This document shows positions 1-47,270 of a stretch of DNA of 47,270 nt, in pieces. The position numbers and the translations under genes are program-made. A model generated the notes under the pieces. It was not told the origin of the DNA. It did not search any database and worked only from the letters and a program-made list of their open reading frames with translations. This DNA is from an uncultured Anaerolineaceae bacterium (GTDB lineage: Bacteria > Chloroflexota > Anaerolineae > Anaerolineales > E44-bin32): positions 1 through 47,270 of the forward strand of contig CAZMZL010000003.1 of NCBI GenBank assembly GCA_964570595.1, in the 5' to 3' direction. Each line of letters begins with the position of its first letter. Positions within the stretch are counted from its first letter, which is position 1.

Positions 1-447
1 AACCTTCAATATGCCGCGCCGCTGGCCGAACAGGCGAATGTGATTTTCACCATCGAGATGCTCAATCCCATCGACAATCCAGGATATTTCCTGACGTCAA
101 CCGTTCAGGGGATTGAAATCGTAGCCGAAATCGACCATGCGCATATTAAATTTCAATTCGATACCTATCACGTCCAACTTATGGAGGGAAATGTGACCCA
201 GATGTTGGTCGATAACATGCCGAGTATCGGCCACATCCAGTTTGCGGATGTCCCCGGCCGGCACGAGCCGGGCACTGGAGAATTGAACTTCGGCAATATT
301 CAAGCCGCCGTTTCTGATGCCGGCTATAGCGGATACATTGGATTGGAATACATTCCCAAGGCGAAGGGCATGGAAGCCCTGGCGTGGTGTAATGTCGGAC
401 CGACAATCAATGAAGAACCATTACCCAATATAAGGAGCGAATCATGA
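1..447 (+). CDS. Hydroxypyruvate isomerase / 2-oxo-tetronate isomerase family protein (xylose-isomerase-like TIM barrel), 5'-truncated by the window edge
   Basis: Frame 1 is open from base 1 (NLQYAAPLAEQANVIFTIEMLNP...). The C-terminal half matches remembered E. coli Hyi motifs (IEPIN-like, Q(F/Y)DxYHxQxMEG, GHIQxAD.PGRHEPGTGE.N, GxxGxEYxP). Stop TGA 445-447 overlaps the next ATG (ATGA). Confidence 0.85.
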   Translation, partial: NLQYAAPLAEQANVIFTIEMLNPIDNPGYFLTSTVQGIEIVAEIDHAHIKFQFDTYHVQLMEGNVTQMLVDNMPSIGHIQFADVPGRHEPGTGELNFGNIQAAVSDAGYSGYIGLEYIPKAKGMEALAWCNVGPTINEEPLPNIRSES

Positions 448-1268
448 GACCACTTTTCAAAGTCGCACCCGAGGGGGGGCATCAATCCATATTTCAGTCT
501 GGGGAGGAGGATATTCACTGGTTGGGCTTAGAAGTCCTGCGTCTGGAACCCGGGGAATCGTGGGAGGGGTCGCTTGCCGATGAGGAAGCAGCCTTCGTGT
601 TGCTCAGCGGAGGGAGCGACATCAGCGTCGAAAACGGGAAGCGGGAGTCTTGGTCCGGTTTGGGGGCTCGGGGAGACATTTTCAGCGGTTCGGCGACGGC
701 AGTCTATGCGCCTCGCAAAAGTAATGTTAAAGTTGCGGCAACCTCTAAGCTTGAAATCGCCATTGCGAAAGCACCCTGTGAGGTTGATTTACCCGCGAGG
801 CTCATCCAACCAACCGATGTAAAAGTCGTATCGTCGGGGATGGCGAACTGGCGCCGCGATGTGCGTTTGATCATTCCCCCTGGATCCCCCATAAGCCAGC
901 GTCTCATCGTTGGAGAGACACTTAATCCACCGGGTAATTGGTCCGGGATTCCGCCTCACAAACACGATCAGGTGACGGAAGAGGAAAACTTCCTGGAGGA
1001 GTTCTACCTTTTCAAAGCCAAGCCAGCTGACAGTTATGGCCTTCAATTAATGTACAAGGATGGAGAGGGTCAGGGTCATATCGTCGGCAATGATGATGTC
1101 ACCGTGATGCTGAGTGGGTACCATCCCACGGTCGCTTCTCCGGGCACGACGATCTGCTATCTATGGGTGCTTTCAGGCGAAGACAAAGGCTACAAAATTG
1201 CGATCGATCCGCGCTTTGGGTGGGTGAGCAATGCCGAAGCGGTGTTAAAGGAAGAGCAGCAAGGTTAG
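444..1268 (+). CDS. iolB: 5-deoxy-glucuronate isomerase (IolB, KduI/IolB cupin family)
   Basis: GNWSGIPPHKHDQ...EENFLEEFYLF and GYHPT closely match remembered B. subtilis IolB (GNWSSYPPHKHDQ..., GYHP). AAGGAG lies 6 nt upstream of the ATG. ATGA overlap with the upstream gene. Confidence 0.85.
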   Translation: MRPLFKVAPEGGHQSIFQSGEEDIHWLGLEVLRLEPGESWEGSLADEEAAFVLLSGGSDISVENGKRESWSGLGARGDIFSGSATAVYAPRKSNVKVAATSKLEIAIAKAPCEVDLPARLIQPTDVKVVSSGMANWRRDVRLIIPPGSPISQRLIVGETLNPPGNWSGIPPHKHDQVTEEENFLEEFYLFKAKPADSYGLQLMYKDGEGQGHIVGNDDVTVMLSGYHPTVASPGTTICYLWVLSGEDKGYKIAIDPRFGWVSNAEAVLKEEQQG

Positions 1269-1285
1269 GAGAGCGATGAGTTAAA

Positions 1286-2167
1286 ATGATGAAACCATAC
1301 GGCATCATTCCCGCGATGGTGACACCACTCACCAACGATGATGAGATCAACGAATCCGCATTACGAAAGCTGACCAATCATTTGATCGACGGAGGATCGC
1401 ATGGTTTATTCGCCGTAGGGAGTCAGGGGGAGTTTTGGGCTTTTTCGGCTGACGAGAAACGCCGCATCACAGAAATCGTTGTGGATGAGGCGAATGGTCG
1501 CACGTCCGTCTATGCAGGAACGGCTGCGATCACGACGAGAGAAGCCGTTGCACTTACCAAAGACGCTGAGGCCATCGGCGTGGATGCAGTTTCGATCCTG
1601 ACGCCATACTTTCTCTCTCCAAGCGAGCGCGAACTGTACGATCATTACCGGACCATCGCAGAAGCGACCTCCCTGCCCATCGTACTCTACAGCAATCCCG
1701 CCCGTACGGGTGTGAACATCTCGCCGGGATTACTCAGCCAATTGGCTGAGATTGACAACATTGTTGGGATAAAGGATTCAAGCGGAGATTTACAGCTTAT
1801 GGCGCAATATGTTCGAGTTGCCCCTGATGATTTCTCCGTACTGATGGGGAGGGACACGCTCATCCTTGCAGGACTGATCTATGGGGCGAAGGGCTCGATC
1901 GCTGCGACGGCGAATGTTCGACCGGATCTCGTGGCGAGTATTTATGAGCGTTTCATCGCCGGTGACATCGCTGGGGCGCGCGAATCTCAAGATGCGCTGG
2001 CTCCCCTACGACTCGCATTTTCCTGGGGGACCTTTCCGGTGGTCATCAAGGAGGCCCTCGACCTTATGGGGTTGGAAGCAGGCCCTTCAAGGGCGCCTGT
2101 AGGTCCCATGACACTGGAGAAGCGTGAAGCGTTGAAAGAAGTATTAAAAGAAATGGGAGTTCTTTAA
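1286..2167 (+). CDS. DapA/N-acetylneuraminate-lyase family class I aldolase (dihydrodipicolinate synthase-like; possible 2-keto-3-deoxy-acid aldolase)
   Basis: N-terminus GIIPAMVTPLTNDDEINESALRKLTNHLIDGGSHGLFAVGSQGEF is the typical DapA-family signature. An IVGIKDSSGD Schiff-base lysine region is present. 293 aa. Confidence 0.85.
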   Translation: MMKPYGIIPAMVTPLTNDDEINESALRKLTNHLIDGGSHGLFAVGSQGEFWAFSADEKRRITEIVVDEANGRTSVYAGTAAITTREAVALTKDAEAIGVDAVSILTPYFLSPSERELYDHYRTIAEATSLPIVLYSNPARTGVNISPGLLSQLAEIDNIVGIKDSSGDLQLMAQYVRVAPDDFSVLMGRDTLILAGLIYGAKGSIAATANVRPDLVASIYERFIAGDIAGARESQDALAPLRLAFSWGTFPVVIKEALDLMGLEAGPSRAPVGPMTLEKREALKEVLKEMGVL

Positions 2168-2185
2168 AAGCAGAGGAGTTAGTTG

Positions 2186-3235
2186 ATGAAGGGAAAAATG
2201 CGAGCTATTCAGAAGGTGCGACGTGAGCCAGGCTTCGACCTGGTTGAGGTCGATATCCCCGAGATCGCCTCGGAAGAAGTATTGGTAAAAGTACATGCTA
2301 CGGCGATCTGTGGGAGTGATGTGCATTTCTATAACTGGGATGATTTCGCAAAAAGCAAGCTCAATCCACCCATTACGATCGGACATGAGTTCGCTGGTGA
2401 GATTGTCGAAGTTGGGGACCGGGTGAAGCGATTTCAGTCCGGGGACCGAGTCGCCGCCGACAGCCATATCGTCTGCGGTGAGTGTGCCGTGTGCAAGATC
2501 GGCTTGCAGCATATCTGCCAGAACCTGAAGATCTTCGGCAATGAAACGGATGGCAGTTTTGCAGAGTACGTTGCCGTACCGGAGACGTCTTTGTGGCCGC
2601 TTGCAGATGATGTTTCTTTCGATATCGGCGCGATTCTCGAGCCGCTTGGGGGCGCTGTGCAAGCTGTGCTTGTGGAACCCGTCACTGCCAAGTCCGTGGC
2701 CATCTTTGGCGATGGTCCCATCGGATTGTTCGCTGTCGGCGTCGCTCGTGCTGCGGGCGCTCGCAAGATCTATCATGTCGGTGTGATCGAAGATCGCCTC
2801 GCTATCTCAAAGCAAATGGGCGCGGACGTGATTATTAATAACCTGAAGGAAGGAGTCGATGCCGTCCAGGTGATCCTTGATGGAACCGGGGGCGTTGGGG
2901 TTGACGTCGCCGTCGAGTTGGCCGGGGCGCATCAAACGAACAAACAGGCATTTGAGACCGTGCGCAAGGGCGGACGGGTGACCCTTTTCGGGATCTCTTC
3001 CACGCCAATGGAGTTCGACTTCAATTACTCCATCATCTTACGGCAGGTTCGAGCGCAGGGCGTGGCAGGACGGCACATGTGGGATACGTGGCATATGATG
3101 GACGGTCTACTCGAAGCCGGGCTCGATCCACAGCCCGTCATTACATGCGTGCTTCCAATGGAGCAGTGGGAAGATGGCTTGAAGCAAATGGTTGCTAAAG
3201 AATGCGGGAAGGTGATTATCAAGCCCCAACTCTAG
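2186..3235 (+). CDS. Zn-dependent medium-chain dehydrogenase (L-threonine 3-dehydrogenase / sorbitol / sugar 1-dehydrogenase-like)
   Basis: CGSDVH, GHEFAGEIVEVG and the structural-Zn cysteines CGECAVCKIGLQHIC are present, plus a Rossmann GDGPIGL. I prefer ATG 2186 (GAGGAG 7 nt upstream) over the tracked TTG at 2183. Confidence 0.85.
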   Translation: MKGKMRAIQKVRREPGFDLVEVDIPEIASEEVLVKVHATAICGSDVHFYNWDDFAKSKLNPPITIGHEFAGEIVEVGDRVKRFQSGDRVAADSHIVCGECAVCKIGLQHICQNLKIFGNETDGSFAEYVAVPETSLWPLADDVSFDIGAILEPLGGAVQAVLVEPVTAKSVAIFGDGPIGLFAVGVARAAGARKIYHVGVIEDRLAISKQMGADVIINNLKEGVDAVQVILDGTGGVGVDVAVELAGAHQTNKQAFETVRKGGRVTLFGISSTPMEFDFNYSIILRQVRAQGVAGRHMWDTWHMMDGLLEAGLDPQPVITCVLPMEQWEDGLKQMVAKECGKVIIKPQL

Positions 3236-3278
3236 CTATCCGAGATGAAGATTTATGCTGCATATCAGGAGTGATGCT

Positions 3279-4421
3279 ATGAGCAATGAAGAGAAGATTA
3301 ATTATGAAGAGATCGAGATTGTGGGCGATGGCCGCGGCACCATGCAGGGAGATTACCTTCTGAACAAAGATCGACCTATGGATCGCATCCGCTGGTTGCT
3401 GGAGTGTTTCCCGGAGTGGGGGCAATTCCTCAATCGGCAGATCGAAGAAACCGTAGTCGAAGAAGGTACTTTTGCCATGTGGTGGACGGGCGGTATGGGG
3501 TTTATCATCAAGTCTCCAGGCGGCGCCGTCCTCCTGGTGGATAATTACGCCGGGCCAGCGCACTACACGGAGTACGAATATTGCGGCGTGTGCCGCACGA
3601 GCGGATCGCCAACGATCGACTGGCTGCGACTCAACCCGCAGGTGATCGATATTTGGGGTTTCGAGACGCTCGATGGAGTCTTCTGCAGTCACCAGCATGC
3701 GGATCATACCGATATCTACACACTGAAAGCCGCCACACAGACGAGCGACTGTTCTTTTTATGCCCCGCTCTCATCCGTCGAGCGCATGCGCATATTTCAG
3801 GTTCCCGAGGATCGAATTAATCTCGTCCGTCCTGGCGAGAAATATCAAATCAAGGATGTGGAAATCGAGATCCTTCCCAACTATGATCGCATCGCCACGA
3901 TGACGGGCGGTCCCGGCGTCGAGACCAAACCAGGTCTACGTCGACCTTATGATGACGTTGCCGTGACCTTTTTCTTCAAGATCGGCGGCGTGAATCTGGC
4001 ACATCTCGCAGATACACTTTTTCAGAATGCCTACACGACGTTCAAACAGTACAACATTGATGTGATTACGTTCAACATCGGGACGAATGCGCCAGGCGCT
4101 ACGGATAAGATGACCCCATACGACGCAGTACGCATGGCTCAGACGATCGATGCAAAGGTCCTTATGCCCATGCACTGGGACAATTGGGGCAACACCTACG
4201 CGGATCCCGAAGAAGTTGTATGGGTTGCGGAGCGACATCTCCCGGAGGCGAAGATTGTCATTCCGGCCTGGGGCGTGAAGTGGGTCTATCCGAACGAAGC
4301 CGACATCGGTCGGATGAAGTGGGAAGACTGGCGCGAGCGCTATCGCCCGGAATACTCCTGGGAGTACGGCAAGCCAGCCGCAGAAGCGGCTGAAGAACGG
4401 GGAGAGTTCATACCCTATTAA
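3279..4421 (+). CDS. UlaG-like metallo-beta-lactamase-fold lactonase (L-ascorbate-6-phosphate lactonase family)
   Basis: ECFPEWGQFLNRQIEE..VEEGTFAMWWTGGMGFIIKSPGG parallels remembered E. coli UlaG ([36 protein letters not shown]). HQHADHTD metal motif. ITDKMT-like ATDKMTPYD and the MPMHWDNW tail are present. ATG 3279 has AGGAG 7 nt upstream; the tracked ATG at 3255 is possible. Confidence 0.8.
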   Translation: MSNEEKINYEEIEIVGDGRGTMQGDYLLNKDRPMDRIRWLLECFPEWGQFLNRQIEETVVEEGTFAMWWTGGMGFIIKSPGGAVLLVDNYAGPAHYTEYEYCGVCRTSGSPTIDWLRLNPQVIDIWGFETLDGVFCSHQHADHTDIYTLKAATQTSDCSFYAPLSSVERMRIFQVPEDRINLVRPGEKYQIKDVEIEILPNYDRIATMTGGPGVETKPGLRRPYDDVAVTFFFKIGGVNLAHLADTLFQNAYTTFKQYNIDVITFNIGTNAPGATDKMTPYDAVRMAQTIDAKVLMPMHWDNWGNTYADPEEVVWVAERHLPEAKIVIPAWGVKWVYPNEADIGRMKWEDWRERYRPEYSWEYGKPAAEAAEERGEFIPY

Positions 4422-4479
4422 CGAGGCGCGAGAAAGAACCATTCCGTCGATAAACGTTGACAGAAAGGGGAAGGTACGC

Positions 4480-5361
4480 ATGCAGAAGGTCGGGTTCATT
4501 GGTCTTGGGTTGATGGGGGGCCCGATGGCGGCGAACGTCGCCAGAGCAGGATTTCCGCTGATCGTATTCAACCGAAGCCCTGACAAGGCAGATCCAGTTG
4601 TTCAACTGGGCGCAAAACTCGCGGCCTCCCCAAAGGAAGTCGCAGATAACAGCGAAGTCGTCGTGATGATGTTGAGTGACGCCTCCGCCGTAAGGGCGGT
4701 TCTGGAAGGGGAGCTGGGTTTAGTGGCCGGGTCGGATGAGGGGCTGGTCGTGATCGATATGAGCACGGTGTCGCCAGATGAATCTCGCGGCACTGCCGCA
4801 CTCCTCAATGCGCATGGAATTCGCATGCTCGACGCGCCGGTCTACGGCAGCACAGGACCGGCAGCGGAAGGCACGCTGGGGATCATGGTGGGCGGGGACA
4901 AGGATCTTTTCGAATCGCAAAAATCCTTGCTGGGTGCGATGGGGAAGAACATCTTCTATATGGGCGATCAGGGAAGCGGGGCAGCCGTCAAGTTGTGCTT
5001 CAACCTGATGGTGGCGGGACAGGTGATTTCGCTCGCCGAGGCTATGGTCCTCGCGGCTAAGGCAGGGCTCGATCTCAAGCAGGTCGGCGAGGTGGTTACC
5101 TCCAGTGGAATCAATTCAAAATTGATCGAGCGAAAAATCGACAACATCGTCACGGACAACTATGCGCCGGCATTCCCGCTAAAACATATGCACAAAGATT
5201 TGGGCTTGATGGTGAATGCTTCAATCGATCTCGATGCGTCTCTACCCACGACGGGGTTAACGCATCAATTGTACACAGCAGCTCGAGCGTCCGGATTCGC
5301 AGAGGAAGATTTCGCGGCCGTCTTCAAGGTCCTTGCACAGATGTCTGCTGTGAAAGCATAA
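4480..5361 (+). CDS. 3-hydroxyisobutyrate dehydrogenase family NAD(P)-oxidoreductase (tartronate-semialdehyde / L-threonate / sulfolactaldehyde reductase-like)
   Basis: N-terminal VGFIGLGLMGGPMAANVARAG dinucleotide fold. Central GSGAAVKLCFN and C-terminal KDLGL motifs are typical of the GarR/MmsB/YihU family. Confidence 0.85.
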   Translation: MQKVGFIGLGLMGGPMAANVARAGFPLIVFNRSPDKADPVVQLGAKLAASPKEVADNSEVVVMMLSDASAVRAVLEGELGLVAGSDEGLVVIDMSTVSPDESRGTAALLNAHGIRMLDAPVYGSTGPAAEGTLGIMVGGDKDLFESQKSLLGAMGKNIFYMGDQGSGAAVKLCFNLMVAGQVISLAEAMVLAAKAGLDLKQVGEVVTSSGINSKLIERKIDNIVTDNYAPAFPLKHMHKDLGLMVNASIDLDASLPTTGLTHQLYTAARASGFAEEDFAAVFKVLAQMSAVKA

Positions 5362-5392
5362 GACGCTTGATAATGCCCGGGAGGTGCAACCA

Positions 5393-6265
5393 GTGAGCAA
5401 AGAAGTGAGGTATTACGCTCCGGATACGATGGAGGAAGCTCTCCAGATCTTAAAGGAGCACGGATCAACCGTCAGTGTGCTTGCGGGAGGAACGGATCTG
5501 GTCCGGGACATGAACCTTGAATTTAAGATACCTGACGGCATCATGTGGATTGGCAGGCTGGGACTCGAGTATGTCGAACCCGATGTCGACGTCATCCGCG
5601 TGGGCGCGGGCACAAGGATGCAAACGGCGGCATCCTCAAGCCTGATCCAGGAAAAAGCGCGTGCGCTTGCCGACGCGGCGGGAAAGATGGCGAGTCCTCC
5701 AGTCCGGTCTCTGGCGACGCTGGGCGGGAATCTGTGCAATGCTTCACCGGGTGCGGATACCGGCTGTGCGCTGTTGGGGCTGGATGCACAGGTCGTGTTG
5801 AAAAGTTTGTCCGGTGAGCGCGTGATCGAACTGCGGGAGTTTTTCACCGGGCCGAATGATACGGTGATCCATCCGGATGAGCTTATGACCGAGATACGCA
5901 TCCGACCTGTCGGGAATGAAGAAGGGTCATCCTATAAAAAGATCGGGCGCAGGAAGGCGATGACGTTAGCCGTGCTCAACACGACCGCACGCGTCAAATT
6001 GGACAGCGATGGCAACTGCGAGGCGGTGTACATCGCGGTAGGCGCGGCGGCACCGACACCGCTTCGGATCGAAAAAGCTGAAAAGCTCCTTGTCGGCCAA
6101 CCCTTTACCGAGGAAGTTATACGCGAAGCCGCGAAAATCGCGTCGGAGGAAATCAAACCGATCGATGATGTTCACGGAACGGTGTGGTATCGGCGCAAGG
6201 TCGCGCGGGTTCTTGTCGAACAGACATTGCGAGAAGCGGGCGGGCTCAACGGAGGCGTGAAATGA
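5393..6265 (+). CDS. Molybdenum hydroxylase FAD-binding (medium) subunit, CoxM/XdhB/NdhF-like
   Basis: Y.APDTMEEALQILKEHG....LAGGTDL and TLGGNLCNASPGAD are FAD_binding_5/CO_deh_flav_C signatures. GTG 5393 has GGGAGG 8 nt upstream; the tracked start is GTG 5384. The stop overlaps the next ATG (ATGA, 6262-6265). Confidence 0.85.
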   Translation: MSKEVRYYAPDTMEEALQILKEHGSTVSVLAGGTDLVRDMNLEFKIPDGIMWIGRLGLEYVEPDVDVIRVGAGTRMQTAASSSLIQEKARALADAAGKMASPPVRSLATLGGNLCNASPGADTGCALLGLDAQVVLKSLSGERVIELREFFTGPNDTVIHPDELMTEIRIRPVGNEEGSSYKKIGRRKAMTLAVLNTTARVKLDSDGNCEAVYIAVGAAAPTPLRIEKAEKLLVGQPFTEEVIREAAKIASEEIKPIDDVHGTVWYRRKVARVLVEQTLREAGGLNGGVK

Positions 6266-6729
6266 ATTACCCCATCACTTTTACACTCAACGGTGAACGA
6301 GTTGAGGTTGAAGCCCCCGCAACGGTGAACCTGCTCACCCTGCTGCGCGAAACCCTAGATCTGAAAGGGACAAAATTCGGCTGCGAGCAGGGCAACTGCG
6401 GCGCCTGCACGGTCAATATCGATGGCGAAGCCGTGAATTCATGCCTTGTGCTGGCGCTTACGGTCGATGGCAAAGAAGTAACCACGATCGAAGGGATCGG
6501 AACGCCGGAAGGACCCCATGCGCTGCAGAAGGCTTTTACAGAACACTACGGTGCGCAGTGCGGTTTCTGCACACCCGGCATGATCATGGCGTTGAAGCCA
6601 CTGGTCGAAAATCTTAAAGAACCCACTCGCGAAGATGTCGTTGAAGCGATTGTGGGGAACGTCTGTCGCTGCACGGGGTACAACAAAATCATCGAGTCGG
6701 TCCTGGCAGCTGCGGAAGAGACGAAGTAG
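6262..6729 (+). CDS. Molybdenum hydroxylase [2Fe-2S] (small) subunit, CoxS/XdhC-iron-sulfur/NdhS-like
   Basis: Two cysteine clusters are present: CEQGNCGACTV (plant-type) and CGFCTPGM...CRCTGY. The ATG at 6262 gives the usual MN..ITFTLNG start. The tracked upstream extension (6184-6261) is Arg-rich, overlaps the FAD subunit and is rejected. Confidence 0.9.
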   Translation: MNYPITFTLNGERVEVEAPATVNLLTLLRETLDLKGTKFGCEQGNCGACTVNIDGEAVNSCLVLALTVDGKEVTTIEGIGTPEGPHALQKAFTEHYGAQCGFCTPGMIMALKPLVENLKEPTREDVVEAIVGNVCRCTGYNKIIESVLAAAEETK

Positions 6730-6743
6730 CGGAGGAGATAATC

Positions 6744-8054
6744 ATGACGGATACAGCATACGTTGGTAAAAGACTCCCGCGCTACGATGGCATGCAGCAC
6801 GCAGTCGGGAAAACCCGCTTTGTGAACGACATTACACTTCCGGGCTTGCTGTATGTGAAAGCGTGGCGCTCCCCGGTGCCTTCCGCCAGGATCAAGAAAA
6901 TCGATGTGAGCAAAGCAGAAAAAGTTCCTGGCGTGGTTGCCGTCATCACCCACAAACATGTACCGAACAATCGTTACGGCTTTGCCGGTGACTATCCCGT
7001 TCTGGCGGATGAGGAAATACGTTACATCGGCCAGGAGGTTGCGGCGGTTGCAGCCATCGATGAAGAGACGGCGCGGAACGCGGTGGACCTGATCGAGGTG
7101 AAGCTCGAAGAACGGCCGCCTGTCCTGGATCCGTTTAAGGCCATGGAGCCCGATTCACCCAAGGTGCGTCCGGAAGGAAATCTGCTTTACTTCGAGGACA
7201 TGCCCTACCGACCTGTCCGGAAGGGCGATGTCGAGCCTGCCCTTGAAAAAGCCGATTATGTCGTGGAGGGTTACTACCGGACCGCGGCTCAAGAGCACTG
7301 CCCGATCGAAACACAGGTGAGCATCGCCCAGACCGATTCGATGGGCCGAACCCACATCCATTCCGTCACCCAGGCGGCATTCTTCAACCAGGGTACGATT
7401 GCGAGCATTCTGGATAAATCTCTCTCAAACGTGCATATGATCGCGGGCGTTGTCGGCGGCGGGTTCGGCGCGAAAAACGATCCGCACGCCGACCATATCT
7501 GTGCGGTGTTGTCGCTGTACACGGAAGGCAAACCCGTGAAGTGGCTGTGGACGCGTGAGGAAGAGTTCGTGGCATCCACCCATCGCGGATCGATGCATAT
7601 GTACTTTACCGACGGGGTTATGAAAGATGGCCGCATCATCGCCCGCAAGATAAAAAGTTATCGAGATGGCGGTGCCTACGTCTCTACGAATGATTACGTG
7701 CAGGGCAAGCACGCCTTCGGTGTGGCAGGTCCATACAATATCCCCAATGTGTATGTGGATGCGTACGTTGTTTTCACGAACAAAAGGCCCGCCAGCTCGA
7801 TGCGCGGATTCGGCCTCTATCAGGCTTCTTTCGCCCATGAGGTCCAGATGGAGCGCATCGCCAAGACGATCGGGATGGACTCGTGGCGTGTGCGTTTCGT
7901 CAACGCTGTCCATGACGGCAATCTCTCTCCAACTCAGGCGGAACTACATGCCTGCGCTCTGATTGAGGTGATGCAGGCGGCAGCGACTCGAGCGGGCATT
8001 AAGCTGGATGATGATCTCCTCAAGATGTCGTCCAAAATGGGCAGGGAGGCATAA
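6744..8054 (+). CDS. Molybdopterin-binding large subunit, N-terminal part (a/b-hammerhead plus first Moco domain), NdhL-like
   Basis: VGKRLPRYDGMQHAVGKTRFVND hammerhead start. GGGFGAK and the xanthine-dehydrogenase/aldehyde-oxidoreductase-type MRGFGLYQASFAHE motif are present. GGAGGAG SD. Ends TAA 8052-8054, immediately followed by ATG 8055. Confidence 0.85.
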   Translation: MTDTAYVGKRLPRYDGMQHAVGKTRFVNDITLPGLLYVKAWRSPVPSARIKKIDVSKAEKVPGVVAVITHKHVPNNRYGFAGDYPVLADEEIRYIGQEVAAVAAIDEETARNAVDLIEVKLEERPPVLDPFKAMEPDSPKVRPEGNLLYFEDMPYRPVRKGDVEPALEKADYVVEGYYRTAAQEHCPIETQVSIAQTDSMGRTHIHSVTQAAFFNQGTIASILDKSLSNVHMIAGVVGGGFGAKNDPHADHICAVLSLYTEGKPVKWLWTREEEFVASTHRGSMHMYFTDGVMKDGRIIARKIKSYRDGGAYVSTNDYVQGKHAFGVAGPYNIPNVYVDAYVVFTNKRPASSMRGFGLYQASFAHEVQMERIAKTIGMDSWRVRFVNAVHDGNLSPTQAELHACALIEVMQAAATRAGIKLDDDLLKMSSKMGREA

Positions 8055-9056
8055 ATGGCTACAAAACACGGAACGGGCATCGCAGCAGTCTGGTATTCCA
8101 CTGGAATGAGCGGCGGCGGTGACCCCAGTCAGGCCATGATCAAGATGCAGCCCGATGGAAGTGTGGACGTCATTATCGGGACGGTCGACATCGGGCAGGG
8201 TATCCGCTCTATCGCCCGCCAGATTGCCGCGCAGGAGCTGGGGGTTTCCATCGACAAGGTGAACGTCACCACGGTGGATACGGACAGCAGTCCACTGGAC
8301 ACGGGAACTTTTGCCAGTCGTGCTACACATCAAACCGGAAATGCCGTGCTCCTCGCAGCCAGAGAGGCGCGTGGGGTCCTTTTCGAGGTCGCCGCGGAGC
8401 AATTAGGCGTGGAAGCAGAGGAACTTGTTGCCGAGAATGATACTGTGGTCGTGCGGGATCGACCGGAACAGGCGATCCCCATCTCTGAAGTAGCTGGTCA
8501 TGCAACCTGGTCGGAGCGCAAATTGATTGCAGGCCGGGGCGCCTATGGTTGGCCGGTGGCCGAGATAGATCCACAAACAAGCAAAGGCGAGCCTCTGCAC
8601 AACATGGCCTATGGGGCGACGATCGCCGAAGTGGAGGTCGACACGGATACCGGCGAAGTCACCGTGCTCAAACTGGTCAGCGCTTATGACTGCGGCAAAG
8701 CGATCAACCCGATGCTGGTGGAAGGTCAGATCGATGGCGGCGCAGCGATGGGGCTGGGTTCTGCGCTGCTGGAAGAACTCCACCCATACTACCCGACGCT
8801 GGATCACTACCCGAAGGGTTTTTTCTCCTACATGATGCCGACCGCGAAAGACGTGCCGGATCTGGAAGCTGTGGTGGTTGAGATGAACTCCGAAAGCGGG
8901 CCTTATGGTGCCAAAGGCATCGGGGAGATGACCGCCAATTCCCAGGCTCCCGCGATTGTGAACGCGATCTATGATGCGGTCGGCATCTGGGTCATGGATG
9001 TCCCGGCTACTCCGGAGAAGGTGCTCCGGTTGCTGGAGGAAAAAGGAGCTGAATAG
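8055..9056 (+). CDS. Molybdopterin-binding large subunit, C-terminal part (second Moco domain), NdhM-like
   Basis: Starts exactly where single-chain enzymes have ..G.GIA..: HGTGIAAVWY...DGSVDVIIGTVDIGQG. C-terminal AKGIGEM carries the catalytic Glu of the XDH/AOR type. Zero-nt spacing from the upstream stop. Confidence 0.85.
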   Translation: MATKHGTGIAAVWYSTGMSGGGDPSQAMIKMQPDGSVDVIIGTVDIGQGIRSIARQIAAQELGVSIDKVNVTTVDTDSSPLDTGTFASRATHQTGNAVLLAAREARGVLFEVAAEQLGVEAEELVAENDTVVVRDRPEQAIPISEVAGHATWSERKLIAGRGAYGWPVAEIDPQTSKGEPLHNMAYGATIAEVEVDTDTGEVTVLKLVSAYDCGKAINPMLVEGQIDGGAAMGLGSALLEELHPYYPTLDHYPKGFFSYMMPTAKDVPDLEAVVVEMNSESGPYGAKGIGEMTANSQAPAIVNAIYDAVGIWVMDVPATPEKVLRLLEEKGAE

Positions 9057-9079
9057 GCGCTGCGCTTACAACCGCAGGG

Positions 9080-9103
9080 CGATGATGGTGGTCGACATCA
9101 TCG
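9080..9103 (+). other. 8-bp stem hairpin (CGATGATG-N8-CATCATCG) just after the Mo-hydroxylase genes
   Basis: The perfect inverted repeat was read directly. There is no following T-tract, so it is not a canonical intrinsic terminator. It lies in the only large gap (272 nt) of the operon. Confidence 0.3.
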
Positions 9104-9328
9104 AGCACAACATGGACATGGATCGAATCTTTGATCAGCGCCTGTATACCGTAGAAGGGCTTGCATCTCGGCGCACGGAATCTCCGATTTTAGTTGTCAA
9201 GGAGATTTGATCATGGTCGGTCAGAATCGGTCGATTGCCGCACCGGTTTAAGATAGAAGGTCAATCGTGACGAGAACTGGCTCTGATGCAAGCAGTTTCA
9301 ATCTGAATGGAGAAGCGGTAATTGCCTG

Positions 9329-10195
9329 ATGCCGAAACAAGAAAAAACCTTTCGAGTGGGTGCAGTCTCAATACCCATGAACCTTGGGAATACGAGCCAG
9401 TACATCCCACCGGAACAAATCTACCTGACCCCGCCGCAAGGGTATCTCGAGAAACTTGTCTACGCGGTTTCCAACCGCCTGCCCGTTCTCCTCATCGGTG
9501 AGACCGGCGTAGGAAAGACCCAGGCGGTCCGCCATCTCGCGTGGAAGACCAATAATGGTCTGCGCAGGGTTAATCTTAACGGTGCGACAACCGTCGATGA
9601 GTTTCTCGGAAAACTGCTCATTAATGAGCAGGGAACGTACTGGGTCGATGGTGTGCTCGTAGATGCCATGCAAACCGGAGATTGGATCCTGCTCGATGAG
9701 ATCAACGCATGTCTACCCGAAATCGCCTTCTGTCTGCATTCTCTCCTCGATGATGACCGCATGGTCGTTCTGACGGAACACGATGGACGCATCGTGCGGC
9801 CCCACCCGAACTTCCGACTTTTTGCGAGCATGAATCCCAGCGAGGAAGGCCGTTATGGCGGCACAAAGATGCTCAATGAAGCGCTGATGGATCGGTTTCC
9901 GGTGGTCATCAGAATGGAGTACCTGCCCGAAGAAGAGGAAATCGAGGCGGTCATTGCACAAAGCGGCAACGATGATCGTGAACTTATCACGCGAATGGTT
10001 CAAGTGGCGAACGACGTGCGCCAGGCCGTCCGAAGCGAAAAGCTTTTCGGCTCCTTCAGCACAAGAAGAGTGATTGATTGGGCTCGAATGTCGAAAATAT
10101 TCGATGTGCGCGAGAGCGCTCAGTTCACGATCGTCAGCAAGATGAGTCGTTACGACGCGGAAGCAGTGGAGGACATCATTGACCTCTACTTCTGA
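9329..10195 (+). CDS. AAA+ ATPase of the MoxR / AAA_5 class (CbbQ/NorQ/CoxD/CobS-like)
   Basis: Walker A LLIGETGVGKTQ, Walker B WILLDEINA, sensor region FRLFASMNP and an arginine-finger region LMDRF are present. Size (288 aa) is typical of Q-type activases. Confidence 0.85.
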   Translation: MPKQEKTFRVGAVSIPMNLGNTSQYIPPEQIYLTPPQGYLEKLVYAVSNRLPVLLIGETGVGKTQAVRHLAWKTNNGLRRVNLNGATTVDEFLGKLLINEQGTYWVDGVLVDAMQTGDWILLDEINACLPEIAFCLHSLLDDDRMVVLTEHDGRIVRPHPNFRLFASMNPSEEGRYGGTKMLNEALMDRFPVVIRMEYLPEEEEIEAVIAQSGNDDRELITRMVQVANDVRQAVRSEKLFGSFSTRRVIDWARMSKIFDVRESAQFTIVSKMSRYDAEAVEDIIDLYF

Positions 10196-11942
10196 TCTCA
10201 ACCAGGTGGTTGAAGTGCGGCGCGATCGCATGGAGCGCCTGATCCAAAATGCGATCGGTGACTACGAGCTGCGGTTTGATTTTGGCGAAATGGATCGGAT
10301 AAGCCAGGGCCATCTCATCCTGGGTGTGGAACCGGAACTTGTCCGAAACTCGCTTCATCGTTCGCTCGTTGGACGGGTCCTTCACCTTCTGGGTCATTAC
10401 CTTAATGAAACCACGGAGTGGTGGCCCGTTGTCCGGCGCGAAGAAGACCAGGGTCGACCTCACTTTGTTTCGCTCTGGCACGCAATCGAAGATGCACGGA
10501 TTGAGAACAGCCTGCTCGATCGCTGGCCCGGTGCGGATAAATTCTTCAGGACGAAAATTCCACCCAATTTGCGTGGATCCTTAATAAGACTCATGGCCAC
10601 CACGCAGCAGGTCGAAATGGGATTGTATCTTGAAGGGAGAGGGATTTCAGGAGCTGCGTGGGATCCTCGAGTTGAAGATGTACTTAATCGGATGTCGGAA
10701 GACATTCGCAAAGGTGCGCATGGACCAACCCCGCGTGTCTCGTTGAACGCAATGATCGAGATTTACCCGCAGGTTGCACCTCTTCTCCGAGCGGAACATG
10801 TATCCCGCCGCAGTTCAGCATCTTCAGGAACGGATTCGAAGCTCCATGCGATCGATCGCGAAGAAGATGGGGCGGATGACAGAACCGATCAAATAGAGAA
10901 ATATAGCAGCCCCGAGATAGAGAGGACCGATGAACTCGTTGCTGTCGGTTTGACCGGTCGACAGCGGGACCTTCCGGAATGGTTCCGCCCAGGTACTGCA
11001 CCATGGTTTGAGCGTGGGCTCGGGGGAAAAAAAGTGCATCCGTCCGCGGTTCGAACGGATCGAGAAACGATCGTCAATCCACCCGAAGGTGATATTTCTA
11101 TCTACCGAGGCTTACACACGGAGGTGAAACACGACGCTGGTTTTCTGGTACGGAGGTTGACCTCCTTGCTGCGTGAGGATGTGTATTTGCGGTACGGGGG
11201 TAATTTTCGCACGGGAGGCTTGAATACTGCCAAGCTCTGGCGACAGCGGCTCGGTGTATATCGGCTTTTTCAACGTCCGATCAGCGGAATGGAGCGACCC
11301 GTGGCCTTCACGCTTCTTGTGGATGAGAGCGCAAGCATGAAGGGACAGGGCAAATACAAACTGGCGACAAAGACAGCCATTCTGCTTGGCGAGACCCTCA
11401 ATCAACTGGATGTCCCTCTGGAGATCATCGGGTATTCGACGGCAGAGTACGAAGCTAAGGCGGCGCTGACCCTCGGTTTACGCCCTGCCTACGAGTATCG
11501 GACGACGAGATGCAGCCCGCTCGAGCACCGCATCTACAAGCGATTCGACGAACCTTTCCCATTTGTGCGTGCTCGTCTGATCGGTATTCGACCGCGGCAT
11601 AATAATTGGGATGAAGAACATCTGCTCTTTGCGTTCCGGCGTATCCACACCCGCCCTGAAATGCGAAAGGTGATCATCGTTATTTCTGATGGACAACCCA
11701 ACGGTGATGCTGAATATCTGATAAAAACGGTTGAAATGATCGAGCGGACGCGGTGCAAAGTCGTGGGAGTGGGCATCGGCGCTGATTTTGTAAAGGATAT
11801 CTATACAAACGCGATTGTCGTGTCGGATTTTCGTCAATTAACGCTCGAGCTCCTGGATGTTCTGGTTCGGGAATTTGGCAGGGGATCACCCAGCATGAGC
11901 TTCAGCCCGCGCCGGGCTCCAGGCTATGGAGCCGTACGATGA
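10179..11942 (+). CDS. von Willebrand factor A (VWA) protein with a long N-terminal region, CbbO/NorD/CoxE/CobT-like partner of the AAA+ ATPase
   Basis: C-terminal VWA domain with MIDAS LLVDESASM ... ISDGQPNG. N-terminal LWHAIEDARIEN resembles the NorD/CbbO-type motif. Overlaps the AAA gene. The start is uncertain: TTG 10179, GTG 10206 or ATG 10230. Confidence 0.8.
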   Translation: MTSTSDLNQVVEVRRDRMERLIQNAIGDYELRFDFGEMDRISQGHLILGVEPELVRNSLHRSLVGRVLHLLGHYLNETTEWWPVVRREEDQGRPHFVSLWHAIEDARIENSLLDRWPGADKFFRTKIPPNLRGSLIRLMATTQQVEMGLYLEGRGISGAAWDPRVEDVLNRMSEDIRKGAHGPTPRVSLNAMIEIYPQVAPLLRAEHVSRRSSASSGTDSKLHAIDREEDGADDRTDQIEKYSSPEIERTDELVAVGLTGRQRDLPEWFRPGTAPWFERGLGGKKVHPSAVRTDRETIVNPPEGDISIYRGLHTEVKHDAGFLVRRLTSLLREDVYLRYGGNFRTGGLNTAKLWRQRLGVYRLFQRPISGMERPVAFTLLVDESASMKGQGKYKLATKTAILLGETLNQLDVPLEIIGYSTAEYEAKAALTLGLRPAYEYRTTRCSPLEHRIYKRFDEPFPFVRARLIGIRPRHNNWDEEHLLFAFRRIHTRPEMRKVIIVISDGQPNGDAEYLIKTVEMIERTRCKVVGVGIGADFVKDIYTNAIVVSDFRQLTLELLDVLVREFGRGSPSMSFSPRRAPGYGAVR

Positions 11943-12952
11943 TAAAGCTTGCCTGTGTGCAGGAGCCCGGAGTATTGGAAATCGTCGAGAGAGATCAAGC
12001 TCCGCTCGGTGATGACGCTGTTCGATTAAGGATCGAAGCTGTCGGTATCTGTGGATCCGATATTGCCTTAATGGCAGGTACACATCCGTATGCCATCTAT
12101 CCGGTCGTGCCCGGTCATGAACTGGCAGGGCGTGTGCTGGAAACATCGGATCCGAATCGAGTGCAGATAGATCAACTCGTGACGGTCCGGCCGACATTGT
12201 GCTGCGGAACGTGCTCCGCATGTATCGATCATCGACCGAATCATTGTGCGGATGTGCGCGTGCTGGGCGTCCATCTTGATGGCGGCATGGCGGAGGAGAT
12301 GGTCGCGCCGCTGGACCTGGTGTATCCGGTTTCCGGGGAGATGAACGCAGGGCATGCTGCGATGGTCGAGCCTGCTGCAGTTGCGGTCCATGCCTGCAAC
12401 CGGGCGCAATTGAGCTCAGGGATGAGCCTGGCCGTTATCGGATCAGGCGTAATCGGAATGCTGGTCGTTCAAATTGCCAGGGCTCGGGGATGTGGGCCCA
12501 TCTTTGCCGTCGATCGGATCCCGGAACGGTTGGGGGTCGTCAAAAGTCTGGGGGTGGATCGGGTGTCGAATAATCTTGAAGGCGATAGTGTCGCAGCCGG
12601 TCGTGAGCTCTCCCCGGGCGGCTTTGATGTGGTGATGGACATGGTGGGCCGAGCGGCGACATTGGTGGACGCAGCCGAAATGGCGCGCCGGGGCGGCGCG
12701 ATCGTTCCTGTCGCACTGCCTCATGGCGCCATCGATTACGACTTCGAACTGCTTTACAGGAAGGAACTCAGCATCGTGGGGTCCAGGCTTTATAACGGCG
12801 ATTTCGAAGATGCGCTTAGGCTCATTGCCTCGGGGGATGTGAACCCTGACCCCATCATTACGCACCACTTTCCACTTGAAGAAGCGGCGAGCGCTTTTTC
12901 AACACTGGTGGACCATCCCGAACAGGCGATCAAAGTTCTTGTGACGCCTTGA
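11939..12952 (+). CDS. Zn-dependent medium-chain dehydrogenase (L-iditol/sorbitol/galactitol-1-P dehydrogenase-like)
   Basis: GICGSDI, PGHELAGRV, the structural-Zn segment CCGTCSACIDHRPNHC and Rossmann GSGVIGM are present. ATGA overlap with the VWA gene. Confidence 0.85.
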   Translation: MIKLACVQEPGVLEIVERDQAPLGDDAVRLRIEAVGICGSDIALMAGTHPYAIYPVVPGHELAGRVLETSDPNRVQIDQLVTVRPTLCCGTCSACIDHRPNHCADVRVLGVHLDGGMAEEMVAPLDLVYPVSGEMNAGHAAMVEPAAVAVHACNRAQLSSGMSLAVIGSGVIGMLVVQIARARGCGPIFAVDRIPERLGVVKSLGVDRVSNNLEGDSVAAGRELSPGGFDVVMDMVGRAATLVDAAEMARRGGAIVPVALPHGAIDYDFELLYRKELSIVGSRLYNGDFEDALRLIASGDVNPDPIITHHFPLEEAASAFSTLVDHPEQAIKVLVTP

Positions 12953-13015
12953 TTTAAAAGAAAAATTGAAAGTGTTATTAGAGAATCAGATCTATCACTC
13001 AGAAGGGAAACGGAC

Positions 13016-14518
13016 ATGGCTAAAAATGACACTGTAACAACACTCCCTATGGTCATCGATGGAAAACAAGTTGCGGGAGCATCGAAGGAATTTATCGAAG
13101 TTGTGAATCCGTCGGATGGTGGAGTGGTCGGGAAGGTGCCCATCGCAAGCGAGGTGGAGATCGATGCTGCTGTTCAATCCTCCTATAATGCGTTCAAGGG
13201 GTGGCGCGATACTCCTGCAGTTGAACGAGCCGGTTATATGCTCAAGCTTATTCAGGGGATGCGAGACAACATCGACGACATCGCCCACGTACTCACCCGT
13301 GAACAAGGAAAACCTTTCCCCCAGGCGAAAGGCGAGATCGGCGGTTTCTGTGCAGTGATGGAATTCTATGCTCAGGAAGCGCGCCGTATCAGCGGCATGG
13401 TGCTGCAATCCGATCACCGTGATCGTTTCGTCTATGTGCTCCGCGAACCGCAAGGTGTCGTGGCCGCCATTCCTCCATGGAACGATCCGCTTCACCTGCT
13501 CAGCCGAATGATGGGTCCTGCTCTCGCTGCCGGCTGCACGGTCGTGGCCAAGCCGTCTTCGGACACCCCCATGGCTACCTTGATGATGGGACAAATTGCG
13601 GTCGATGTTGGCGTGCCGCCGGGGGTGATCAACGTGATCACGGGGCCGGGGGGGAAAGTGGGCGAAGCGCTCGTGCGTCATCCGAAAGTCGCACACGCCT
13701 CTCTGACCGGCAGCCTGCCTGGCGGTATTGCCGTGATGCAAGCTGCTTCAGAAGGGATGAAGCGCGTCACACTCGAACTGGGTGGGCAGTGCCCGTGCAT
13801 TGTCTGGGAGGACGCCGACATCGACAAGGCGGTTGATGCGCTTGTGTTCCAGGCATTCCGCGGCTGTGGCCAAGTATGCAACCGGGTCAATCGCGTCTAC
13901 GCGCATGAGAAGATCTATGATGAACTCGTCAAAAGGGTCGCCGAATTAGCCTCGCGCATCGTCGTCGGGGACGGATTTAAGGACGCTGTGGATATCGGCC
14001 CGCTCGTGAATACGCGTCAATTGGCATGGGTCACAGATCAGGTGGAGAAGGCCCTCTCCGAGGGCGCAAAAGTGCTCGCCGGCGGCGGACCTCTTACTGG
14101 AGAGGGTTTTGATGGCGGGAACTTCTTTGAGCCAACCGTCCTGGTGGACTGCAAACAAGACATGGAAATCATGCAGCAGGAGACGTTCGGTCCTGTACTG
14201 GCGTTCATGAAAGTCGGCGGGGACCTCGAGGGCGCATTTGAATATGCAAACGACGGTTGGAATGGACTTGCGGCCTACTTCTTCAGCCGCGACCAGAGAA
14301 ACTGTTTCCTGGCAGCGCGGCGGTTGACGGCCGGGTCGGTATGGATCAACGACATCCATGGATCGATGGTGCAGGCGCCCTATGGCGGCATGAAGCAAAG
14401 CGGCATGGGTCGCGAGCAGGGTGCCCTTGCAGTGGACGAGTATCTTGAGTGGAAGACGGTTTACCACGAGATGAGTTACGAATCACGCGGCGCACGAGCC
14501 TGTGTGCATCACAAATAA
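13016..14518 (+). CDS. NAD(P)+-dependent aldehyde dehydrogenase
   Basis: PPWNDP (FPxN-like), LELGGQCP (general-base Glu), FRGCGQVCNRVNRVY (catalytic Cys) and EETFGP-like QETFGPV are present. 500 aa. Confidence 0.9.
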   Translation: MAKNDTVTTLPMVIDGKQVAGASKEFIEVVNPSDGGVVGKVPIASEVEIDAAVQSSYNAFKGWRDTPAVERAGYMLKLIQGMRDNIDDIAHVLTREQGKPFPQAKGEIGGFCAVMEFYAQEARRISGMVLQSDHRDRFVYVLREPQGVVAAIPPWNDPLHLLSRMMGPALAAGCTVVAKPSSDTPMATLMMGQIAVDVGVPPGVINVITGPGGKVGEALVRHPKVAHASLTGSLPGGIAVMQAASEGMKRVTLELGGQCPCIVWEDADIDKAVDALVFQAFRGCGQVCNRVNRVYAHEKIYDELVKRVAELASRIVVGDGFKDAVDIGPLVNTRQLAWVTDQVEKALSEGAKVLAGGGPLTGEGFDGGNFFEPTVLVDCKQDMEIMQQETFGPVLAFMKVGGDLEGAFEYANDGWNGLAAYFFSRDQRNCFLAARRLTAGSVWINDIHGSMVQAPYGGMKQSGMGREQGALAVDEYLEWKTVYHEMSYESRGARACVHHK

Positions 14519-14530
14519 GGCCGTAAGATC

Positions 14531-15484
14531 ATGACCAAACCCGTCGTATTGCTTTATGAACCTATCCATGAGAGAGCCATGGCTCTTCTACAAAAGCAGG
14601 CGAATGTCCGCGTGGCCGCAAGCCTGGAGGAAGTTGATCTTATTAAAGACGTAACCGATGTGGACGGGATCATTATCCGAGCCAATGGAAAGGTCAGCCG
14701 AAAGATTATGGAGGCGGCCTCAAACTTGAAGGTCGTCGCTCGACATGGAACCGGGGTTGAGGCGATCGATCACGAGGCGGCAGCCGAGTTGGGCGTCGTC
14801 GTGGTGAACACGCCGGAAGCCAACGTGGAGTCCGTGGCAGAACAGTGCCTCGCGTTCATGATTGCCCTGGGCAAGCGACTGCTTGAATCGGATTCTGCGA
14901 TTCGGGCAGGTGATTGGGAGTCGCGCTACCGTCTGATCGGCACCGAGTTGCTGGGTAAAACGCTGGGTCTTGTGGGGTTCGGGCGAATTGGGCAGCGTGT
15001 GGCGGAGTTGTGTCATGCCTCCCTGTCCATGCCCATCAAGTATTTCGATGTCGTTCAATATCCCGGGGTCGAGAAGACGCTGGGCGCGACGAAAGCATCC
15101 CTGGAGGAGGTCCTCGCTCGTGCGGATTTTGTATCGATCCATGTGCCGCTTCTTGAAAATACCCGTGGGATCATCGGCGAAGTCGAGTTAAAACAGATGA
15201 AACCGACCGCGTTCCTCATCAATACTTCTCGGGGCCCCGTCGTGGACCAAGAGGCGCTCGTGGCCGCGCTCAAGCAGGGCTGGATCCGGGGGGCTGGACT
15301 GGATGTGTATGATCCGGAACCGCTGCCGGATGACAGCCCTCTTCTCGCGATGGATAACGTCGTACTCTCGCCTCACATGGCTTCGCATACGGACGAGGCC
15401 CTCTTTCGCATGGCCATGGTGATCGAAGATGTGCTCGCGGTCATCCGCGGGGAGGCGCCAAAATATCCGGTGGTCGTGACATAA
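14531..15484 (+). CDS. D-isomer-specific 2-hydroxyacid dehydrogenase (glyoxylate/hydroxypyruvate reductase / PGDH-like)
   Basis: GLVGFGRIGQRVA NAD motif. NTSRGPVVD with the catalytic Arg, and the SPHMAS His region are present. Confidence 0.9.
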   Translation: MTKPVVLLYEPIHERAMALLQKQANVRVAASLEEVDLIKDVTDVDGIIIRANGKVSRKIMEAASNLKVVARHGTGVEAIDHEAAAELGVVVVNTPEANVESVAEQCLAFMIALGKRLLESDSAIRAGDWESRYRLIGTELLGKTLGLVGFGRIGQRVAELCHASLSMPIKYFDVVQYPGVEKTLGATKASLEEVLARADFVSIHVPLLENTRGIIGEVELKQMKPTAFLINTSRGPVVDQEALVAALKQGWIRGAGLDVYDPEPLPDDSPLLAMDNVVLSPHMASHTDEALFRMAMVIEDVLAVIRGEAPKYPVVVT

Positions 15485-15517
15485 TGAGCGCATCCATAAC
15501 GAAATAGGAGAGTCAAG

Positions 15518-16435
15518 ATGGATAAACATTGGAATCAATATTGTACGGTGAGCATCGTGCATTTCATGGCCTATCCGAACACGATAGGTGGCGAAGGGCC
15601 CATCCTTGAAACGATCAGCAAGATCGCGGAAGACCCCTTTTTCACCGGCATCGAAATCGGTTGGATTAAGGATCCAAAAGTACGGGAAGATGCCAAAGCC
15701 ATCCTGGATCACGCGCATATTAAAGTTGGTTATGGCGCACAACCATCTCTTCTGCTCCAGGGTTTGAATCTGAACAGCCTTGACGAGGCAGAACGGGAAC
15801 AGGCCGTAAACCAACTGAAATCGAATGTCGATGAAGCGGTCGAGATGGGGGCGAAACGGGTTGGGTTCTTATCGGGCAAGGATCCGGGTGATGCGGACCG
15901 TCCTGCGGCGCTTGAAAAGTTGATCGTTTCGGTCAAAGAAGTATCCGGGTACGCACGCGAGAAGGGATTGGCGCTGGTCTGTGAGACCTTCGATCGGGAG
16001 ATCGACAAGAAATGTTTGATTGGTCCAAGTGATTATGCGGCGGGTTTTGCAGCAGCGGTGAAAGTGGACTACCCTGAGTTCGGACTCATGTACGATCTCA
16101 GCCACCAACCCCTGCTTTATGAAGAGGCCGAACCTGCGCTCACGCTTTTGAAAGATCACCTTGTGCATGCTCACGTAGGCAACGGTGTGGTGGACCCGGA
16201 CACACCTGGTTTTGGTGATATGCACCCGCGCTTTGGCTGGCCGGGCGGATGCAACGACGTCGACGAACTTGCTGATTTCATCGGCGCCCTGTTCACGGTC
16301 GGTTACCTGGCAGAGGGGAAAGATGAACTCCCCTGGGTTGGTTTCGAGGTGAAACCTCAGAATGAGAGAGAGACGTCCGAACAGATCATCGCGGGCACAA
16401 AACGAGTGTGGGCAGAAGCCTGGTCACGAGTATAA
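15518..16435 (+). CDS. Xylose-isomerase-like TIM-barrel protein (sugar phosphate isomerase/epimerase; IolE/IolH/IolI-like fold)
   Basis: AP_endonuc_2-type pattern: CETFDRE, YDLSHQ, HAHVGNG metal-ligand-like segments. AGGAGA SD. 305 aa. Confidence 0.75.
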   Translation: MDKHWNQYCTVSIVHFMAYPNTIGGEGPILETISKIAEDPFFTGIEIGWIKDPKVREDAKAILDHAHIKVGYGAQPSLLLQGLNLNSLDEAEREQAVNQLKSNVDEAVEMGAKRVGFLSGKDPGDADRPAALEKLIVSVKEVSGYAREKGLALVCETFDREIDKKCLIGPSDYAAGFAAAVKVDYPEFGLMYDLSHQPLLYEEAEPALTLLKDHLVHAHVGNGVVDPDTPGFGDMHPRFGWPGGCNDVDELADFIGALFTVGYLAEGKDELPWVGFEVKPQNERETSEQIIAGTKRVWAEAWSRV

Positions 16436-16474
16436 GGATTTTAATCATACATCATCGGCACCAAGGAGACGTCA

Positions 16475-18832
16475 GTGAATGCATCCATCAAGCAAATAGA
16501 TAAGCGTTATCAAGCGTTGGAGAAGAATCTTGACCAGTGGCAGAAGACCGCCGACATCATTGATCAGCTCATCGATATCATTCTGAACTATCGGCAAAGC
16601 GGCCATCCGGGAGGATCTCGATCAAAGGTGCATGCGATGGTGAGTCTGTTGCTCAGCGGGGCCATGCGTTGGGATGTCCGAGATCCGGAGAAGAGATTTG
16701 GCGACCGTTTTATCCTTGGGGCAGGGCATACCATCCCGCTCCTTTACTGCACGTTTGCGGTTCTGAACGAAGCCATGCGGATGAAACATGAGCAGACAGG
16801 GGACAAAAAATACCTTATCCGAAACGCGGAGCGCCGAGCGCTTTACTGGGAAGATCTGCTCCAATTCCGTCGGCGCGGTGGTCTCTCGGGTCATGCCGAA
16901 ATGGAAGGCAAGACTCTCTTCCTGAAATTCAACACCGGTCCTTCCGGTCATGGCAGTCCTGCGGCTGCAGGCGAAGCCCTGGCGCTTAAGCGGGCCGGTT
17001 GTGGTGAGGTGAAAGTTTTCTGTTTTGAAGGTGAAGCGGGTCTCACGCCCGGTTCCACGCACGAGACCATGAACTCGGCCTGGGGGCTGGGTTTGGATAA
17101 TTTGTACTATCTCGTGGATTGGAACGACTATGGCATCGACGATCACAGCGTAAGCGACGCGGTTTATGGCACGCCGACGGATTGGTTTGCCTCGCATGGC
17201 TGGAGGGTCGTGGGCACGGACGAGGGGAGTGAATGGGGGCCGGTCTTGAGGACGATTCTCGAGTTGGCCATGGGGGCCCGCGAGGATGGTGTCCCGTCGG
17301 CGGCCTGGTTTAAGACGAGAAAGGGACGCGGGTATCTCAAGTATGACAACGCTTCCCACGGGACGCCGCATCCGATGAACAGCGAACTCTTCTGGAAGTT
17401 AAAGGAACCATTTGCGGAAAAATATGGGGTTGAGTTTACGAACTTCGGCGGCGGTCCACCAGAGAGCCCGGAAGCTTTTGAGGAAGAATTTGAAGCAAAC
17501 CTGCGCGCGGTGATGGATGTGCTTCGCCAGGACCAAACTCTGGTCGATTATCTGTCGGATGCGCTCGTGGAAATTGGCGAAAGCGTTCCTCTCGAGGTCA
17601 AGGGTTTTCTACTCGGAAAGCAAGGGAACCCATTCGAGGATCCGGCGCTTTATGATTATGAGAATTACCCCGCGGATCTTTTCGCAGAACCGGGTGAGAA
17701 GGTCGCCAATCGCGCCGCACTGGCGAAGTGGGGCGCGTGGGTGAACGCATTCGGCGCGACCAAATACGGTCGACCCTTGTTCCTTGTCAGCTCAGCCGAT
17801 CTCGCCGGTTCCACGAACATCAGCGGCTTTGCGGACAAATATAAAGATTTCGAGGGTTATGGCTGGTACAAGCGTTACGGTACGGATGCAGGCGTGCTCC
17901 TTCCGCAGGAGATCACGGAGTTCGCCAATGCGGGCATCATGGCCGGATTGGCGACCGTTAATCTCGCTGATGACCCCGAAAAATATTTCGATGGATTCTG
18001 GGCGGCATCCTCGACCTACGGTTCCTTCTCCTACCTGATGTATGGGCTGATGCGATTGTTCAGCCAACTGGCGCAAGATTGCGATCTAAAGGTCGGCAAG
18101 ACGCTATGGGTGGCGGGCCATTCTGGACCCGAAACGGCAGATGACAGTCGCACGCATTTCGGCATCTTTTCGCCTGGGGTCACTCAGCTCTTCCCGGAGG
18201 GGCAGGTCATCAATTTACATCCCTGGGAGCACAATGAAGTCCCGGTGCTCCTGGGCGCCGCGCTTAAGACTGAAGTTCCCATTATCGCACTCCATCTCAC
18301 CCGCCCACCGATTGAAATCCCCGATCGCGAGAAGATTGGGATGCCCTCCCATTATGAAGCTGCAAAGGGAGCCTACGTGGTGCGGGATTATAAGGCGGGT
18401 GCTCCCCGAGGGGGCGCTGTTATCGTTCAGGGAACAAGCGCGATGGCGAACATCGTGAAAATCCTGCCTGACCTGGACGAGAAGAAGCTCAACGTCAAGA
18501 TCATCTATGCTGCCAGCCCGCAGCTCTTCGCCCGACAGCCGGTCGAATACCGGGAGAGCGTGATCACATCAGCCGATCGGGTAGATTCGACCGTGATCAC
18601 GACTCAAGGTCGCTGGTTGATGCACGACTGGCTGTTCAACAAGGTATCTGAGGCGTACTCGCTTTCCGCCGATTGGGACGACCGTTGGCGAACCGGCGGG
18701 AACCTCGAGGAAGTGATTGAAGAGGCTCAGCTATCTCCTGAGTGGATTTTGAAAGGCATTGAGAGATTTGTAAAGGAACGGGAAGGACGCCTGAACCGCC
18801 TATCGGCTGAATTGGAATCGGCTCGAATGTGA
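16475..18832 (+). CDS. Long, divergent transketolase-family thiamine-diphosphate enzyme (785 aa)
   Basis: SGHPGGS, DRFILGAGH and NTGPSGHGSPAAAGEALA are present. The TPP/Mg segment reads FEGEAGLTPGSTHE...LVDWNDYGID, where canonical TK has GDGxxxEG...DxNxxxID. GTG start with AAGGAG 7 nt upstream. Confidence 0.75.
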   Translation: MNASIKQIDKRYQALEKNLDQWQKTADIIDQLIDIILNYRQSGHPGGSRSKVHAMVSLLLSGAMRWDVRDPEKRFGDRFILGAGHTIPLLYCTFAVLNEAMRMKHEQTGDKKYLIRNAERRALYWEDLLQFRRRGGLSGHAEMEGKTLFLKFNTGPSGHGSPAAAGEALALKRAGCGEVKVFCFEGEAGLTPGSTHETMNSAWGLGLDNLYYLVDWNDYGIDDHSVSDAVYGTPTDWFASHGWRVVGTDEGSEWGPVLRTILELAMGAREDGVPSAAWFKTRKGRGYLKYDNASHGTPHPMNSELFWKLKEPFAEKYGVEFTNFGGGPPESPEAFEEEFEANLRAVMDVLRQDQTLVDYLSDALVEIGESVPLEVKGFLLGKQGNPFEDPALYDYENYPADLFAEPGEKVANRAALAKWGAWVNAFGATKYGRPLFLVSSADLAGSTNISGFADKYKDFEGYGWYKRYGTDAGVLLPQEITEFANAGIMAGLATVNLADDPEKYFDGFWAASSTYGSFSYLMYGLMRLFSQLAQDCDLKVGKTLWVAGHSGPETADDSRTHFGIFSPGVTQLFPEGQVINLHPWEHNEVPVLLGAALKTEVPIIALHLTRPPIEIPDREKIGMPSHYEAAKGAYVVRDYKAGAPRGGAVIVQGTSAMANIVKILPDLDEKKLNVKIIYAASPQLFARQPVEYRESVITSADRVDSTVITTQGRWLMHDWLFNKVSEAYSLSADWDDRWRTGGNLEEVIEEAQLSPEWILKGIERFVKEREGRLNRLSAELESARM

Positions 18833-18869
18833 TCCCGCTCTTTCTCTTCATCTCCGTTTTACGTTGTGT

Positions 18870-18904
18870 TGTACAGGGGCAGTCATCCAAGCTGCCCCTG
18901 TACA
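18870..18904 (+). other. Perfect 13-bp stem hairpin (TGTACAGGGGCAG-N9-CTGCCCCTGTACA) between the transketolase-like gene and tauE
   Basis: Read directly. There is no U-tract on either strand, so a processing/stability or attenuator element is more likely than a classical terminator. Confidence 0.5.
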
Positions 18905-18945
18905 TGTCCAGCAGCCTTGATCCATGGATATGACGGCGCACTTCG

Positions 18946-19686
18946 ATGAATGATGGAATGCTGATTTCGGCCGTCATCGGTCTGAGCGCATTTCTTGTCG
19001 GTTTCTCGAAAGGCGGAGTGGGAGGCATGATGGGTGCGCTCATCACTGCCTTGCTGGCGCTCGTCTTGCCAGTGGACGTGGCGATAGGCATGTTGCTGCC
19101 GCTCTTGATCGTCGGAGATGTATTTGCCGTGGGGGTGCACTGGCGCAAATGGGAGGGCGGACTCATCCGCATACTCATCCCTGGGGCATTGCTGGGGACG
19201 CTGATCGCAACGCTCTTTATCACCAGTGTATCCGTAGATGTGCTCCGCAAAGCCCTGGGTGTCATCATCGCGGTCTTTGTGATCTATCAGGTGTTCGGAC
19301 GCCGAACCATCAAGTCGCATCGATATAAATCCCGCCGGTGGCATGGTTTCGTCGCAGGTGGGATCTCGGGATCCACCTCAACACTGGCGCATGTCGGCGG
19401 ACCTCCGGTGACGGTATATCTCTTAATGCAAAACATGACGCCAAGAACTCTGGTAGCAACTTCAGCCTTGTTCTTCAGTATTCTGAATTTGATGAAACTC
19501 CCCGGTTATTTGATCGCTCAGCTTGTGGTTCCGTCGATGATGCGAGAGCTTCTATGGGCGACGCCCTTAATCCCGCTGGGAGTCTGGGTCGGGCGATGGG
19601 CGGTGGACCGCGTCGACCGGAATATATTCGATGGTGTAATGACGTTCCTCCTGGCGATCTCGGCAGGTATGCTTGTGCTGATGTAA
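18946..19686 (+). CDS. TauE/SafE (DUF81) family anion exporter
   Basis: All-membrane 246-aa protein with a duplicated GxxGGxxG-type segment (GFSKGGVGGMMGALI; GGISGSTSTLAHVGGPPV), typical of the sulfite/organosulfonate exporter family. Confidence 0.85.
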   Translation: MNDGMLISAVIGLSAFLVGFSKGGVGGMMGALITALLALVLPVDVAIGMLLPLLIVGDVFAVGVHWRKWEGGLIRILIPGALLGTLIATLFITSVSVDVLRKALGVIIAVFVIYQVFGRRTIKSHRYKSRRWHGFVAGGISGSTSTLAHVGGPPVTVYLLMQNMTPRTLVATSALFFSILNLMKLPGYLIAQLVVPSMMRELLWATPLIPLGVWVGRWAVDRVDRNIFDGVMTFLLAISAGMLVLM

Positions 19687-19847
19687 GGGGTTTTGTCATT
19701 CGATGTGTAATATCCATCGCAGAGCTGTTGTCTGTGCCAAGGACCAACAAAGTGCGATGACGAGCTTGATCGCCAGAATGTAAACAGACTCGAGGATTGT
19801 CGCAATGAGAAGACGGATCGATTCCATACATGAGGAGGAATACTACG

Positions 19848-20177
19848 ATGATCGTGACCATCATCCAGTTTGCGCTCGATGAGAGCATTGATGGGGACCG
19901 TGCCCGGGCCATGTTCGCCGATTCTATCGAAAAGTTTTTTGGCATGACCGGCCTGAACAGGAAATATTATCTTCTTTCCGAGGACGCGGCCGCATCTGCA
20001 AGTGTGTATCTGTGGGATTCAAGAGAGCGAGCGGAAAACTTCTTCACCGATGCGTGGATGGACTTTATCGGGGAGAAGTATGGGCACCGTCCGACGGTGA
20101 CGTATTATGAATGCCCCATTGTCATCGACAATGTTACACATGAAGTACTTAAATCCGACAAGCAAATCCCTGGATAG
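19848..20177 (+). CDS. YdhR-like dimeric alpha/beta-barrel protein (putative monooxygenase family)
   Basis: MIVTIIQFAL....G.....K.YLLSED..ASASVYLWDSRERAE.FF parallels remembered E. coli YdhR (LLQLHFAF...WKVWTESE..AGGIYLF). GAGGAGG lies 9 nt upstream of ATG 19848. Confidence 0.6.
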   Translation: MIVTIIQFALDESIDGDRARAMFADSIEKFFGMTGLNRKYYLLSEDAAASASVYLWDSRERAENFFTDAWMDFIGEKYGHRPTVTYYECPIVIDNVTHEVLKSDKQIPG

Positions 20178-20519
20178 CCATGCGATTTTTACAAGGGGCG
20201 AGGCCATCTCGCGGAACCATGAATGGACGGGCTGCTGAGCGGAAACGGGCTCATTGATCCGTACTCGCTAACGCTGGCGAGCGAAGTGGTTTTTTCGGGT
20301 TTGGGATCGGGCACAGAATACCTGGCTCGAAAACCAGAAAAACGTATGAAAGAAACACCCAGTCGACAGGTTTATGACCTGATCGACTGAATCGAGCCAG
20401 CATGGGAGCGTGGTCCACCCATGTGAGAACCGATCGTGAGAGGCGCTTATCCTGCACGAAACCGGCCGCTCGCACAGTTCGGGAATGCGCCACCGATCTG
20501 AGGCACTGAGAAGGAAAGC

Positions 20520-21200
20520 ATGAGAACTGAAGCCATCATTTTCGACTTCGACGGGTTGATCGTCGACACCGAGACGCCCACCTATCAGGTATGGAAGGAT
20601 GCCTTTGCGCGCTATGCCCTCGAACTGCCGTTGTCCGTCTGGTCGGATTGCATAGGAAAAGGGGATGAAGACAACCCGCTTCGGTATCTCGAAGAACACA
20701 TAGGAGAGCCCGTGGATCGAGAGAGGCTCGTCGCGGCTCTCGATATGCAGCGTTTCGAGCTCGTCTCCGATGCGCCACCACTGCCTGGAGCCGTGGAGAC
20801 CATCCGGGCCGCGCATGGACGCGGCTATCGATTGGCGATTGCCTCAAGCTCGCCGCATCGTTGGGTCGAGCCCCATCTTGACCGCCTTGGGGTGATGCAG
20901 TTGTTTGAGAGCATTCTCTGTGAGGAAGACGTCGCAGAAACGAAGCCCTCCCCGCAATTGTTTCTGCTGACGCTCGAGCGACTCAAGATCACGCCCCGGG
21001 AAGCGATCGTGCTGGAGGATTCCCCCAACGGCATTGCGGCCGCCCACGCTGCGGGTTTGTTCGTCATCGTGGTTCCCAATTTAATTACCAAGCAGCTCGA
21101 TCTGGGTGGGGCGGACATGCAGCTTGAATCACTGGCCGATCTTTCGTTTGATGCGTTAATGATCGATGTGGATGCACGTCGGGAGAGGAGGGGCTGGTGA
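20520..21200 (+). CDS. HAD-superfamily hydrolase (beta-phosphoglucomutase / phosphatase subfamily IA)
   Basis: Motif I IIFDFDGLIVDTE, motif II IASSS, motif III/IV KPSP...EDSPNGIAAA. Confidence 0.9.
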   Translation: MRTEAIIFDFDGLIVDTETPTYQVWKDAFARYALELPLSVWSDCIGKGDEDNPLRYLEEHIGEPVDRERLVAALDMQRFELVSDAPPLPGAVETIRAAHGRGYRLAIASSSPHRWVEPHLDRLGVMQLFESILCEEDVAETKPSPQLFLLTLERLKITPREAIVLEDSPNGIAAAHAAGLFVIVVPNLITKQLDLGGADMQLESLADLSFDALMIDVDARRERRGW

Positions 21201-21547
21201 TATCCTCGATTTACAGTTCGTTCGAGGAGCTTTCACAAACCCATTTTCTATTCTGCGAAGCCCTGCAACGACTCGCTGGTGACCTAGAGTAGGTTTTATG
21301 ATGGGATTACCGTCAGATCGATGCTCGAGGAAGATGCCCTGAAGGTTGCTGCGGGATCTTCGTTAAACAGGGAAGAGCGCGCAGAGGCTATCAGCCCGCA
21401 AATCATCATGGCTGTGCCCCGAGCCATCTTCTTCGACATAATCTAAAAACCCACATATTCGCTCATTATTTATGGTCGGCCTGCGATAAAATACCAGGGG
21501 ATCCTATCTGAATGGCGGTTTGTTTCTGAAGAAGAAAGTGAGGTCCA

Positions 21548-22423
21548 TTGTATTCGATCGAGTCCGGCCTGATGATCGCCGGAAGTGCTATTGCGATCAA
21601 TCTGGTCCTTGCGCTCATTAAAATATCCACCGGTGTGATCGGCAATTCCTATGCTTTGATCGCGGACGGTATCGAATCAACGACCGACATATTTGCGTCA
21701 TTAATCGTTTTCGGAGGCTTACGACTATCGACCCGGCCTCCAGATGAAAATCATCCCTATGGTCATGGAAAGGCCGAATCGCTGGCCGCGATGATCGTGG
21801 CGCTGTTCCTTATCGGGGCGGCAGTTCTCATTGCGGTGCAAAGTATTCGGGAGATACGCGCGCCACAAAGCTCCCCTGCCTGGTACACGCTCGTTGTCCT
21901 GGGGATGGTCATCGTGGTCAAGGAACTGCTTTTCCGTCGTATGCATGAGGTCGGCGAAGGCCTGGATAGCAGTTCTCTGCGAAGCGATGCCTGGCATCAT
22001 CGGTCGGATGCGATCACATCCCTGGCCGCCTTCGTTGGAATAAGCATCGCCCTGATCGGAGGCGAAGGTTTTGAAGCTGCGGATGATTGGGCCGCGCTCT
22101 TAGCATGCAGTATTATTTTTTTCAATGGGGTGCGTTTACTGCGACCCGCGCTCAACGAGGTGATGGATGCATCTCCTTCTGATGATGTAGAAGCGCGCAT
22201 CGTGGAGACGGCCTCGAACGTCGAGGGCGTTATCGCCATCGAGAAGTGCAGGATCCGTAAAAGCGGATTGGGTTATCTCATGGACATTCATGTGGAAGTG
22301 AATAGCGAGCTCACCATCCGCGAAGGTCATGACATCGGGCATGCCGTGAAAGACCGATTGTTGAATTCGGAGTTACCCATCAACGACGTCACCGTGCACG
22401 TCGAACCAGGCAAGCATCATTGA
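21548..22423 (+). CDS. Cation diffusion facilitator (CDF) family metal exporter (FieF/MamB-like)
   Basis: SYALIADGIESTTD, HPYGHGKAE and HHRSDA metal-site motifs, plus a C-terminal cytoplasmic domain. TTG 21548 or ATG 21572 start. Confidence 0.9.
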   Translation: MYSIESGLMIAGSAIAINLVLALIKISTGVIGNSYALIADGIESTTDIFASLIVFGGLRLSTRPPDENHPYGHGKAESLAAMIVALFLIGAAVLIAVQSIREIRAPQSSPAWYTLVVLGMVIVVKELLFRRMHEVGEGLDSSSLRSDAWHHRSDAITSLAAFVGISIALIGGEGFEAADDWAALLACSIIFFNGVRLLRPALNEVMDASPSDDVEARIVETASNVEGVIAIEKCRIRKSGLGYLMDIHVEVNSELTIREGHDIGHAVKDRLLNSELPINDVTVHVEPGKHH

Positions 22424-22540
22424 ACGTAGTTCCCCACAAGGACAGCTAAACACCCATCGGGCCGGATAGATCCCGTGAACCATGTGAGGTCCTCGCCTCA
22501 AGTAAATAAGACAAAATAGATGAATATAAACTTGTAAAGG

Positions 22541-22559
22541 GATGAATGACCATTCCATC
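22541..22559. promoter_or_regulatory. Imperfect inverted repeat GATGAATG-AC-CATTCCATC, about 90 nt upstream of the FTR1 permease (candidate metalloregulator operator)
   Basis: Read directly. The arms match except for one inserted base. It sits in an AT-rich putative promoter region and has a loose GAT.AT/AT.ATC Fur-like flavour only. Confidence 0.2.
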
Positions 22560-22648
22560 AAGATAGAAGAGAGTCTAAGATTGATCAAGCCATTGCATCA
22601 TTTGTAGAGGGCGTCGACAAACAAGTTGATAAGGAGATTTGAACTGGC

Positions 22649-23473
22649 ATGCTGCCGGGTTTCTTGATTGGTTTACGCGAGGGGTTGGAAGCCGCATTGA
22701 TCGTGGGGTTGGTGCTGGGTATTCTTGCCCAGATGAAACAGGAGCGATACCGAAATGTGATCTGGGGGGGAGTCGGTGCTGCCATTGTGGTGAGCCTGGC
22801 CACGGCTTTGATACTGCGGTGGCTTGGTGCTTCGCTGGAGGGAACAACTGAGGAGATTTTCGAGGGCGCCATGATGCTCCTGGCGGCTGGTGTGCTCACA
22901 TGGATGATTGTCTGGATGCAACAGCAGAGTCGTGCATACCAGGAGGGTTTGGAGAATGACGTGCGCCGGGCCATGCAGGGGGGGCAGGTTTGGGTGCTTT
23001 TTGGGATTGCATTCATTGCTGTTTTGCGAGAAGGGGTGGAGACAGCTTTGTTTCTCACCGCGACCGCGATCGTTGCCGATGAGCGCCAGGTGTTTTTGGG
23101 TGCAGTACTGGGAATTACGGCAGCCCTACTGCTGGGCTGGGTGTTGTTCAATGCGACTGTACGACTCAATCTTCGTCGTTTTTTTCTGGCGACGAGTTTC
23201 CTCTTGATCCTGTTCGCAGCGGGACTTTTCGCCCACGGTGTCCATGAATTTGTCGAGGCAGGATGGCTCCCGGCCATCATCGATCCGATCTGGAACCTCA
23301 ACCCGATACTGGATGAGAACTCGCTTGTAGGGAGCGTGCTAAAGGCACTTTTCGGATATAACGGGAATCCTTCGCTGACCGAGAGCCTGGCGTATGTGCT
23401 CTACCTGGCGATGATCCTGATAGGAATTTATTGGCTGGCACGGAGAGGTGCGAATCCTCCCGAGGCTGCCTGA
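22649..23473 (+). CDS. FTR1/EfeU family high-affinity iron permease
   Basis: Two RExxE motifs (LREGLEAAL and LREGVETAL) in a 7-TM protein of 274 aa. Confidence 0.9.
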   Translation: MLPGFLIGLREGLEAALIVGLVLGILAQMKQERYRNVIWGGVGAAIVVSLATALILRWLGASLEGTTEEIFEGAMMLLAAGVLTWMIVWMQQQSRAYQEGLENDVRRAMQGGQVWVLFGIAFIAVLREGVETALFLTATAIVADERQVFLGAVLGITAALLLGWVLFNATVRLNLRRFFLATSFLLILFAAGLFAHGVHEFVEAGWLPAIIDPIWNLNPILDENSLVGSVLKALFGYNGNPSLTESLAYVLYLAMILIGIYWLARRGANPPEAA

Positions 23474-23892
23474 TCCCGCGTCGTCGAGATCTGCAGCTTC
23501 TCTGGTTCGAAACGCCCTGGTGGCGACCTGCAGATATCGTTTGCTGCGTCGTCGGGACCTCCTCGTGATTGATCGATCATTGCGCGCCGTGGTGTGCAGG
23601 CCGATGGGGTCTGAAAGTTTGATCACCCCGGTATAGAAGAACCGATGGATAACCCGCATCCCGAACGAGCTCAGGGGTCCTGGTTCCGGGACTGGTGGAT
23701 AACGATCGCAGGCAGAGTTGTTAAAAATGTTTCCGGGATCAATACGTGCTTCGAAGTGAGCCGAGGGATAATGTGGTCTGCAATCAATGCGTCAGATCAT
23801 CCGTGCGGGATCAAGGGGTTGGGAGCGGCGTCTCCTGGCACATATCGTCGACGAGGACGATCGGCAGCATTGCTGACAGAAAACCACACCCT

Positions 23893-24342
23893 CTAATTCG
23901 TAATAGGCAAGCCGGCGTCGAGCCAATCCCGGATGCCGCCGAGGTCATACACGGGCGCGTAGCCAGCCTCGGTGAGAATGCGCGCCGCTGATGCGCTGCG
24001 GTTGCCGCTGCGGCAGTACACCACGATGGGTGCCTCTCCAGGGATTTCGTCCAACCGCCCCGACATCTGCTCCACCGGGATATTGAGCGCGCCTTCGATA
24101 TGCCCGGAGGCGAATTCCTCTGCTGTTCGTACGTCGATCAATAGATGCGAGGCCGGATCATCGAAATCGGCGACATATTCAACGGGGCTTATAAGCTGGG
24201 ATGTGGCGGCAGGCGCATCGATGGCGGCCGCGCCGGCACACCCCGTTAAGATGATTCCCATCGACAGGGCGACGACCCAAAGCACTGCATCGCGCAGTTT
24301 AAAGTGTGTGGAAAATCGAGGATTTATCGGGTTCATGTTCAT
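23893..24342 (-). CDS. Rhodanese-domain lipoprotein (sulfurtransferase-like)
   Basis: Signal peptide ending in the lipobox LTGC. Rhodanese fold with active-site loop CRSGNRS. I prefer the ATG at 24342 (MNMNPINP...); the tracked start 24402 would overlap feoC. Confidence 0.85.
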   Translation of the reverse strand: MNMNPINPRFSTHFKLRDAVLWVVALSMGIILTGCAGAAAIDAPAATSQLISPVEYVADFDDPASHLLIDVRTAEEFASGHIEGALNIPVEQMSGRLDEIPGEAPIVVYCRSGNRSASAARILTEAGYAPVYDLGGIRDWLDAGLPITN

Positions 24343-24368
24343 GGGGTATCTGATGTCCTTTATGAGTT

Positions 24369-24683
24369 TCAGAGAGTACCACATCCGCAGCCTTGACCAC
24401 ACGGCGACGTTCGGGTTTCCAATGATGTGGCGTCATCCGACGGCGCCAGTTCGTAGCTTCGGGGGAACTCGACTACAAAAGGGCAGCGGCCTTTAGTGCC
24501 GCAGGCGCCGCAACCATCTGGCAATACGGCTTCGCGGATGCGCCCTTTCCCTACCCAGTATTGAAGCATGCCATCGAGCCGCGCGGGTGAAATCCCCAAC
24601 TCTCGCGCAACTGCACGGCTCGAAAGCGGGTTTTTTGACTGCTCAAAGATGGCCAAGATCTTCCCGAGTGTGCTGACGGTCAT
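24369..24683 (-). CDS. feoC: FeoC-like winged-helix protein with Cys-rich C-terminus
   Basis: An internal ATG at 24683 has AGGAGA 7 nt upstream and lies 11 nt after the feoB stop. The product MTVSTLGKILAIFEQ...SSRAVARELGISPARLDGMLQYWVGKGRI..CGACGTKGRC has the FeoC wHTH plus Cys cluster. An extra CGQGCGCG tail follows. Confidence 0.65.
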   Translation of the reverse strand: MTVSTLGKILAIFEQSKNPLSSRAVARELGISPARLDGMLQYWVGKGRIREAVLPDGCGACGTKGRCPFVVEFPRSYELAPSDDATSLETRTSPCGQGCGCGTL

Positions 24684-24696
24684 CGTCCGTGATCTC

Positions 24697-26985
24697 CTAT
24701 AAAACGAGAACTTTCCCGATCTGAAAGACCAACACTGCTGCAACCCAGGCCAGGGCGAGGGTGAATGCGATCTGTGTCCACATCCAGCGGGGACCGAACT
24801 CCTGCCGCATTGCAGACACAGCCGCCATGCAGGGAACGTAGAGCAGGACGAATGCCGTGAAAGCCACGGCGGCAACTCTCCCGGCTTCGGGGGAACCCGC
24901 GGATGCGCTGAAGGAGGCCACCAGGGCAGTTTGCAGGCTGCTCGCATCATCTTCGACAACCGCCGTTTGAGGGAAGAATGCGATCTCTCCAATATGTATG
25001 CCTGGAATGATGTTGATCGTCCGCGGTACGATGTTGATGACTTCCTGCACGGTGAGTATCGCCGCTTTTCCGAACCCGATCACGGATACAAACAGATCTT
25101 CGCCGAAATTCGTGGGCTTTACTGCTGCGCCCTCGCCCACCAGTTCGTTTTCCCCAACTTCCTGGACGTAGATCTGGTTCATCGTGCCGACGATGACTTC
25201 CTTGGCAATGATCCCTGTCACAAGAGACCCGGCAGCCTCCCATGTGCCGAACCCGGCGGGTCCCAGGATGGGTGCAATCACACTGCCAAGAGCGCCGAAC
25301 ACGCTGTCTCCAGCGGGAACATCGTTGAACGACCCTTTATCAGACCCCGCAGGGATGGCCATTAATAGCCACAATCCCATCGAGGTCAGGAGGAGCACGG
25401 TTCCGGCTTTGACGATGAAACCCTTCGTGCGTTCCCACATCTGCCGCCAGACATCAGCGATGCGCGGGGGACGATAAGGCGGCAGCTCCATGACGAAGGG
25501 CGCCGGCGCCTGTCCCTTGTAGATCGTGTGTTTCAGCGTAAAACCGATGACGAGGGCAGTGATGATGCCGAGCAAATACATGGCGAAGATTAGATTTCCG
25601 GCGGCTGTCCCGAAGAAGGCGGCGCCGATGATGACATATACGGGAAGACGAGCGCCGCAGCTCATGAAGGTGGCCAGGAAACCCGTCAGCTTGCGATCTC
25701 TCTCGTCCTCGAGTGTGCGTGTGGCATAGACCGCCGGGACGGTGCAGCCAAATCCCACAATCATGGGGAGGAAGCTCTTTCCGTGCAGTCCCATCCAGCG
25801 CATGACCCTGTCCATCACAAAAGCGGCGCGGGCCATGTAGCCCGAATCCTCCAATACGGCCAGAGCGAGATAAAGAAAGAGCAGGACAGGGATGAAGACC
25901 AAAACGCCTCCCACCCCGGCGATAATGCCGTCCGTGATCAACGCTGCGAACCAGGTGCCCTGGAGACCCAATGCAGCCATCACGCTTGCGGTCCAACCGT
26001 AGACCACGTCGTTGATGAGCACATCGATCCAATCGAGGTAAGGTGCGCTCACGTTGGCCGTGAACTGGAAGACGATCCACATGATCAGCAGGAATATGGG
26101 CAGCCCCCATATCTGATGCGTGACAACTTTGTCGATCCGATCGGATCCGGTGAAGATCGACTGGCGTGGGCGGACGACGACACTGTCGATAACCGAGCCC
26201 ACGAAGGCGTAACGTTGATCGGCGATGATCGTGTCCGCCTCTTCACCTGTCTTCTCTTCAATCCGCGCTCTGGCTTCATCGGAAGTTTTCACCAGATCCG
26301 TTATTCCGCTGCCCGTAAGCGCCTGGTCAATGCTGGGATCGCCCTCGAGAAGTTTAATCGCCAGCCAATGTGGATCGTAGGCCGTGGCAAGCGGCTCATC
26401 TCTAGCGATCATGGCCTCGAGAATGTTTATCTCATCTCTAACGATGCCATCGTACTCAACTTGCAACTCCGCGCCGCGCGGTTTGGTGGCGACAAGGCTT
26501 ATCGCTCGCTTTAGTTCGTCGATGCCGGTCTGGCGGCTGCCCACCGTCTTCACGATCGGGATGCCTCCCAGGCGCGCGGAGAGTTCGTCTACGTCGATGC
26601 TCACGCCGCGGCTTGTGGCGACATCGATCATGTTGAGCGCGATGATGACGGGAATTTTAAGTTCGATGATCTGGGCGACAAGGTAAAAATTACGCTCCAA
26701 ATTAGAGGCATCGACCACAACCACGACCGCGCTTGGGCGTTCGTGAACGATGTAATCGCGGGTGATGATTTCCTCGATCGAGTAGGCCGTCAGGCTGTAT
26801 GTTCCCGGCAGGTCGATGATGAAGATATTTCCCGTAGCTAGTTTAAGACGTCCTTCTTTCTTCTCAACCGTCTTCCCGGGCCAATTTCCCACATGTTGCT
26901 GGGCACCGGTTAATGCGTTGAAGATCGTGCTTTTACCAACGTTGGGATTACCGGCGAGGGCTACGGTGAAGGACATTTCATCCAT
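24697..26985 (-). CDS. feoB: Ferrous iron transporter FeoB
   Basis: N-terminal G-domain [19 protein letters not shown] and DLPGTYSL, followed by the multi-TM gate/nucleoside-recognition regions. 762 aa. Confidence 0.95.
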
Positions 26986-27269
26986 CCATTATGATTGGTA
27001 CTTTTCCGAGTGCATGATCCGACCTGCCATCCTGCGATCGACAGACGGGCAGAAAGCATATTTTTCGGAATGATGAACGCGGCCAGGGCGTCGTTCGTGA
27101 TCTCCTGGACGTCTGCCCCACCCAGTTTGCTCCAGATTTTTCTGAAGCCGCCGCGTCTTGCCCCCCCCCATCGCACTCCGATGATGATCGCCCTGACCGG
27201 ACCTGCCATCCACCTCAAGGACAACCAGCGATTGCGCACAGGCGAGTTTGGGATGATGGAAAAACTCAT
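26961..27269 (-). CDS. Divergent FeoA-like small protein (tentative)
   Basis: It sits between feoA and feoB, where second feoA copies are common. There is a weak by-eye alignment to the neighbouring FeoA (L.L..G.V..I...GG.RR.....LG..GA.V.E......LS.R...A....V). The ATG is preceded by a G8 run. It contains a G9 (C9 on plus) homopolymer and overlaps the feoB start by 16-25 nt. Confidence 0.35.
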
Positions 27270-27283
27270 CGTCTGACCCCCCC

Positions 27284-27517
27284 CTAGATTTCGACCTCGA
27301 TCATCCTGGCTTCGGTCTTGCGCATGGAGAGGTTGTATCCACGTACCTTGTATTCGACAGGATCACCCAACGGTGCGGCTTTCATCATCTCGATGCTCGC
27401 GCCCTTCGTCACGCCCATCTCGAGGATGCGGCGGCGCACGGGTCCATTCCCCCCGACCTTCATCACGGTTGCCACCTGACCAGGTATGAGCTGGTCCAAT
27501 GTTGTTCTTTGCGCCAT
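27284..27517 (-). CDS. feoA: FeoA (SH3-like ferrous iron transport protein A)
   Basis: 77 aa. LDQLIPGQVATVMKVGGNGPVRRRILEMGVTKGASIEMMKAAPLGDPVEYKVRGYNLSMRKTEARMIEV is a canonical FeoA pattern. Confidence 0.9.
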   Translation of the reverse strand: MAQRTTLDQLIPGQVATVMKVGGNGPVRRRILEMGVTKGASIEMMKAAPLGDPVEYKVRGYNLSMRKTEARMIEVEI

Positions 27518-27662
27518 GTATTTCTACCCTATGAACCTGGTTGTGCCCTATGATATTATGCAGACCATACCACATAACATTATGGTTTACCTATAAATAA
27601 AAACAAAGGAAGACCTTCGCATATGAATAGGGATAAATGTAACATGAGCCCTAGCACGAGGG

Positions 27663-27680
27663 CATATAGCCTACAATATG
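27663..27680. promoter_or_regulatory. 18-bp imperfect palindrome CATATAG-CCTA-CAATATG in the feoA / phosphoesterase divergent intergenic region (candidate operator overlapping a TACAAT -10-like hexamer)
   Basis: Half-sites CATATAG and CATATTG (reverse complement) match at 6/7 positions. The central TAGCCTA equals the centre of the classical DtxR/IdeR box, but the outer positions do not match. It lies 44 nt upstream of ATG 27724. Confidence 0.25.
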
Positions 27681-27723
27681 GTGGTGAGGGCGAGCGTACG
27701 TTATTCGCAGTCAAAGGAGATTC

Positions 27724-29061
27724 ATGCATCGAGAAAGCAGGGTTTTATTCTATCTAGCACTTGCTCTGATGACTGCGAGCTGTACATCGATCGCTGGTTC
27801 AGATCAGGCTACGCAGGGAGGGCGATTGGAGACTCCGGAAGCGTCCGCGGTCCCGAGTCTTTCGCCAACACTCCAGCCAACATTCACACCCCCGGCTTCT
27901 CCGACCCCGAGGTTCTTCAATGAGGAGCTGCCCGTAGGGGAAGTTCAATACAAGATCCCCCTCACCATCCGACATGTTACGGAGGACAGCGCGACGCTCT
28001 TCTTCGAGATCGAGACGCCTGCAGCCGGGTTCGTCGCAATCCGCCCAACCGAATCCGGAGGGCAGTTGATTGAAATCCCCCTGGATCCTTCCGGGACGAG
28101 ACATCTGGTCACCGTCGACAACCTGGTTCCTGGACAGCGCTACGATGCCCTCGTTGCAGTGGGAACGGATGAAGGCTATCGTCAGCCCGGGTTCCTGGCT
28201 CGCGCCTGGGGACCGGTCAGCTTCCAGACTCGATCCGATGAAGGCGTTCTGCGCATCGGCGTAATCGGGGATGCCAGCTTCGGGGATGAGACCACCAAGG
28301 CGCTCATCAGGGAAATGGCTGCTGCCGATCTTGATTTTGTCATCCATGCAGGGGACGTGGTGGATGAGACTGGATCCGGCATCGACCCGTTCGATTCCTA
28401 CGCAGAAAAGTTCTATACGCCGTTTGAGCCTTTGCTGAGGACAATGCCGGTGTATACCGTACCGGGCAACCACGATTATGACGGGGACATCCGCCTGGAT
28501 GATGAGCCCTTCTACTATTATGCCTTCCCGCCCTTTCCGGATCCTCAATTTCCCGGCCAGGAGCAAGGGGTAAACAATCAAAACTATGCCGTTCCGTACG
28601 GAGACGTTCAATTTGTGATGCTGGATTCTCAGGCTTTTTATGGTCAGCCAGGGCGGGAGGCGCAGGAGGCCTGGCTCGAGGAGCGCCTCGCCGATCCTGA
28701 ATTCAGGGTCACGATCCCCGTCATCCACGTGGCGCCTTTCAACAGCAGTGCGGTGCATCCCAATGACAGTGCCGCCATACGTGCGACATGGGTCCCAAAA
28801 TTCGAGGAGGCAAACGTACCGTTGGTTCTATCCGGGCACTTTCAGGCATATGAGCGTCTGGCGAAGAATGGAATCACGTACATCATCTCGGGGGGCGGTT
28901 CGTCGATCCTGTATGCGCAAGGTGAACTGGCGCCGGAGAGTGAACGATACCGTCGTATAAGCCACTACCTCTTGATGGAGTTGAACGCTGAGACGATTGC
29001 GCTCAAAGCGGTTGCCCTTGGGGGCGAGGTCTTTGATGCGATCACCATTCCACTGGAGTAA
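27724..29061 (+). CDS. Lipoprotein metallophosphoesterase (purple-acid-phosphatase-like)
   Basis: Signal peptide with an ..TASC lipobox-like site, a Pro/Thr-rich linker and a PAP-type N-terminal beta domain. Calcineurin-like motifs GDASFG, HAGDVVDE, GNHDY, HVAP and GHFQAYER follow. AAGGAGA SD. Confidence 0.85.
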   Translation: MHRESRVLFYLALALMTASCTSIAGSDQATQGGRLETPEASAVPSLSPTLQPTFTPPASPTPRFFNEELPVGEVQYKIPLTIRHVTEDSATLFFEIETPAAGFVAIRPTESGGQLIEIPLDPSGTRHLVTVDNLVPGQRYDALVAVGTDEGYRQPGFLARAWGPVSFQTRSDEGVLRIGVIGDASFGDETTKALIREMAAADLDFVIHAGDVVDETGSGIDPFDSYAEKFYTPFEPLLRTMPVYTVPGNHDYDGDIRLDDEPFYYYAFPPFPDPQFPGQEQGVNNQNYAVPYGDVQFVMLDSQAFYGQPGREAQEAWLEERLADPEFRVTIPVIHVAPFNSSAVHPNDSAAIRATWVPKFEEANVPLVLSGHFQAYERLAKNGITYIISGGGSSILYAQGELAPESERYRRISHYLLMELNAETIALKAVALGGEVFDAITIPLE

Positions 29062-29083
29062 CGCAAAGGGGTGAGGAGCAGCT

Positions 29084-29743
29084 ATGGCCGAATCTGAGAG
29101 CCGAGAGATGTATTTGAAAACAATCTACGAGCTTGAGGTCGAGGGCGAACCGGTCCCTGTGTCGCTCATCGCGCAGCGGTTGGGAGTCTCCTCGGTCTCC
29201 GCGACCGAGATGGTTAAACGGTTGGAGGGGAGTATGTTGCTCGTACACAAGCCCTATAAAGGGGTAGAGCTGACAGAGATGGGGCGCTTGAGGGCTTTGA
29301 GTGTCGTGCGGCGGCAGAGGCTGTGGGGCCGTTTCCTCTCGGATCAACTGCAGATCCCCTGGGAATCCGTATATGATTTTGCCTGTCGACTTGAACATGC
29401 CACCGATGACGCCGTCACCGAAGCGCTGGCGGGATATCTAGGACACCCCAAATTCTGCCCCCATGGGAGCCCCATTCCAGATTCGACCGGGTTCGTGGAG
29501 AGCTTAGACGATTTGGCGCTCAACGAGATGGCGATTGGGAAGGCGGGACGTGTCACGCGTATCGACCGGCCCGAGACGACATTATGCACCTACCTGGCAG
29601 AACGCGGTCTCCTGCCGGGTGTTTCCTTTTTTCTCGAGGATGAAGCGCCCTACAATGGGCCTCTTACGGTTCGGATTGAGGACCAGGAAGTGGCGATTGG
29701 CCGGGAGATCGCCGGCCGGATCTATGTGGAGTTGGAAGGTTAA
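29084..29743 (+). CDS. DtxR/IdeR/MntR family metal-dependent transcriptional regulator with C-terminal FeoA/SH3-like domain
   Basis: MYLKTIYELE...PVSLIAQRLGVSSVSATEMVKRLE wHTH. RRQRLWGRFL dimerisation/metal helix, HATDD..E..H metal ligands and a C-terminal SH3-like GKAGRVTRI... Confidence 0.9.
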   Translation: MAESESREMYLKTIYELEVEGEPVPVSLIAQRLGVSSVSATEMVKRLEGSMLLVHKPYKGVELTEMGRLRALSVVRRQRLWGRFLSDQLQIPWESVYDFACRLEHATDDAVTEALAGYLGHPKFCPHGSPIPDSTGFVESLDDLALNEMAIGKAGRVTRIDRPETTLCTYLAERGLLPGVSFFLEDEAPYNGPLTVRIEDQEVAIGREIAGRIYVELEG

Positions 29744-29843
29744 TGTCCGGGATTTGGGATAAGGGATTAGGAAAATACGTGGCGTGCACCTGGCAACCAA
29801 TTCCCAATCCCGGTTCCCTTAATAATCTACCCGCACACCCAGT

Positions 29844-30134
29844 TCATAATTCGGCTACGAGCTCATCAAAGGTTTCAAAGTCCACCGCAGGTGAGGTCGT
29901 AAAGCCGACACCCAGCATTTTGCTCAGGGCGATGGAGGTCTTCAAGGCCTCATTCTTGCCAGGCCCAGGGAATTCCACGATGAGCACGAGGTCCTTCTCG
30001 CCCAGCAGCGCATAACCCGCGATCAGTTTGCCGCCAAATTTCTCGATCAATTCGACGGCCTTGCCTGTGCGTCTGGCACTGATCTTGTTGATTGAATTCT
30101 GCGAATAGTTCCCAAACAATAAAAATGTTCCCAT
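29844..30134 (-). CDS. GYD domain protein
   Basis: MGTFLLFGNYSQNSINKISARRTGKAVELIEKFGGKLIAGYALLGEKDLVLIVEFP is the GYD-family pattern. GGAGGAGG SD directly upstream of ATG 30134; the tracked 30203 start is rejected. Confidence 0.8.
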   Translation of the reverse strand: MGTFLLFGNYSQNSINKISARRTGKAVELIEKFGGKLIAGYALLGEKDLVLIVEFPGPGKNEALKTSIALSKMLGVGFTTSPAVDFETFDELVAEL

Positions 30135-30309
30135 CGTTCCTCCTCCTATCGAATGGTTGAGCGGCGCGGCTAACTCCAAAACCGTGGATTCAGCATAGCT
30201 CAACTGAAATGATCATACAATATTCCAGTGGCTCCTGTGCGTCATTTTTCCTGGAAATAGGAGAGGGCGAAAAACGACCGCGGTCATCGTCCCTCCCGCG
30301 AATAAGATC

Positions 30310-30340
30310 AATAAAGAAAACGCCCGGGTCGCCCCGGGCG
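30310..30340 (-). terminator. Rho-independent terminator after the PadR-HAAS operon
   Basis: Perfect 8-bp GC-rich stem CGCCCGGG-N4-CCCGGGCG (30321-30340), followed on the minus strand by TTTTCTTTATT. It lies 37 nt past the HAAS-protein stop. Confidence 0.75.
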
Positions 30341-30376
30341 ATAAGCAGCGGTCAGGTTGAGGGAAGGTAGACGCTT

Positions 30377-31405
30377 TTACTTGTGATCCTCTACCTTGAT
30401 GGGCAGCGACAATCTCTCGGAAAAAATGGTGTTCTTCACCAGTTGATATGTCAATCTTATCGTCTCCACGATTATCACAACGAAGGCGACGACGAAACCC
30501 AGTCGGAACGCCCACATCCCGAGGAGTTGGGAGGCCTCGATGGGCATCTTTCCGCTCTCGGGAATCGCCTCGAAGACCGAGAACAGACCGCTCCCAGCGC
30601 CATTTGCCTCCAGCCAGGCGGCATGCGTATCGATGAGAAAGTACAGCACCGTGATCCCAACCACGTTGATGATGATCTTTAATACTCGGGTGAAGGTTGT
30701 CCATTCCCCTCGCCATAGGAGGATGACGTTCAGGCCTATGCCGAGCAAGATCGGGACGAAGATCCAGCCAAGGGACTCCTGGAGAATGGGATTGTTCACC
30801 GTCTGAAGACCCAAGGATGCGAGGAGCTCTAGGATGTCGGGCAGGAACACCAACAGAGCGACGAAGATCAAGCCAAACGTTGTTTCAACGATGAGCCCGG
30901 TAGGGCTTACGGGATCTTCATCATATGGTTCTGGCAGGCTGCGAGGATCCCAGAACTCATCCTCCATCTCGGGTTTGACGCCGAAATACTGCAAAGCAGC
31001 GAAGGTTACGACGACGTAGCCAAAAGCGCTGACGAGGCTTGCCAGGAAAGCGAAAACCCACTCGAAACTCGGAAAATACCCCGGTGTAAAGACGATCTTG
31101 ACCCCAGCCAATGCAAGCTGGACGATGGCAATCACGAGAATTACGATCCCCGTCACTATGCGGAAGACGGGGAAGAGGTCAGGACCGATGAGGTATGGGT
31201 CTCCGCCGCGGTAGGAGGCGGCGACCTTTGCTGGGGGGCCGAACTCATTTAGAAGTGCGACCTCGTCTTCCTCGGTCGCTTCGTCAGCGACGCGATCTTC
31301 CAGCATGTCCTCCAGTGTGGAGTAAAGTTCTGCTTCTATGTCCGCCCGATCTTTTCGGGGCAGGCGTCGGCCCACTTCGTGTACGTACCGTTCCATTAAA
31401 TTCAT
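30377..31405 (-). CDS. HAAS-domain (DUF1700-like) multi-pass membrane protein, partner of PadR
   Basis: N-terminus MERYVHEVGRRLPRKDRADIEAELYSTLEDMLED...LLNEFGPPAKVAASY is the PadR-associated HAAS signature, followed by about 6 TM helices. It lies immediately downstream of padR. Confidence 0.7.
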   Translation of the reverse strand: MNLMERYVHEVGRRLPRKDRADIEAELYSTLEDMLEDRVADEATEEDEVALLNEFGPPAKVAASYRGGDPYLIGPDLFPVFRIVTGIVILVIAIVQLALAGVKIVFTPGYFPSFEWVFAFLASLVSAFGYVVVTFAALQYFGVKPEMEDEFWDPRSLPEPYDEDPVSPTGLIVETTFGLIFVALLVFLPDILELLASLGLQTVNNPILQESLGWIFVPILLGIGLNVILLWRGEWTTFTRVLKIIINVVGITVLYFLIDTHAAWLEANGAGSGLFSVFEAIPESGKMPIEASQLLGMWAFRLGFVVAFVVIIVETIRLTYQLVKNTIFSERLSLPIKVEDHK

Positions 31406-31453
31406 TTCTCACTCCCTGAAATTTCTGCCTTCCGCCGAAGCCCAGGATGAGGC

Positions 31454-31810
31454 TCAGCGGTTACGTTTTTCATTAAGAAGGTTGCCCACGACCGCGGTGA
31501 GCCCCTTCCACTCCTTTGTGAGCTCATCGAAAACATCCCGTCCATCCGGGCTGATGACGTAGTAGCGCCGCGGTCGGGAGCCATCTACGTTCCACTCGCT
31601 TTCGAGCAGCTCTTGTTCTTCAAGGCGTCGAAGCAGGGGGTAGAGCGTACCCTGCTCGATCTCAAGCCCGCGCTTGGACAGATCCTCGACAAGTGCGTAA
31701 CCGTACTTGGGCTTGTCGAGTTGGCTGAGCGTCGCCAGGACGAGGCTGCCGCGGCGCAGCTCCTGGGTGAGCTTTTCAATGGTTTCGGTTCTCTCTTTTT
31801 TGTTCATCAT
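31454..31810 (-). CDS. PadR family transcriptional regulator
   Basis: LRRGSLVLATLSQLDKPKYGYALVEDLSKRGLEIEQGTLYPLLRRLEEQELLESEW....RPRRYY.ISPDG is canonical PadR. ATG pair at 31810/31807; the tracked extension to 31870 is hydrophobic junk. Confidence 0.9.
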   Translation of the reverse strand: MMNKKERTETIEKLTQELRRGSLVLATLSQLDKPKYGYALVEDLSKRGLEIEQGTLYPLLRRLEEQELLESEWNVDGSRPRRYYVISPDGRDVFDELTKEWKGLTAVVGNLLNEKRNR

Positions 31811-32062
31811 GGAAACACGATACCATATATAATACAGTATAGTCAAGAGCAAATAATAAGAAGAAAGCAATAATAGGAAAAGGAATCTGGGATTTGGATG
31901 TTTGGCTGGGGCATGTGGGGTGAGCGGGTCTCATCCCGGCGCACATCATCGGCGATGCTGTGGATGCGGTAGATTGCTCTTTGCGGCGGGTGGACGAATT
32001 GGGCGGTGAGAAGTCCTGGGGGTGTCCGTCTGGTGTGTGGGACCAAGCCAGAATACCCTGTG

Positions 32063-32084
32063 GCTTGCTGCGGGGTTCTTCACC
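32063..32084. repeat. 22-bp perfect direct repeat copy A (GCTTGCTGCGGGGTTCTTCACC), just downstream of the mscS stop
   Basis: Identical 22-mer read at 32063-32084 and 33482-33503 in the same orientation, bracketing the mscS gene. Confidence 0.9.
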
Positions 32085-32105
32085 TGTCCGGAGATGTTCC
32101 TGGAT

Positions 32106-33308
32106 CTATGTAAGGCTGCCCATTGCGGCGAAATCAGAGCCCGTCGGCTCCTGAAACACTCGAAGGTCAAAATAGGGCACCGCCGCGATAAGGTGATCGA
32201 AGATCTCTGCCTGGATCGCCTCGTACTCGGTCCAAACGATGGTCTTCGTAAATACGTAGATTTCCAGTGGAAGTCCAGTGGGGCCCGACGCCAATTGCCG
32301 CACAAGAAAAGTCATGCCATCTGAGTAGATTTCCGTATGATGGTTTAAGTAAGCAGCGATGTACGTACGGAACACGGTCGCATTCGTAAGCGAGCCCGGT
32401 GCAAAGAGCGCGTCCCTCTCCTGCCCCCCGCCTTCTTGAATCTTCTCATCTCTAGCGTTCAGAAAATCACTCAAGAGCTCGATGCGCCTGAATCGCTCGA
32501 TCATCTCGCTGTCGCAGAATTTGATGCTCGCCATGTCGATCGAGAGGGAGCGTTTGATTCGTCGGCCTCCGCTCTCCTGCATCCCGCGCCAATTCTTGTA
32601 TGCAACTTCCACCATTTTATGCGTCGGAATGACGGAGATTGTCTTGTCGAAGTTTTGAACTTTGATCGTGTGCAGGCTCATATTGATCACATCGCCATCC
32701 GCGCTATAGGCGGGAACTTCGATCCAGTCCCCTTCTTTGACCAGGTCGTGCGCGGAGATCTGCACGCTGGCGACGATGGCAAGGATCGTGTCGCGGAAAA
32801 CGAGCAGCAGGATGGCCATGACCGCACCCAGCCCTGTAAGGAGTCCAAGAGGCGACTCTTCCGTCAGCAGGGAGATGCTCAGAATGAAGGCCACGATCAG
32901 GACCAGGATCTTGATCAGATCGAGGTATCCGCCGATACTGACCCCGGAATAACCGGGACTGCCCTCATACATTTCGTTGGCTGCAGAGAGCACCGCATTC
33001 ATGGTGATGGCCACCACCCAGATGATGAGTAGGATGGCGAACTTTTCAATTTCGAGACGATAGTCGGGCACCAGATAGGCGAATCCATAAATGGCGAGAA
33101 GGGGCGCCAACCAGGCCAGGCGGAACGGTCGCACGTTCTTCACCAGGATGTCGTCGTACTTTGTTTCGGTGCGATCAGCGATGTAGATCAAGGCGCGGGC
33201 GATGATCCCGCGTGCGATAAGAAAAAGGGTGACGCTCAAGAGCAGAATAGCGCCTGCTCCCATGAGAGGATTATCTTGTATCCATAATTGGGATGTCGTG
33301 ATGTCCAT
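32106..33308 (-). CDS. Mechanosensitive ion channel, MscS family
   Basis: TM helices are followed by the MscS beta-domain DLVKEGDWIEVPAYSADGDVINMSLHTIKVQNFDKTISVIPTHKM. The ATG at 33308 has GAGGA upstream. The tracked N-terminal 83 codons (to 33557) belong to a decayed VOC gene in the same frame. Confidence 0.85.
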   Translation of the reverse strand: MDITTSQLWIQDNPLMGAGAILLLSVTLFLIARGIIARALIYIADRTETKYDDILVKNVRPFRLAWLAPLLAIYGFAYLVPDYRLEIEKFAILLIIWVVAITMNAVLSAANEMYEGSPGYSGVSIGGYLDLIKILVLIVAFILSISLLTEESPLGLLTGLGAVMAILLLVFRDTILAIVASVQISAHDLVKEGDWIEVPAYSADGDVINMSLHTIKVQNFDKTISVIPTHKMVEVAYKNWRGMQESGGRRIKRSLSIDMASIKFCDSEMIERFRRIELLSDFLNARDEKIQEGGGQERDALFAPGSLTNATVFRTYIAAYLNHHTEIYSDGMTFLVRQLASGPTGLPLEIYVFTKTIVWTEYEAIQAEIFDHLIAAVPYFDLRVFQEPTGSDFAAMGSLT

Positions 33309-33440
33309 GAGCCCTGTCCTCGTGGAATAGGCGGTTCTTCTAAGTTCGTAATCCAACCCATTTAACCATATTCGTTCTGGATTCGCATCGCTGCGAGAGC
33401 GCACTTGCAACCTGCGCCGGGACATAAAGGGGTGTGGGGG

Positions 33441-33725
33441 TAGCAAAACCCCCAGGCTTGTTCTTGGGAAGATGCCCCACAGCTTGCTGCGGGGTTCTTC
33501 ACCAAGGTCTTCGACCTCGAGGGTATCGATAACCGCCTGTGGAAATTGTGCGCCCATGAGCGCGTCGTTGATCCCGGGTGCATCATCTGACCCTGTCGTG
33601 ACAAGCCAGTATCCACACTCGCTTTCTTACAAGGGGATGACCTCCCAGTCGAAAACCTTGGAATATAAATTCCCGAGCTCCTCCGGATCGTCACTAAGTA
33701 TTTCAAAGTGTATGGGTCGGTGCGT
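33441..33725 (-). pseudogene. Decayed VOC (glyoxalase/bleomycin-resistance, COG3324-like) gene
   Basis: The minus strand reads (T)HRPIHFEILSDDPEELGNLYSKVFDWEVIPL*ESECGYWLVTTGSDDAPGINDALMGAQFPQAVIDTLEVEDL..., the classic small VOC pattern. There is no start codon: ACG sits where ATG is expected, 7 nt after GAGGGGG. An in-frame TAA lies at 33627-33629, and about 10 residues are missing before a degenerate C-terminus. Confidence 0.55.
33482..33503. repeat. 22-bp perfect direct repeat copy B (GCTTGCTGCGGGGTTCTTCACC), inside the VOC pseudogene upstream of mscS
   Basis: See copy A. In both copies the minus-strand reading encodes GEEPRSK. Confidence 0.9.
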
Positions 33726-33904
33726 CTCGGACCCCCTCTGGCGAAAGGAGCGGTTTAATGAATATCATGATAACAGAACAGCGTTGAAACACTCTCGTGG
33801 GATTTGAAGTCGTAAAGGGGATTCTAAGTCCCTTAGCTGCGCATATCAATGTGTTTATGAACTAATCGTGATTCTCGGATATCATGGGAAAAAGGGAGAA
33901 TGGA

Positions 33905-34612
33905 ATGGGAATCTTAATTACGGGCGCAAACCGTGGGCTCGGCTACGAGTTCGTGAAACAATATCTCGATCGGGGGGAGCAGGTCATCGCGGCCGCCAGG
34001 GCCCCTCATCATGCCAATGAGCTCCAGGCGCTTTTGGAGAAGCATGACCATTTGCTCGCTCTTTATGAGCTTGATGTGACCGATTTGAACTCGATTCGAG
34101 CGTTACGGAAGGATGTCGAAAGGAGATTTGAGAGCCTGGATCTTCTTATCAATAACGCGGGGATTATTTCCGGTGGCCCAAAAAAGACCTATCCTCTGGG
34201 AGAATTCCACGCCGAATATATTGCCGATGTATTTAACGTTAATGCCATTGCGCCGCTTATCATGGCGGAGGAGTTTACGGAGATCTTGTCGCGGGGCGAG
34301 GGCGCCAAAATGGTCAACATCTCGTCTCTGATGGGATCGATTGGATCGATGGCAGGTGCTTCCTACTACAGCTATTGTGCGAGCAAGGCGGCACTCAATA
34401 TGTTCAGTAAGCTGCTCTCCTTCGATCTCAAGGAGAGGGGTATCAGCGTACTTGCCCTGCACCCCGGACACGTGAAGACGGATATGGGTGGTTCGTCGGC
34501 TCCCTTGACGCCCGAAGAATCGATTGGCGGGATGATCTCGGTGATCGATTCAATCACCGAAGAGGACAGTGGGAAATTTCTCGATTGGGAGGGGCGGGAA
34601 ATCCCCTGGTGA
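33905..34612 (+). CDS. Short-chain dehydrogenase/reductase (SDR), CsgA/C-factor-like
   Basis: ILITGANRGLG cofactor motif, NNAG, and the catalytic YCASKAALN. GGGAGA SD before ATG 33905. Confidence 0.85.
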   Translation: MGILITGANRGLGYEFVKQYLDRGEQVIAAARAPHHANELQALLEKHDHLLALYELDVTDLNSIRALRKDVERRFESLDLLINNAGIISGGPKKTYPLGEFHAEYIADVFNVNAIAPLIMAEEFTEILSRGEGAKMVNISSLMGSIGSMAGASYYSYCASKAALNMFSKLLSFDLKERGISVLALHPGHVKTDMGGSSAPLTPEESIGGMISVIDSITEEDSGKFLDWEGREIPW

Positions 34613-34679
34613 TATGTAGATTAACAAGATGACCGGGGAATAAAGTCCGAACGGCAAAGTAAGCCGCTGCGAGCAACGA

Positions 34680-35567
34680 TCAAGATATTTTTAGAGGGAC
34701 GACAACTCGGAGCGCCTGCGGATGTGAATGCACCTCAATGGGTGTCATACCCAGGCTATCGCCATCGACTTGTGCGGTTTGGACCGGATTGGCCTCGATC
34801 ACCACGCTTTCAACCTGCCAGTGCTGTAATTTCCCCAAACCACTGCCTCCTGTCGCCGAATCCGACAGAAAGTCAATGAGTAAAGAAAGATTGGCTCTGT
34901 GCAATACGATCACATCGAGAAGCCCGTCCTCGATGTCGATTGTCGGAGCAAGGCTTAGACCGGGCAGTCCAAGATGCCCGGAGTTAGCGACCGTGCATGT
35001 GACACCCCCTGCTTCGACTCTGTCACCATCGAGCGTGAGCGTATATTGCACCGGCCTGGCAGCTACGAGCGCTTGTAACCCGGCAATGCCATATGCGAGA
35101 AGACCAAAGCGGTCTTTGAGCAGCCGCGATGATTTTTCCACCACCATCGCTTCTAATCCGACGCCGGCCCGAAGGAGGAACATCCGCTCACCGACCATGC
35201 CCATGTCCACGACACGGATCTCGTGTTCTGAAACCAGGAGCTTGGCAGCATCTACGTAATTCCTCGGGATGCCAAACTCGTGTGCGATCGCGTTACCCGT
35301 ACCTCCTGGTAGAATTGCGAGGGCCGTAGATGTACCGGCGAGACCAGCGGCGACTTCCGATATCGTGCCGTCGCCCCCGTATGCGGCGACAATCGGGGCA
35401 CCCTCTTCAGCGAGGCGACGGGCAAGCAGGATGGCATCCTCATCCCCCTGTGTAATCTCGACCGACCAACGGTTCCCCGATGAGCGGAATACCCGGTTGA
35501 GTTCTTGCAGCACCGGCGCGTCATGTCCGGCCGCTGGGTTGACAATGACGGGGAAGTTTGAAGACAT
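34680..35567 (-). CDS. Diacylglycerol kinase catalytic-domain lipid kinase (YegS/BmrU family)
   Basis: VIVNPAAG, AAYGGDGTISEVAAGL and ILPGGTGN motifs. ATG 35567 is preferred to the tracked TTG 35573. Confidence 0.85.
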   Translation of the reverse strand: MSSNFPVIVNPAAGHDAPVLQELNRVFRSSGNRWSVEITQGDEDAILLARRLAEEGAPIVAAYGGDGTISEVAAGLAGTSTALAILPGGTGNAIAHEFGIPRNYVDAAKLLVSEHEIRVVDMGMVGERMFLLRAGVGLEAMVVEKSSRLLKDRFGLLAYGIAGLQALVAARPVQYTLTLDGDRVEAGGVTCTVANSGHLGLPGLSLAPTIDIEDGLLDVIVLHRANLSLLIDFLSDSATGGSGLGKLQHWQVESVVIEANPVQTAQVDGDSLGMTPIEVHSHPQALRVVVPLKIS

Positions 35568-35873
35568 CTTCAAGCTCTCATCGTGATTTTATTGCCGATA
35601 ACGAATCCGTGTGAATTCATAATCATTGATGCTCTGACGTCCATGCCCGCTATTCCGTAAGGGAGACCCGGGCGAGAAACAAGGGATCCAATTGCACAAG
35701 CGGTCGTGATGATCTGGAGACTGTCGTAACATTAAATTTACATCGAAGGCCCATCTTAACCAAGCCCCAAGAGAGCTGTTCATTTCATGAAAAATGATGT
35801 GATACGCACAAACCACCATTAAAATCAGGATGATCAGACGTTTTTCAGTTCAAGCGGCGACGAAGGAGATGAG

Positions 35874-36350
35874 ATGAAGAGCAAACGCATAGAAAAAATG
35901 ATCGTGAGATTGGAGCGAGGATTGTTTAAAACAAGTGAAGTCCTCGATGCCCTCGCTCCCGATCGTTGGCGTGAACCGATCGACGGCGAATCGGATGGAT
36001 GGACGGTGAAGGATCTTGTCACTCATTTCATCGTATCGGAGGAACAACTGCTCAGAATTGTGAAGGACATCGCTGCCGGCGGAGAAGGAGCGCCAGAGGA
36101 TATCGACATCGATGCGTTTAACGAAGGTCAAATTGCACGTCAAGGTGATCGCACACCGAAAGAGTTGCAGATCCTATTGAGGGACGCCCGGGAGACGACC
36201 ATCGCCTGGGTGGCAGAACAAGACGATGAGACTCTGGATTGCGTTGGGAGGCATCCGACCCTGGGGGATACGAGTATTGAGACGATATTGTTTTCGATCT
36301 ACGGGCATCAATTGCTCCACATGCGCGAGATGACCCCTGAGTTAAAATAG
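35874..36350 (+). CDS. DinB-family (DinB_2) four-helix-bundle protein
   Basis: WTVKDLVTHF...., ..H.. and a C-terminal IYGHQLLHMREM His triad-like pattern. GAAGGAG SD. Confidence 0.75.
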   Translation: MKSKRIEKMIVRLERGLFKTSEVLDALAPDRWREPIDGESDGWTVKDLVTHFIVSEEQLLRIVKDIAAGGEGAPEDIDIDAFNEGQIARQGDRTPKELQILLRDARETTIAWVAEQDDETLDCVGRHPTLGDTSIETILFSIYGHQLLHMREMTPELK

Positions 36351-36569
36351 CGAGTGAAACTTGCGGTATTTTTCCGATCAAGCCCACGACGACCAGTCGT
36401 CTTGGATGGCTTTCCGGATAAGAATTGAAGAAATTACGTAGATCTATCCATCCTGCTTACACCCTGGCAAGGCGCGGAAGCCGATCGGGTCACTCCGATG
36501 GCTTCAGTAGGTCAGCGCACGATTGCACGAAAAATTTCTGGAATGTAGTATATGGATGTGATCGATCAC

Positions 36570-36620
36570 CCTCTCCGGGAGTGAGCCCCCGACGGACCAG
36601 GAGAGGACAACCACCGTCGG
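36570..36620 (+). promoter_or_regulatory. Candidate cis-regulatory RNA: two interleaved 7-bp helices (H-type pseudoknot topology) ending 10 nt before the SD of a small membrane ORF
   Basis: S1 CCTCTCC (36570-76) pairs with GGAGAGG (36600-06). S2 CCGACGG (36589-95) pairs with CCGTCGG (36614-20). TTTGTATT and AGGAGA follow. The structure was read by eye only, with no covariation evidence. Confidence 0.3.
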
Positions 36621-36642
36621 TTTGTATTAAAGGAGAAAGCAG

Positions 36643-36813
36643 ATGAGACTTAACGCACCGAAAAAGATTACCTGGTATGTGGCAATTCTTGTGGGTGTAG
36701 GCGGGATCATTGTCAAGCTTGTAGGTGGCCCTGTTCTCGGACCTTATTCTTTCTGGATCGTGGTCGTCGGCTGGTTTATTCTCGTCCTGGCGACCTATCT
36801 TCCGGGCTTTTAG
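36643..36813 (+). CDS. Small (56 aa) two-TM membrane protein, not in the supplied ORF track
   Basis: ATG 36643 is preceded by AGGAGA with 6-nt spacing. The product MRLNAPKKITWYVAILVGVGGIIVKLVGGPVLGPYSFWIVVVGWFILVLATYLPGF has two clear hydrophobic helices. TAG stop at 36811-36813. Confidence 0.5.
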   Translation: MRLNAPKKITWYVAILVGVGGIIVKLVGGPVLGPYSFWIVVVGWFILVLATYLPGF

Positions 36814-37135
36814 GCCTCATTTGGGCACAGTTGGCGCGCTTGGGATCTGGTCCCATGCACGTTAGACCTTGTGCCCTTATGTACCCTTGAGAACATCGCT
36901 CGTCGTCATCCCACTTAAGCCGTAATGAGGGTTGCATAAAAACGGGTCAGAACTCGATTCGCGAATCGCATCACATCGATACGTTGGTCAGAATCGCGGA
37001 CAATCCTTGTCTCCCCCTTCGAGCGTCGATCGATCATTATCGGAGGGCGTTGATTTCTGCGGCTTATGCGGGTGATTAAGATTGAAGTATTCAATCAGGT
37101 CTGATATGTCTTTTCGTTGACCCGTGGAGGGATCT

Positions 37136-37990
37136 ATGGAGAAGCGTCGCCTTGGCCGAACAGATCACGATAGCACGGTGGCCATATTGGGAGCAGCCGC
37201 ATTTTCAAAGGTCGATCAGGCGTGTGCAGACCAGGCCATGGAATTCATCGTTACACGTGGCGTTAACCATATCGATGTCGCACCGTCTTATGGAGATGCA
37301 GAACTTCGTCTGGGAAAATGGCTCGAGCGTGATCGAGAGCGCTTTTTCCTGGGGTGTAAGACGATGGAGCGGAAAAAAAGCGGCGCCGCGGCCGAATTAA
37401 AACGATCTCTAGAACGACTGCGGGTGGATCGTTTTGACCTTTATCAAATCCATGCGATTACCAGCATGGAGGAACTCGATCGCGTCATGCAGGCTGGAGG
37501 CGCGTTAGAGGCGCTCATTGAAGCCAGAGATCAGGGTCTGACAAAGTTCATTGGTATCACGGGGCACGGGGTTGATTCGCCGACAATATTCATTGAAGCG
37601 CTCGAACGATTTGATTTCGACACCGTGTTGTTCCCCCTCAATGCTGTTCAATGCGGGTCTCCAGCCTTCCGATCTGCGTCGGAGGACTTGCTTTCGATCT
37701 GTAAGTCTAAAAACGTGGGCACGATGATCATTAAGTCGATAACCTGCGGTCCCTGGGGTGAGAAAGTGAAGACGTTCAATACCTGGTATGAGCCCTTCAC
37801 CGAGATGGATGATATTCAGGCGCATGTGAATTTCGTGCTCTCTCATGAAATCACTGGAATATGTACGTCGGGTGATGTTCGATTGCTGCCGCTTGTTCTA
37901 AGAGCATGTGAGAATTACACAGCCACATCACCTGGCGATCAAGAGGAGTTGATCGAATCATCGAAAGGTTTTGAACCCTTGTTTACATAG
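37136..37990 (+). CDS. Aldo/keto reductase
   Basis: MEKRRLGRT......LG....F, INHIDVAPSYGDAE and DLYQIH are AKR-type segments. GGAGGGA SD before ATG 37136. Confidence 0.8.
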   Translation: MEKRRLGRTDHDSTVAILGAAAFSKVDQACADQAMEFIVTRGVNHIDVAPSYGDAELRLGKWLERDRERFFLGCKTMERKKSGAAAELKRSLERLRVDRFDLYQIHAITSMEELDRVMQAGGALEALIEARDQGLTKFIGITGHGVDSPTIFIEALERFDFDTVLFPLNAVQCGSPAFRSASEDLLSICKSKNVGTMIIKSITCGPWGEKVKTFNTWYEPFTEMDDIQAHVNFVLSHEITGICTSGDVRLLPLVLRACENYTATSPGDQEELIESSKGFEPLFT

Positions 37991-38072
37991 GATTACGGGG
38001 ATGACGTGGAACGAGCACAGGATGGAGAACAACATCGATCGGGGTAAACGGCAGTATGGATGGAGCGTACAG

Positions 38073-38777
38073 ATGAGTGAAAATAAAGTTGCGATTATCA
38101 CGGCTGGGGGCAAGGGCATGGGAGCCGCCATTGCCCGAGAGCTGGCGACGGATGGTTATCAGTTGGCTTTGATGTCCAATGCTGGCGGTGCAGAGTCCCT
38201 TGCCACCGATCTCGACGGTTTTGGCATGACGGGCTCTGTGACGAATGTCGACGATCTGGAAACCCTTATCTCTCGAACCATGGATGCCTTTGGCCGGGTC
38301 GATGCCGTGATTAACAACACCGGGCATCCTCCGAAGGGTCCGCTGCTTGAAATCACGGATGAAGATTGGCACAAGGGCCTCGATCTGGTGCTGCTGAACG
38401 TCATCCGCATGGCCCGCCTCGTGACCCCCATCCTGTCCGCGCAGGGGAAGGGGGCGATTGTGAACATATCGACCTTCGCTGCATTCGAACCCGAGGCCGC
38501 GTTCCCGGTCTCTTCCAGCCTCCGGGCGGGCCTGGCAGGATTTACGAAGATGTATGCCGACGCGTATGCCCGCGATGGGATCAGGATGAACAACATTCTG
38601 CCTGGCTTTATTGATAGCTATCCGGATTCTGAGGAGAACAAAGCTCGAATTCCCATGGGGCGCTACGGGAGTGTAGACGAAATCGCAAAAACCGTGAAAT
38701 TTCTTATTTCAGACGACGCGGGTTACATCACCGGTCAGAATATCCGCGTGGACGGCGCGATCACCCGTTCTGTCTAA
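38073..38777 (+). CDS. SDR family oxidoreductase
   Basis: KVAIITAGGKGMGAAIAREL, NNTG, a Ser...Y/K-region with AGFTKMYA, and the tail PMGRYGSVDEIAKTVKFLISDDAGYITGQNIRVDGA. ATG 38073 has GGAG upstream; the tracked start at 37971 overlaps the AKR gene. Confidence 0.85.
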   Translation: MSENKVAIITAGGKGMGAAIARELATDGYQLALMSNAGGAESLATDLDGFGMTGSVTNVDDLETLISRTMDAFGRVDAVINNTGHPPKGPLLEITDEDWHKGLDLVLLNVIRMARLVTPILSAQGKGAIVNISTFAAFEPEAAFPVSSSLRAGLAGFTKMYADAYARDGIRMNNILPGFIDSYPDSEENKARIPMGRYGSVDEIAKTVKFLISDDAGYITGQNIRVDGAITRSV

Positions 38778-38797
38778 CCGATTCATCAGGATGAGAG

Positions 38798-39982
38798 ATG
38801 CCCACAACTGAAGGACATTTCGATGTCATCATGGTCGGAGGCGGCGTGATGGGGTGCGCCATTGCCCATTATCTTCTCAAGACTGACCCCGGTCTAAGAG
38901 TAGCCATCGTCGAAATGGATCCCACCTACGAAAAATCATCTACCGCCCTGTCGGACGGGAACACTCGGGTTCAATTCAACATCCGGGAAAACATTCAAAT
39001 GTCCATCTACGGTCTCGAAGTGATGGAGAATTTTGCCGAGGTGATGGCCGTGGGTGAACAGAAGCCCGAGATCGCCTTTCGGCAGCAGGGCAATCTCTTC
39101 CTGGTGGATGAAAACTGCCTCGCTGAAGCCCGAGAAGGACTCGAGTTGCAGCAATCGCTGGGCTGTCAGGTGGAATGGCTGAGTCTCGAGGAAATTGGCC
39201 TGCGTTATCCGCTCATCGACCCGGCGAACTGTGTGGGTGGAACATTCGGACCTCTGGACGGCATCTTAGATCCCTATGCCGTGCTAATGGCATACAAGGA
39301 CAAGGCCATGTCGATGGGTGCGCAGTTCGTCAACGCCGAAGTCGTTGAACTATTGTCTAATAACAGGTGTGTCACGGGGGTAAGACTCTCCTCCGGGACC
39401 AAGCTTCTTGCCGGGACGGTTGTTAATAGCGCGGGCGCCTGGGCGAGAAAATTGGCCAGGACGGCCGGGATCGATTTGCCGGTCTCCCCGGTGATGCGCC
39501 AGGTATTCGTCGTGGAAACCGAATATCATTGTGACGATCTGCTCCCGGCGTTTTTCTCTCCGTCAGGGTTGTACTGGATCCACGAAGGTCATAATCACTT
39601 CATGGTGGGGAAATCGTTGTCTGAAGATCCCACAGGATTTGAATTCACATGGAGCCGCCGCAGGTTTACTGATATCCTCTGGCCAGAGCTCCTTGAATTC
39701 GTGCCATCCTTTGATCGACTGAAGGTGCTGCGAGGCTGGGCCGGGTTGTATGCCGTGAACACGCTCGATGGCAACGCCATCCTCGGCGAATGGCCGGATC
39801 TGCGCGGATATTTCCTGGCGAATGGATTTTCGGGGCATGGGTTTCAGCAGTGTCACGCCGTGGGACGCTATATCGCAGAACTAATCCTGGACAAGGCCCC
39901 AAGCCTTGACCTCTCGATTTTTTCACCGCAGCGCATCCTCACGAACGAACCGGTTCTTGAGAGCACAAGAAAACTCATTTGA
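38798..39982 (+). CDS. FAD-dependent oxidoreductase (DAO family; sarcosine/D-amino-acid oxidase-like)
   Basis: DVIMVGGGVMGCAIAHYL dinucleotide fold. C-terminal GFSGHGFQ is typical of the DAO family. Confidence 0.85.
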   Translation: MPTTEGHFDVIMVGGGVMGCAIAHYLLKTDPGLRVAIVEMDPTYEKSSTALSDGNTRVQFNIRENIQMSIYGLEVMENFAEVMAVGEQKPEIAFRQQGNLFLVDENCLAEAREGLELQQSLGCQVEWLSLEEIGLRYPLIDPANCVGGTFGPLDGILDPYAVLMAYKDKAMSMGAQFVNAEVVELLSNNRCVTGVRLSSGTKLLAGTVVNSAGAWARKLARTAGIDLPVSPVMRQVFVVETEYHCDDLLPAFFSPSGLYWIHEGHNHFMVGKSLSEDPTGFEFTWSRRRFTDILWPELLEFVPSFDRLKVLRGWAGLYAVNTLDGNAILGEWPDLRGYFLANGFSGHGFQQCHAVGRYIAELILDKAPSLDLSIFSPQRILTNEPVLESTRKLI

Positions 39983-40005
39983 ACGATGCGGAAGGTAAAT
40001 AGAGC

Positions 40006-40440
40006 ATGAAGTGGCGGAATTTTCCTTTCCCTGAGACGTATATCGCGCCCTTACTGCTGGGGGTCGTAATTGACTTCATATTCCCCCAGATTCTGATCGC
40101 GAACAGCATTGTCCCATTCGTGCTCGGCACTCCCCTCATGCTTGCTGGGCTTCTGATTATTTATGGCGCAGTTCGAGCGGTCGGGTCCCAGGAAGTGGAT
40201 GGACCGACGACGCTCATCACATCCGGTCCCTATGCCTGGAGTCGAAACCCGATGTACGTCGGATGGGCCTTCATCTACATCGGTGCGACATGCGTCATCA
40301 ACAGCCTTTGGCTTCTCATACTGTTTCCGGTCGCTTTGGTCCTGACCCACTTCGTCGTGCTGCGGGAAGAGAAGGCGCTGCGGGATCTGTTCGATGATGG
40401 TTACAGCGAATACTGCCATCATGTAAGGCGATACATCTGA
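40006..40440 (+). CDS. Isoprenylcysteine carboxyl methyltransferase (ICMT) / phospholipid methyltransferase family membrane protein
   Basis: Four TM segments and the signature LITSGPYAWSRNPMYVGWAFIYIG....E...L...FG..Y..Y. Confidence 0.8.
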   Translation: MKWRNFPFPETYIAPLLLGVVIDFIFPQILIANSIVPFVLGTPLMLAGLLIIYGAVRAVGSQEVDGPTTLITSGPYAWSRNPMYVGWAFIYIGATCVINSLWLLILFPVALVLTHFVVLREEKALRDLFDDGYSEYCHHVRRYI

Positions 40441-40580
40441 TGAACATCCGTGTTTGATCACCGCCCGTCTTGGATCAATCATCATCGTCGAAGCAGGTCA
40501 TCGGCGGGCCGAGGGTAAATTGTTGAATTAGCTATGGGTGAAAGACGATATGATCATGTGCGATCGAAGAGGAGACGGTG

Positions 40581-41102
40581 ATGACGCGTGGGGTACATGA
40601 GCGAGCCCTGTCTGGCGAGATTCTTATCGAGGCAAGGCTCGAGGAAGTGTGGGACGCATGGACGACGGAAGCGGGGGTGAAGTCCTTTTTTGCGCCCGAT
40701 TGTTCCATTGAGTTGAGGCCGGATGGTTTCTACGAAATCTTCTTCGATCCGGAGGCTCCTCCAGGGAAACGGGGAGGCGAGGGTTTACGCGTGTTGGCGC
40801 TGCAGCCGATGAAGATGTTTTCCTTTACCTGGAATGCGCCCCCCGGCTTGCCTTCCGTTCGAAGCCAGCGCACGCATGTGACCCTCAGGTTTTTCCAGGA
40901 GGGCGAGGGCCGTACACGGGTGATCCTTCACCACGATGGTTGGGGATCGGGAGGGGAATGGGATCAAGCTTTTGAATATTTCGATCATGCCTGGAATAAA
41001 ATTGTTTTACCCAGATTGAAATACCGGTTCCATCATGGACCAGTGAACTGGCAGGATCCACCTGATCTTGAAATGCTCACGAAGGAGGCAGGAGGCGAGT
41101 GA
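40581..41102 (+). CDS. SRPBCC superfamily protein (AHSA1/activator-of-Hsp90-ATPase-homologue-like)
   Basis: I.IEARLEEVWDAWTTEAGVKSFF..........G.YEIFF and F.W. are typical of the AHSA1 family. GAGGAGA SD before ATG 40581. Confidence 0.75.
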   Translation: MTRGVHERALSGEILIEARLEEVWDAWTTEAGVKSFFAPDCSIELRPDGFYEIFFDPEAPPGKRGGEGLRVLALQPMKMFSFTWNAPPGLPSVRSQRTHVTLRFFQEGEGRTRVILHHDGWGSGGEWDQAFEYFDHAWNKIVLPRLKYRFHHGPVNWQDPPDLEMLTKEAGGE

Positions 41103-41382
41103 GATCGCAAGCGAAAGAAGCAGGAATCCGTCTCTTTCCGGCCTTTACTATGCCGAAAGCGTGCTTCTCTCGATGACAGAGGAGCGAGAACTCCCCTCGG
41201 ACTTGATCCCCAAAACCCATCTGGAAACCCGCACAGGAATCTGGGCCGGTACGATCGATTTGAACCTGACGAATCTTGATCCTTGAGCTGAAAATCGCAA
41301 ATCATGCGATAGCTGCGCTTATGAGGAGAGCAGCATCGCACCCGGTTGCCTCGATTGCTTACAGCGGCAAGGTAAGTGCTCG

Positions 41383-42129
41383 CTACCCCTCCAGGCGCTG
41401 CTCGAGGAGCCACGTAAACAGTTCGGGGTCGTCGTAGGCTCGCTTCCAGGTATCGGCATGGTTTGCATGGGGAAAGAGCGTAAAGCGAATATTAGCCGAG
41501 CACAGGCGCAGTGCATCTACCAAGATCTGGGATTGCCAGGGGGCCACGGCTTCGTCCTCTCCGCCGTGAAATGCCCAGATGGGTAAATTCTTCAGAACAC
41601 CAATATCTTCGGGCACTTCATCGCTCGCAAATATGTAGCCCCCGGCGATAGGAGCAATTGCAGCGAACCGATCGGGGTGTTTCAAAGCGAGTCGCCAGGT
41701 GCCGAATCCACCCATGCTCAATCCCGTTAGATAGATTCTGCGTTCATTAACTGCATATGAGGTTATCACGGATTCGATGAGTGCTTCCAGTCGGTCAAAG
41801 ACAACGTGCCAACGGGTTTCCGAGGGACATTGCGGGGAGAGCACGATGAAGGGGAATTCTTCCTGGTCTTCAACGAGCTTCGGTGGGCCGTCTACTTTAA
41901 TGGTTTCGAGCGCTTCCGGGGTATCTCCACGCTGCGCTATTCCATGCAGGAAAATGAGCAGCGGCCATTTTGCATCGGGATCTCCTGAGTACTGACGAGG
42001 GATGAACAGCAGATAGTTTAATCCGCCGCCCTCACAGTCATGCATATAGGCATGCTGCCCCTTCTGTATGTTTTGGTGACCCTCTGATATCTGGGATCTT
42101 CGAGAGGAATGCCTACGTCTCATAATCAA
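41383..42129 (-). CDS. Alpha/beta hydrolase (phospholipase/carboxylesterase, PHB-depolymerase-like esterase family)
   Basis: PLLIFLHG oxyanion region, nucleophile elbow GLSMGG, and later HGGEDE..V and H..H. The start is uncertain (42129 or ATG 42045). Confidence 0.8.
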   Translation of the reverse strand: MIMRRRHSSRRSQISEGHQNIQKGQHAYMHDCEGGGLNYLLFIPRQYSGDPDAKWPLLIFLHGIAQRGDTPEALETIKVDGPPKLVEDQEEFPFIVLSPQCPSETRWHVVFDRLEALIESVITSYAVNERRIYLTGLSMGGFGTWRLALKHPDRFAAIAPIAGGYIFASDEVPEDIGVLKNLPIWAFHGGEDEAVAPWQSQILVDALRLCSANIRFTLFPHANHADTWKRAYDDPELFTWLLEQRLEG

Positions 42130-42338
42130 TCACAGGATCCCGCTTTCTGATTATCGATCGGTGTGAAGTACACGATGGTCCCGAGCAATCCCACAGGCGT
42201 CAGCAGGCCCGTCCAGGCGGGGGATGATGGATCGGCATCGAGTCCAATCAGACGAAATATACCGAAGATAATGCGTAAGCCACTCTGACCAAGCCTCTGT
42301 TTTTTCACAGAAGCCTGACTTTTTCTTCCCTTCCTCAT
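42126..42338 (-). CDS. Small hypothetical protein with a partial DUF1232/YkvA-like motif (possibly a truncated remnant)
   Basis: 70 aa with ATGA overlap to the downstream esterase ORF. FRLIGLDADPSSP...LLGTIVYFTPID resembles the RL..D.R.P....Y..SPID part of DUF1232. The usual LIPD.IP.IG.LDD continuation is only visible after a frame change (DPVIDYE). Confidence 0.3.
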   Translation of the reverse strand: MRKGRKSQASVKKQRLGQSGLRIIFGIFRLIGLDADPSSPAWTGLLTPVGLLGTIVYFTPIDNQKAGSCD

Positions 42339-42519
42339 TAATGGTCAACACCTAGCATGGTGCTGGTGTCGGCCTTCTTGTTTACCATCATACACGAATG
42401 TATCGTCGTTGGTTTGCTCCTCCGGGGTGGTGTTGAGCGGTGTTCAGACAAGACAGGTGATGCACATCGCTTCAATTGAAGATCGACCATGGCAATAGTT
42501 CCTGCAGGTTGTGATTTAA

Positions 42520-43635
42520 TTGGAGTCGGGAACCAAAGGTGGTATCGTAATCGTCATCCATGGTTTGGAGACTTGCGTGCGCGAATTAAAGAAGGAAATT
42601 GAGGCCTGGATAAGCAGCGGTCATGAGATCGCCCTGGCGACCGTTGTGAGAACATGGGGTTCCTCGCCGCGAGGAGTGGGGGCGAAGATGGTTGTGCGGG
42701 GGGATGGTGCGTTCGCCGGTTCGGTGAGCGGCGGTTGTGTGGAAGGTGCAGTGATTGAGGCCGGTTTGGATGTCTTGAAAACGGCGAAGCCCAGGCTGCT
42801 GCACTTTGGCGTCAGCGATGAGACGGCCTGGGAAGTTGGATTGGCTTGTGGGGGCGAAATCGATGTCTTTGTGCAAAAGCTTGAAATCGGTTCATTTACG
42901 CAAATAAGAGACGCTTTTTCGACGGGTTCATCCCTCGCCATCGTCACGGTGATCAACGGGACCGAATCTCTCGTTGGTGAACAGATTGTCCTGATGCATG
43001 ACGACGGGCCCAGGTCGTCAGACGCCATGCGCTTCGCAACCTCGACATCCGATGAAATCGAGCGTTTGTTTAACGGGGGAGTACCCTCCGTAATCCAGGG
43101 GACGACGTCGAATGACGATCCCGTGGAGCTGTACGTCGAAGTCATCGCGCCTGCTCCCACGCTCGTCATCATCGGCGGGGCGCATATATCGGTGGCCCTC
43201 ACGCAATTGGCCAAACACGTGGGTTATCGGACGGTGCTCATTGATCCTCGTCAGGCATTTGCGAAAGAGGAACGCTTTTCGGATCTCGATGCCCGCATCA
43301 CGACCTGGCCCCAGGATGCCCTCAAGGAACTTTCCCTCACGCCATCGACGGCCGTCGCTGTGCTCACACACGACCCCAAGATCGACGACCCCGCGCTGCT
43401 CATCGCGCTCCGGAGTGAGGCGTTCTACATTGGGGCGCTGGGCAGCAGGAAGACGCAAGCCGCCCGCAGAATGAGGCTGATCGAAGCAGGATTAAGCGAA
43501 AAGGAGGTCGATAGACTCCGGGGGCCTATCGGGCTGGCCATCGGCGCAAGTACGCCCGAGGAAATCGCGCTTGCGATCATGGCCGAGATCACAGCCGTAC
43601 GACGCGGGAGAGGGGGTGAAAGGATCACCATCTGA
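42520..43635 (+). CDS. XdhC/CoxI family molybdenum-hydroxylase accessory protein
   Basis: N-terminal ALATVVRTWGSSPRGVGAKMVVRGDGAFAGSVSGGCVE (XdhC_CoxI) and a C-terminal Rossmann LVIIGGAHISVAL...IGALGSRKT. The likely true start is GTG 42577 (GGAG 6 nt upstream) rather than TTG 42520. Confidence 0.85.
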   Translation: MESGTKGGIVIVIHGLETCVRELKKEIEAWISSGHEIALATVVRTWGSSPRGVGAKMVVRGDGAFAGSVSGGCVEGAVIEAGLDVLKTAKPRLLHFGVSDETAWEVGLACGGEIDVFVQKLEIGSFTQIRDAFSTGSSLAIVTVINGTESLVGEQIVLMHDDGPRSSDAMRFATSTSDEIERLFNGGVPSVIQGTTSNDDPVELYVEVIAPAPTLVIIGGAHISVALTQLAKHVGYRTVLIDPRQAFAKEERFSDLDARITTWPQDALKELSLTPSTAVAVLTHDPKIDDPALLIALRSEAFYIGALGSRKTQAARRMRLIEAGLSEKEVDRLRGPIGLAIGASTPEEIALAIMAEITAVRRGRGGERITI

Positions 43636-43707
43636 TCGGGACGAATACTCCGTTGCTCGGAGCGGTTCTCATTCCAGGATCGATGCCCTGGCTTAACCCT
43701 CGAATCT

Positions 43708-45039
43708 TTATCCTTTATATTCCCGAACCTGAGACATCCCCCGATTGACCATGGCGTGCGCGTGGGCTTCTGCCTCGGCCAGGATGCGTTCCTCATCGAG
43801 CGTCTTGAGCTCGCGGTTCTGCATCAGCCAGCGACCATCCACCATGACATCCGTGACGTCGCCGCCCTTGGCGGAATGCACCAGGTTGGCGACGAGGCTG
43901 TGGATCGGACGCATATGCGGTGCGTCGAGGTTGACGAGGATGAAGTCTGCAGGCGCCCCAATTTCAAGCACGCCCATATCCTCAAATCCGAGCGCGAGTG
44001 CGCTTGCTTTTGTGGCCATCCGCAAAGCCGTGTCCCCGGGGATCATCTCTGGATCCCGGCTCTGATATTTGTGGATAAGTGCGGTCTGTCAGATGGTGGC
44101 GAACATATCCATATCGGCATTCGATGCTGGGCCATCGGTTCCCAGACAGACGTTGACGCCGGCCTCGATCCGATCTCGTAACGACGGGAACGGCATAGCG
44201 AGTTTCATGTAGGTGATCGGGCAGTGCGGTACGTGGACGTTTTTCTCGACCAGGATGCGGGTATCCTCTTCGTCAATCGCCAGGCAATGAGCTGCGACGC
44301 AGCCACCCGGAACGTCGAATACACCCAGGCTGTCCACGTGCTGGACCGGTCGCAGTCCGTATCGTTCCAGCGATTGTCCTACCTGATTCTCGGACTCGGC
44401 AAGATGGAGATGGATGCCCTGACCAAGCTCATGCGCATAATCCACAACTTTCTCGATGAACTCCGGTGGACAGATATAGGGCGAGTGCGGGCCTAAATAC
44501 GCCCGGATACGTCCATCACAGGACTCGTGCGTCTCCTCGATCCAGGCGACGGTGCCCTCGAGGTTTCTCCCCATTTCACTCTCCTCGCCGATGCCAAACA
44601 CCGTCCAGGTCAGGGATGCCTTCATGCCGCTGTCGCGGACGACCTCCGCGACTCGATCCATGTAGAAATACTTATCGTTGAATGCCACGGTGCCGGATCG
44701 GATCATCTCGCAGGCCGCCAGCGCCGCGCCCCAGTACACATCGTCCGGATCTAAAGCGCTTTCACCCACCCAGATTTTCTCGTTCAACCAGCGGTCGAAA
44801 GGGAGATCTTCCGCCCAGCCTCGCTCGAAAGTCATGGGGCTGTGGCAGTGACTGTTGACCAGTCCGGGGAGGGCGGCTTTCCCGCTCCCGTCGACAGTTT
44901 CGTCCACTTCCAGATCAGGGGGAACGGCCCCAAGATGTGTGATGCGGCCATTTTGAATTACGATGTCTGAGTCTCGCAGGATTTTTCCTTCATCGTCGAG
45001 CGTGACAACCTGCAAGCTGTGAATTCGAATGGTCGTCAT
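43708..45039 (-). pseudogene. MtaD/SsnA-type amidohydrolase (5'-methylthioadenosine/S-adenosylhomocysteine or nucleobase deaminase-like) interrupted by one in-frame TGA
   Basis: ATG 45039 (AAGGTGAT SD). PGLVNSHCH metal motif, HLHLAE, HC.. and GTDGPASNADMDMF are present. TGA at 44089-44091 is followed in the same frame by QTALIHKYQSRDPEMIPGDTALRMAT...GAPADFILV...V.DVMVDGRWLM. The two tracked ORFs (44089-45189 and 43708-44046) are exactly in frame. Confidence 0.8.
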
Positions 45040-45242
45040 GGGATCACCTTTCAATACGTGTTTGATTTGCGGCTGCCCTATCCAGCTTTTCCTCATGTTT
45101 ACAAATTCGTCATGGCAGGAGTGATGGTCTATCATATCCCGGTGTGAAACATGACCGCAACTGATAGAAAAGATAACCAGAGCATCCATTGGAAGACACG
45201 CTCACGCTTCAGGTTGGGTGATGATCCATGTGGAGCTGAACC

Positions 45243-46406
45243 ATGCCGATGACATCTCGAGATCGTGTGCTGATGACGCTCAATCATGAGGAACCGGACC
45301 GGGTCCCCATTGTCATCGGTGTCAGCAACGCAACCGGTATCAAGATGGAGGTCTTCCGCAAGTACAAAGCGCTGCTGGGAATCCGAACGGAGGATAGATA
45401 CCTCTATGACTGGCCCGAACTTGGTACCGCAGCGCCCGGAGAGGAGGCGATGCTGCGTTTACGAAGCGATGTTCGCGGTGTTCTGGACGCGCATCCTGCC
45501 AAGGTGCTGGAGCGAAACCAAACCCGTGAACCGGGCAGCCCTTTCATCGAATCCTGGGGGATCGGTCAGGTTGAGATTGAACCCGGTGTGTGGTTCCCGG
45601 GGCTGCATCCATTGGGGGATGCAAAACGCGTTGAAGATCTCGAAGCATATGAAGGCTGGCCGGATCCCGGCGACCGCAGTCGAGTAGCCCATGTTAAAGC
45701 ACAAGCAGAAGCTCTTGTTCGGGATGGCGAATATGCCATCATGGCGACGCCGTGGCTGCTGTTTCCACTCGAACGCGCCTTCGGGCTTCAAGGTATGGAC
45801 GTCTTCATGCTCAACCTGGCCATGGATCCGGAGTTTGCCAGGGCATTGCTCCTTAAGGTTGTCGAATATTGCAAGGGGCTTATGGCCACTTTCCTCGAGG
45901 AACTCGGCGACAATGTGGACATCATCAAAATCGGGGACGACCTCGGGACGCAGACGAGTCTTCTCATCTCTCCGAAGATGTACCGCGAGATTCTAAAGCC
46001 GATCCATGCCGATTACATCGCCTTCATCAAGGATCACACCCGTGCGAAGGTCTTCTTTCATACCGACGGGGATGTGTTTCCATTGATTGAAGACTTCATC
46101 GAAATCGGCGTCGATATTCTCAATCCAATTCAGACATCGGCCGGGAGCATGGCAGATCTCCCCGGATTGAAGAAACGCTACGGCTCCGAGATCGTGTTTT
46201 GTGGCGCGGTCGATACTCATCAAATCCTGCCGTATGGGACGCCGGAGCAAGTCCGCCAGGAGGTCCGGCGGGTGATCGAAACCCTGGGACCTGGTGGAGG
46301 CTACATGGTGTCTTCGGTGCATACCATCATGAATGATATTCCCCCGGATAACATCGTCGCAATGGTGGAAGCCGTGGAGGAATTTGGAAAGTATCCGTTG
46401 GTGTAA
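45243..46406 (+). CDS. Uroporphyrinogen decarboxylase (URO-D) family protein (MtaA/CmuA-like methyltransferase or decarboxylase paralogue)
   Basis: TSRDRVLMTLNHEEPDRVPI start, IKIGDDLGTQ and FHTDGDV....D.IEIGVDILNPIQ are typical of non-HemE URO-D family members. Confidence 0.8.
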   Translation: MPMTSRDRVLMTLNHEEPDRVPIVIGVSNATGIKMEVFRKYKALLGIRTEDRYLYDWPELGTAAPGEEAMLRLRSDVRGVLDAHPAKVLERNQTREPGSPFIESWGIGQVEIEPGVWFPGLHPLGDAKRVEDLEAYEGWPDPGDRSRVAHVKAQAEALVRDGEYAIMATPWLLFPLERAFGLQGMDVFMLNLAMDPEFARALLLKVVEYCKGLMATFLEELGDNVDIIKIGDDLGTQTSLLISPKMYREILKPIHADYIAFIKDHTRAKVFFHTDGDVFPLIEDFIEIGVDILNPIQTSAGSMADLPGLKKRYGSEIVFCGAVDTHQILPYGTPEQVRQEVRRVIETLGPGGGYMVSSVHTIMNDIPPDNIVAMVEAVEEFGKYPLV

Positions 46407-46735
46407 AATGCGGATTGATCAGAGATGAATATAGGAACAGGCGCCAAGGGAGGTGGCAATGAGGGGTTATGGGGCATGTCTTGAAGGCGGTAGCCTTGGG
46501 CTACATCCGGGTTATTCATTGTAATTTCATCATGAAAGGCGGCCCCTACGGGAAGACATGATCCTTCGGTCTGTGCAGGGGGGACCCGTAAGTTCGCCCA
46601 TCCTTAAACCAGATCATCCTCCTGCTTCTGGCTTATCTTCCCCTGGGGACCATCCCGGCTCTTTTGGGATGATTTACCCTTCCCCTCACCTTCATACCTC
46701 GAAAACAAACATCTTTTTATCCCGGTGAATGAAAG

Positions 46736-46772
46736 CCCCTCTCCTTTCCAGGGAGAGGGGTTGGGGTGAGGG
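46736..46772. repeat. REP-like hairpin CCCCTCTCC-N7-GGAGAGGGG followed by TTGGGGTGAGGG
   Basis: Perfect 9-bp stem read directly. The GGAGAGGGG..GGGGTGAGGG word resembles an extragenic palindromic element I have seen in many bacterial intergenic regions. Only one copy is present here. It lies about 100 nt past the stop of the minus-strand gene at 46868. Confidence 0.4.
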
Positions 46773-46867
46773 TTGATTCATGCGTTCTCGAGATCACGGA
46801 TCCGGCGATGGATTTATCCGTTTTCTCCCATTTTTAAACAGCCCCTTCAAAATAAATTTACCGTTTC

Positions 46868-47270
46868 TCATGGCGTGAAATTCAAATTCTGACTCACGCA
46901 GGTTCCTGTCAAACCGGCTCCTGTGCAGACCTTGACATTGGCCTGCATCGGGTTCCCGGCCGGGTCGTAGATAAAGGTGTAGGCGTGTGCCCAACCGGTC
47001 TTGCCGGGATCGAGCTGGGGGATGGCCTGGACGATCGGGCACCCATTGGTCTCATCAAAGTTGTCGGCGGTGTTGTCTTGAACCGTGCTGGTCACGGTAT
47101 CGGTCACCTTAACATACGATGATTGAAAGGTCACATTCCCCGTATTCTTGATCTTGAAGGCAGGATCCCAGCCCACGCAGCCGTCCATGTAATCGTAGAC
47201 CACCGTGAAGCTGATTTTTGGTGTGGGGGTCGGGCGAGGGAGTCGTTCAGGGAGGCCCGTCCAATTGCCG
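46868..47270 (-). CDS. C-terminal part of a hypothetical secreted protein (Pro/Thr linker plus Cys-containing beta-rich domain), 5' end outside the window
   Basis: The minus-strand frame is open from the window edge: GNWTGLPERLPRPTPTPKISFTVVYDYMDGCVGWDPAFKIKNTGNVTF...CPIVQ...KVCTGAGLTGTCVSQNLNFTP*. I recognise no family. Confidence 0.45.
   Translation of the reverse strand, partial: GNWTGLPERLPRPTPTPKISFTVVYDYMDGCVGWDPAFKIKNTGNVTFQSSYVKVTDTVTSTVQDNTADNFDETNGCPIVQAIPQLDPGKTGWAHAYTFIYDPAGNPMQANVKVCTGAGLTGTCVSQNLNFTP

Follow-up and report, generated by a model that had tools for sequence, protein, structure and literature searches.

The first 19,686 nucleotides of the window (the whole 47,270-bp stretch of DNA analysed here) were initially annotated as a single-strand catabolic operon, an unusual mosaic of enzymes fitting no described pathway. 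This raises the question of whether these genes belong together and, if so, which compound they would degrade.

Layout and conservation of the gene cluster

Positions 1–19686 contain 18 intact ORFs, one fewer than the 19 genes initially counted, and all lie on the plus strand as claimed. No pseudogenes were found, and the ORF lengths agree with those of homologues on other contigs. The window is a complete MAG contig with a cut 5′ end, and the first gene is therefore 5′-truncated. In gene order, the gaps are −4, 17, 15, 19, 58, 22, −4, 14, 0, 272, −17, −4, 63, 12, 33, 39 and 113 nt. The earlier spacings match these values exactly, including the three ATGA overlaps (4 nt each), the 17-nt overlap of the AAA and VWA genes that follows from a TTG start at 10179, and the two larger gaps at 9057–9328 (272 nt) and 18833–18945 (113 nt); all other genes overlap or are 0–63 nt apart. 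A promoter and terminator scan inside 1–19686 returned nothing above shuffled expectation.

Neighbourhood comparison identified the same left-arm order in about 25 genomes at species level, almost all of them from Chloroflexota, and in several metagenome contigs. The shared order is Hyi-like, IolB-like, (DapA-like, TDH-like MDR), UlaG-like, (HIBADH), FAD, FeS, split Mo subunit, AAA and VWA, where brackets mark optional genes. Protein identity across the conserved loci ranges from 54 to 93%, and in many genomes the order is kept down to ~55–60% identity. The right-arm genes, (MDR2), ALDH, 2HADH, TIM and TK-like, also occur in at least eight loci, and the full two-arm order is seen in L005, L006, L007, L009/L104, L016+L090, L095, L103 and L111. 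The concern that the arrangement might be unique to one genome is thus removed; judged from gene order, the juxtaposition is more than chance.

In the relatives, the region 5′ of the Hyi-like gene encodes a GntR/FCD regulator, an SDR (gluconate-5-DH/KduD-like) or a TIM barrel, and a sugar ABC importer of the CUT2 type (Peripla_BP_4), which bears out the expectation that the operon continues upstream of base 1. Comparison of the importer's binding protein with the PDB identified no ligand. CUT2 binding proteins usually take neutral sugars or polyols, an observation that counts against the sugar-acid reading given below. The full form would comprise the regulator, the SDR or TIM barrel, the importer, 17–18 genes as present here and, often, XdhC as the last gene. 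Based on gene order and spacing, a single conserved catabolic operon is predicted, of which positions 1–19686 would be the larger, 3′ portion.

Several parts of the cluster are variably present: the DapA-like gene with MDR1, the HIBADH gene, MDR2, and the whole right arm. The 272-nt non-coding gap at 9057–9328, between the NdhM-like and AAA genes, coincides with an insertion hot spot of the relatives. Nothing is left in it of the FGGY, GFO or TIM genes found at this site in L091 and L028, and it shows no similarity to the relatives' spacers and no promoter or terminator call. This variability, together with the gap, the occurrence of the TK-like gene in unrelated contexts and a locus (L008) with only MDR1, UlaG, HIBADH and the Mo enzyme, favours a different explanation, namely that a glycerate module, an aldonate module and a Mo hydroxylase acting on some unrelated heterocycle or aldehyde lie side by side as independent operons and form no single pathway. 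We regard this as quite unlikely. The order survives to low identity in many genomes, in four loci XdhC follows the right arm, the spacing is compatible with translational coupling, and a single regulator and importer stand upstream. Moreover, a tungsten AOR (L030, L041 and L042) or an ALDH (L011-13 and L019) takes the place of the Mo enzyme beside IolB (with DapA, Hyi and 2HADH) in related clusters, which implies functional coupling to the same IolB/DapA partners. We thus read the cluster as one unit rather than a chance fusion, because the order recurs, XdhC brackets the right arm and the genes are 0–63 nt apart or overlap. The unit is modular, so its versions may serve different substrates, which weighs against the pathway proposed below.

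Enzymes of the two arms

Pfam confirmed all family calls of the initial annotation, and the curated NCBIfam cut-offs served as the test for named functions of each protein. Two proteins alone reach such a cut-off, the TDH-like MDR (NF003808) and the DapA-like protein (TIGR00674), and neither call fits, in keeping with the mosaic character first noted. All models that name a sugar-acid function score below their cut-offs, so substrates are assigned by family analogy.

The first gene (1–447) encodes a Hyi/OtnI-like TIM-barrel isomerase (AP_endonuc_2) that is ~256–272 residues long in relatives. It was rejected as a Hyi or OtnI equivalog, the full-length orthologue (L005:2897-3667) scoring 242 (cut-off 353) and 223 (cut-off 325). 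The second gene (444–1268) encodes an IolB/KduI-family cupin (PF04962, 1.4e-61), predicted to be an aldose-ketose isomerase of the keto-uronate type, with 2qjv, an 'IolB-like' protein, as its sole PDB match. The next two genes occur together or not at all across loci. The DapA/NAL-family class I pyruvate aldolase (1286–2167, PF00701) scores 239 on TIGR00674 (cut-off 206). It keeps the Schiff-base lysine (GIKDSSG) and the equivalents of Tyr133 and Arg138, whereas GTTGE is changed to GSQGE and the Tyr107 equivalent to Phe. Assignment as DapA (DHDPS) was rejected despite the score, as these catalytic residues deviate and the context does not fit. Zn-MDR dehydrogenase 1 (2183–3235; PDB 3gfb/2d8a TDH, 1.6e-88) is closely related to L-threonine 3-dehydrogenases and narrowly passes NF003808 (382.3, cut-off 380). 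It fails the second TDH model, TIGR00692 (359, cut-off 458), and the context does not fit, so that the TDH assignment was also rejected. MDR1 is far more like L-threonine dehydrogenase, and the DapA-like protein far more like DHDPS, than either is like any sugar enzyme, which speaks against a sugar substrate. The remaining left-arm enzymes are a UlaG-like lactonase of the metallo-beta-lactamase fold (3255–4421; PDB 2wyl UlaG, 1.2e-52) and a beta-hydroxyacid dehydrogenase of the HIBADH/GarR/LtnD family (4480–5361; PF03446 and PF14833). Among characterised proteins, UlaG comes closest to the lactonase, which scores 213.7 on PRK11709 (cut-off 306). At 74–93% identity it belongs, like the AAA ATPase and the NdhM-like Mo subunit, to the best-conserved proteins encoded here. 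The HIBADH protein scores highest on the tartronate semialdehyde reductase model (253.7, cut-off 340), reaches 190.8 on the L-threonate DH model (cut-off 350) and has no counterpart in L006, L021, L023, L028, L031, L032 and L037.

The right arm begins with Zn-MDR dehydrogenase 2 (11939–12952), of the RspB/IdnD-like, sugar-acid dehydrogenase type, whose PDB matches include RspB (4ilk, 5e-42) and L-idonate 5-DH (6dkh, 6e-38); L090, L095, L103 and L111 lack it. It is followed by an NAD(P)-dependent, succinate-semialdehyde DH-like aldehyde dehydrogenase (13016–14518; PF00171, 1e-155; SSADH model 455, below the cut-off of 646) and a D-2-hydroxyacid dehydrogenase of the glyoxylate/hydroxypyruvate/2-ketoaldonate reductase type (14531–15484; PF02826 and PF00389), matching 1wwk, glyoxylate reductases and 9m0t, a 'probable 2-ketogluconate reductase'. 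TIM2 (15518–16435; PF01261, 5.7e-18) is a divergent xylose-isomerase-like TIM barrel with only weak PDB and NCBIfam matches. Wherever a cluster locus has TK, TIM2 lies beside it (this excludes L003, L132 and L133), and the pair also occurs in L001/L002. The TK-like gene (16475–18832) encodes a divergent ThDP enzyme of 785 residues with 26% identity to E. coli TktA. Residues H26, H66, H100, H261, S385, E411, H461, D469, H473 and R520 of TktA are conserved, R358 is replaced by Trp and GDG by GEG, and no TK model reaches its cut-off (107 vs 488). Across phyla, members of the family share at least 71% identity, and the neighbours of the gene elsewhere are 2HADH and HIBADH (NC10), Fe-ADH, or bona fide OtnK/OtnC. 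Its presence in unrelated contexts counts against the sugar reading, and it could be a general-purpose enzyme.

IolB and the TIM barrels recall inositol catabolism. In a variant operon for myo-inositol or another cyclitol, inosose made by a dehydrogenase would undergo ring opening by a TIM-barrel dehydratase and a hydrolase; IolB would isomerise the resulting (deoxy)uronate, and the kinase-aldolase steps of IolC/IolJ would give way to aldehyde oxidation. The CUT2 importer, a type that also serves inositol, the second-best matches of MDR1 and MDR2 to IolM (250 and 171 bits), the weak IolO or IolE matches of TIM barrels, and the GFO_IDH_MocA oxidoreductase with extra TIM barrels in a 'Chloroflexia' version of the cluster are all consistent with it. 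However, the IolB-like protein stays below the TIGR04378 cut-off (189 vs 205), the window has no IolC, IolD, IolE, IolG or IolJ equivalog, TIM2 hardly matches IolE or IolI, and the ThDP enzyme is TK-like rather than of the ALS-like IolD family. The regulator is GntR/FCD, and the UlaG-like, Hyi-like and HIBADH proteins would be left unexplained; cyclitol breakdown is thus unlikely.

The last gene (18946–19686) encodes a TauE/SafE-family (DUF81) anion exporter (PF01925). The gene is as annotated; its link to the operon is loose, since it accompanies TK in three of ~8 loci, directly here and in L091 (plus strand) and nearby but in reverse orientation in L090. No TauE gene was detected in L095, L103 and L111, where XdhC follows TK. 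TauE could export a C2/C3 sulfonate from a sulfoquinovose-type pathway composed of a dehydrogenase, a lactonase, an aldolase or transketolase, and a sulfolactaldehyde reductase or dehydrogenase. The HIBADH protein scores 174 bits on the sulfolactaldehyde reductase model, a TK-like enzyme is present, and the ALDH is SSADH-like, as sulfolactaldehyde dehydrogenases are. Apart from the erratic occurrence of TauE, all sulfoglycolysis-related models fall far short of their cut-offs, none of the loci showed an enzyme that cleaves sulfonates, and there is no sulfoquinovosidase, the GH31 of L030 scoring as an alpha-xylosidase (605.8, cut-off 606; YihQ-type 272 vs 553). A sulfo-sugar pathway is extremely unlikely.

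The molybdenum enzyme and its probable accessory proteins

The initial annotation assigned the Mo hydroxylase to the XDH/aldehyde-oxidoreductase type. The family holds, and the architecture is more specifically that of the four-subunit NdhFSLM nicotinate dehydrogenase. The FAD subunit (NdhF/CoxM-like; 5384–6265, PF00941 and PF03450) precedes the 2x[2Fe-2S] subunit (NdhS/CoxS-like; 6262–6729, PF01799 and PF00111), which most likely starts at ATG 6262, within an ATGA overlap, as judged from homologues of 155–157 residues. The Mo-binding large subunit is split into N-terminal, NdhL-like (6744–8054, 436 aa) and C-terminal, NdhM-like (8055–9056, 333 aa, PF20256) halves with a 0-nt gap, a split common to all relatives. 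The NdhL-like half carries GGGFGAKN and an RGFG loop; by motif reading, we take Asn of the former to occupy the position of XDH Glu802. The NdhM-like half has KGIGEMT, with Glu at the motif place of the XDH-family catalytic Glu.

Nicotinate dehydrogenase of Eubacterium barkeri shares both the gene order F-S-L-M and the split large subunit, and its large subunit (3hrd_A) is the best PDB match of the NdhL-like half (5.4e-70, followed by 1rm6 at 1e-48). That the closest structural relative is an N-heterocycle hydroxylase rather than an aldehyde oxidoreductase counts against the sugar reading. The Mo enzyme might hydroxylate the ring of nicotinate or of a similar compound, perhaps one attached to a sugar, with the other enzymes processing the cleavage products; the 2-(hydroxymethyl)glutarate dehydrogenase of the nicotinate pathway is a HIBADH-family enzyme, and one is encoded here. 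However, enamidase, 6-hydroxynicotinate reductase, the B12 mutase and other enzymes of nicotinate fermentation have no counterpart in the Pfam families detected, carbohydrate-type proteins make up the importer and most of the enzymes, the non-orthologous replacement of the Mo enzyme is by AOR or ALDH, and the presumed Asn at the Glu802 position also counts against it. We consider an N-heterocycle substrate very unlikely. Because AOR or ALDH replaces it next to IolB, the Mo enzyme is read as an aldehyde or sugar dehydrogenase that would work with the lactonase. The Glu of KGIGEMT and the presumed Asn at the Glu802 position agree with this reading.

A MoxR-type AAA+ ATPase (9329–10195; AAA_5 and CbbQ_C), always 3′ of the Mo subunits and 72–89% conserved, is invariably followed by its VWA partner (10179–11942; CobT_C type, PF11775, 5.6e-19), the least conserved protein of the cluster (33–76%). 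An XdhC-family Moco-insertion chaperone (42520–43635, plus strand; PF02625 and PF13478) is displaced by 23.7 kb in this genome and is probably an accessory factor of the Mo hydroxylase; it is 44–47% identical to the XdhC encoded directly after TK in L090, L095, L103 and L111.

A proposed oxidative pathway

On balance, the cluster probably serves to break down an imported carbohydrate, one at the oxidation level of a keto-aldonate, uronate or lactone, by a non-phosphorylative oxidative pathway; each substrate and the order of steps are inferred. A carbohydrate or sugar-acid substrate is favoured because of the upstream CUT2 importer and GntR/FCD regulator, the KduD-like SDR and the RspB/IdnD-like MDR2, and because L091 contains a gluconokinase-like FGGY insert and L009/L104 a MOFRL glycerate kinase in place of TK. 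Of the polyol, cyclitol or acid sugar first suggested as substrate, an acid sugar, or a lactone, is better supported than the other two.

The Hyi/OtnI-like enzyme would interconvert 2-oxo-3-hydroxy and 2-hydroxy-3-oxo acids and the IolB/KduI-like enzyme a terminal ketol and an aldehyde, so that together they would expose an aldehyde or hemiacetal. The FAD/FeS/Mo hydroxylase, matured by XdhC and probably the AAA+/VWA pair, would oxidise the exposed carbon, and the UlaG-like lactonase would open either an imported lactone or the lactone arising from this oxidation. In the version of the window, the DapA-family aldolase may then release pyruvate and a short aldehyde-acid. Against this scheme, the window contains no dehydratase of a known sugar-acid type, so that the step preceding the aldolase lacks an enzyme, and, as noted initially, no kinase. 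Finally, the right arm (RspB/IdnD-like MDR, SSADH-like ALDH, 2HADH, TIM2 and TK-like ThDP enzyme), with the Hyi-like and HIBADH enzymes, would funnel C2–C4 fragments such as tartronate or tartrate semialdehyde, hydroxypyruvate and glycolaldehyde towards glycerate. Such a C2/C3 module is suggested by the top-scoring models, which are hydroxypyruvate isomerase (Hyi-like), tartronate semialdehyde reductase (HIBADH) and glyoxylate/hydroxypyruvate reductase (2HADH), and by the genes that adjoin the TK-like gene elsewhere.

Parts of such a route have precedents. Deoxyribose catabolism employs a Mo-hydroxylase-family sugar dehydrogenase and a lactonase and ends at glycerate kinase (PMC6365646), and in the archaeal non-phosphorylative ED pathway glyceraldehyde is oxidised by aldehyde dehydrogenase or aldehyde oxidoreductase prior to MOFRL glycerate kinase (PMC2063504). 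The leading specific candidate, possible but tentative, is the series L-ascorbate, 2-keto-L-gulonate, L-idonate and 5-keto-D-gluconate, to which the kinship of the lactonase with UlaG also points. Plant conversion of ascorbate to tartrate involves 2KGR (a 2HADH) and L-IdnDH, with a transketolase and a semialdehyde DH proposed (PMC11066805; PMC6827314), and these four assigned or proposed families (2HADH, MDR, TK and semialdehyde DH) match the genes at 11939–18832. A literature search for the cluster found no description of it, in agreement with the initial view that no described pathway fits. The operon would encode an undescribed oxidative route with a molybdenum dehydrogenase at its centre.

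Gene content and limits of the operon

Open reading frames on the plus strand follow one another without a break from base 1 to 19686, and the ORF list contains 18 genes, one fewer than the 19 counted in the initial annotation. The computed spacings between successive genes are -4, 17, 15, 19, 58, 22, -4, 14, 0, 272, -17, -4, 63, 12, 33, 39 and 113 nt, which reproduces the three ATGA overlaps, the 17-nt overlap at the AAA/VWA junction and the two larger gaps that had been described. The base composition is even over this stretch, and comparison with relatives gives ORF lengths equal to those of homologues elsewhere; thus, the genes are intact. The first gene is cut by the assembly and not by biology, because the window is a complete 47,270-bp contig, and its upstream part was taken from relatives. 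Neither tRNA genes nor Rfam families were found in the window. Promoter and terminator predictions were no more numerous than expected from shuffled sequence, and none fell in the 272-nt or 113-nt gap.

Each family call made at the outset was confirmed by Pfam. The left arm begins with the Hyi-like protein (AP_endonuc_2, cut at the contig end) and continues with the IolB-like protein (KduI/IolB, PF04962), the DapA-like protein (DHDPS), the first of two Zn-MDR dehydrogenases (MDR1, 2183-3235), the UlaG-like protein of metallo-beta-lactamase fold and HIBADH (NAD_binding_2/11). The molybdenum hydroxylase follows, with an FAD subunit (FAD_binding_5 and CO_deh_flav_C), an FeS subunit (Fer2/Fer2_2) and the N- and C-terminal halves of a split Mo subunit, MoL (Ald_Xan_dh_C and MoCoBD_1) and MoM (MoCoBD_2). 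An AAA ATPase (AAA_5 and CbbQ_C) and a VWA protein (CobT_C VWA) complete the left arm. The right arm comprises the second Zn-MDR (MDR2, 11939-12952), an aldehyde dehydrogenase (ALDH; Aldedh), a 2-hydroxyacid dehydrogenase (2HADH; 2-Hacid_dh), a second AP_endonuc_2 TIM barrel (TIM2) and the transketolase-like (TK-like) enzyme (Transketolase_N/pyr/C, 16475-18832). The last gene encodes a TauE protein (18946-19686).

The fold assignments are already unambiguous; NCBIfam placed no window protein in a named function supported by its context. MDR1 passed one L-threonine dehydrogenase model (bit score against cut-off 382/380) and failed another (359/458), and the PDB search puts it very close to archaeal L-threonine dehydrogenases (1.6e-88). 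A true L-threonine dehydrogenase was considered, and the genomic context argues against it. The DapA-like protein passes the NCBIfam dapA model (239/206). It carries GSQGE for GTTGE and Phe at the Tyr107 position, and it keeps the Schiff-base Lys, Tyr133 and Arg138. A true DHDPS was ruled out on two grounds, namely the altered equivalents of the catalytic triad and a catabolic context. The changed triad, together with the three residues kept, leads us to read the protein as a putative catabolic class I pyruvate aldolase that would bind a carboxylated aldehyde. In the PDB searches, MDR2 was closest to RspB and IdnD-type sugar-acid dehydrogenases, and 2HADH to glyoxylate/hydroxypyruvate and 2-ketogluconate reductases. 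The lactonase resembles UlaG (PDB 2wyl at 1e-52) and scores below the cut-off of the UlaG model PRK11709 (213.7/306). TIM2 gave no informative relative.

The rest of the window holds metal-homeostasis genes, a PadR/HAAS pair, several oxidoreductases, a displaced XdhC gene, an amidohydrolase and a URO-D-like protein; apart from XdhC, none of these evidently belongs to the operon. The metal-homeostasis group spans 21548-29743, with a CDF exporter (21548-22423), an FTR1 iron permease (22649-23473), a metallophosphoesterase (27724-29061) and a DtxR-type repressor fused to a FeoA domain (29084-29743) on the plus strand, and FeoB (24697-26985) on the minus strand. The PadR-family regulator (31454-31870, minus strand) is followed by the HAAS-domain protein (30377-31405, minus strand), and the pair, which is unrelated to the operon, may be a membrane-linked sensor and regulator. 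The amidohydrolase (44089-45189, minus strand) and the URO-D-like protein (45243-46406, plus strand) adjoin XdhC. In two other loci, L003 and L004, a URO-D-like gene is likewise found close to the TK-like gene.

Conservation of the arrangement in relatives

In neighbourhoods seeded on the N-terminal Mo half, the order from the Hyi-like to the TK-like gene is the same, at 70-89% identity, and a Peripla_BP_4/ABC_tran/BPD_transp_2 importer lies immediately 5' of the cluster. The operon thus continues upstream of base 1 in relatives, as the initial annotation had proposed. Where the upstream region is visible, its order is GntR/FCD, then an SDR (gluconate-5-DH/KduD-like) or a TIM barrel (psicose-epimerase-like), then the ABC importer, with further TIM barrels in some genomes. 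Comparison of the importer's binding protein with solved structures returned generic CUT2 ribose, polyol or furanose binders only, and no ligand clue.

One genome per species was scanned with an IolB alignment, which yielded 80 loci. The longest-ORF caller used for clustering is naive and mis-called antisense ORFs in high-GC loci; tblastn synteny was relied on. The left arm, in the order Hyi, IolB, (DapA, MDR1), UlaG, (HIBADH), FAD, FeS, MoL, MoM, AAA, VWA, was traced in about 25 MAGs at species level, almost all of which carry the label Anaerolineales, Anaerolineae, Chloroflexia or Chloroflexota, with identities of 54-74% for IolB and 76-84% for UlaG. The genes for DapA and MDR1 are gained or lost as a pair. 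When metagenomes were scanned with the AAA ATPase as seed, further clusters came to light, some partial and some complete with both arms (L095, L103 and L111). The gene order, which the initial annotation had left to neighbourhood analysis, is widely conserved. XdhC stands directly 3' of the TK-like gene in L090, L095, L103 and L111, and since XdhC serves the Mo enzyme, this position brackets the right arm into the Mo enzyme's unit. TauE is found 3' of the TK-like gene only in the window and L091; in L090 it is on the opposite strand.

The junction of MoM and AAA is a hot spot for insertions. In the window it consists of 272 non-coding nt (9057-9328), in L091 of a gluconokinase-like FGGY gene (L091:1352-2857), and in L028 and L032 of a GFO_IDH_MocA oxidoreductase and a TIM barrel (L028:15863-17977). 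The 272-nt gap contains no remnant of the FGGY, GFO or TIM genes and has no nucleotide similarity to the spacers of relatives. A 37-codon ORF with no known relative lies inside it.

The right arm also varies. In L009 and L104, a second 2HADH and a MOFRL glycerate kinase stand in place of the TK-like gene. In the 'Chloroflexia' version (L021:18867-20218, and L023), the ALDH-2HADH-TIM2-TK arm is replaced after the VWA gene by a protein of 314 aa that matches nothing in Pfam or NCBIfam, followed by a cyclophilin-like (PF04126) protein. A short public metagenome contig (L094; VAPB011048097.1, 2245 bp) matches the AAA/VWA junction of the window with 100% protein identity, and probably represents the window population sampled independently, or the source metagenome.

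The molybdenum hydroxylase and the transketolase-like enzyme

Four ORFs encode the Mo enzyme; they are, in this order, FAD, FeS, the Mo-N half and the Mo-C half (293, about 155, 436 and 333 aa), with 0 nt at the L/M junction. Among solved structures, the Mo-N half comes closest to the large subunit of nicotinate dehydrogenase from Eubacterium barkeri (3hrd_A, 5.4e-70; next match 1e-48). That enzyme, NdhFSLM (PDB 3HRD), has the same gene order F-S-L-M and a Mo subunit split likewise into polypeptides of about 430 and 330 aa, so that the window genes reproduce its four-subunit architecture. However, the context of the cluster is carbohydrate catabolism and not nicotinate fermentation, no other nicotinate-pathway families were found in the window or in relatives, and the cluster adds an AAA+/VWA pair. 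By motif reading and not by computed alignment, the Glu of KGIGEM falls at the catalytic Glu site of the XDH family, the RGFG loop is XDH/AOR-like, and the position aligned with XDH Glu802 is Asn.

The AAA_5/CbbQ_C ATPase and the CobT_C-type VWA protein are always found 3' of MoM. They resemble the CoxD/CoxE maturation pair, although the VWA domain is of the CobT_C type and not of the CoxE Pfam family, and may form a CoxD/CoxE-like maturation pair for the Mo hydroxylase. In the CoxD/CoxE type, a MoxR AAA+ ATPase and a VWA protein, encoded together with the hydroxylase, are needed to assemble its active site. The XdhC-family Moco chaperone of the window (42520-43635, plus strand) is 23.7 kb from the Mo hydroxylase and is 44-47% identical to those directly after the TK-like gene in L090, L095, L103 and L111. 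Because the homologues adjoin the TK-like gene in these four loci, the window genome appears to have lost the linkage of XdhC to the operon.

The TK-like enzyme is 26% identical to E. coli TktA. In the alignment, TktA residues H26, H66, H100, H261, E411, H461, D469 and H473, which we take to be catalytic, and S385 and R520, which we take to bind phosphate, are invariant. Thus the ThDP/metal motif and the catalytic His/Glu/Asp set are present, with GE(A/G)G for GDG and N185 kept, whereas the phosphate-binding set is incomplete (R358 is replaced by Trp), about 120 residues are additional, and the best transketolase model is reached at only 107/488. Members of the 785-aa family share at least 71% identity between MAGs that carry the labels NC10, Chloroflexota, Anaerolineae and Deltaproteobacteria, a degree of conservation that is unusual for an accessory catabolic enzyme. 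A partial TK-like sequence at 89% is labelled Deltaproteobacteria; the nearest IolB (74%) is from Anaerolineales.

Outside the cluster, one TK-like gene stands alone in an unrelated context, another is preceded by Fe-ADH, and in NC10 the gene is preceded by 2HADH and HIBADH. The closest relative of the window gene (91%) is found in L001/L002, in which TIM2-TK adjoins OtnK and OtnC, both above cut-off (L001:3559-14023). The neighbours of TIM2-TK in L001 include a cut-down 2HADH, SHMT, an Asp/Glu racemase and a B12-binding protein, and the locus also carries a different Mo hydroxylase (31% identical). A tyrosine integrase and a group II intron maturase 3' of the TK-like gene suggest a recent rearrangement at L001.

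Comparison with known pathways and proposed chemistry

A literature search returned no description of the gene set of the cluster. The cluster shares folds and logic with the non-phosphorylative Entner-Doudoroff (ED) route, the oxidative deoxyribose route, the glycerate/tetronate modules and inositol (iol) catabolism, but it fails the defining features of each. We classify it as an operon for the oxidative, non-phosphorylative catabolism of a sugar acid, in which the unusual components are the split NdhFSLM-type Mo enzyme with AAA+/VWA, the UlaG-fold lactonase without a PTS, and the divergent transketolase.

The opening view that no described pathway fits withstood model tests of the iol, ED, Ula, tetronate and glycerate routes. 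The IolB-like protein clearly belongs to PF04962 and scores 189/205 against the IolB equivalog TIGR04378. The models for IolG, IolE, IolD, IolC and IolJ were reached by none of the 18 window proteins, in line with the gaps already recognized in this route; TIM2 has no IolE match, the ThDP enzyme is TK-like, neither a kinase nor a class II aldolase is in the window, and a GFO_IDH_MocA gene occurs only in some relatives. Of the Ula route, neither the UlaABC PTS nor UlaD/E/F is present, and the importer of relatives is an ABC system. With the gcl-hyi-glxR-glxK and LtnD-OtnI-OtnK-OtnC modules, the cluster shares a Hyi/OtnI-like protein, a TSR/LtnD-like HIBADH, a hydroxypyruvate-reductase-like 2HADH and a ThDP enzyme. 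However, the window proteins are all below the equivalog cut-offs, with 242/353 for Hyi and 223/325 for OtnI (full-length orthologue of gene 1), and 253.7/340 for tartronate semialdehyde reductase (TSR) and 190.8/350 for LtnD (HIBADH). The ThDP enzyme is not Gcl-like and no Gcl is present. OtnK and OtnC are absent from the window and exceed their cut-offs only in L001, and glycerate kinase is found only in L009 and L104.

The archaeal non-phosphorylative ED set comprises an MDR glucose dehydrogenase, a lactonase, a NAL-family KD(P)G aldolase, a Mo/W glyceraldehyde oxidoreductase or ALDH, and a MOFRL glycerate kinase (PMC2063504). The cluster has in common with it an MDR, a lactonase activity, a DapA/NAL-fold aldolase and a three-cofactor Mo hydroxylase, and the MOFRL glycerate 2-kinase, absent from the window, occupies the position of the TK-like gene in L009 and L104. 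The differences are that the cluster lacks gluconate dehydratase, its lactonase is UlaG-fold, its Mo subunit is split, the AAA/VWA pair, IolB, Hyi and the TK-like enzyme are added, and its host is bacterial (Chloroflexota). A sugar-acid dehydratase (enolase superfamily or IlvD/Edd) that would form the 2-keto-3-deoxy acid, noted as missing at the outset, was found neither in the window nor in the upstream regions of relatives. The fold and family are shared, but scores fall short of the equivalogs for archaeal KD(P)G aldolase (NF040954, 137/390) and for glyceraldehyde dehydrogenase alpha, beta and gamma (NF041018, NF041019 and NF041020; 216/790, 191/350 and 159/290).

Distant IolB-like genes lie in smaller clusters that lack the Mo enzyme and encode another aldehyde-oxidising enzyme instead. 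A Chloroflexi contig (L030) carries IolB, DapA and a tungsten aldehyde:ferredoxin oxidoreductase (AOR); two Bacillota loci carry GntR, AOR, IolB and an ABC importer (L041) or Hyi, GntR, AOR, IolB, 2HADH and DapA (L042); and in L011-13 and L019 (Syntrophobacteraceae and a spirochaete), ALDH takes the place of the Mo enzyme. The GH31 gene of L030, tested as a sulfoquinovosidase, was negative and scores as an alpha-xylosidase; it may not belong to the cluster. Mo enzyme, W-AOR and ALDH alternate in the same three-way manner where glyceraldehyde is oxidised in the archaeal ED route (PMC2063504), a pattern which argues that the Mo enzyme would act on an aldehyde or hemiacetal carbon and not on a heterocycle.

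[quoted passage not shown] The near-invariant adjacency of the UlaG-like and Mo genes fits this dehydrogenase-lactonase logic, and the route is non-phosphorylative with glycerate as end product, as proposed for the cluster. However, the deoxyribose enzyme, of the IorAB type, has two subunits, is linked to cytochrome c and is probably periplasmic, whereas that of the cluster is a cytoplasmic FAD/FeS/split-Mo NdhFSLM; the cluster also lacks BKACE, and its lactonase is of another family.

A route can be proposed in which the CUT2 system would import the substrate and the Hyi/OtnI-type and IolB/KduI-type isomerases would reposition its carbonyl groups. The exposed carbon would then be oxidised by the Mo enzyme, the lactone hydrolysed by the UlaG-like enzyme, and the product cleaved by the DapA-like aldolase to pyruvate and a short aldehyde-acid. 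The C2-C4 fragments may be converted towards glycerate via HIBADH, the Hyi-like protein, 2HADH, ALDH and the TK-like enzyme, and glycerate would be phosphorylated where a kinase is encoded. The known weaknesses of this route are that a dehydratase is not recognisable in the cluster and that MDR1 and the DapA-like protein resemble amino-acid enzymes.

A more specific reading, which we regard as improbable, is that the operon serves to split the C4-C5 bond of L-ascorbate or of the related 2-keto-L-gulonate, L-idonate and 5-keto-D-gluconate. MDR2, ALDH, 2HADH, TIM2 and the TK-like enzyme are contiguous, and four of these families have been assigned to, or proposed for, the route by which plants turn L-ascorbate into L-tartrate; the plant L-idonate 5-dehydrogenase is presumably an MDR like E. 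coli IdnD. The plant 2-keto-L-gulonate reductase is a 2HADH-superfamily enzyme (PMC6827314), the transketolase cleaving 5-keto-D-gluconate and the tartaric semialdehyde dehydrogenase are still putative, and 2-keto-L-gulonate formation from ascorbate is without an enzyme in the plant literature (PMC11066805). The UlaG-like lactonase and a 2-oxo/3-oxo isomerase could plausibly supply these first steps of the grapevine route, from ascorbate through 3-keto-L-gulonate to 2-keto-L-gulonate. The ring would be opened by a non-phosphorylating UlaG-like ascorbate lactonase, followed by a Hyi/OtnI-like 3-keto/2-keto isomerase, a 2-ketogulonate reductase and an idonate dehydrogenase. A dedicated non-canonical transketolase would convert 5-keto-gluconate to tartrate semialdehyde, a semialdehyde dehydrogenase would complete the cleavage step, and a new NdhFSLM-type molybdenum sugar-acid dehydrogenase would be coupled to the route. 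The gluconate-5-DH-like SDR and gluconokinase-like FGGY of some relatives would fit ascorbate-series chemistry. However, the likeness is at the family level only, the genes being known by family and not by orthology; the grapevine route is biosynthetic, whereas that of the cluster would be catabolic, with a Mo enzyme, IolB and an aldolase. Drawn from this analogy between families, the ascorbate-to-tartrate lead is a doubtful one.

The cluster is real and is spread widely through an important uncultured group, and its parts belong to familiar families. In sediments, peat and digesters, the Anaerolineae and other Chloroflexota are abundant degraders, most of them uncultured, and a widely conserved catabolic operon of 20-plus genes marks a concrete gap in the known Chloroflexota diet. 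With this operon, bacteria would offer a second case of a molybdenum hydroxylase drawn into the catabolism of carbohydrates, here one of the rare split NdhFSLM type accompanied by an AAA+/VWA pair of its own. The operon also highlights the highly conserved 785-aa transketolase-like family that spans several phyla. If the ascorbate/5-ketogluconate reading were true, the operon would offer candidate enzymes, of biochemical and biotechnological interest, for the C4/C5-cleavage steps of tartaric acid formation, and natural enzymes for the two putative steps of the plant tartrate pathway.

Follow-up and report, generated by a model that had tools for sequence, protein, structure and literature searches.

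A conserved four-gene molybdenum hydroxylase with a split cofactor-binding subunit, encoded in a sugar-acid operon of an uncultured Anaerolineaceae bacterium

The window analysed here is a 47,270 nt stretch of contig CAZMZL010000003.1, from an uncultured Anaerolineaceae bacterium. It contains four co-directional open reading frames, here called F, S, L and M (Table 1), whose Pfam domains all score above the gathering thresholds and constitute the complete domain set of the xanthine oxidase, or molybdenum hydroxylase, family; the four-cistron F-S-L-M enzyme proposed in an earlier note on this DNA is real. F is 293 aa long if begun at the GTG at 5384 and 290 aa from that at 5393; on sequence grounds the latter is the likelier start, as it is better spaced from a GGGAGG site read directly in the sequence at positions 5378-5383. 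The start of S overlaps the end of F as ATGA. Both the ORFs and the sequence bear out the division of the Moco subunit in two, with the TAA at 8052-8054 abutting the ATG at 8055-8057 in the same frame. L consists of Ald_Xan_dh_C and MoCoBD_1 domains, the latter ending at residue 387, whilst MoCoBD_2 begins at residue 4 of M, such that the break coincides exactly with the junction of the Moco domains, as had been described. Made separately, L and M would assemble into one Moco-binding unit of a Mo/FAD/2x[2Fe-2S] dehydrogenase, in which electrons would pass from Mo through the two FeS clusters to FAD, and thence to an acceptor. FSLM is almost certainly genuine and conserved, as a four-subunit enzyme with a split Moco subunit, and distinct from the orthologues of nicotinate dehydrogenase (Ndh).

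Table 1. Features of the FSLM locus and its surroundings, in window coordinates
Feature	Position	Strand	Remarks
Xylose-isomerase-fold TIM barrel, 3' part	1..447	+	Core module; full-length orthologues resemble hydroxypyruvate isomerase / 2-oxo-tetronate isomerase
KduI/IolB-family cupin isomerase	444..1268	+	Core module
UlaG-like metallo-beta-lactamase-fold putative lactonase	3255..4421	+	Core module
Beta-hydroxyacid dehydrogenase	4480..5361	+	Resembles tartronate semialdehyde reductase / L-threonate dehydrogenase
F, FAD-binding subunit	5384/5393..6265	+	FAD_binding_5 + CO_deh_flav_C (Pfam)
S, 2x[2Fe-2S] subunit, 155 aa	6262..6729	+	Fer2 + Fer2_2 (Pfam)
L, N-terminal half of Moco subunit, 436 aa	6744..8054	+	Hammerhead + MoCoBD_1
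Shine-Dalgarno site GGGAGG for M	8044..8049	+	Inside L, close to its 3' terminus; spaced 5 nt from the ATG of M
M, C-terminal half of Moco subunit, 333 aa	8055..9056	+	MoCoBD_2; catalytic Glu in GAKGIGE
AAA+ ATPase, CbbQ/NorQ/CobS (MoxR, AAA_5) type	9329..10195	+	Follows FSLM throughout the orthologous group
VWA partner, 587 aa	10179..11942	+	CobT_C-like VWA domain; overlaps the AAA+ gene
Classical ALDH	13016-14518		Same operon
XdhC-family Moco insertion/sulfuration chaperone, candidate partner	42520..43635	+	48% identity to the XdhC of L049

The MRGFG and GIGE motifs quoted previously are both present: SSMRGFGLYQASFAHE is found in L and GAKGIGEMT in M. L additionally carries GGGFGAK, followed by Asn245, and Lys322, which is invariant across the orthologues. 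The catalytic Glu (GAKGIGE, in M) and the Moco-contacting Arg (SSMRGFG, in L) align with the equivalent motifs of NdhM/NdhL, XdhA and PaoC, and these motifs are invariant in 121 orthologues. Asn245 is also invariant in the 121 orthologues, and occupies the position of a Glu in the genome's own purine-type paralogue, found on contig C67; the Glu after GGGFGxK corresponds to Glu802 of bovine xanthine oxidase.

The highest NCBIfam scores were those of PucD, XdhA and HcrA, with every equivalog cut-off missed by a wide margin. Xanthine dehydrogenase (XdhA/PucD/XdhB) was rejected as an assignment, the best score being 301 bits against the 784 of PucD, and Asn245 standing in place of the Glu. Aerobic CO dehydrogenase was likewise rejected, with the CoxL models scoring 174 and 158 bits against 991 and 950, and no AYRCSFR/AYRGAGR loop; as the earlier note had it, the CODH-like AYRCSFR is absent from the sequence, the loop instead being SSMRGFG, and the enzyme is of neither the CODH nor the xanthine dehydrogenase kind. 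The archaeal glyceraldehyde oxidoreductase (GAOR) models NF041018/19/20 also fell below their cut-offs (216, 192 and 159 bits against 790, 350 and 290).

The AAA+ and VWA genes directly follow M on the same strand in all six intact contexts, and are retained in minimal operons without the aldolase, ALDH and TK-like genes; no terminator-like site was found on the + strand between M and the AAA+ gene. This type of AAA+ protein is almost confined to the FSLM operon, with a single further match across 400 of the phylum's genomes. Another Mo/FAD/FeS enzyme, CO dehydrogenase, is similarly encoded alongside AAA+, VWA and XdhC-like genes: CoxMSL is accompanied by CoxD (a MoxR AAA+ protein), CoxE (VWA) and CoxF (XdhC-like), which are needed for maturation of the active site (PMC4240915, PMC3471820). 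The locus described here differs in that its AAA+ protein is of the CbbQ/NorQ/CobS type, its VWA protein is CobT_C-like rather than CoxE-like, the active-site loop is SSMRGFG and the large subunit is split. Judging by adjacency and by analogy with CoxD/CoxE, the pair probably matures or reactivates the FSLM enzyme. An XdhC gene ends the operon in the relative L049. That the pair instead acts on a different enzyme encoded in the operon, or belongs as a passenger to a selfish or conflict system, would fit with Q/D-type pairs having targets as unrelated as Rubisco, NO reductase and cobaltochelatase, and with more distant split FSLM loci lacking the pair; given its constant position after M and its retention in minimal operons, we think this rather unlikely.

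The sugar-type gene neighbourhood is as originally described, and is conserved in relatives. Other Anaerolineales keep a core module, at around 70% identity, consisting of a sugar ABC transporter, an Hyi/OtnI-like isomerase, a KduI/IolB cupin, a UlaG-like lactonase, a dehydrogenase, FSLM and the AAA+/VWA pair, with aldolase, ALDH and TK-like genes being variably present. In all the contexts seen, F is immediately preceded by the gene for the tartronate-semialdehyde-reductase-like dehydrogenase, and in two loci (L003 and L004) a glycerate 2-kinase is the last gene of the operon. Sugar-type clusters also hold other members of the clade to which L belongs. However, split members of the wider clade adjoin kynureninase, amidohydrolase or GMC oxidoreductase genes; hence the wider clade is not tied to sugars, an observation that counts against a sugar role.

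The reading we favour is that the enzyme takes a small sugar, or a sugar-acid semialdehyde, and oxidises its aldehyde or hemiacetal (lactol) carbon to the level of a carboxylate or lactone. This would be a single step in the breakdown of a sugar acid without a kinase, with the lactonase and the TSR/L-threonate-dehydrogenase-like, Hyi/OtnI-like and KduI/IolB-like enzymes as invariant partners. Consistent with this are the conserved core module, the glycerate 2-kinase, the sugar clusters of the clade, Asn245 and Lys322, the confinement of the AAA+ type, and a precedent in Pseudomonas simiae, where a Mo-dependent deoxyribose dehydrogenase converts a sugar to a lactone and a lactonase then opens the ring (PMC6365646). 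The P. simiae enzyme likewise carries Moco, belongs to this superfamily and is paired with a lactonase; by its description it differs in having two subunits of the IorAB type that work with a cytochrome c, in lacking an FAD subunit and in being proteobacterial. A second parallel is GAOR, an XO-family Mo/FAD/FeS enzyme that oxidises aldehydes in a non-phosphorylative sugar pathway ending in glycerate kinase (PMC4726530), as glycerate 2-kinase also ends the operon in L003 and L004. The Sulfolobus enzyme is archaeal, has a fused large subunit and is represented by NCBIfam scores of 216 and 163 bits against 790, whilst the PDB match of GAOR (4ZOH) to L has an E-value of only 2e-40; a GAOR-like function for FSLM is nevertheless possible despite the missed cut-offs. 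Taken as a whole, the reading of FSLM as a functional four-subunit dehydrogenase, independently split and oxidising an aldehyde or lactol within a sugar-acid pathway, has in our estimation an even chance of being correct. The previous suggestion that such a step was not described in bacterial carbohydrate pathways is overstated, as Mo enzymes of this superfamily are already known in sugar catabolism, both in bacteria (PMC6365646) and in archaea (PMC4726530). It is improbable that FSLM performs a Mo-dependent oxidation of sugars or sugar acids with no characterised bacterial counterpart. Against an aldehyde substrate, the operon's classical ALDH could by itself carry out any aldehyde oxidation. 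Furthermore, the closest characterised enzymes, namely NDH, 4-hydroxybenzoyl-CoA reductase and, by NCBIfam score, XDH/PucD, act on aromatic or heterocyclic rings rather than on aldehydes.

An alternative substrate would be an N-heterocycle, whether nicotinate, another pyridine or a purine-like compound, with the sugar genes either processing a sugar-linked (for instance, ribosylated) heterocycle or being unrelated. The best matches among solved structures for both L and M are NdhL and NdhM of Eubacterium barkeri (3HRD), which are cut at the same point between domains: residues 6-415 of NdhL align with 5-417 of L, and 3-323 of NdhM with 4-325 of M. The alignments run from end to end, and the two PDB chains, at 425 and 330 aa, are matched in size by L and M. 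The E. barkeri genes are also arranged in the order F-S-L-M (PMC10331938). To this can be added the PucD, XdhA and HcrA scores being the highest, the kynureninase and amidohydrolase genes adjoining relatives in the wider clade, and the Arg that NdhL has at the position aligned with Lys322. Against it, L and M are only 35% and 40% identical to NdhL and NdhM, respectively. L falls within a clade of 17 rows (14 split and three secondarily fused; SH-aLRT 99), L and NdhL lying in separate starred clades, and an AU test, on a grouping chosen with the tree already known, rejected placing NdhL with the L clade (delta lnL 100, p 1.6e-9). The locus therefore mirrors Ndh in gene order, subunit size and cut point, as had been proposed, but not in ancestry: an Ndh orthologue is ruled out by the separate clade, the AU test and the level of identity, and clustering with characterised xanthine or nicotinate dehydrogenases, which the earlier note had set against its own proposal, was not seen. 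Nicotinate fermentation involves 6-hydroxynicotinate reductase, enamidase, 2-methyleneglutarate mutase and other enzymes. No genes for it were found by Pfam or NCBIfam in the window or in seven related contexts, nor were purine-catabolic genes seen in the operon in any context; FSLM differs from NdhFSLM in this, in its sugar-acid surroundings and in its AAA+/VWA pair. With the equivalog cut-offs missed and the purine-enzyme Glu replaced by an invariant Asn, we regard a heterocycle substrate as distinctly unlikely.

Still less probable, to the point of being very doubtful, is a reductive enzyme that, in the manner of 4-hydroxybenzoyl-CoA reductase, would strip a hydroxyl from an intermediate with a ring or enol. 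Among PDB entries HcrA ranks second, and Foldseek places it first for a model in which L and M were read through; however, it lies in a separate clade, and reads AKEASEG where FSLM has the catalytic Glu of oxidative hydroxylases. The models for this reductase scored 261/231, 107 and 164 bits against cut-offs of 995, 405 and 258. Its beta subunit has an extra Fe-S-binding insertion, whereas F is an ordinary 293 aa flavoprotein that matches HcrB only partly (the 107 bits against 405), and CoA-ligase and benzoyl-CoA genes are absent from the vicinity.

The remaining question is whether the division between L and M is genuine. Among the matches listed, all 120 homologues of L (68-92% identity) are 404-453 aa long and none is fused; M is called as a separate gene of 333-353 aa in eight related loci, and split orthologues are carried by the genomes G416, G429 and G435. 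Across 12 junctions compared, the stop codon and geometry vary (TAA|ATG, TAG|ATG, ATGA and gaps of 2-12 nt), yet a GGAGG-type site is found 5-9 nt ahead of the M start in every one; translation of M would be coupled to that of L through its own ribosome-binding site within the end of L. The read-through model (TAA=G) forms one whole Moco subunit, with a TM of about 0.75 to 1RM6. Its junction residues, 432-441, are of low confidence, as expected of a flexible linker, and its active-site loops have pLDDT values below 50, making the pocket unreadable. A recent nonsense mutation or assembly error that left the large subunit a pseudogene can be dismissed: an in-frame abutting TAA and ATG is what one base change could make of a fused gene, and a near-identical pair elsewhere in the clade does differ in this way (P0271 being fused and L039 split), but the short L down to 68% identity, the separate M calls and the retained ribosome-binding site rule this out, and the fused orthologues in close relatives that the earlier note had associated with such a mutation were not found, all being split.

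In one Chloroflexota clade the split is the ancestral state, with an origin separate from that of the split between NdhL and NdhM. FSLM represents a subfamily of Mo hydroxylases that is clearly bounded and as yet uncharacterised: it forms one 50%-identity cluster, with at most 47% identity to anything else and 35-40% to the nearest enzyme of known function. Uncultured Anaerolineae encode it within a conserved sugar-acid operon that is kinase-free. Were the substrate identified, bacterial catabolism of carbohydrates or acid sugars would gain a Mo-dependent step, and MoxR/VWA chaperones a new client.

A split Moco subunit marks neither nicotinate dehydrogenase nor selenium dependence. Selenium hydroxylases have a labile Se ligand on Mo, for which the genomic markers are SelD, YqeB and YqeC. 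SelD (with an in-frame TGA) is encoded in the genome, as are YqeB and a YqeC-MocA fusion, but YqeB and YqeC flank the different, fused, purine-type hydroxylase on contig C67. YqeB is present in 32 of 41 family genomes sampled, the FSLM operon in three of 36 searched, and YqeB is absent from G395 and G381, which have split FSLM of the wider clade; the distribution does not track the operon, and the hint of selenium drawn from the resemblance to Ndh thus finds no support. Nor is the split a rare hallmark: of the 137 nearest 50%-identity clusters, 32 have it, and split and fused forms have interchanged among the 137 at least ten times. It is instead a labile state of gene structure that has changed many times within the family, correcting what would be a tempting inference.

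The four-gene molybdenum hydroxylase consists of an FAD subunit (F), a 2x[2Fe-2S] subunit (S) and the N- and C-terminal halves of a Moco subunit (L and M). This four-cistron order with a split Moco subunit, proposed in the earlier note, is confirmed by the agreement of ORFs, coordinates and Pfam domains. The TAA stop codon of L (8052-8054) abuts the ATG of M (8055-8057) in a shared frame and, because Pfam places MoCoBD_1 in L and MoCoBD_2 in M, the cut coincides exactly with the border of the two Moco-binding domains. The sequence contains the motifs quoted previously (SSMRGFGLYQASFAHE in L, GAKGIGEMT in M) and, as had been claimed, lacks a CODH-type loop. The locus is shown to encode a complete, conserved and translationally coupled four-subunit Mo/FAD/FeS dehydrogenase.

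Features of the hydroxylase genes in the window, and components of the core module common to related loci
Feature	Coordinates	Strand	Observation
F	5384-6265	+	ORF; Pfam FAD_binding_5 and CO_deh_flav_C; likelier start GTG 5393, given GGGAGG at 5378-5383
S	6262-6729	+	ORF; ATGA overlap with F; Pfam Fer2 and Fer2_2
L, 436 aa	6744-8054	+	Pfam Ald_Xan_dh_C and MoCoBD_1, residues 22-387
M, 333 aa	8055-9056	+	Pfam MoCoBD_2 from residue 4
GGGAGG before M	8044-8049	+	Read in the sequence
Core: ribose-type sugar ABC transporter			Common to related loci
Core: xylose-isomerase-fold TIM barrel			Nearest hydroxypyruvate isomerase / 2-oxo-tetronate isomerase, 234-251 bits, below cut-off
Core: KduI/IolB cupin			Common to related loci
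Core: UlaG-like MBL-fold hydrolase			PDB 2WYL, E 1e-52
Core: beta-hydroxyacid dehydrogenase			Nearest tartronate semialdehyde reductase / L-threonate dehydrogenase
Core: F-S-L-M			Followed by AAA_5/CbbQ_C ATPase and CobT_C-type VWA protein

The split is genuine and is maintained by selection. Searching 5.8 billion proteins with L gave a listing of 120 homologues with 68-92% identity, all of which are 404-453 aa long and contain only the hammerhead and MoCoBD_1 domains; none of those listed is fused. Within the family, the three GTDB species genomes that carry the orthologue likewise have short open frames at L, of 444 aa in G416 and 471 aa in G429, with a partial frame of 252 aa in the incomplete genome G435. 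M is a separate gene of 333-353 aa in eight related loci. The geometry of the 12 L/M junctions compared varies, including TAA|ATG, TAG|ATG, ATGA overlaps and gaps of 2-12 nt, with a GGAGG-type ribosome-binding site found 5-9 nt before the M start at every one. Reading the TAA as G, to give a read-through of L and M, produced one complete Moco subunit in the predicted fold (mean pLDDT 74.9; Foldseek TM around 0.75 against 1RM6, CODH and XDH chains), in which the junction residues 432-441 have a pLDDT below 50, as expected of an exposed linker. An origin through nonsense mutation or assembly artefact is excluded.

The earlier note likened the enzyme to NdhFSLM, the nicotinate dehydrogenase of Eubacterium barkeri (PDB 3HRD), and this holds for the cut point, which is the same, and for the nearest solved structures: L 5-417 aligns with NdhL 6-415 of 425 (3HRD_A, E 5e-70), and M 4-325 with NdhM 3-323 of 330 (3HRD_B, E 3e-67). 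However, L and M share only 35% and 40% identity, respectively, with their counterparts. When 1.84 billion representatives at 50% identity were searched, the L group of the window formed a single cluster (P0002, 88%), after which the next matches, at 47% identity or less, were a mixture of split (~430-460 aa) and fused (~770 aa) proteins. Quick IQ-TREE trees of the L part, with SH-aLRT support only, were used for clade placement (137 rows) and, on a 53-row subset, for an AU test. In the larger tree, the window's L lies in a 14-row clade composed entirely of split proteins (SH-aLRT 99), whilst NdhL falls in another starred clade, made up of 32 mostly fused rows, which also contains the YqeB-linked hydroxylase of the same genome. 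The split state occurs in 32 of the 137 rows, and the starred branches force at least 10 changes between split and fused. The 53-row tree adds the fused proteins P0271, P0273 and P0274, giving a clade of 17 rows; as these nest within the split clade, their fusion is suggested to be secondary. The AU test rejected NdhL joining this 17-row clade (delta lnL 100, p 1.6e-9), the group having been named after the tree was seen. Hence, given the 35-40% identity, the separate clades and this rejection, the NdhLM-like architecture is a parallel state and not evidence of orthology, and a split Moco subunit is both common and labile in the xanthine-oxidase family.

One of the fused proteins, P0271 from metagenome contig L048, is nearly identical to that of the split locus L039 (10108-12545) and differs in state: L and M are in different frames in the GTDB genome carrying L039, whilst L048 has one 787-aa ORF. 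Its linker reads like a frameshifted copy of the L tail, so that the ORF is the product of a genuine recent fusion or else of a frameshift in the assembly.

When aligned with NdhLM, HcrA (a 4-hydroxybenzoyl-CoA reductase subunit), E. coli XdhA and PaoC, and the paralogue on contig C67 of the same genome, the enzyme retains both the catalytic Glu of the GIGE motif and the Arg of the MRGFG loop. The residue after GGGFGxK, which corresponds to Glu802 of bovine XO, is Asn245 in L; NdhL has Leu at this position, E. coli XdhA has Gln and the purine-type C67 paralogue has Glu. The counterpart of Lys322 of L is Arg in NdhL. Across 121 orthologues there is little or no variation at N245, K322 and S351-S352-M-R-G-F-G; M also has the loop WYSTGMSGGGDPSQ. 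The active-site loops of the read-through AlphaFold model (236-243, 352-357, 454-461, 511-529 and 717-723) have a pLDDT below 50. There was no NCBIfam equivalog match, with PucD, XdhA, Se-dependent XDH, HcrA, glyceraldehyde dehydrogenase, CoxL and PaoC all missed widely. Based on the aligned residues and these misses, the enzyme is an oxidative hydroxylase-type family member with its own pocket signature, distinct from XDH, CODH and 4-HBCR, in keeping with the earlier note's view that it is not CODH-like. The enzyme family is well known, but the subfamily represented here is uncharacterised.

The related loci, which are about 70% identical, derive from MAGs, with some homologues labelled Anaerolineales or Chloroflexi by their sources. 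The operon is patchily distributed, being present in 1/27 other species of the genus and 2/9 other genera of the family among the genomes searched. Two operons (L052 and L053) stop after the core module, which lacks a sugar kinase in the related loci; two others (L003 and L004) end with a glycerate 2-kinase, and that of L049 with an XdhC gene 48% identical to the window's own (42520-43635). The accessory genes of the window encode a DHDPS-family aldolase, two Zn-ADHs, an ALDH, a 2-hydroxyacid dehydrogenase, a second TIM barrel and a 785-aa transketolase-like protein. No core neighbour has an equivalog-level NCBIfam name, the only above-cut-off scores being a dapA match and a borderline L-threonine dehydrogenase, both in accessory genes, and Rfam detected no riboswitch in the window, including the Moco riboswitch. 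More distant split FSLM loci (40-50% identity) lack the AAA+/VWA pair and lie with kynureninase and an MFS transporter, with an amidohydrolase, or with a GMC oxidoreductase, DHDPS and ALDH. Two fused members of the same clade are in sugar-type clusters, one with many TIM barrels, GFO_IDH_MocA and FGGY, the other with a sugar ABC transporter and ROK.

The transketolase-like gene (16475-18832), with weak Transketolase_N, pyrimidine-binding and C_1 matches, encodes an accessory uncharacterised ThDP enzyme; it is also found in L002, L049 and L050, is missing from the minimal operons, and is replaced by a 2-hydroxyacid dehydrogenase and glycerate kinase in L003 and L004. L001 (5269-12885, in a 4.7-Mb assembly) is a decayed copy, truncated on both sides and starting with a Zn-ADH, in which an opposite-strand SNF2-helicase/DUF3670 block leaves only 128 aa of M, and from which the AAA+/VWA genes have been lost. 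In L051, most operon genes are in short pieces, in the style of a frameshift-prone assembly, with L and M intact. The related fused hydroxylase of L047 (459-19637) accompanies six xylose-isomerase-fold TIM barrels, GFO_IDH_MocA, an FGGY kinase, and GlcD/GlcF-like, LarA-like, creatininase-fold and UPF0261 proteins, constituting another unassigned sugar-type pathway with a Mo enzyme.

In each of the six intact contexts, the AAA+/VWA pair lies 3' of M in the same orientation, and it is retained in the minimal operons; the 272-nt spacer between M and the AAA+ gene contains no terminator-like site on the + strand. The ATPase is nearest to CobS, CbbQ and NorQ, and the VWA domain to CobT. When 400 genomes sampled across the phylum were searched with the window's AAA+ protein (pair at 9329-11942), the only match better than E 1e-40 was in G097 (34% identity), hence the pair appears to travel only with the hydroxylase operon. 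The active site of CO dehydrogenase is matured by CoxD/CoxE/CoxF (PMC4240915, PMC3471820), and NorQ/NorD insert the iron of NO reductase (PMC9976466). By analogy with these systems, and given the adjacency, the pair is probably dedicated to the maturation or reactivation of the hydroxylase.

The favoured reading is that the Mo enzyme oxidises the carbon of an aldehyde or lactol within a kinase-free route for acid sugars, two variants of which fit the invariant neighbours. In one, it would convert a sugar to a lactone, to be opened by the UlaG-like lactonase, as modelled on the deoxyribose dehydrogenase and lactonase of Pseudomonas (PMC6365646). In the other, the adjacent beta-hydroxyacid dehydrogenase would turn a hydroxy-acid into a semialdehyde, which the Mo enzyme would pull irreversibly to a dicarboxylate. 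A heterocyclic substrate, also raised by the earlier note, seems improbable. An IolE/IolD-type inositol route was rejected, as the core TIM barrel is more like Hyi/OtnI than IolE and IolC/IolD/IolJ/IolG homologues are absent; so was a sulfosugar route, prompted by TauE, an SLA-reductase-like dehydrogenase and the transketolase-like protein, as TauE and the last of these are outside the conserved core. Sugar oxidation by Mo enzymes has bacterial and archaeal precedents, and the NdhFSLM-type gene architecture was already known and turns out to be common. What is distinctive is the conserved core operon and its tight coupling to a NorQ/CbbQ-type AAA+/VWA pair, a finding that merits enzymological follow-up, whilst being no surprise to a specialist.

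The suggestion of a selenium enzyme gained no support from a check for selD, yqeB and yqeC. All are in the genome, as SelD, YqeB and a YqeC-MocA fusion; however, the latter two adjoin the fused purine-type Mo subunit on contig C67. In the family, YqeB was present in 32 of 41 sampled genomes and the operon in 3 of the 36 that were searched; YqeB is lacking from both G395 (100% complete) and G381 (94%), wider-clade carriers of split FSLM genes. Hence, at the level of gene content, nothing appears to tie the four-gene enzyme to the labile-selenium system. The C67 genes (L005:5175-13226, - strand) encode a fused FAD and FeS subunit of 472 aa and a fused Moco subunit of 740 aa with the purine-type Glu (GGAFGGRED), followed by YqeB and the YqeC-MocA fusion; the subunit genes are separated by two ORFs, of 605 and 174 aa, that have no NCBIfam match. 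This looks like a candidate selenium-dependent purine-type hydroxylase cluster. The SelD gene (C264:1175-2104, on another contig) has one in-frame TGA; its product probably contains selenocysteine, and the organism is likely to possess the Sec machinery.
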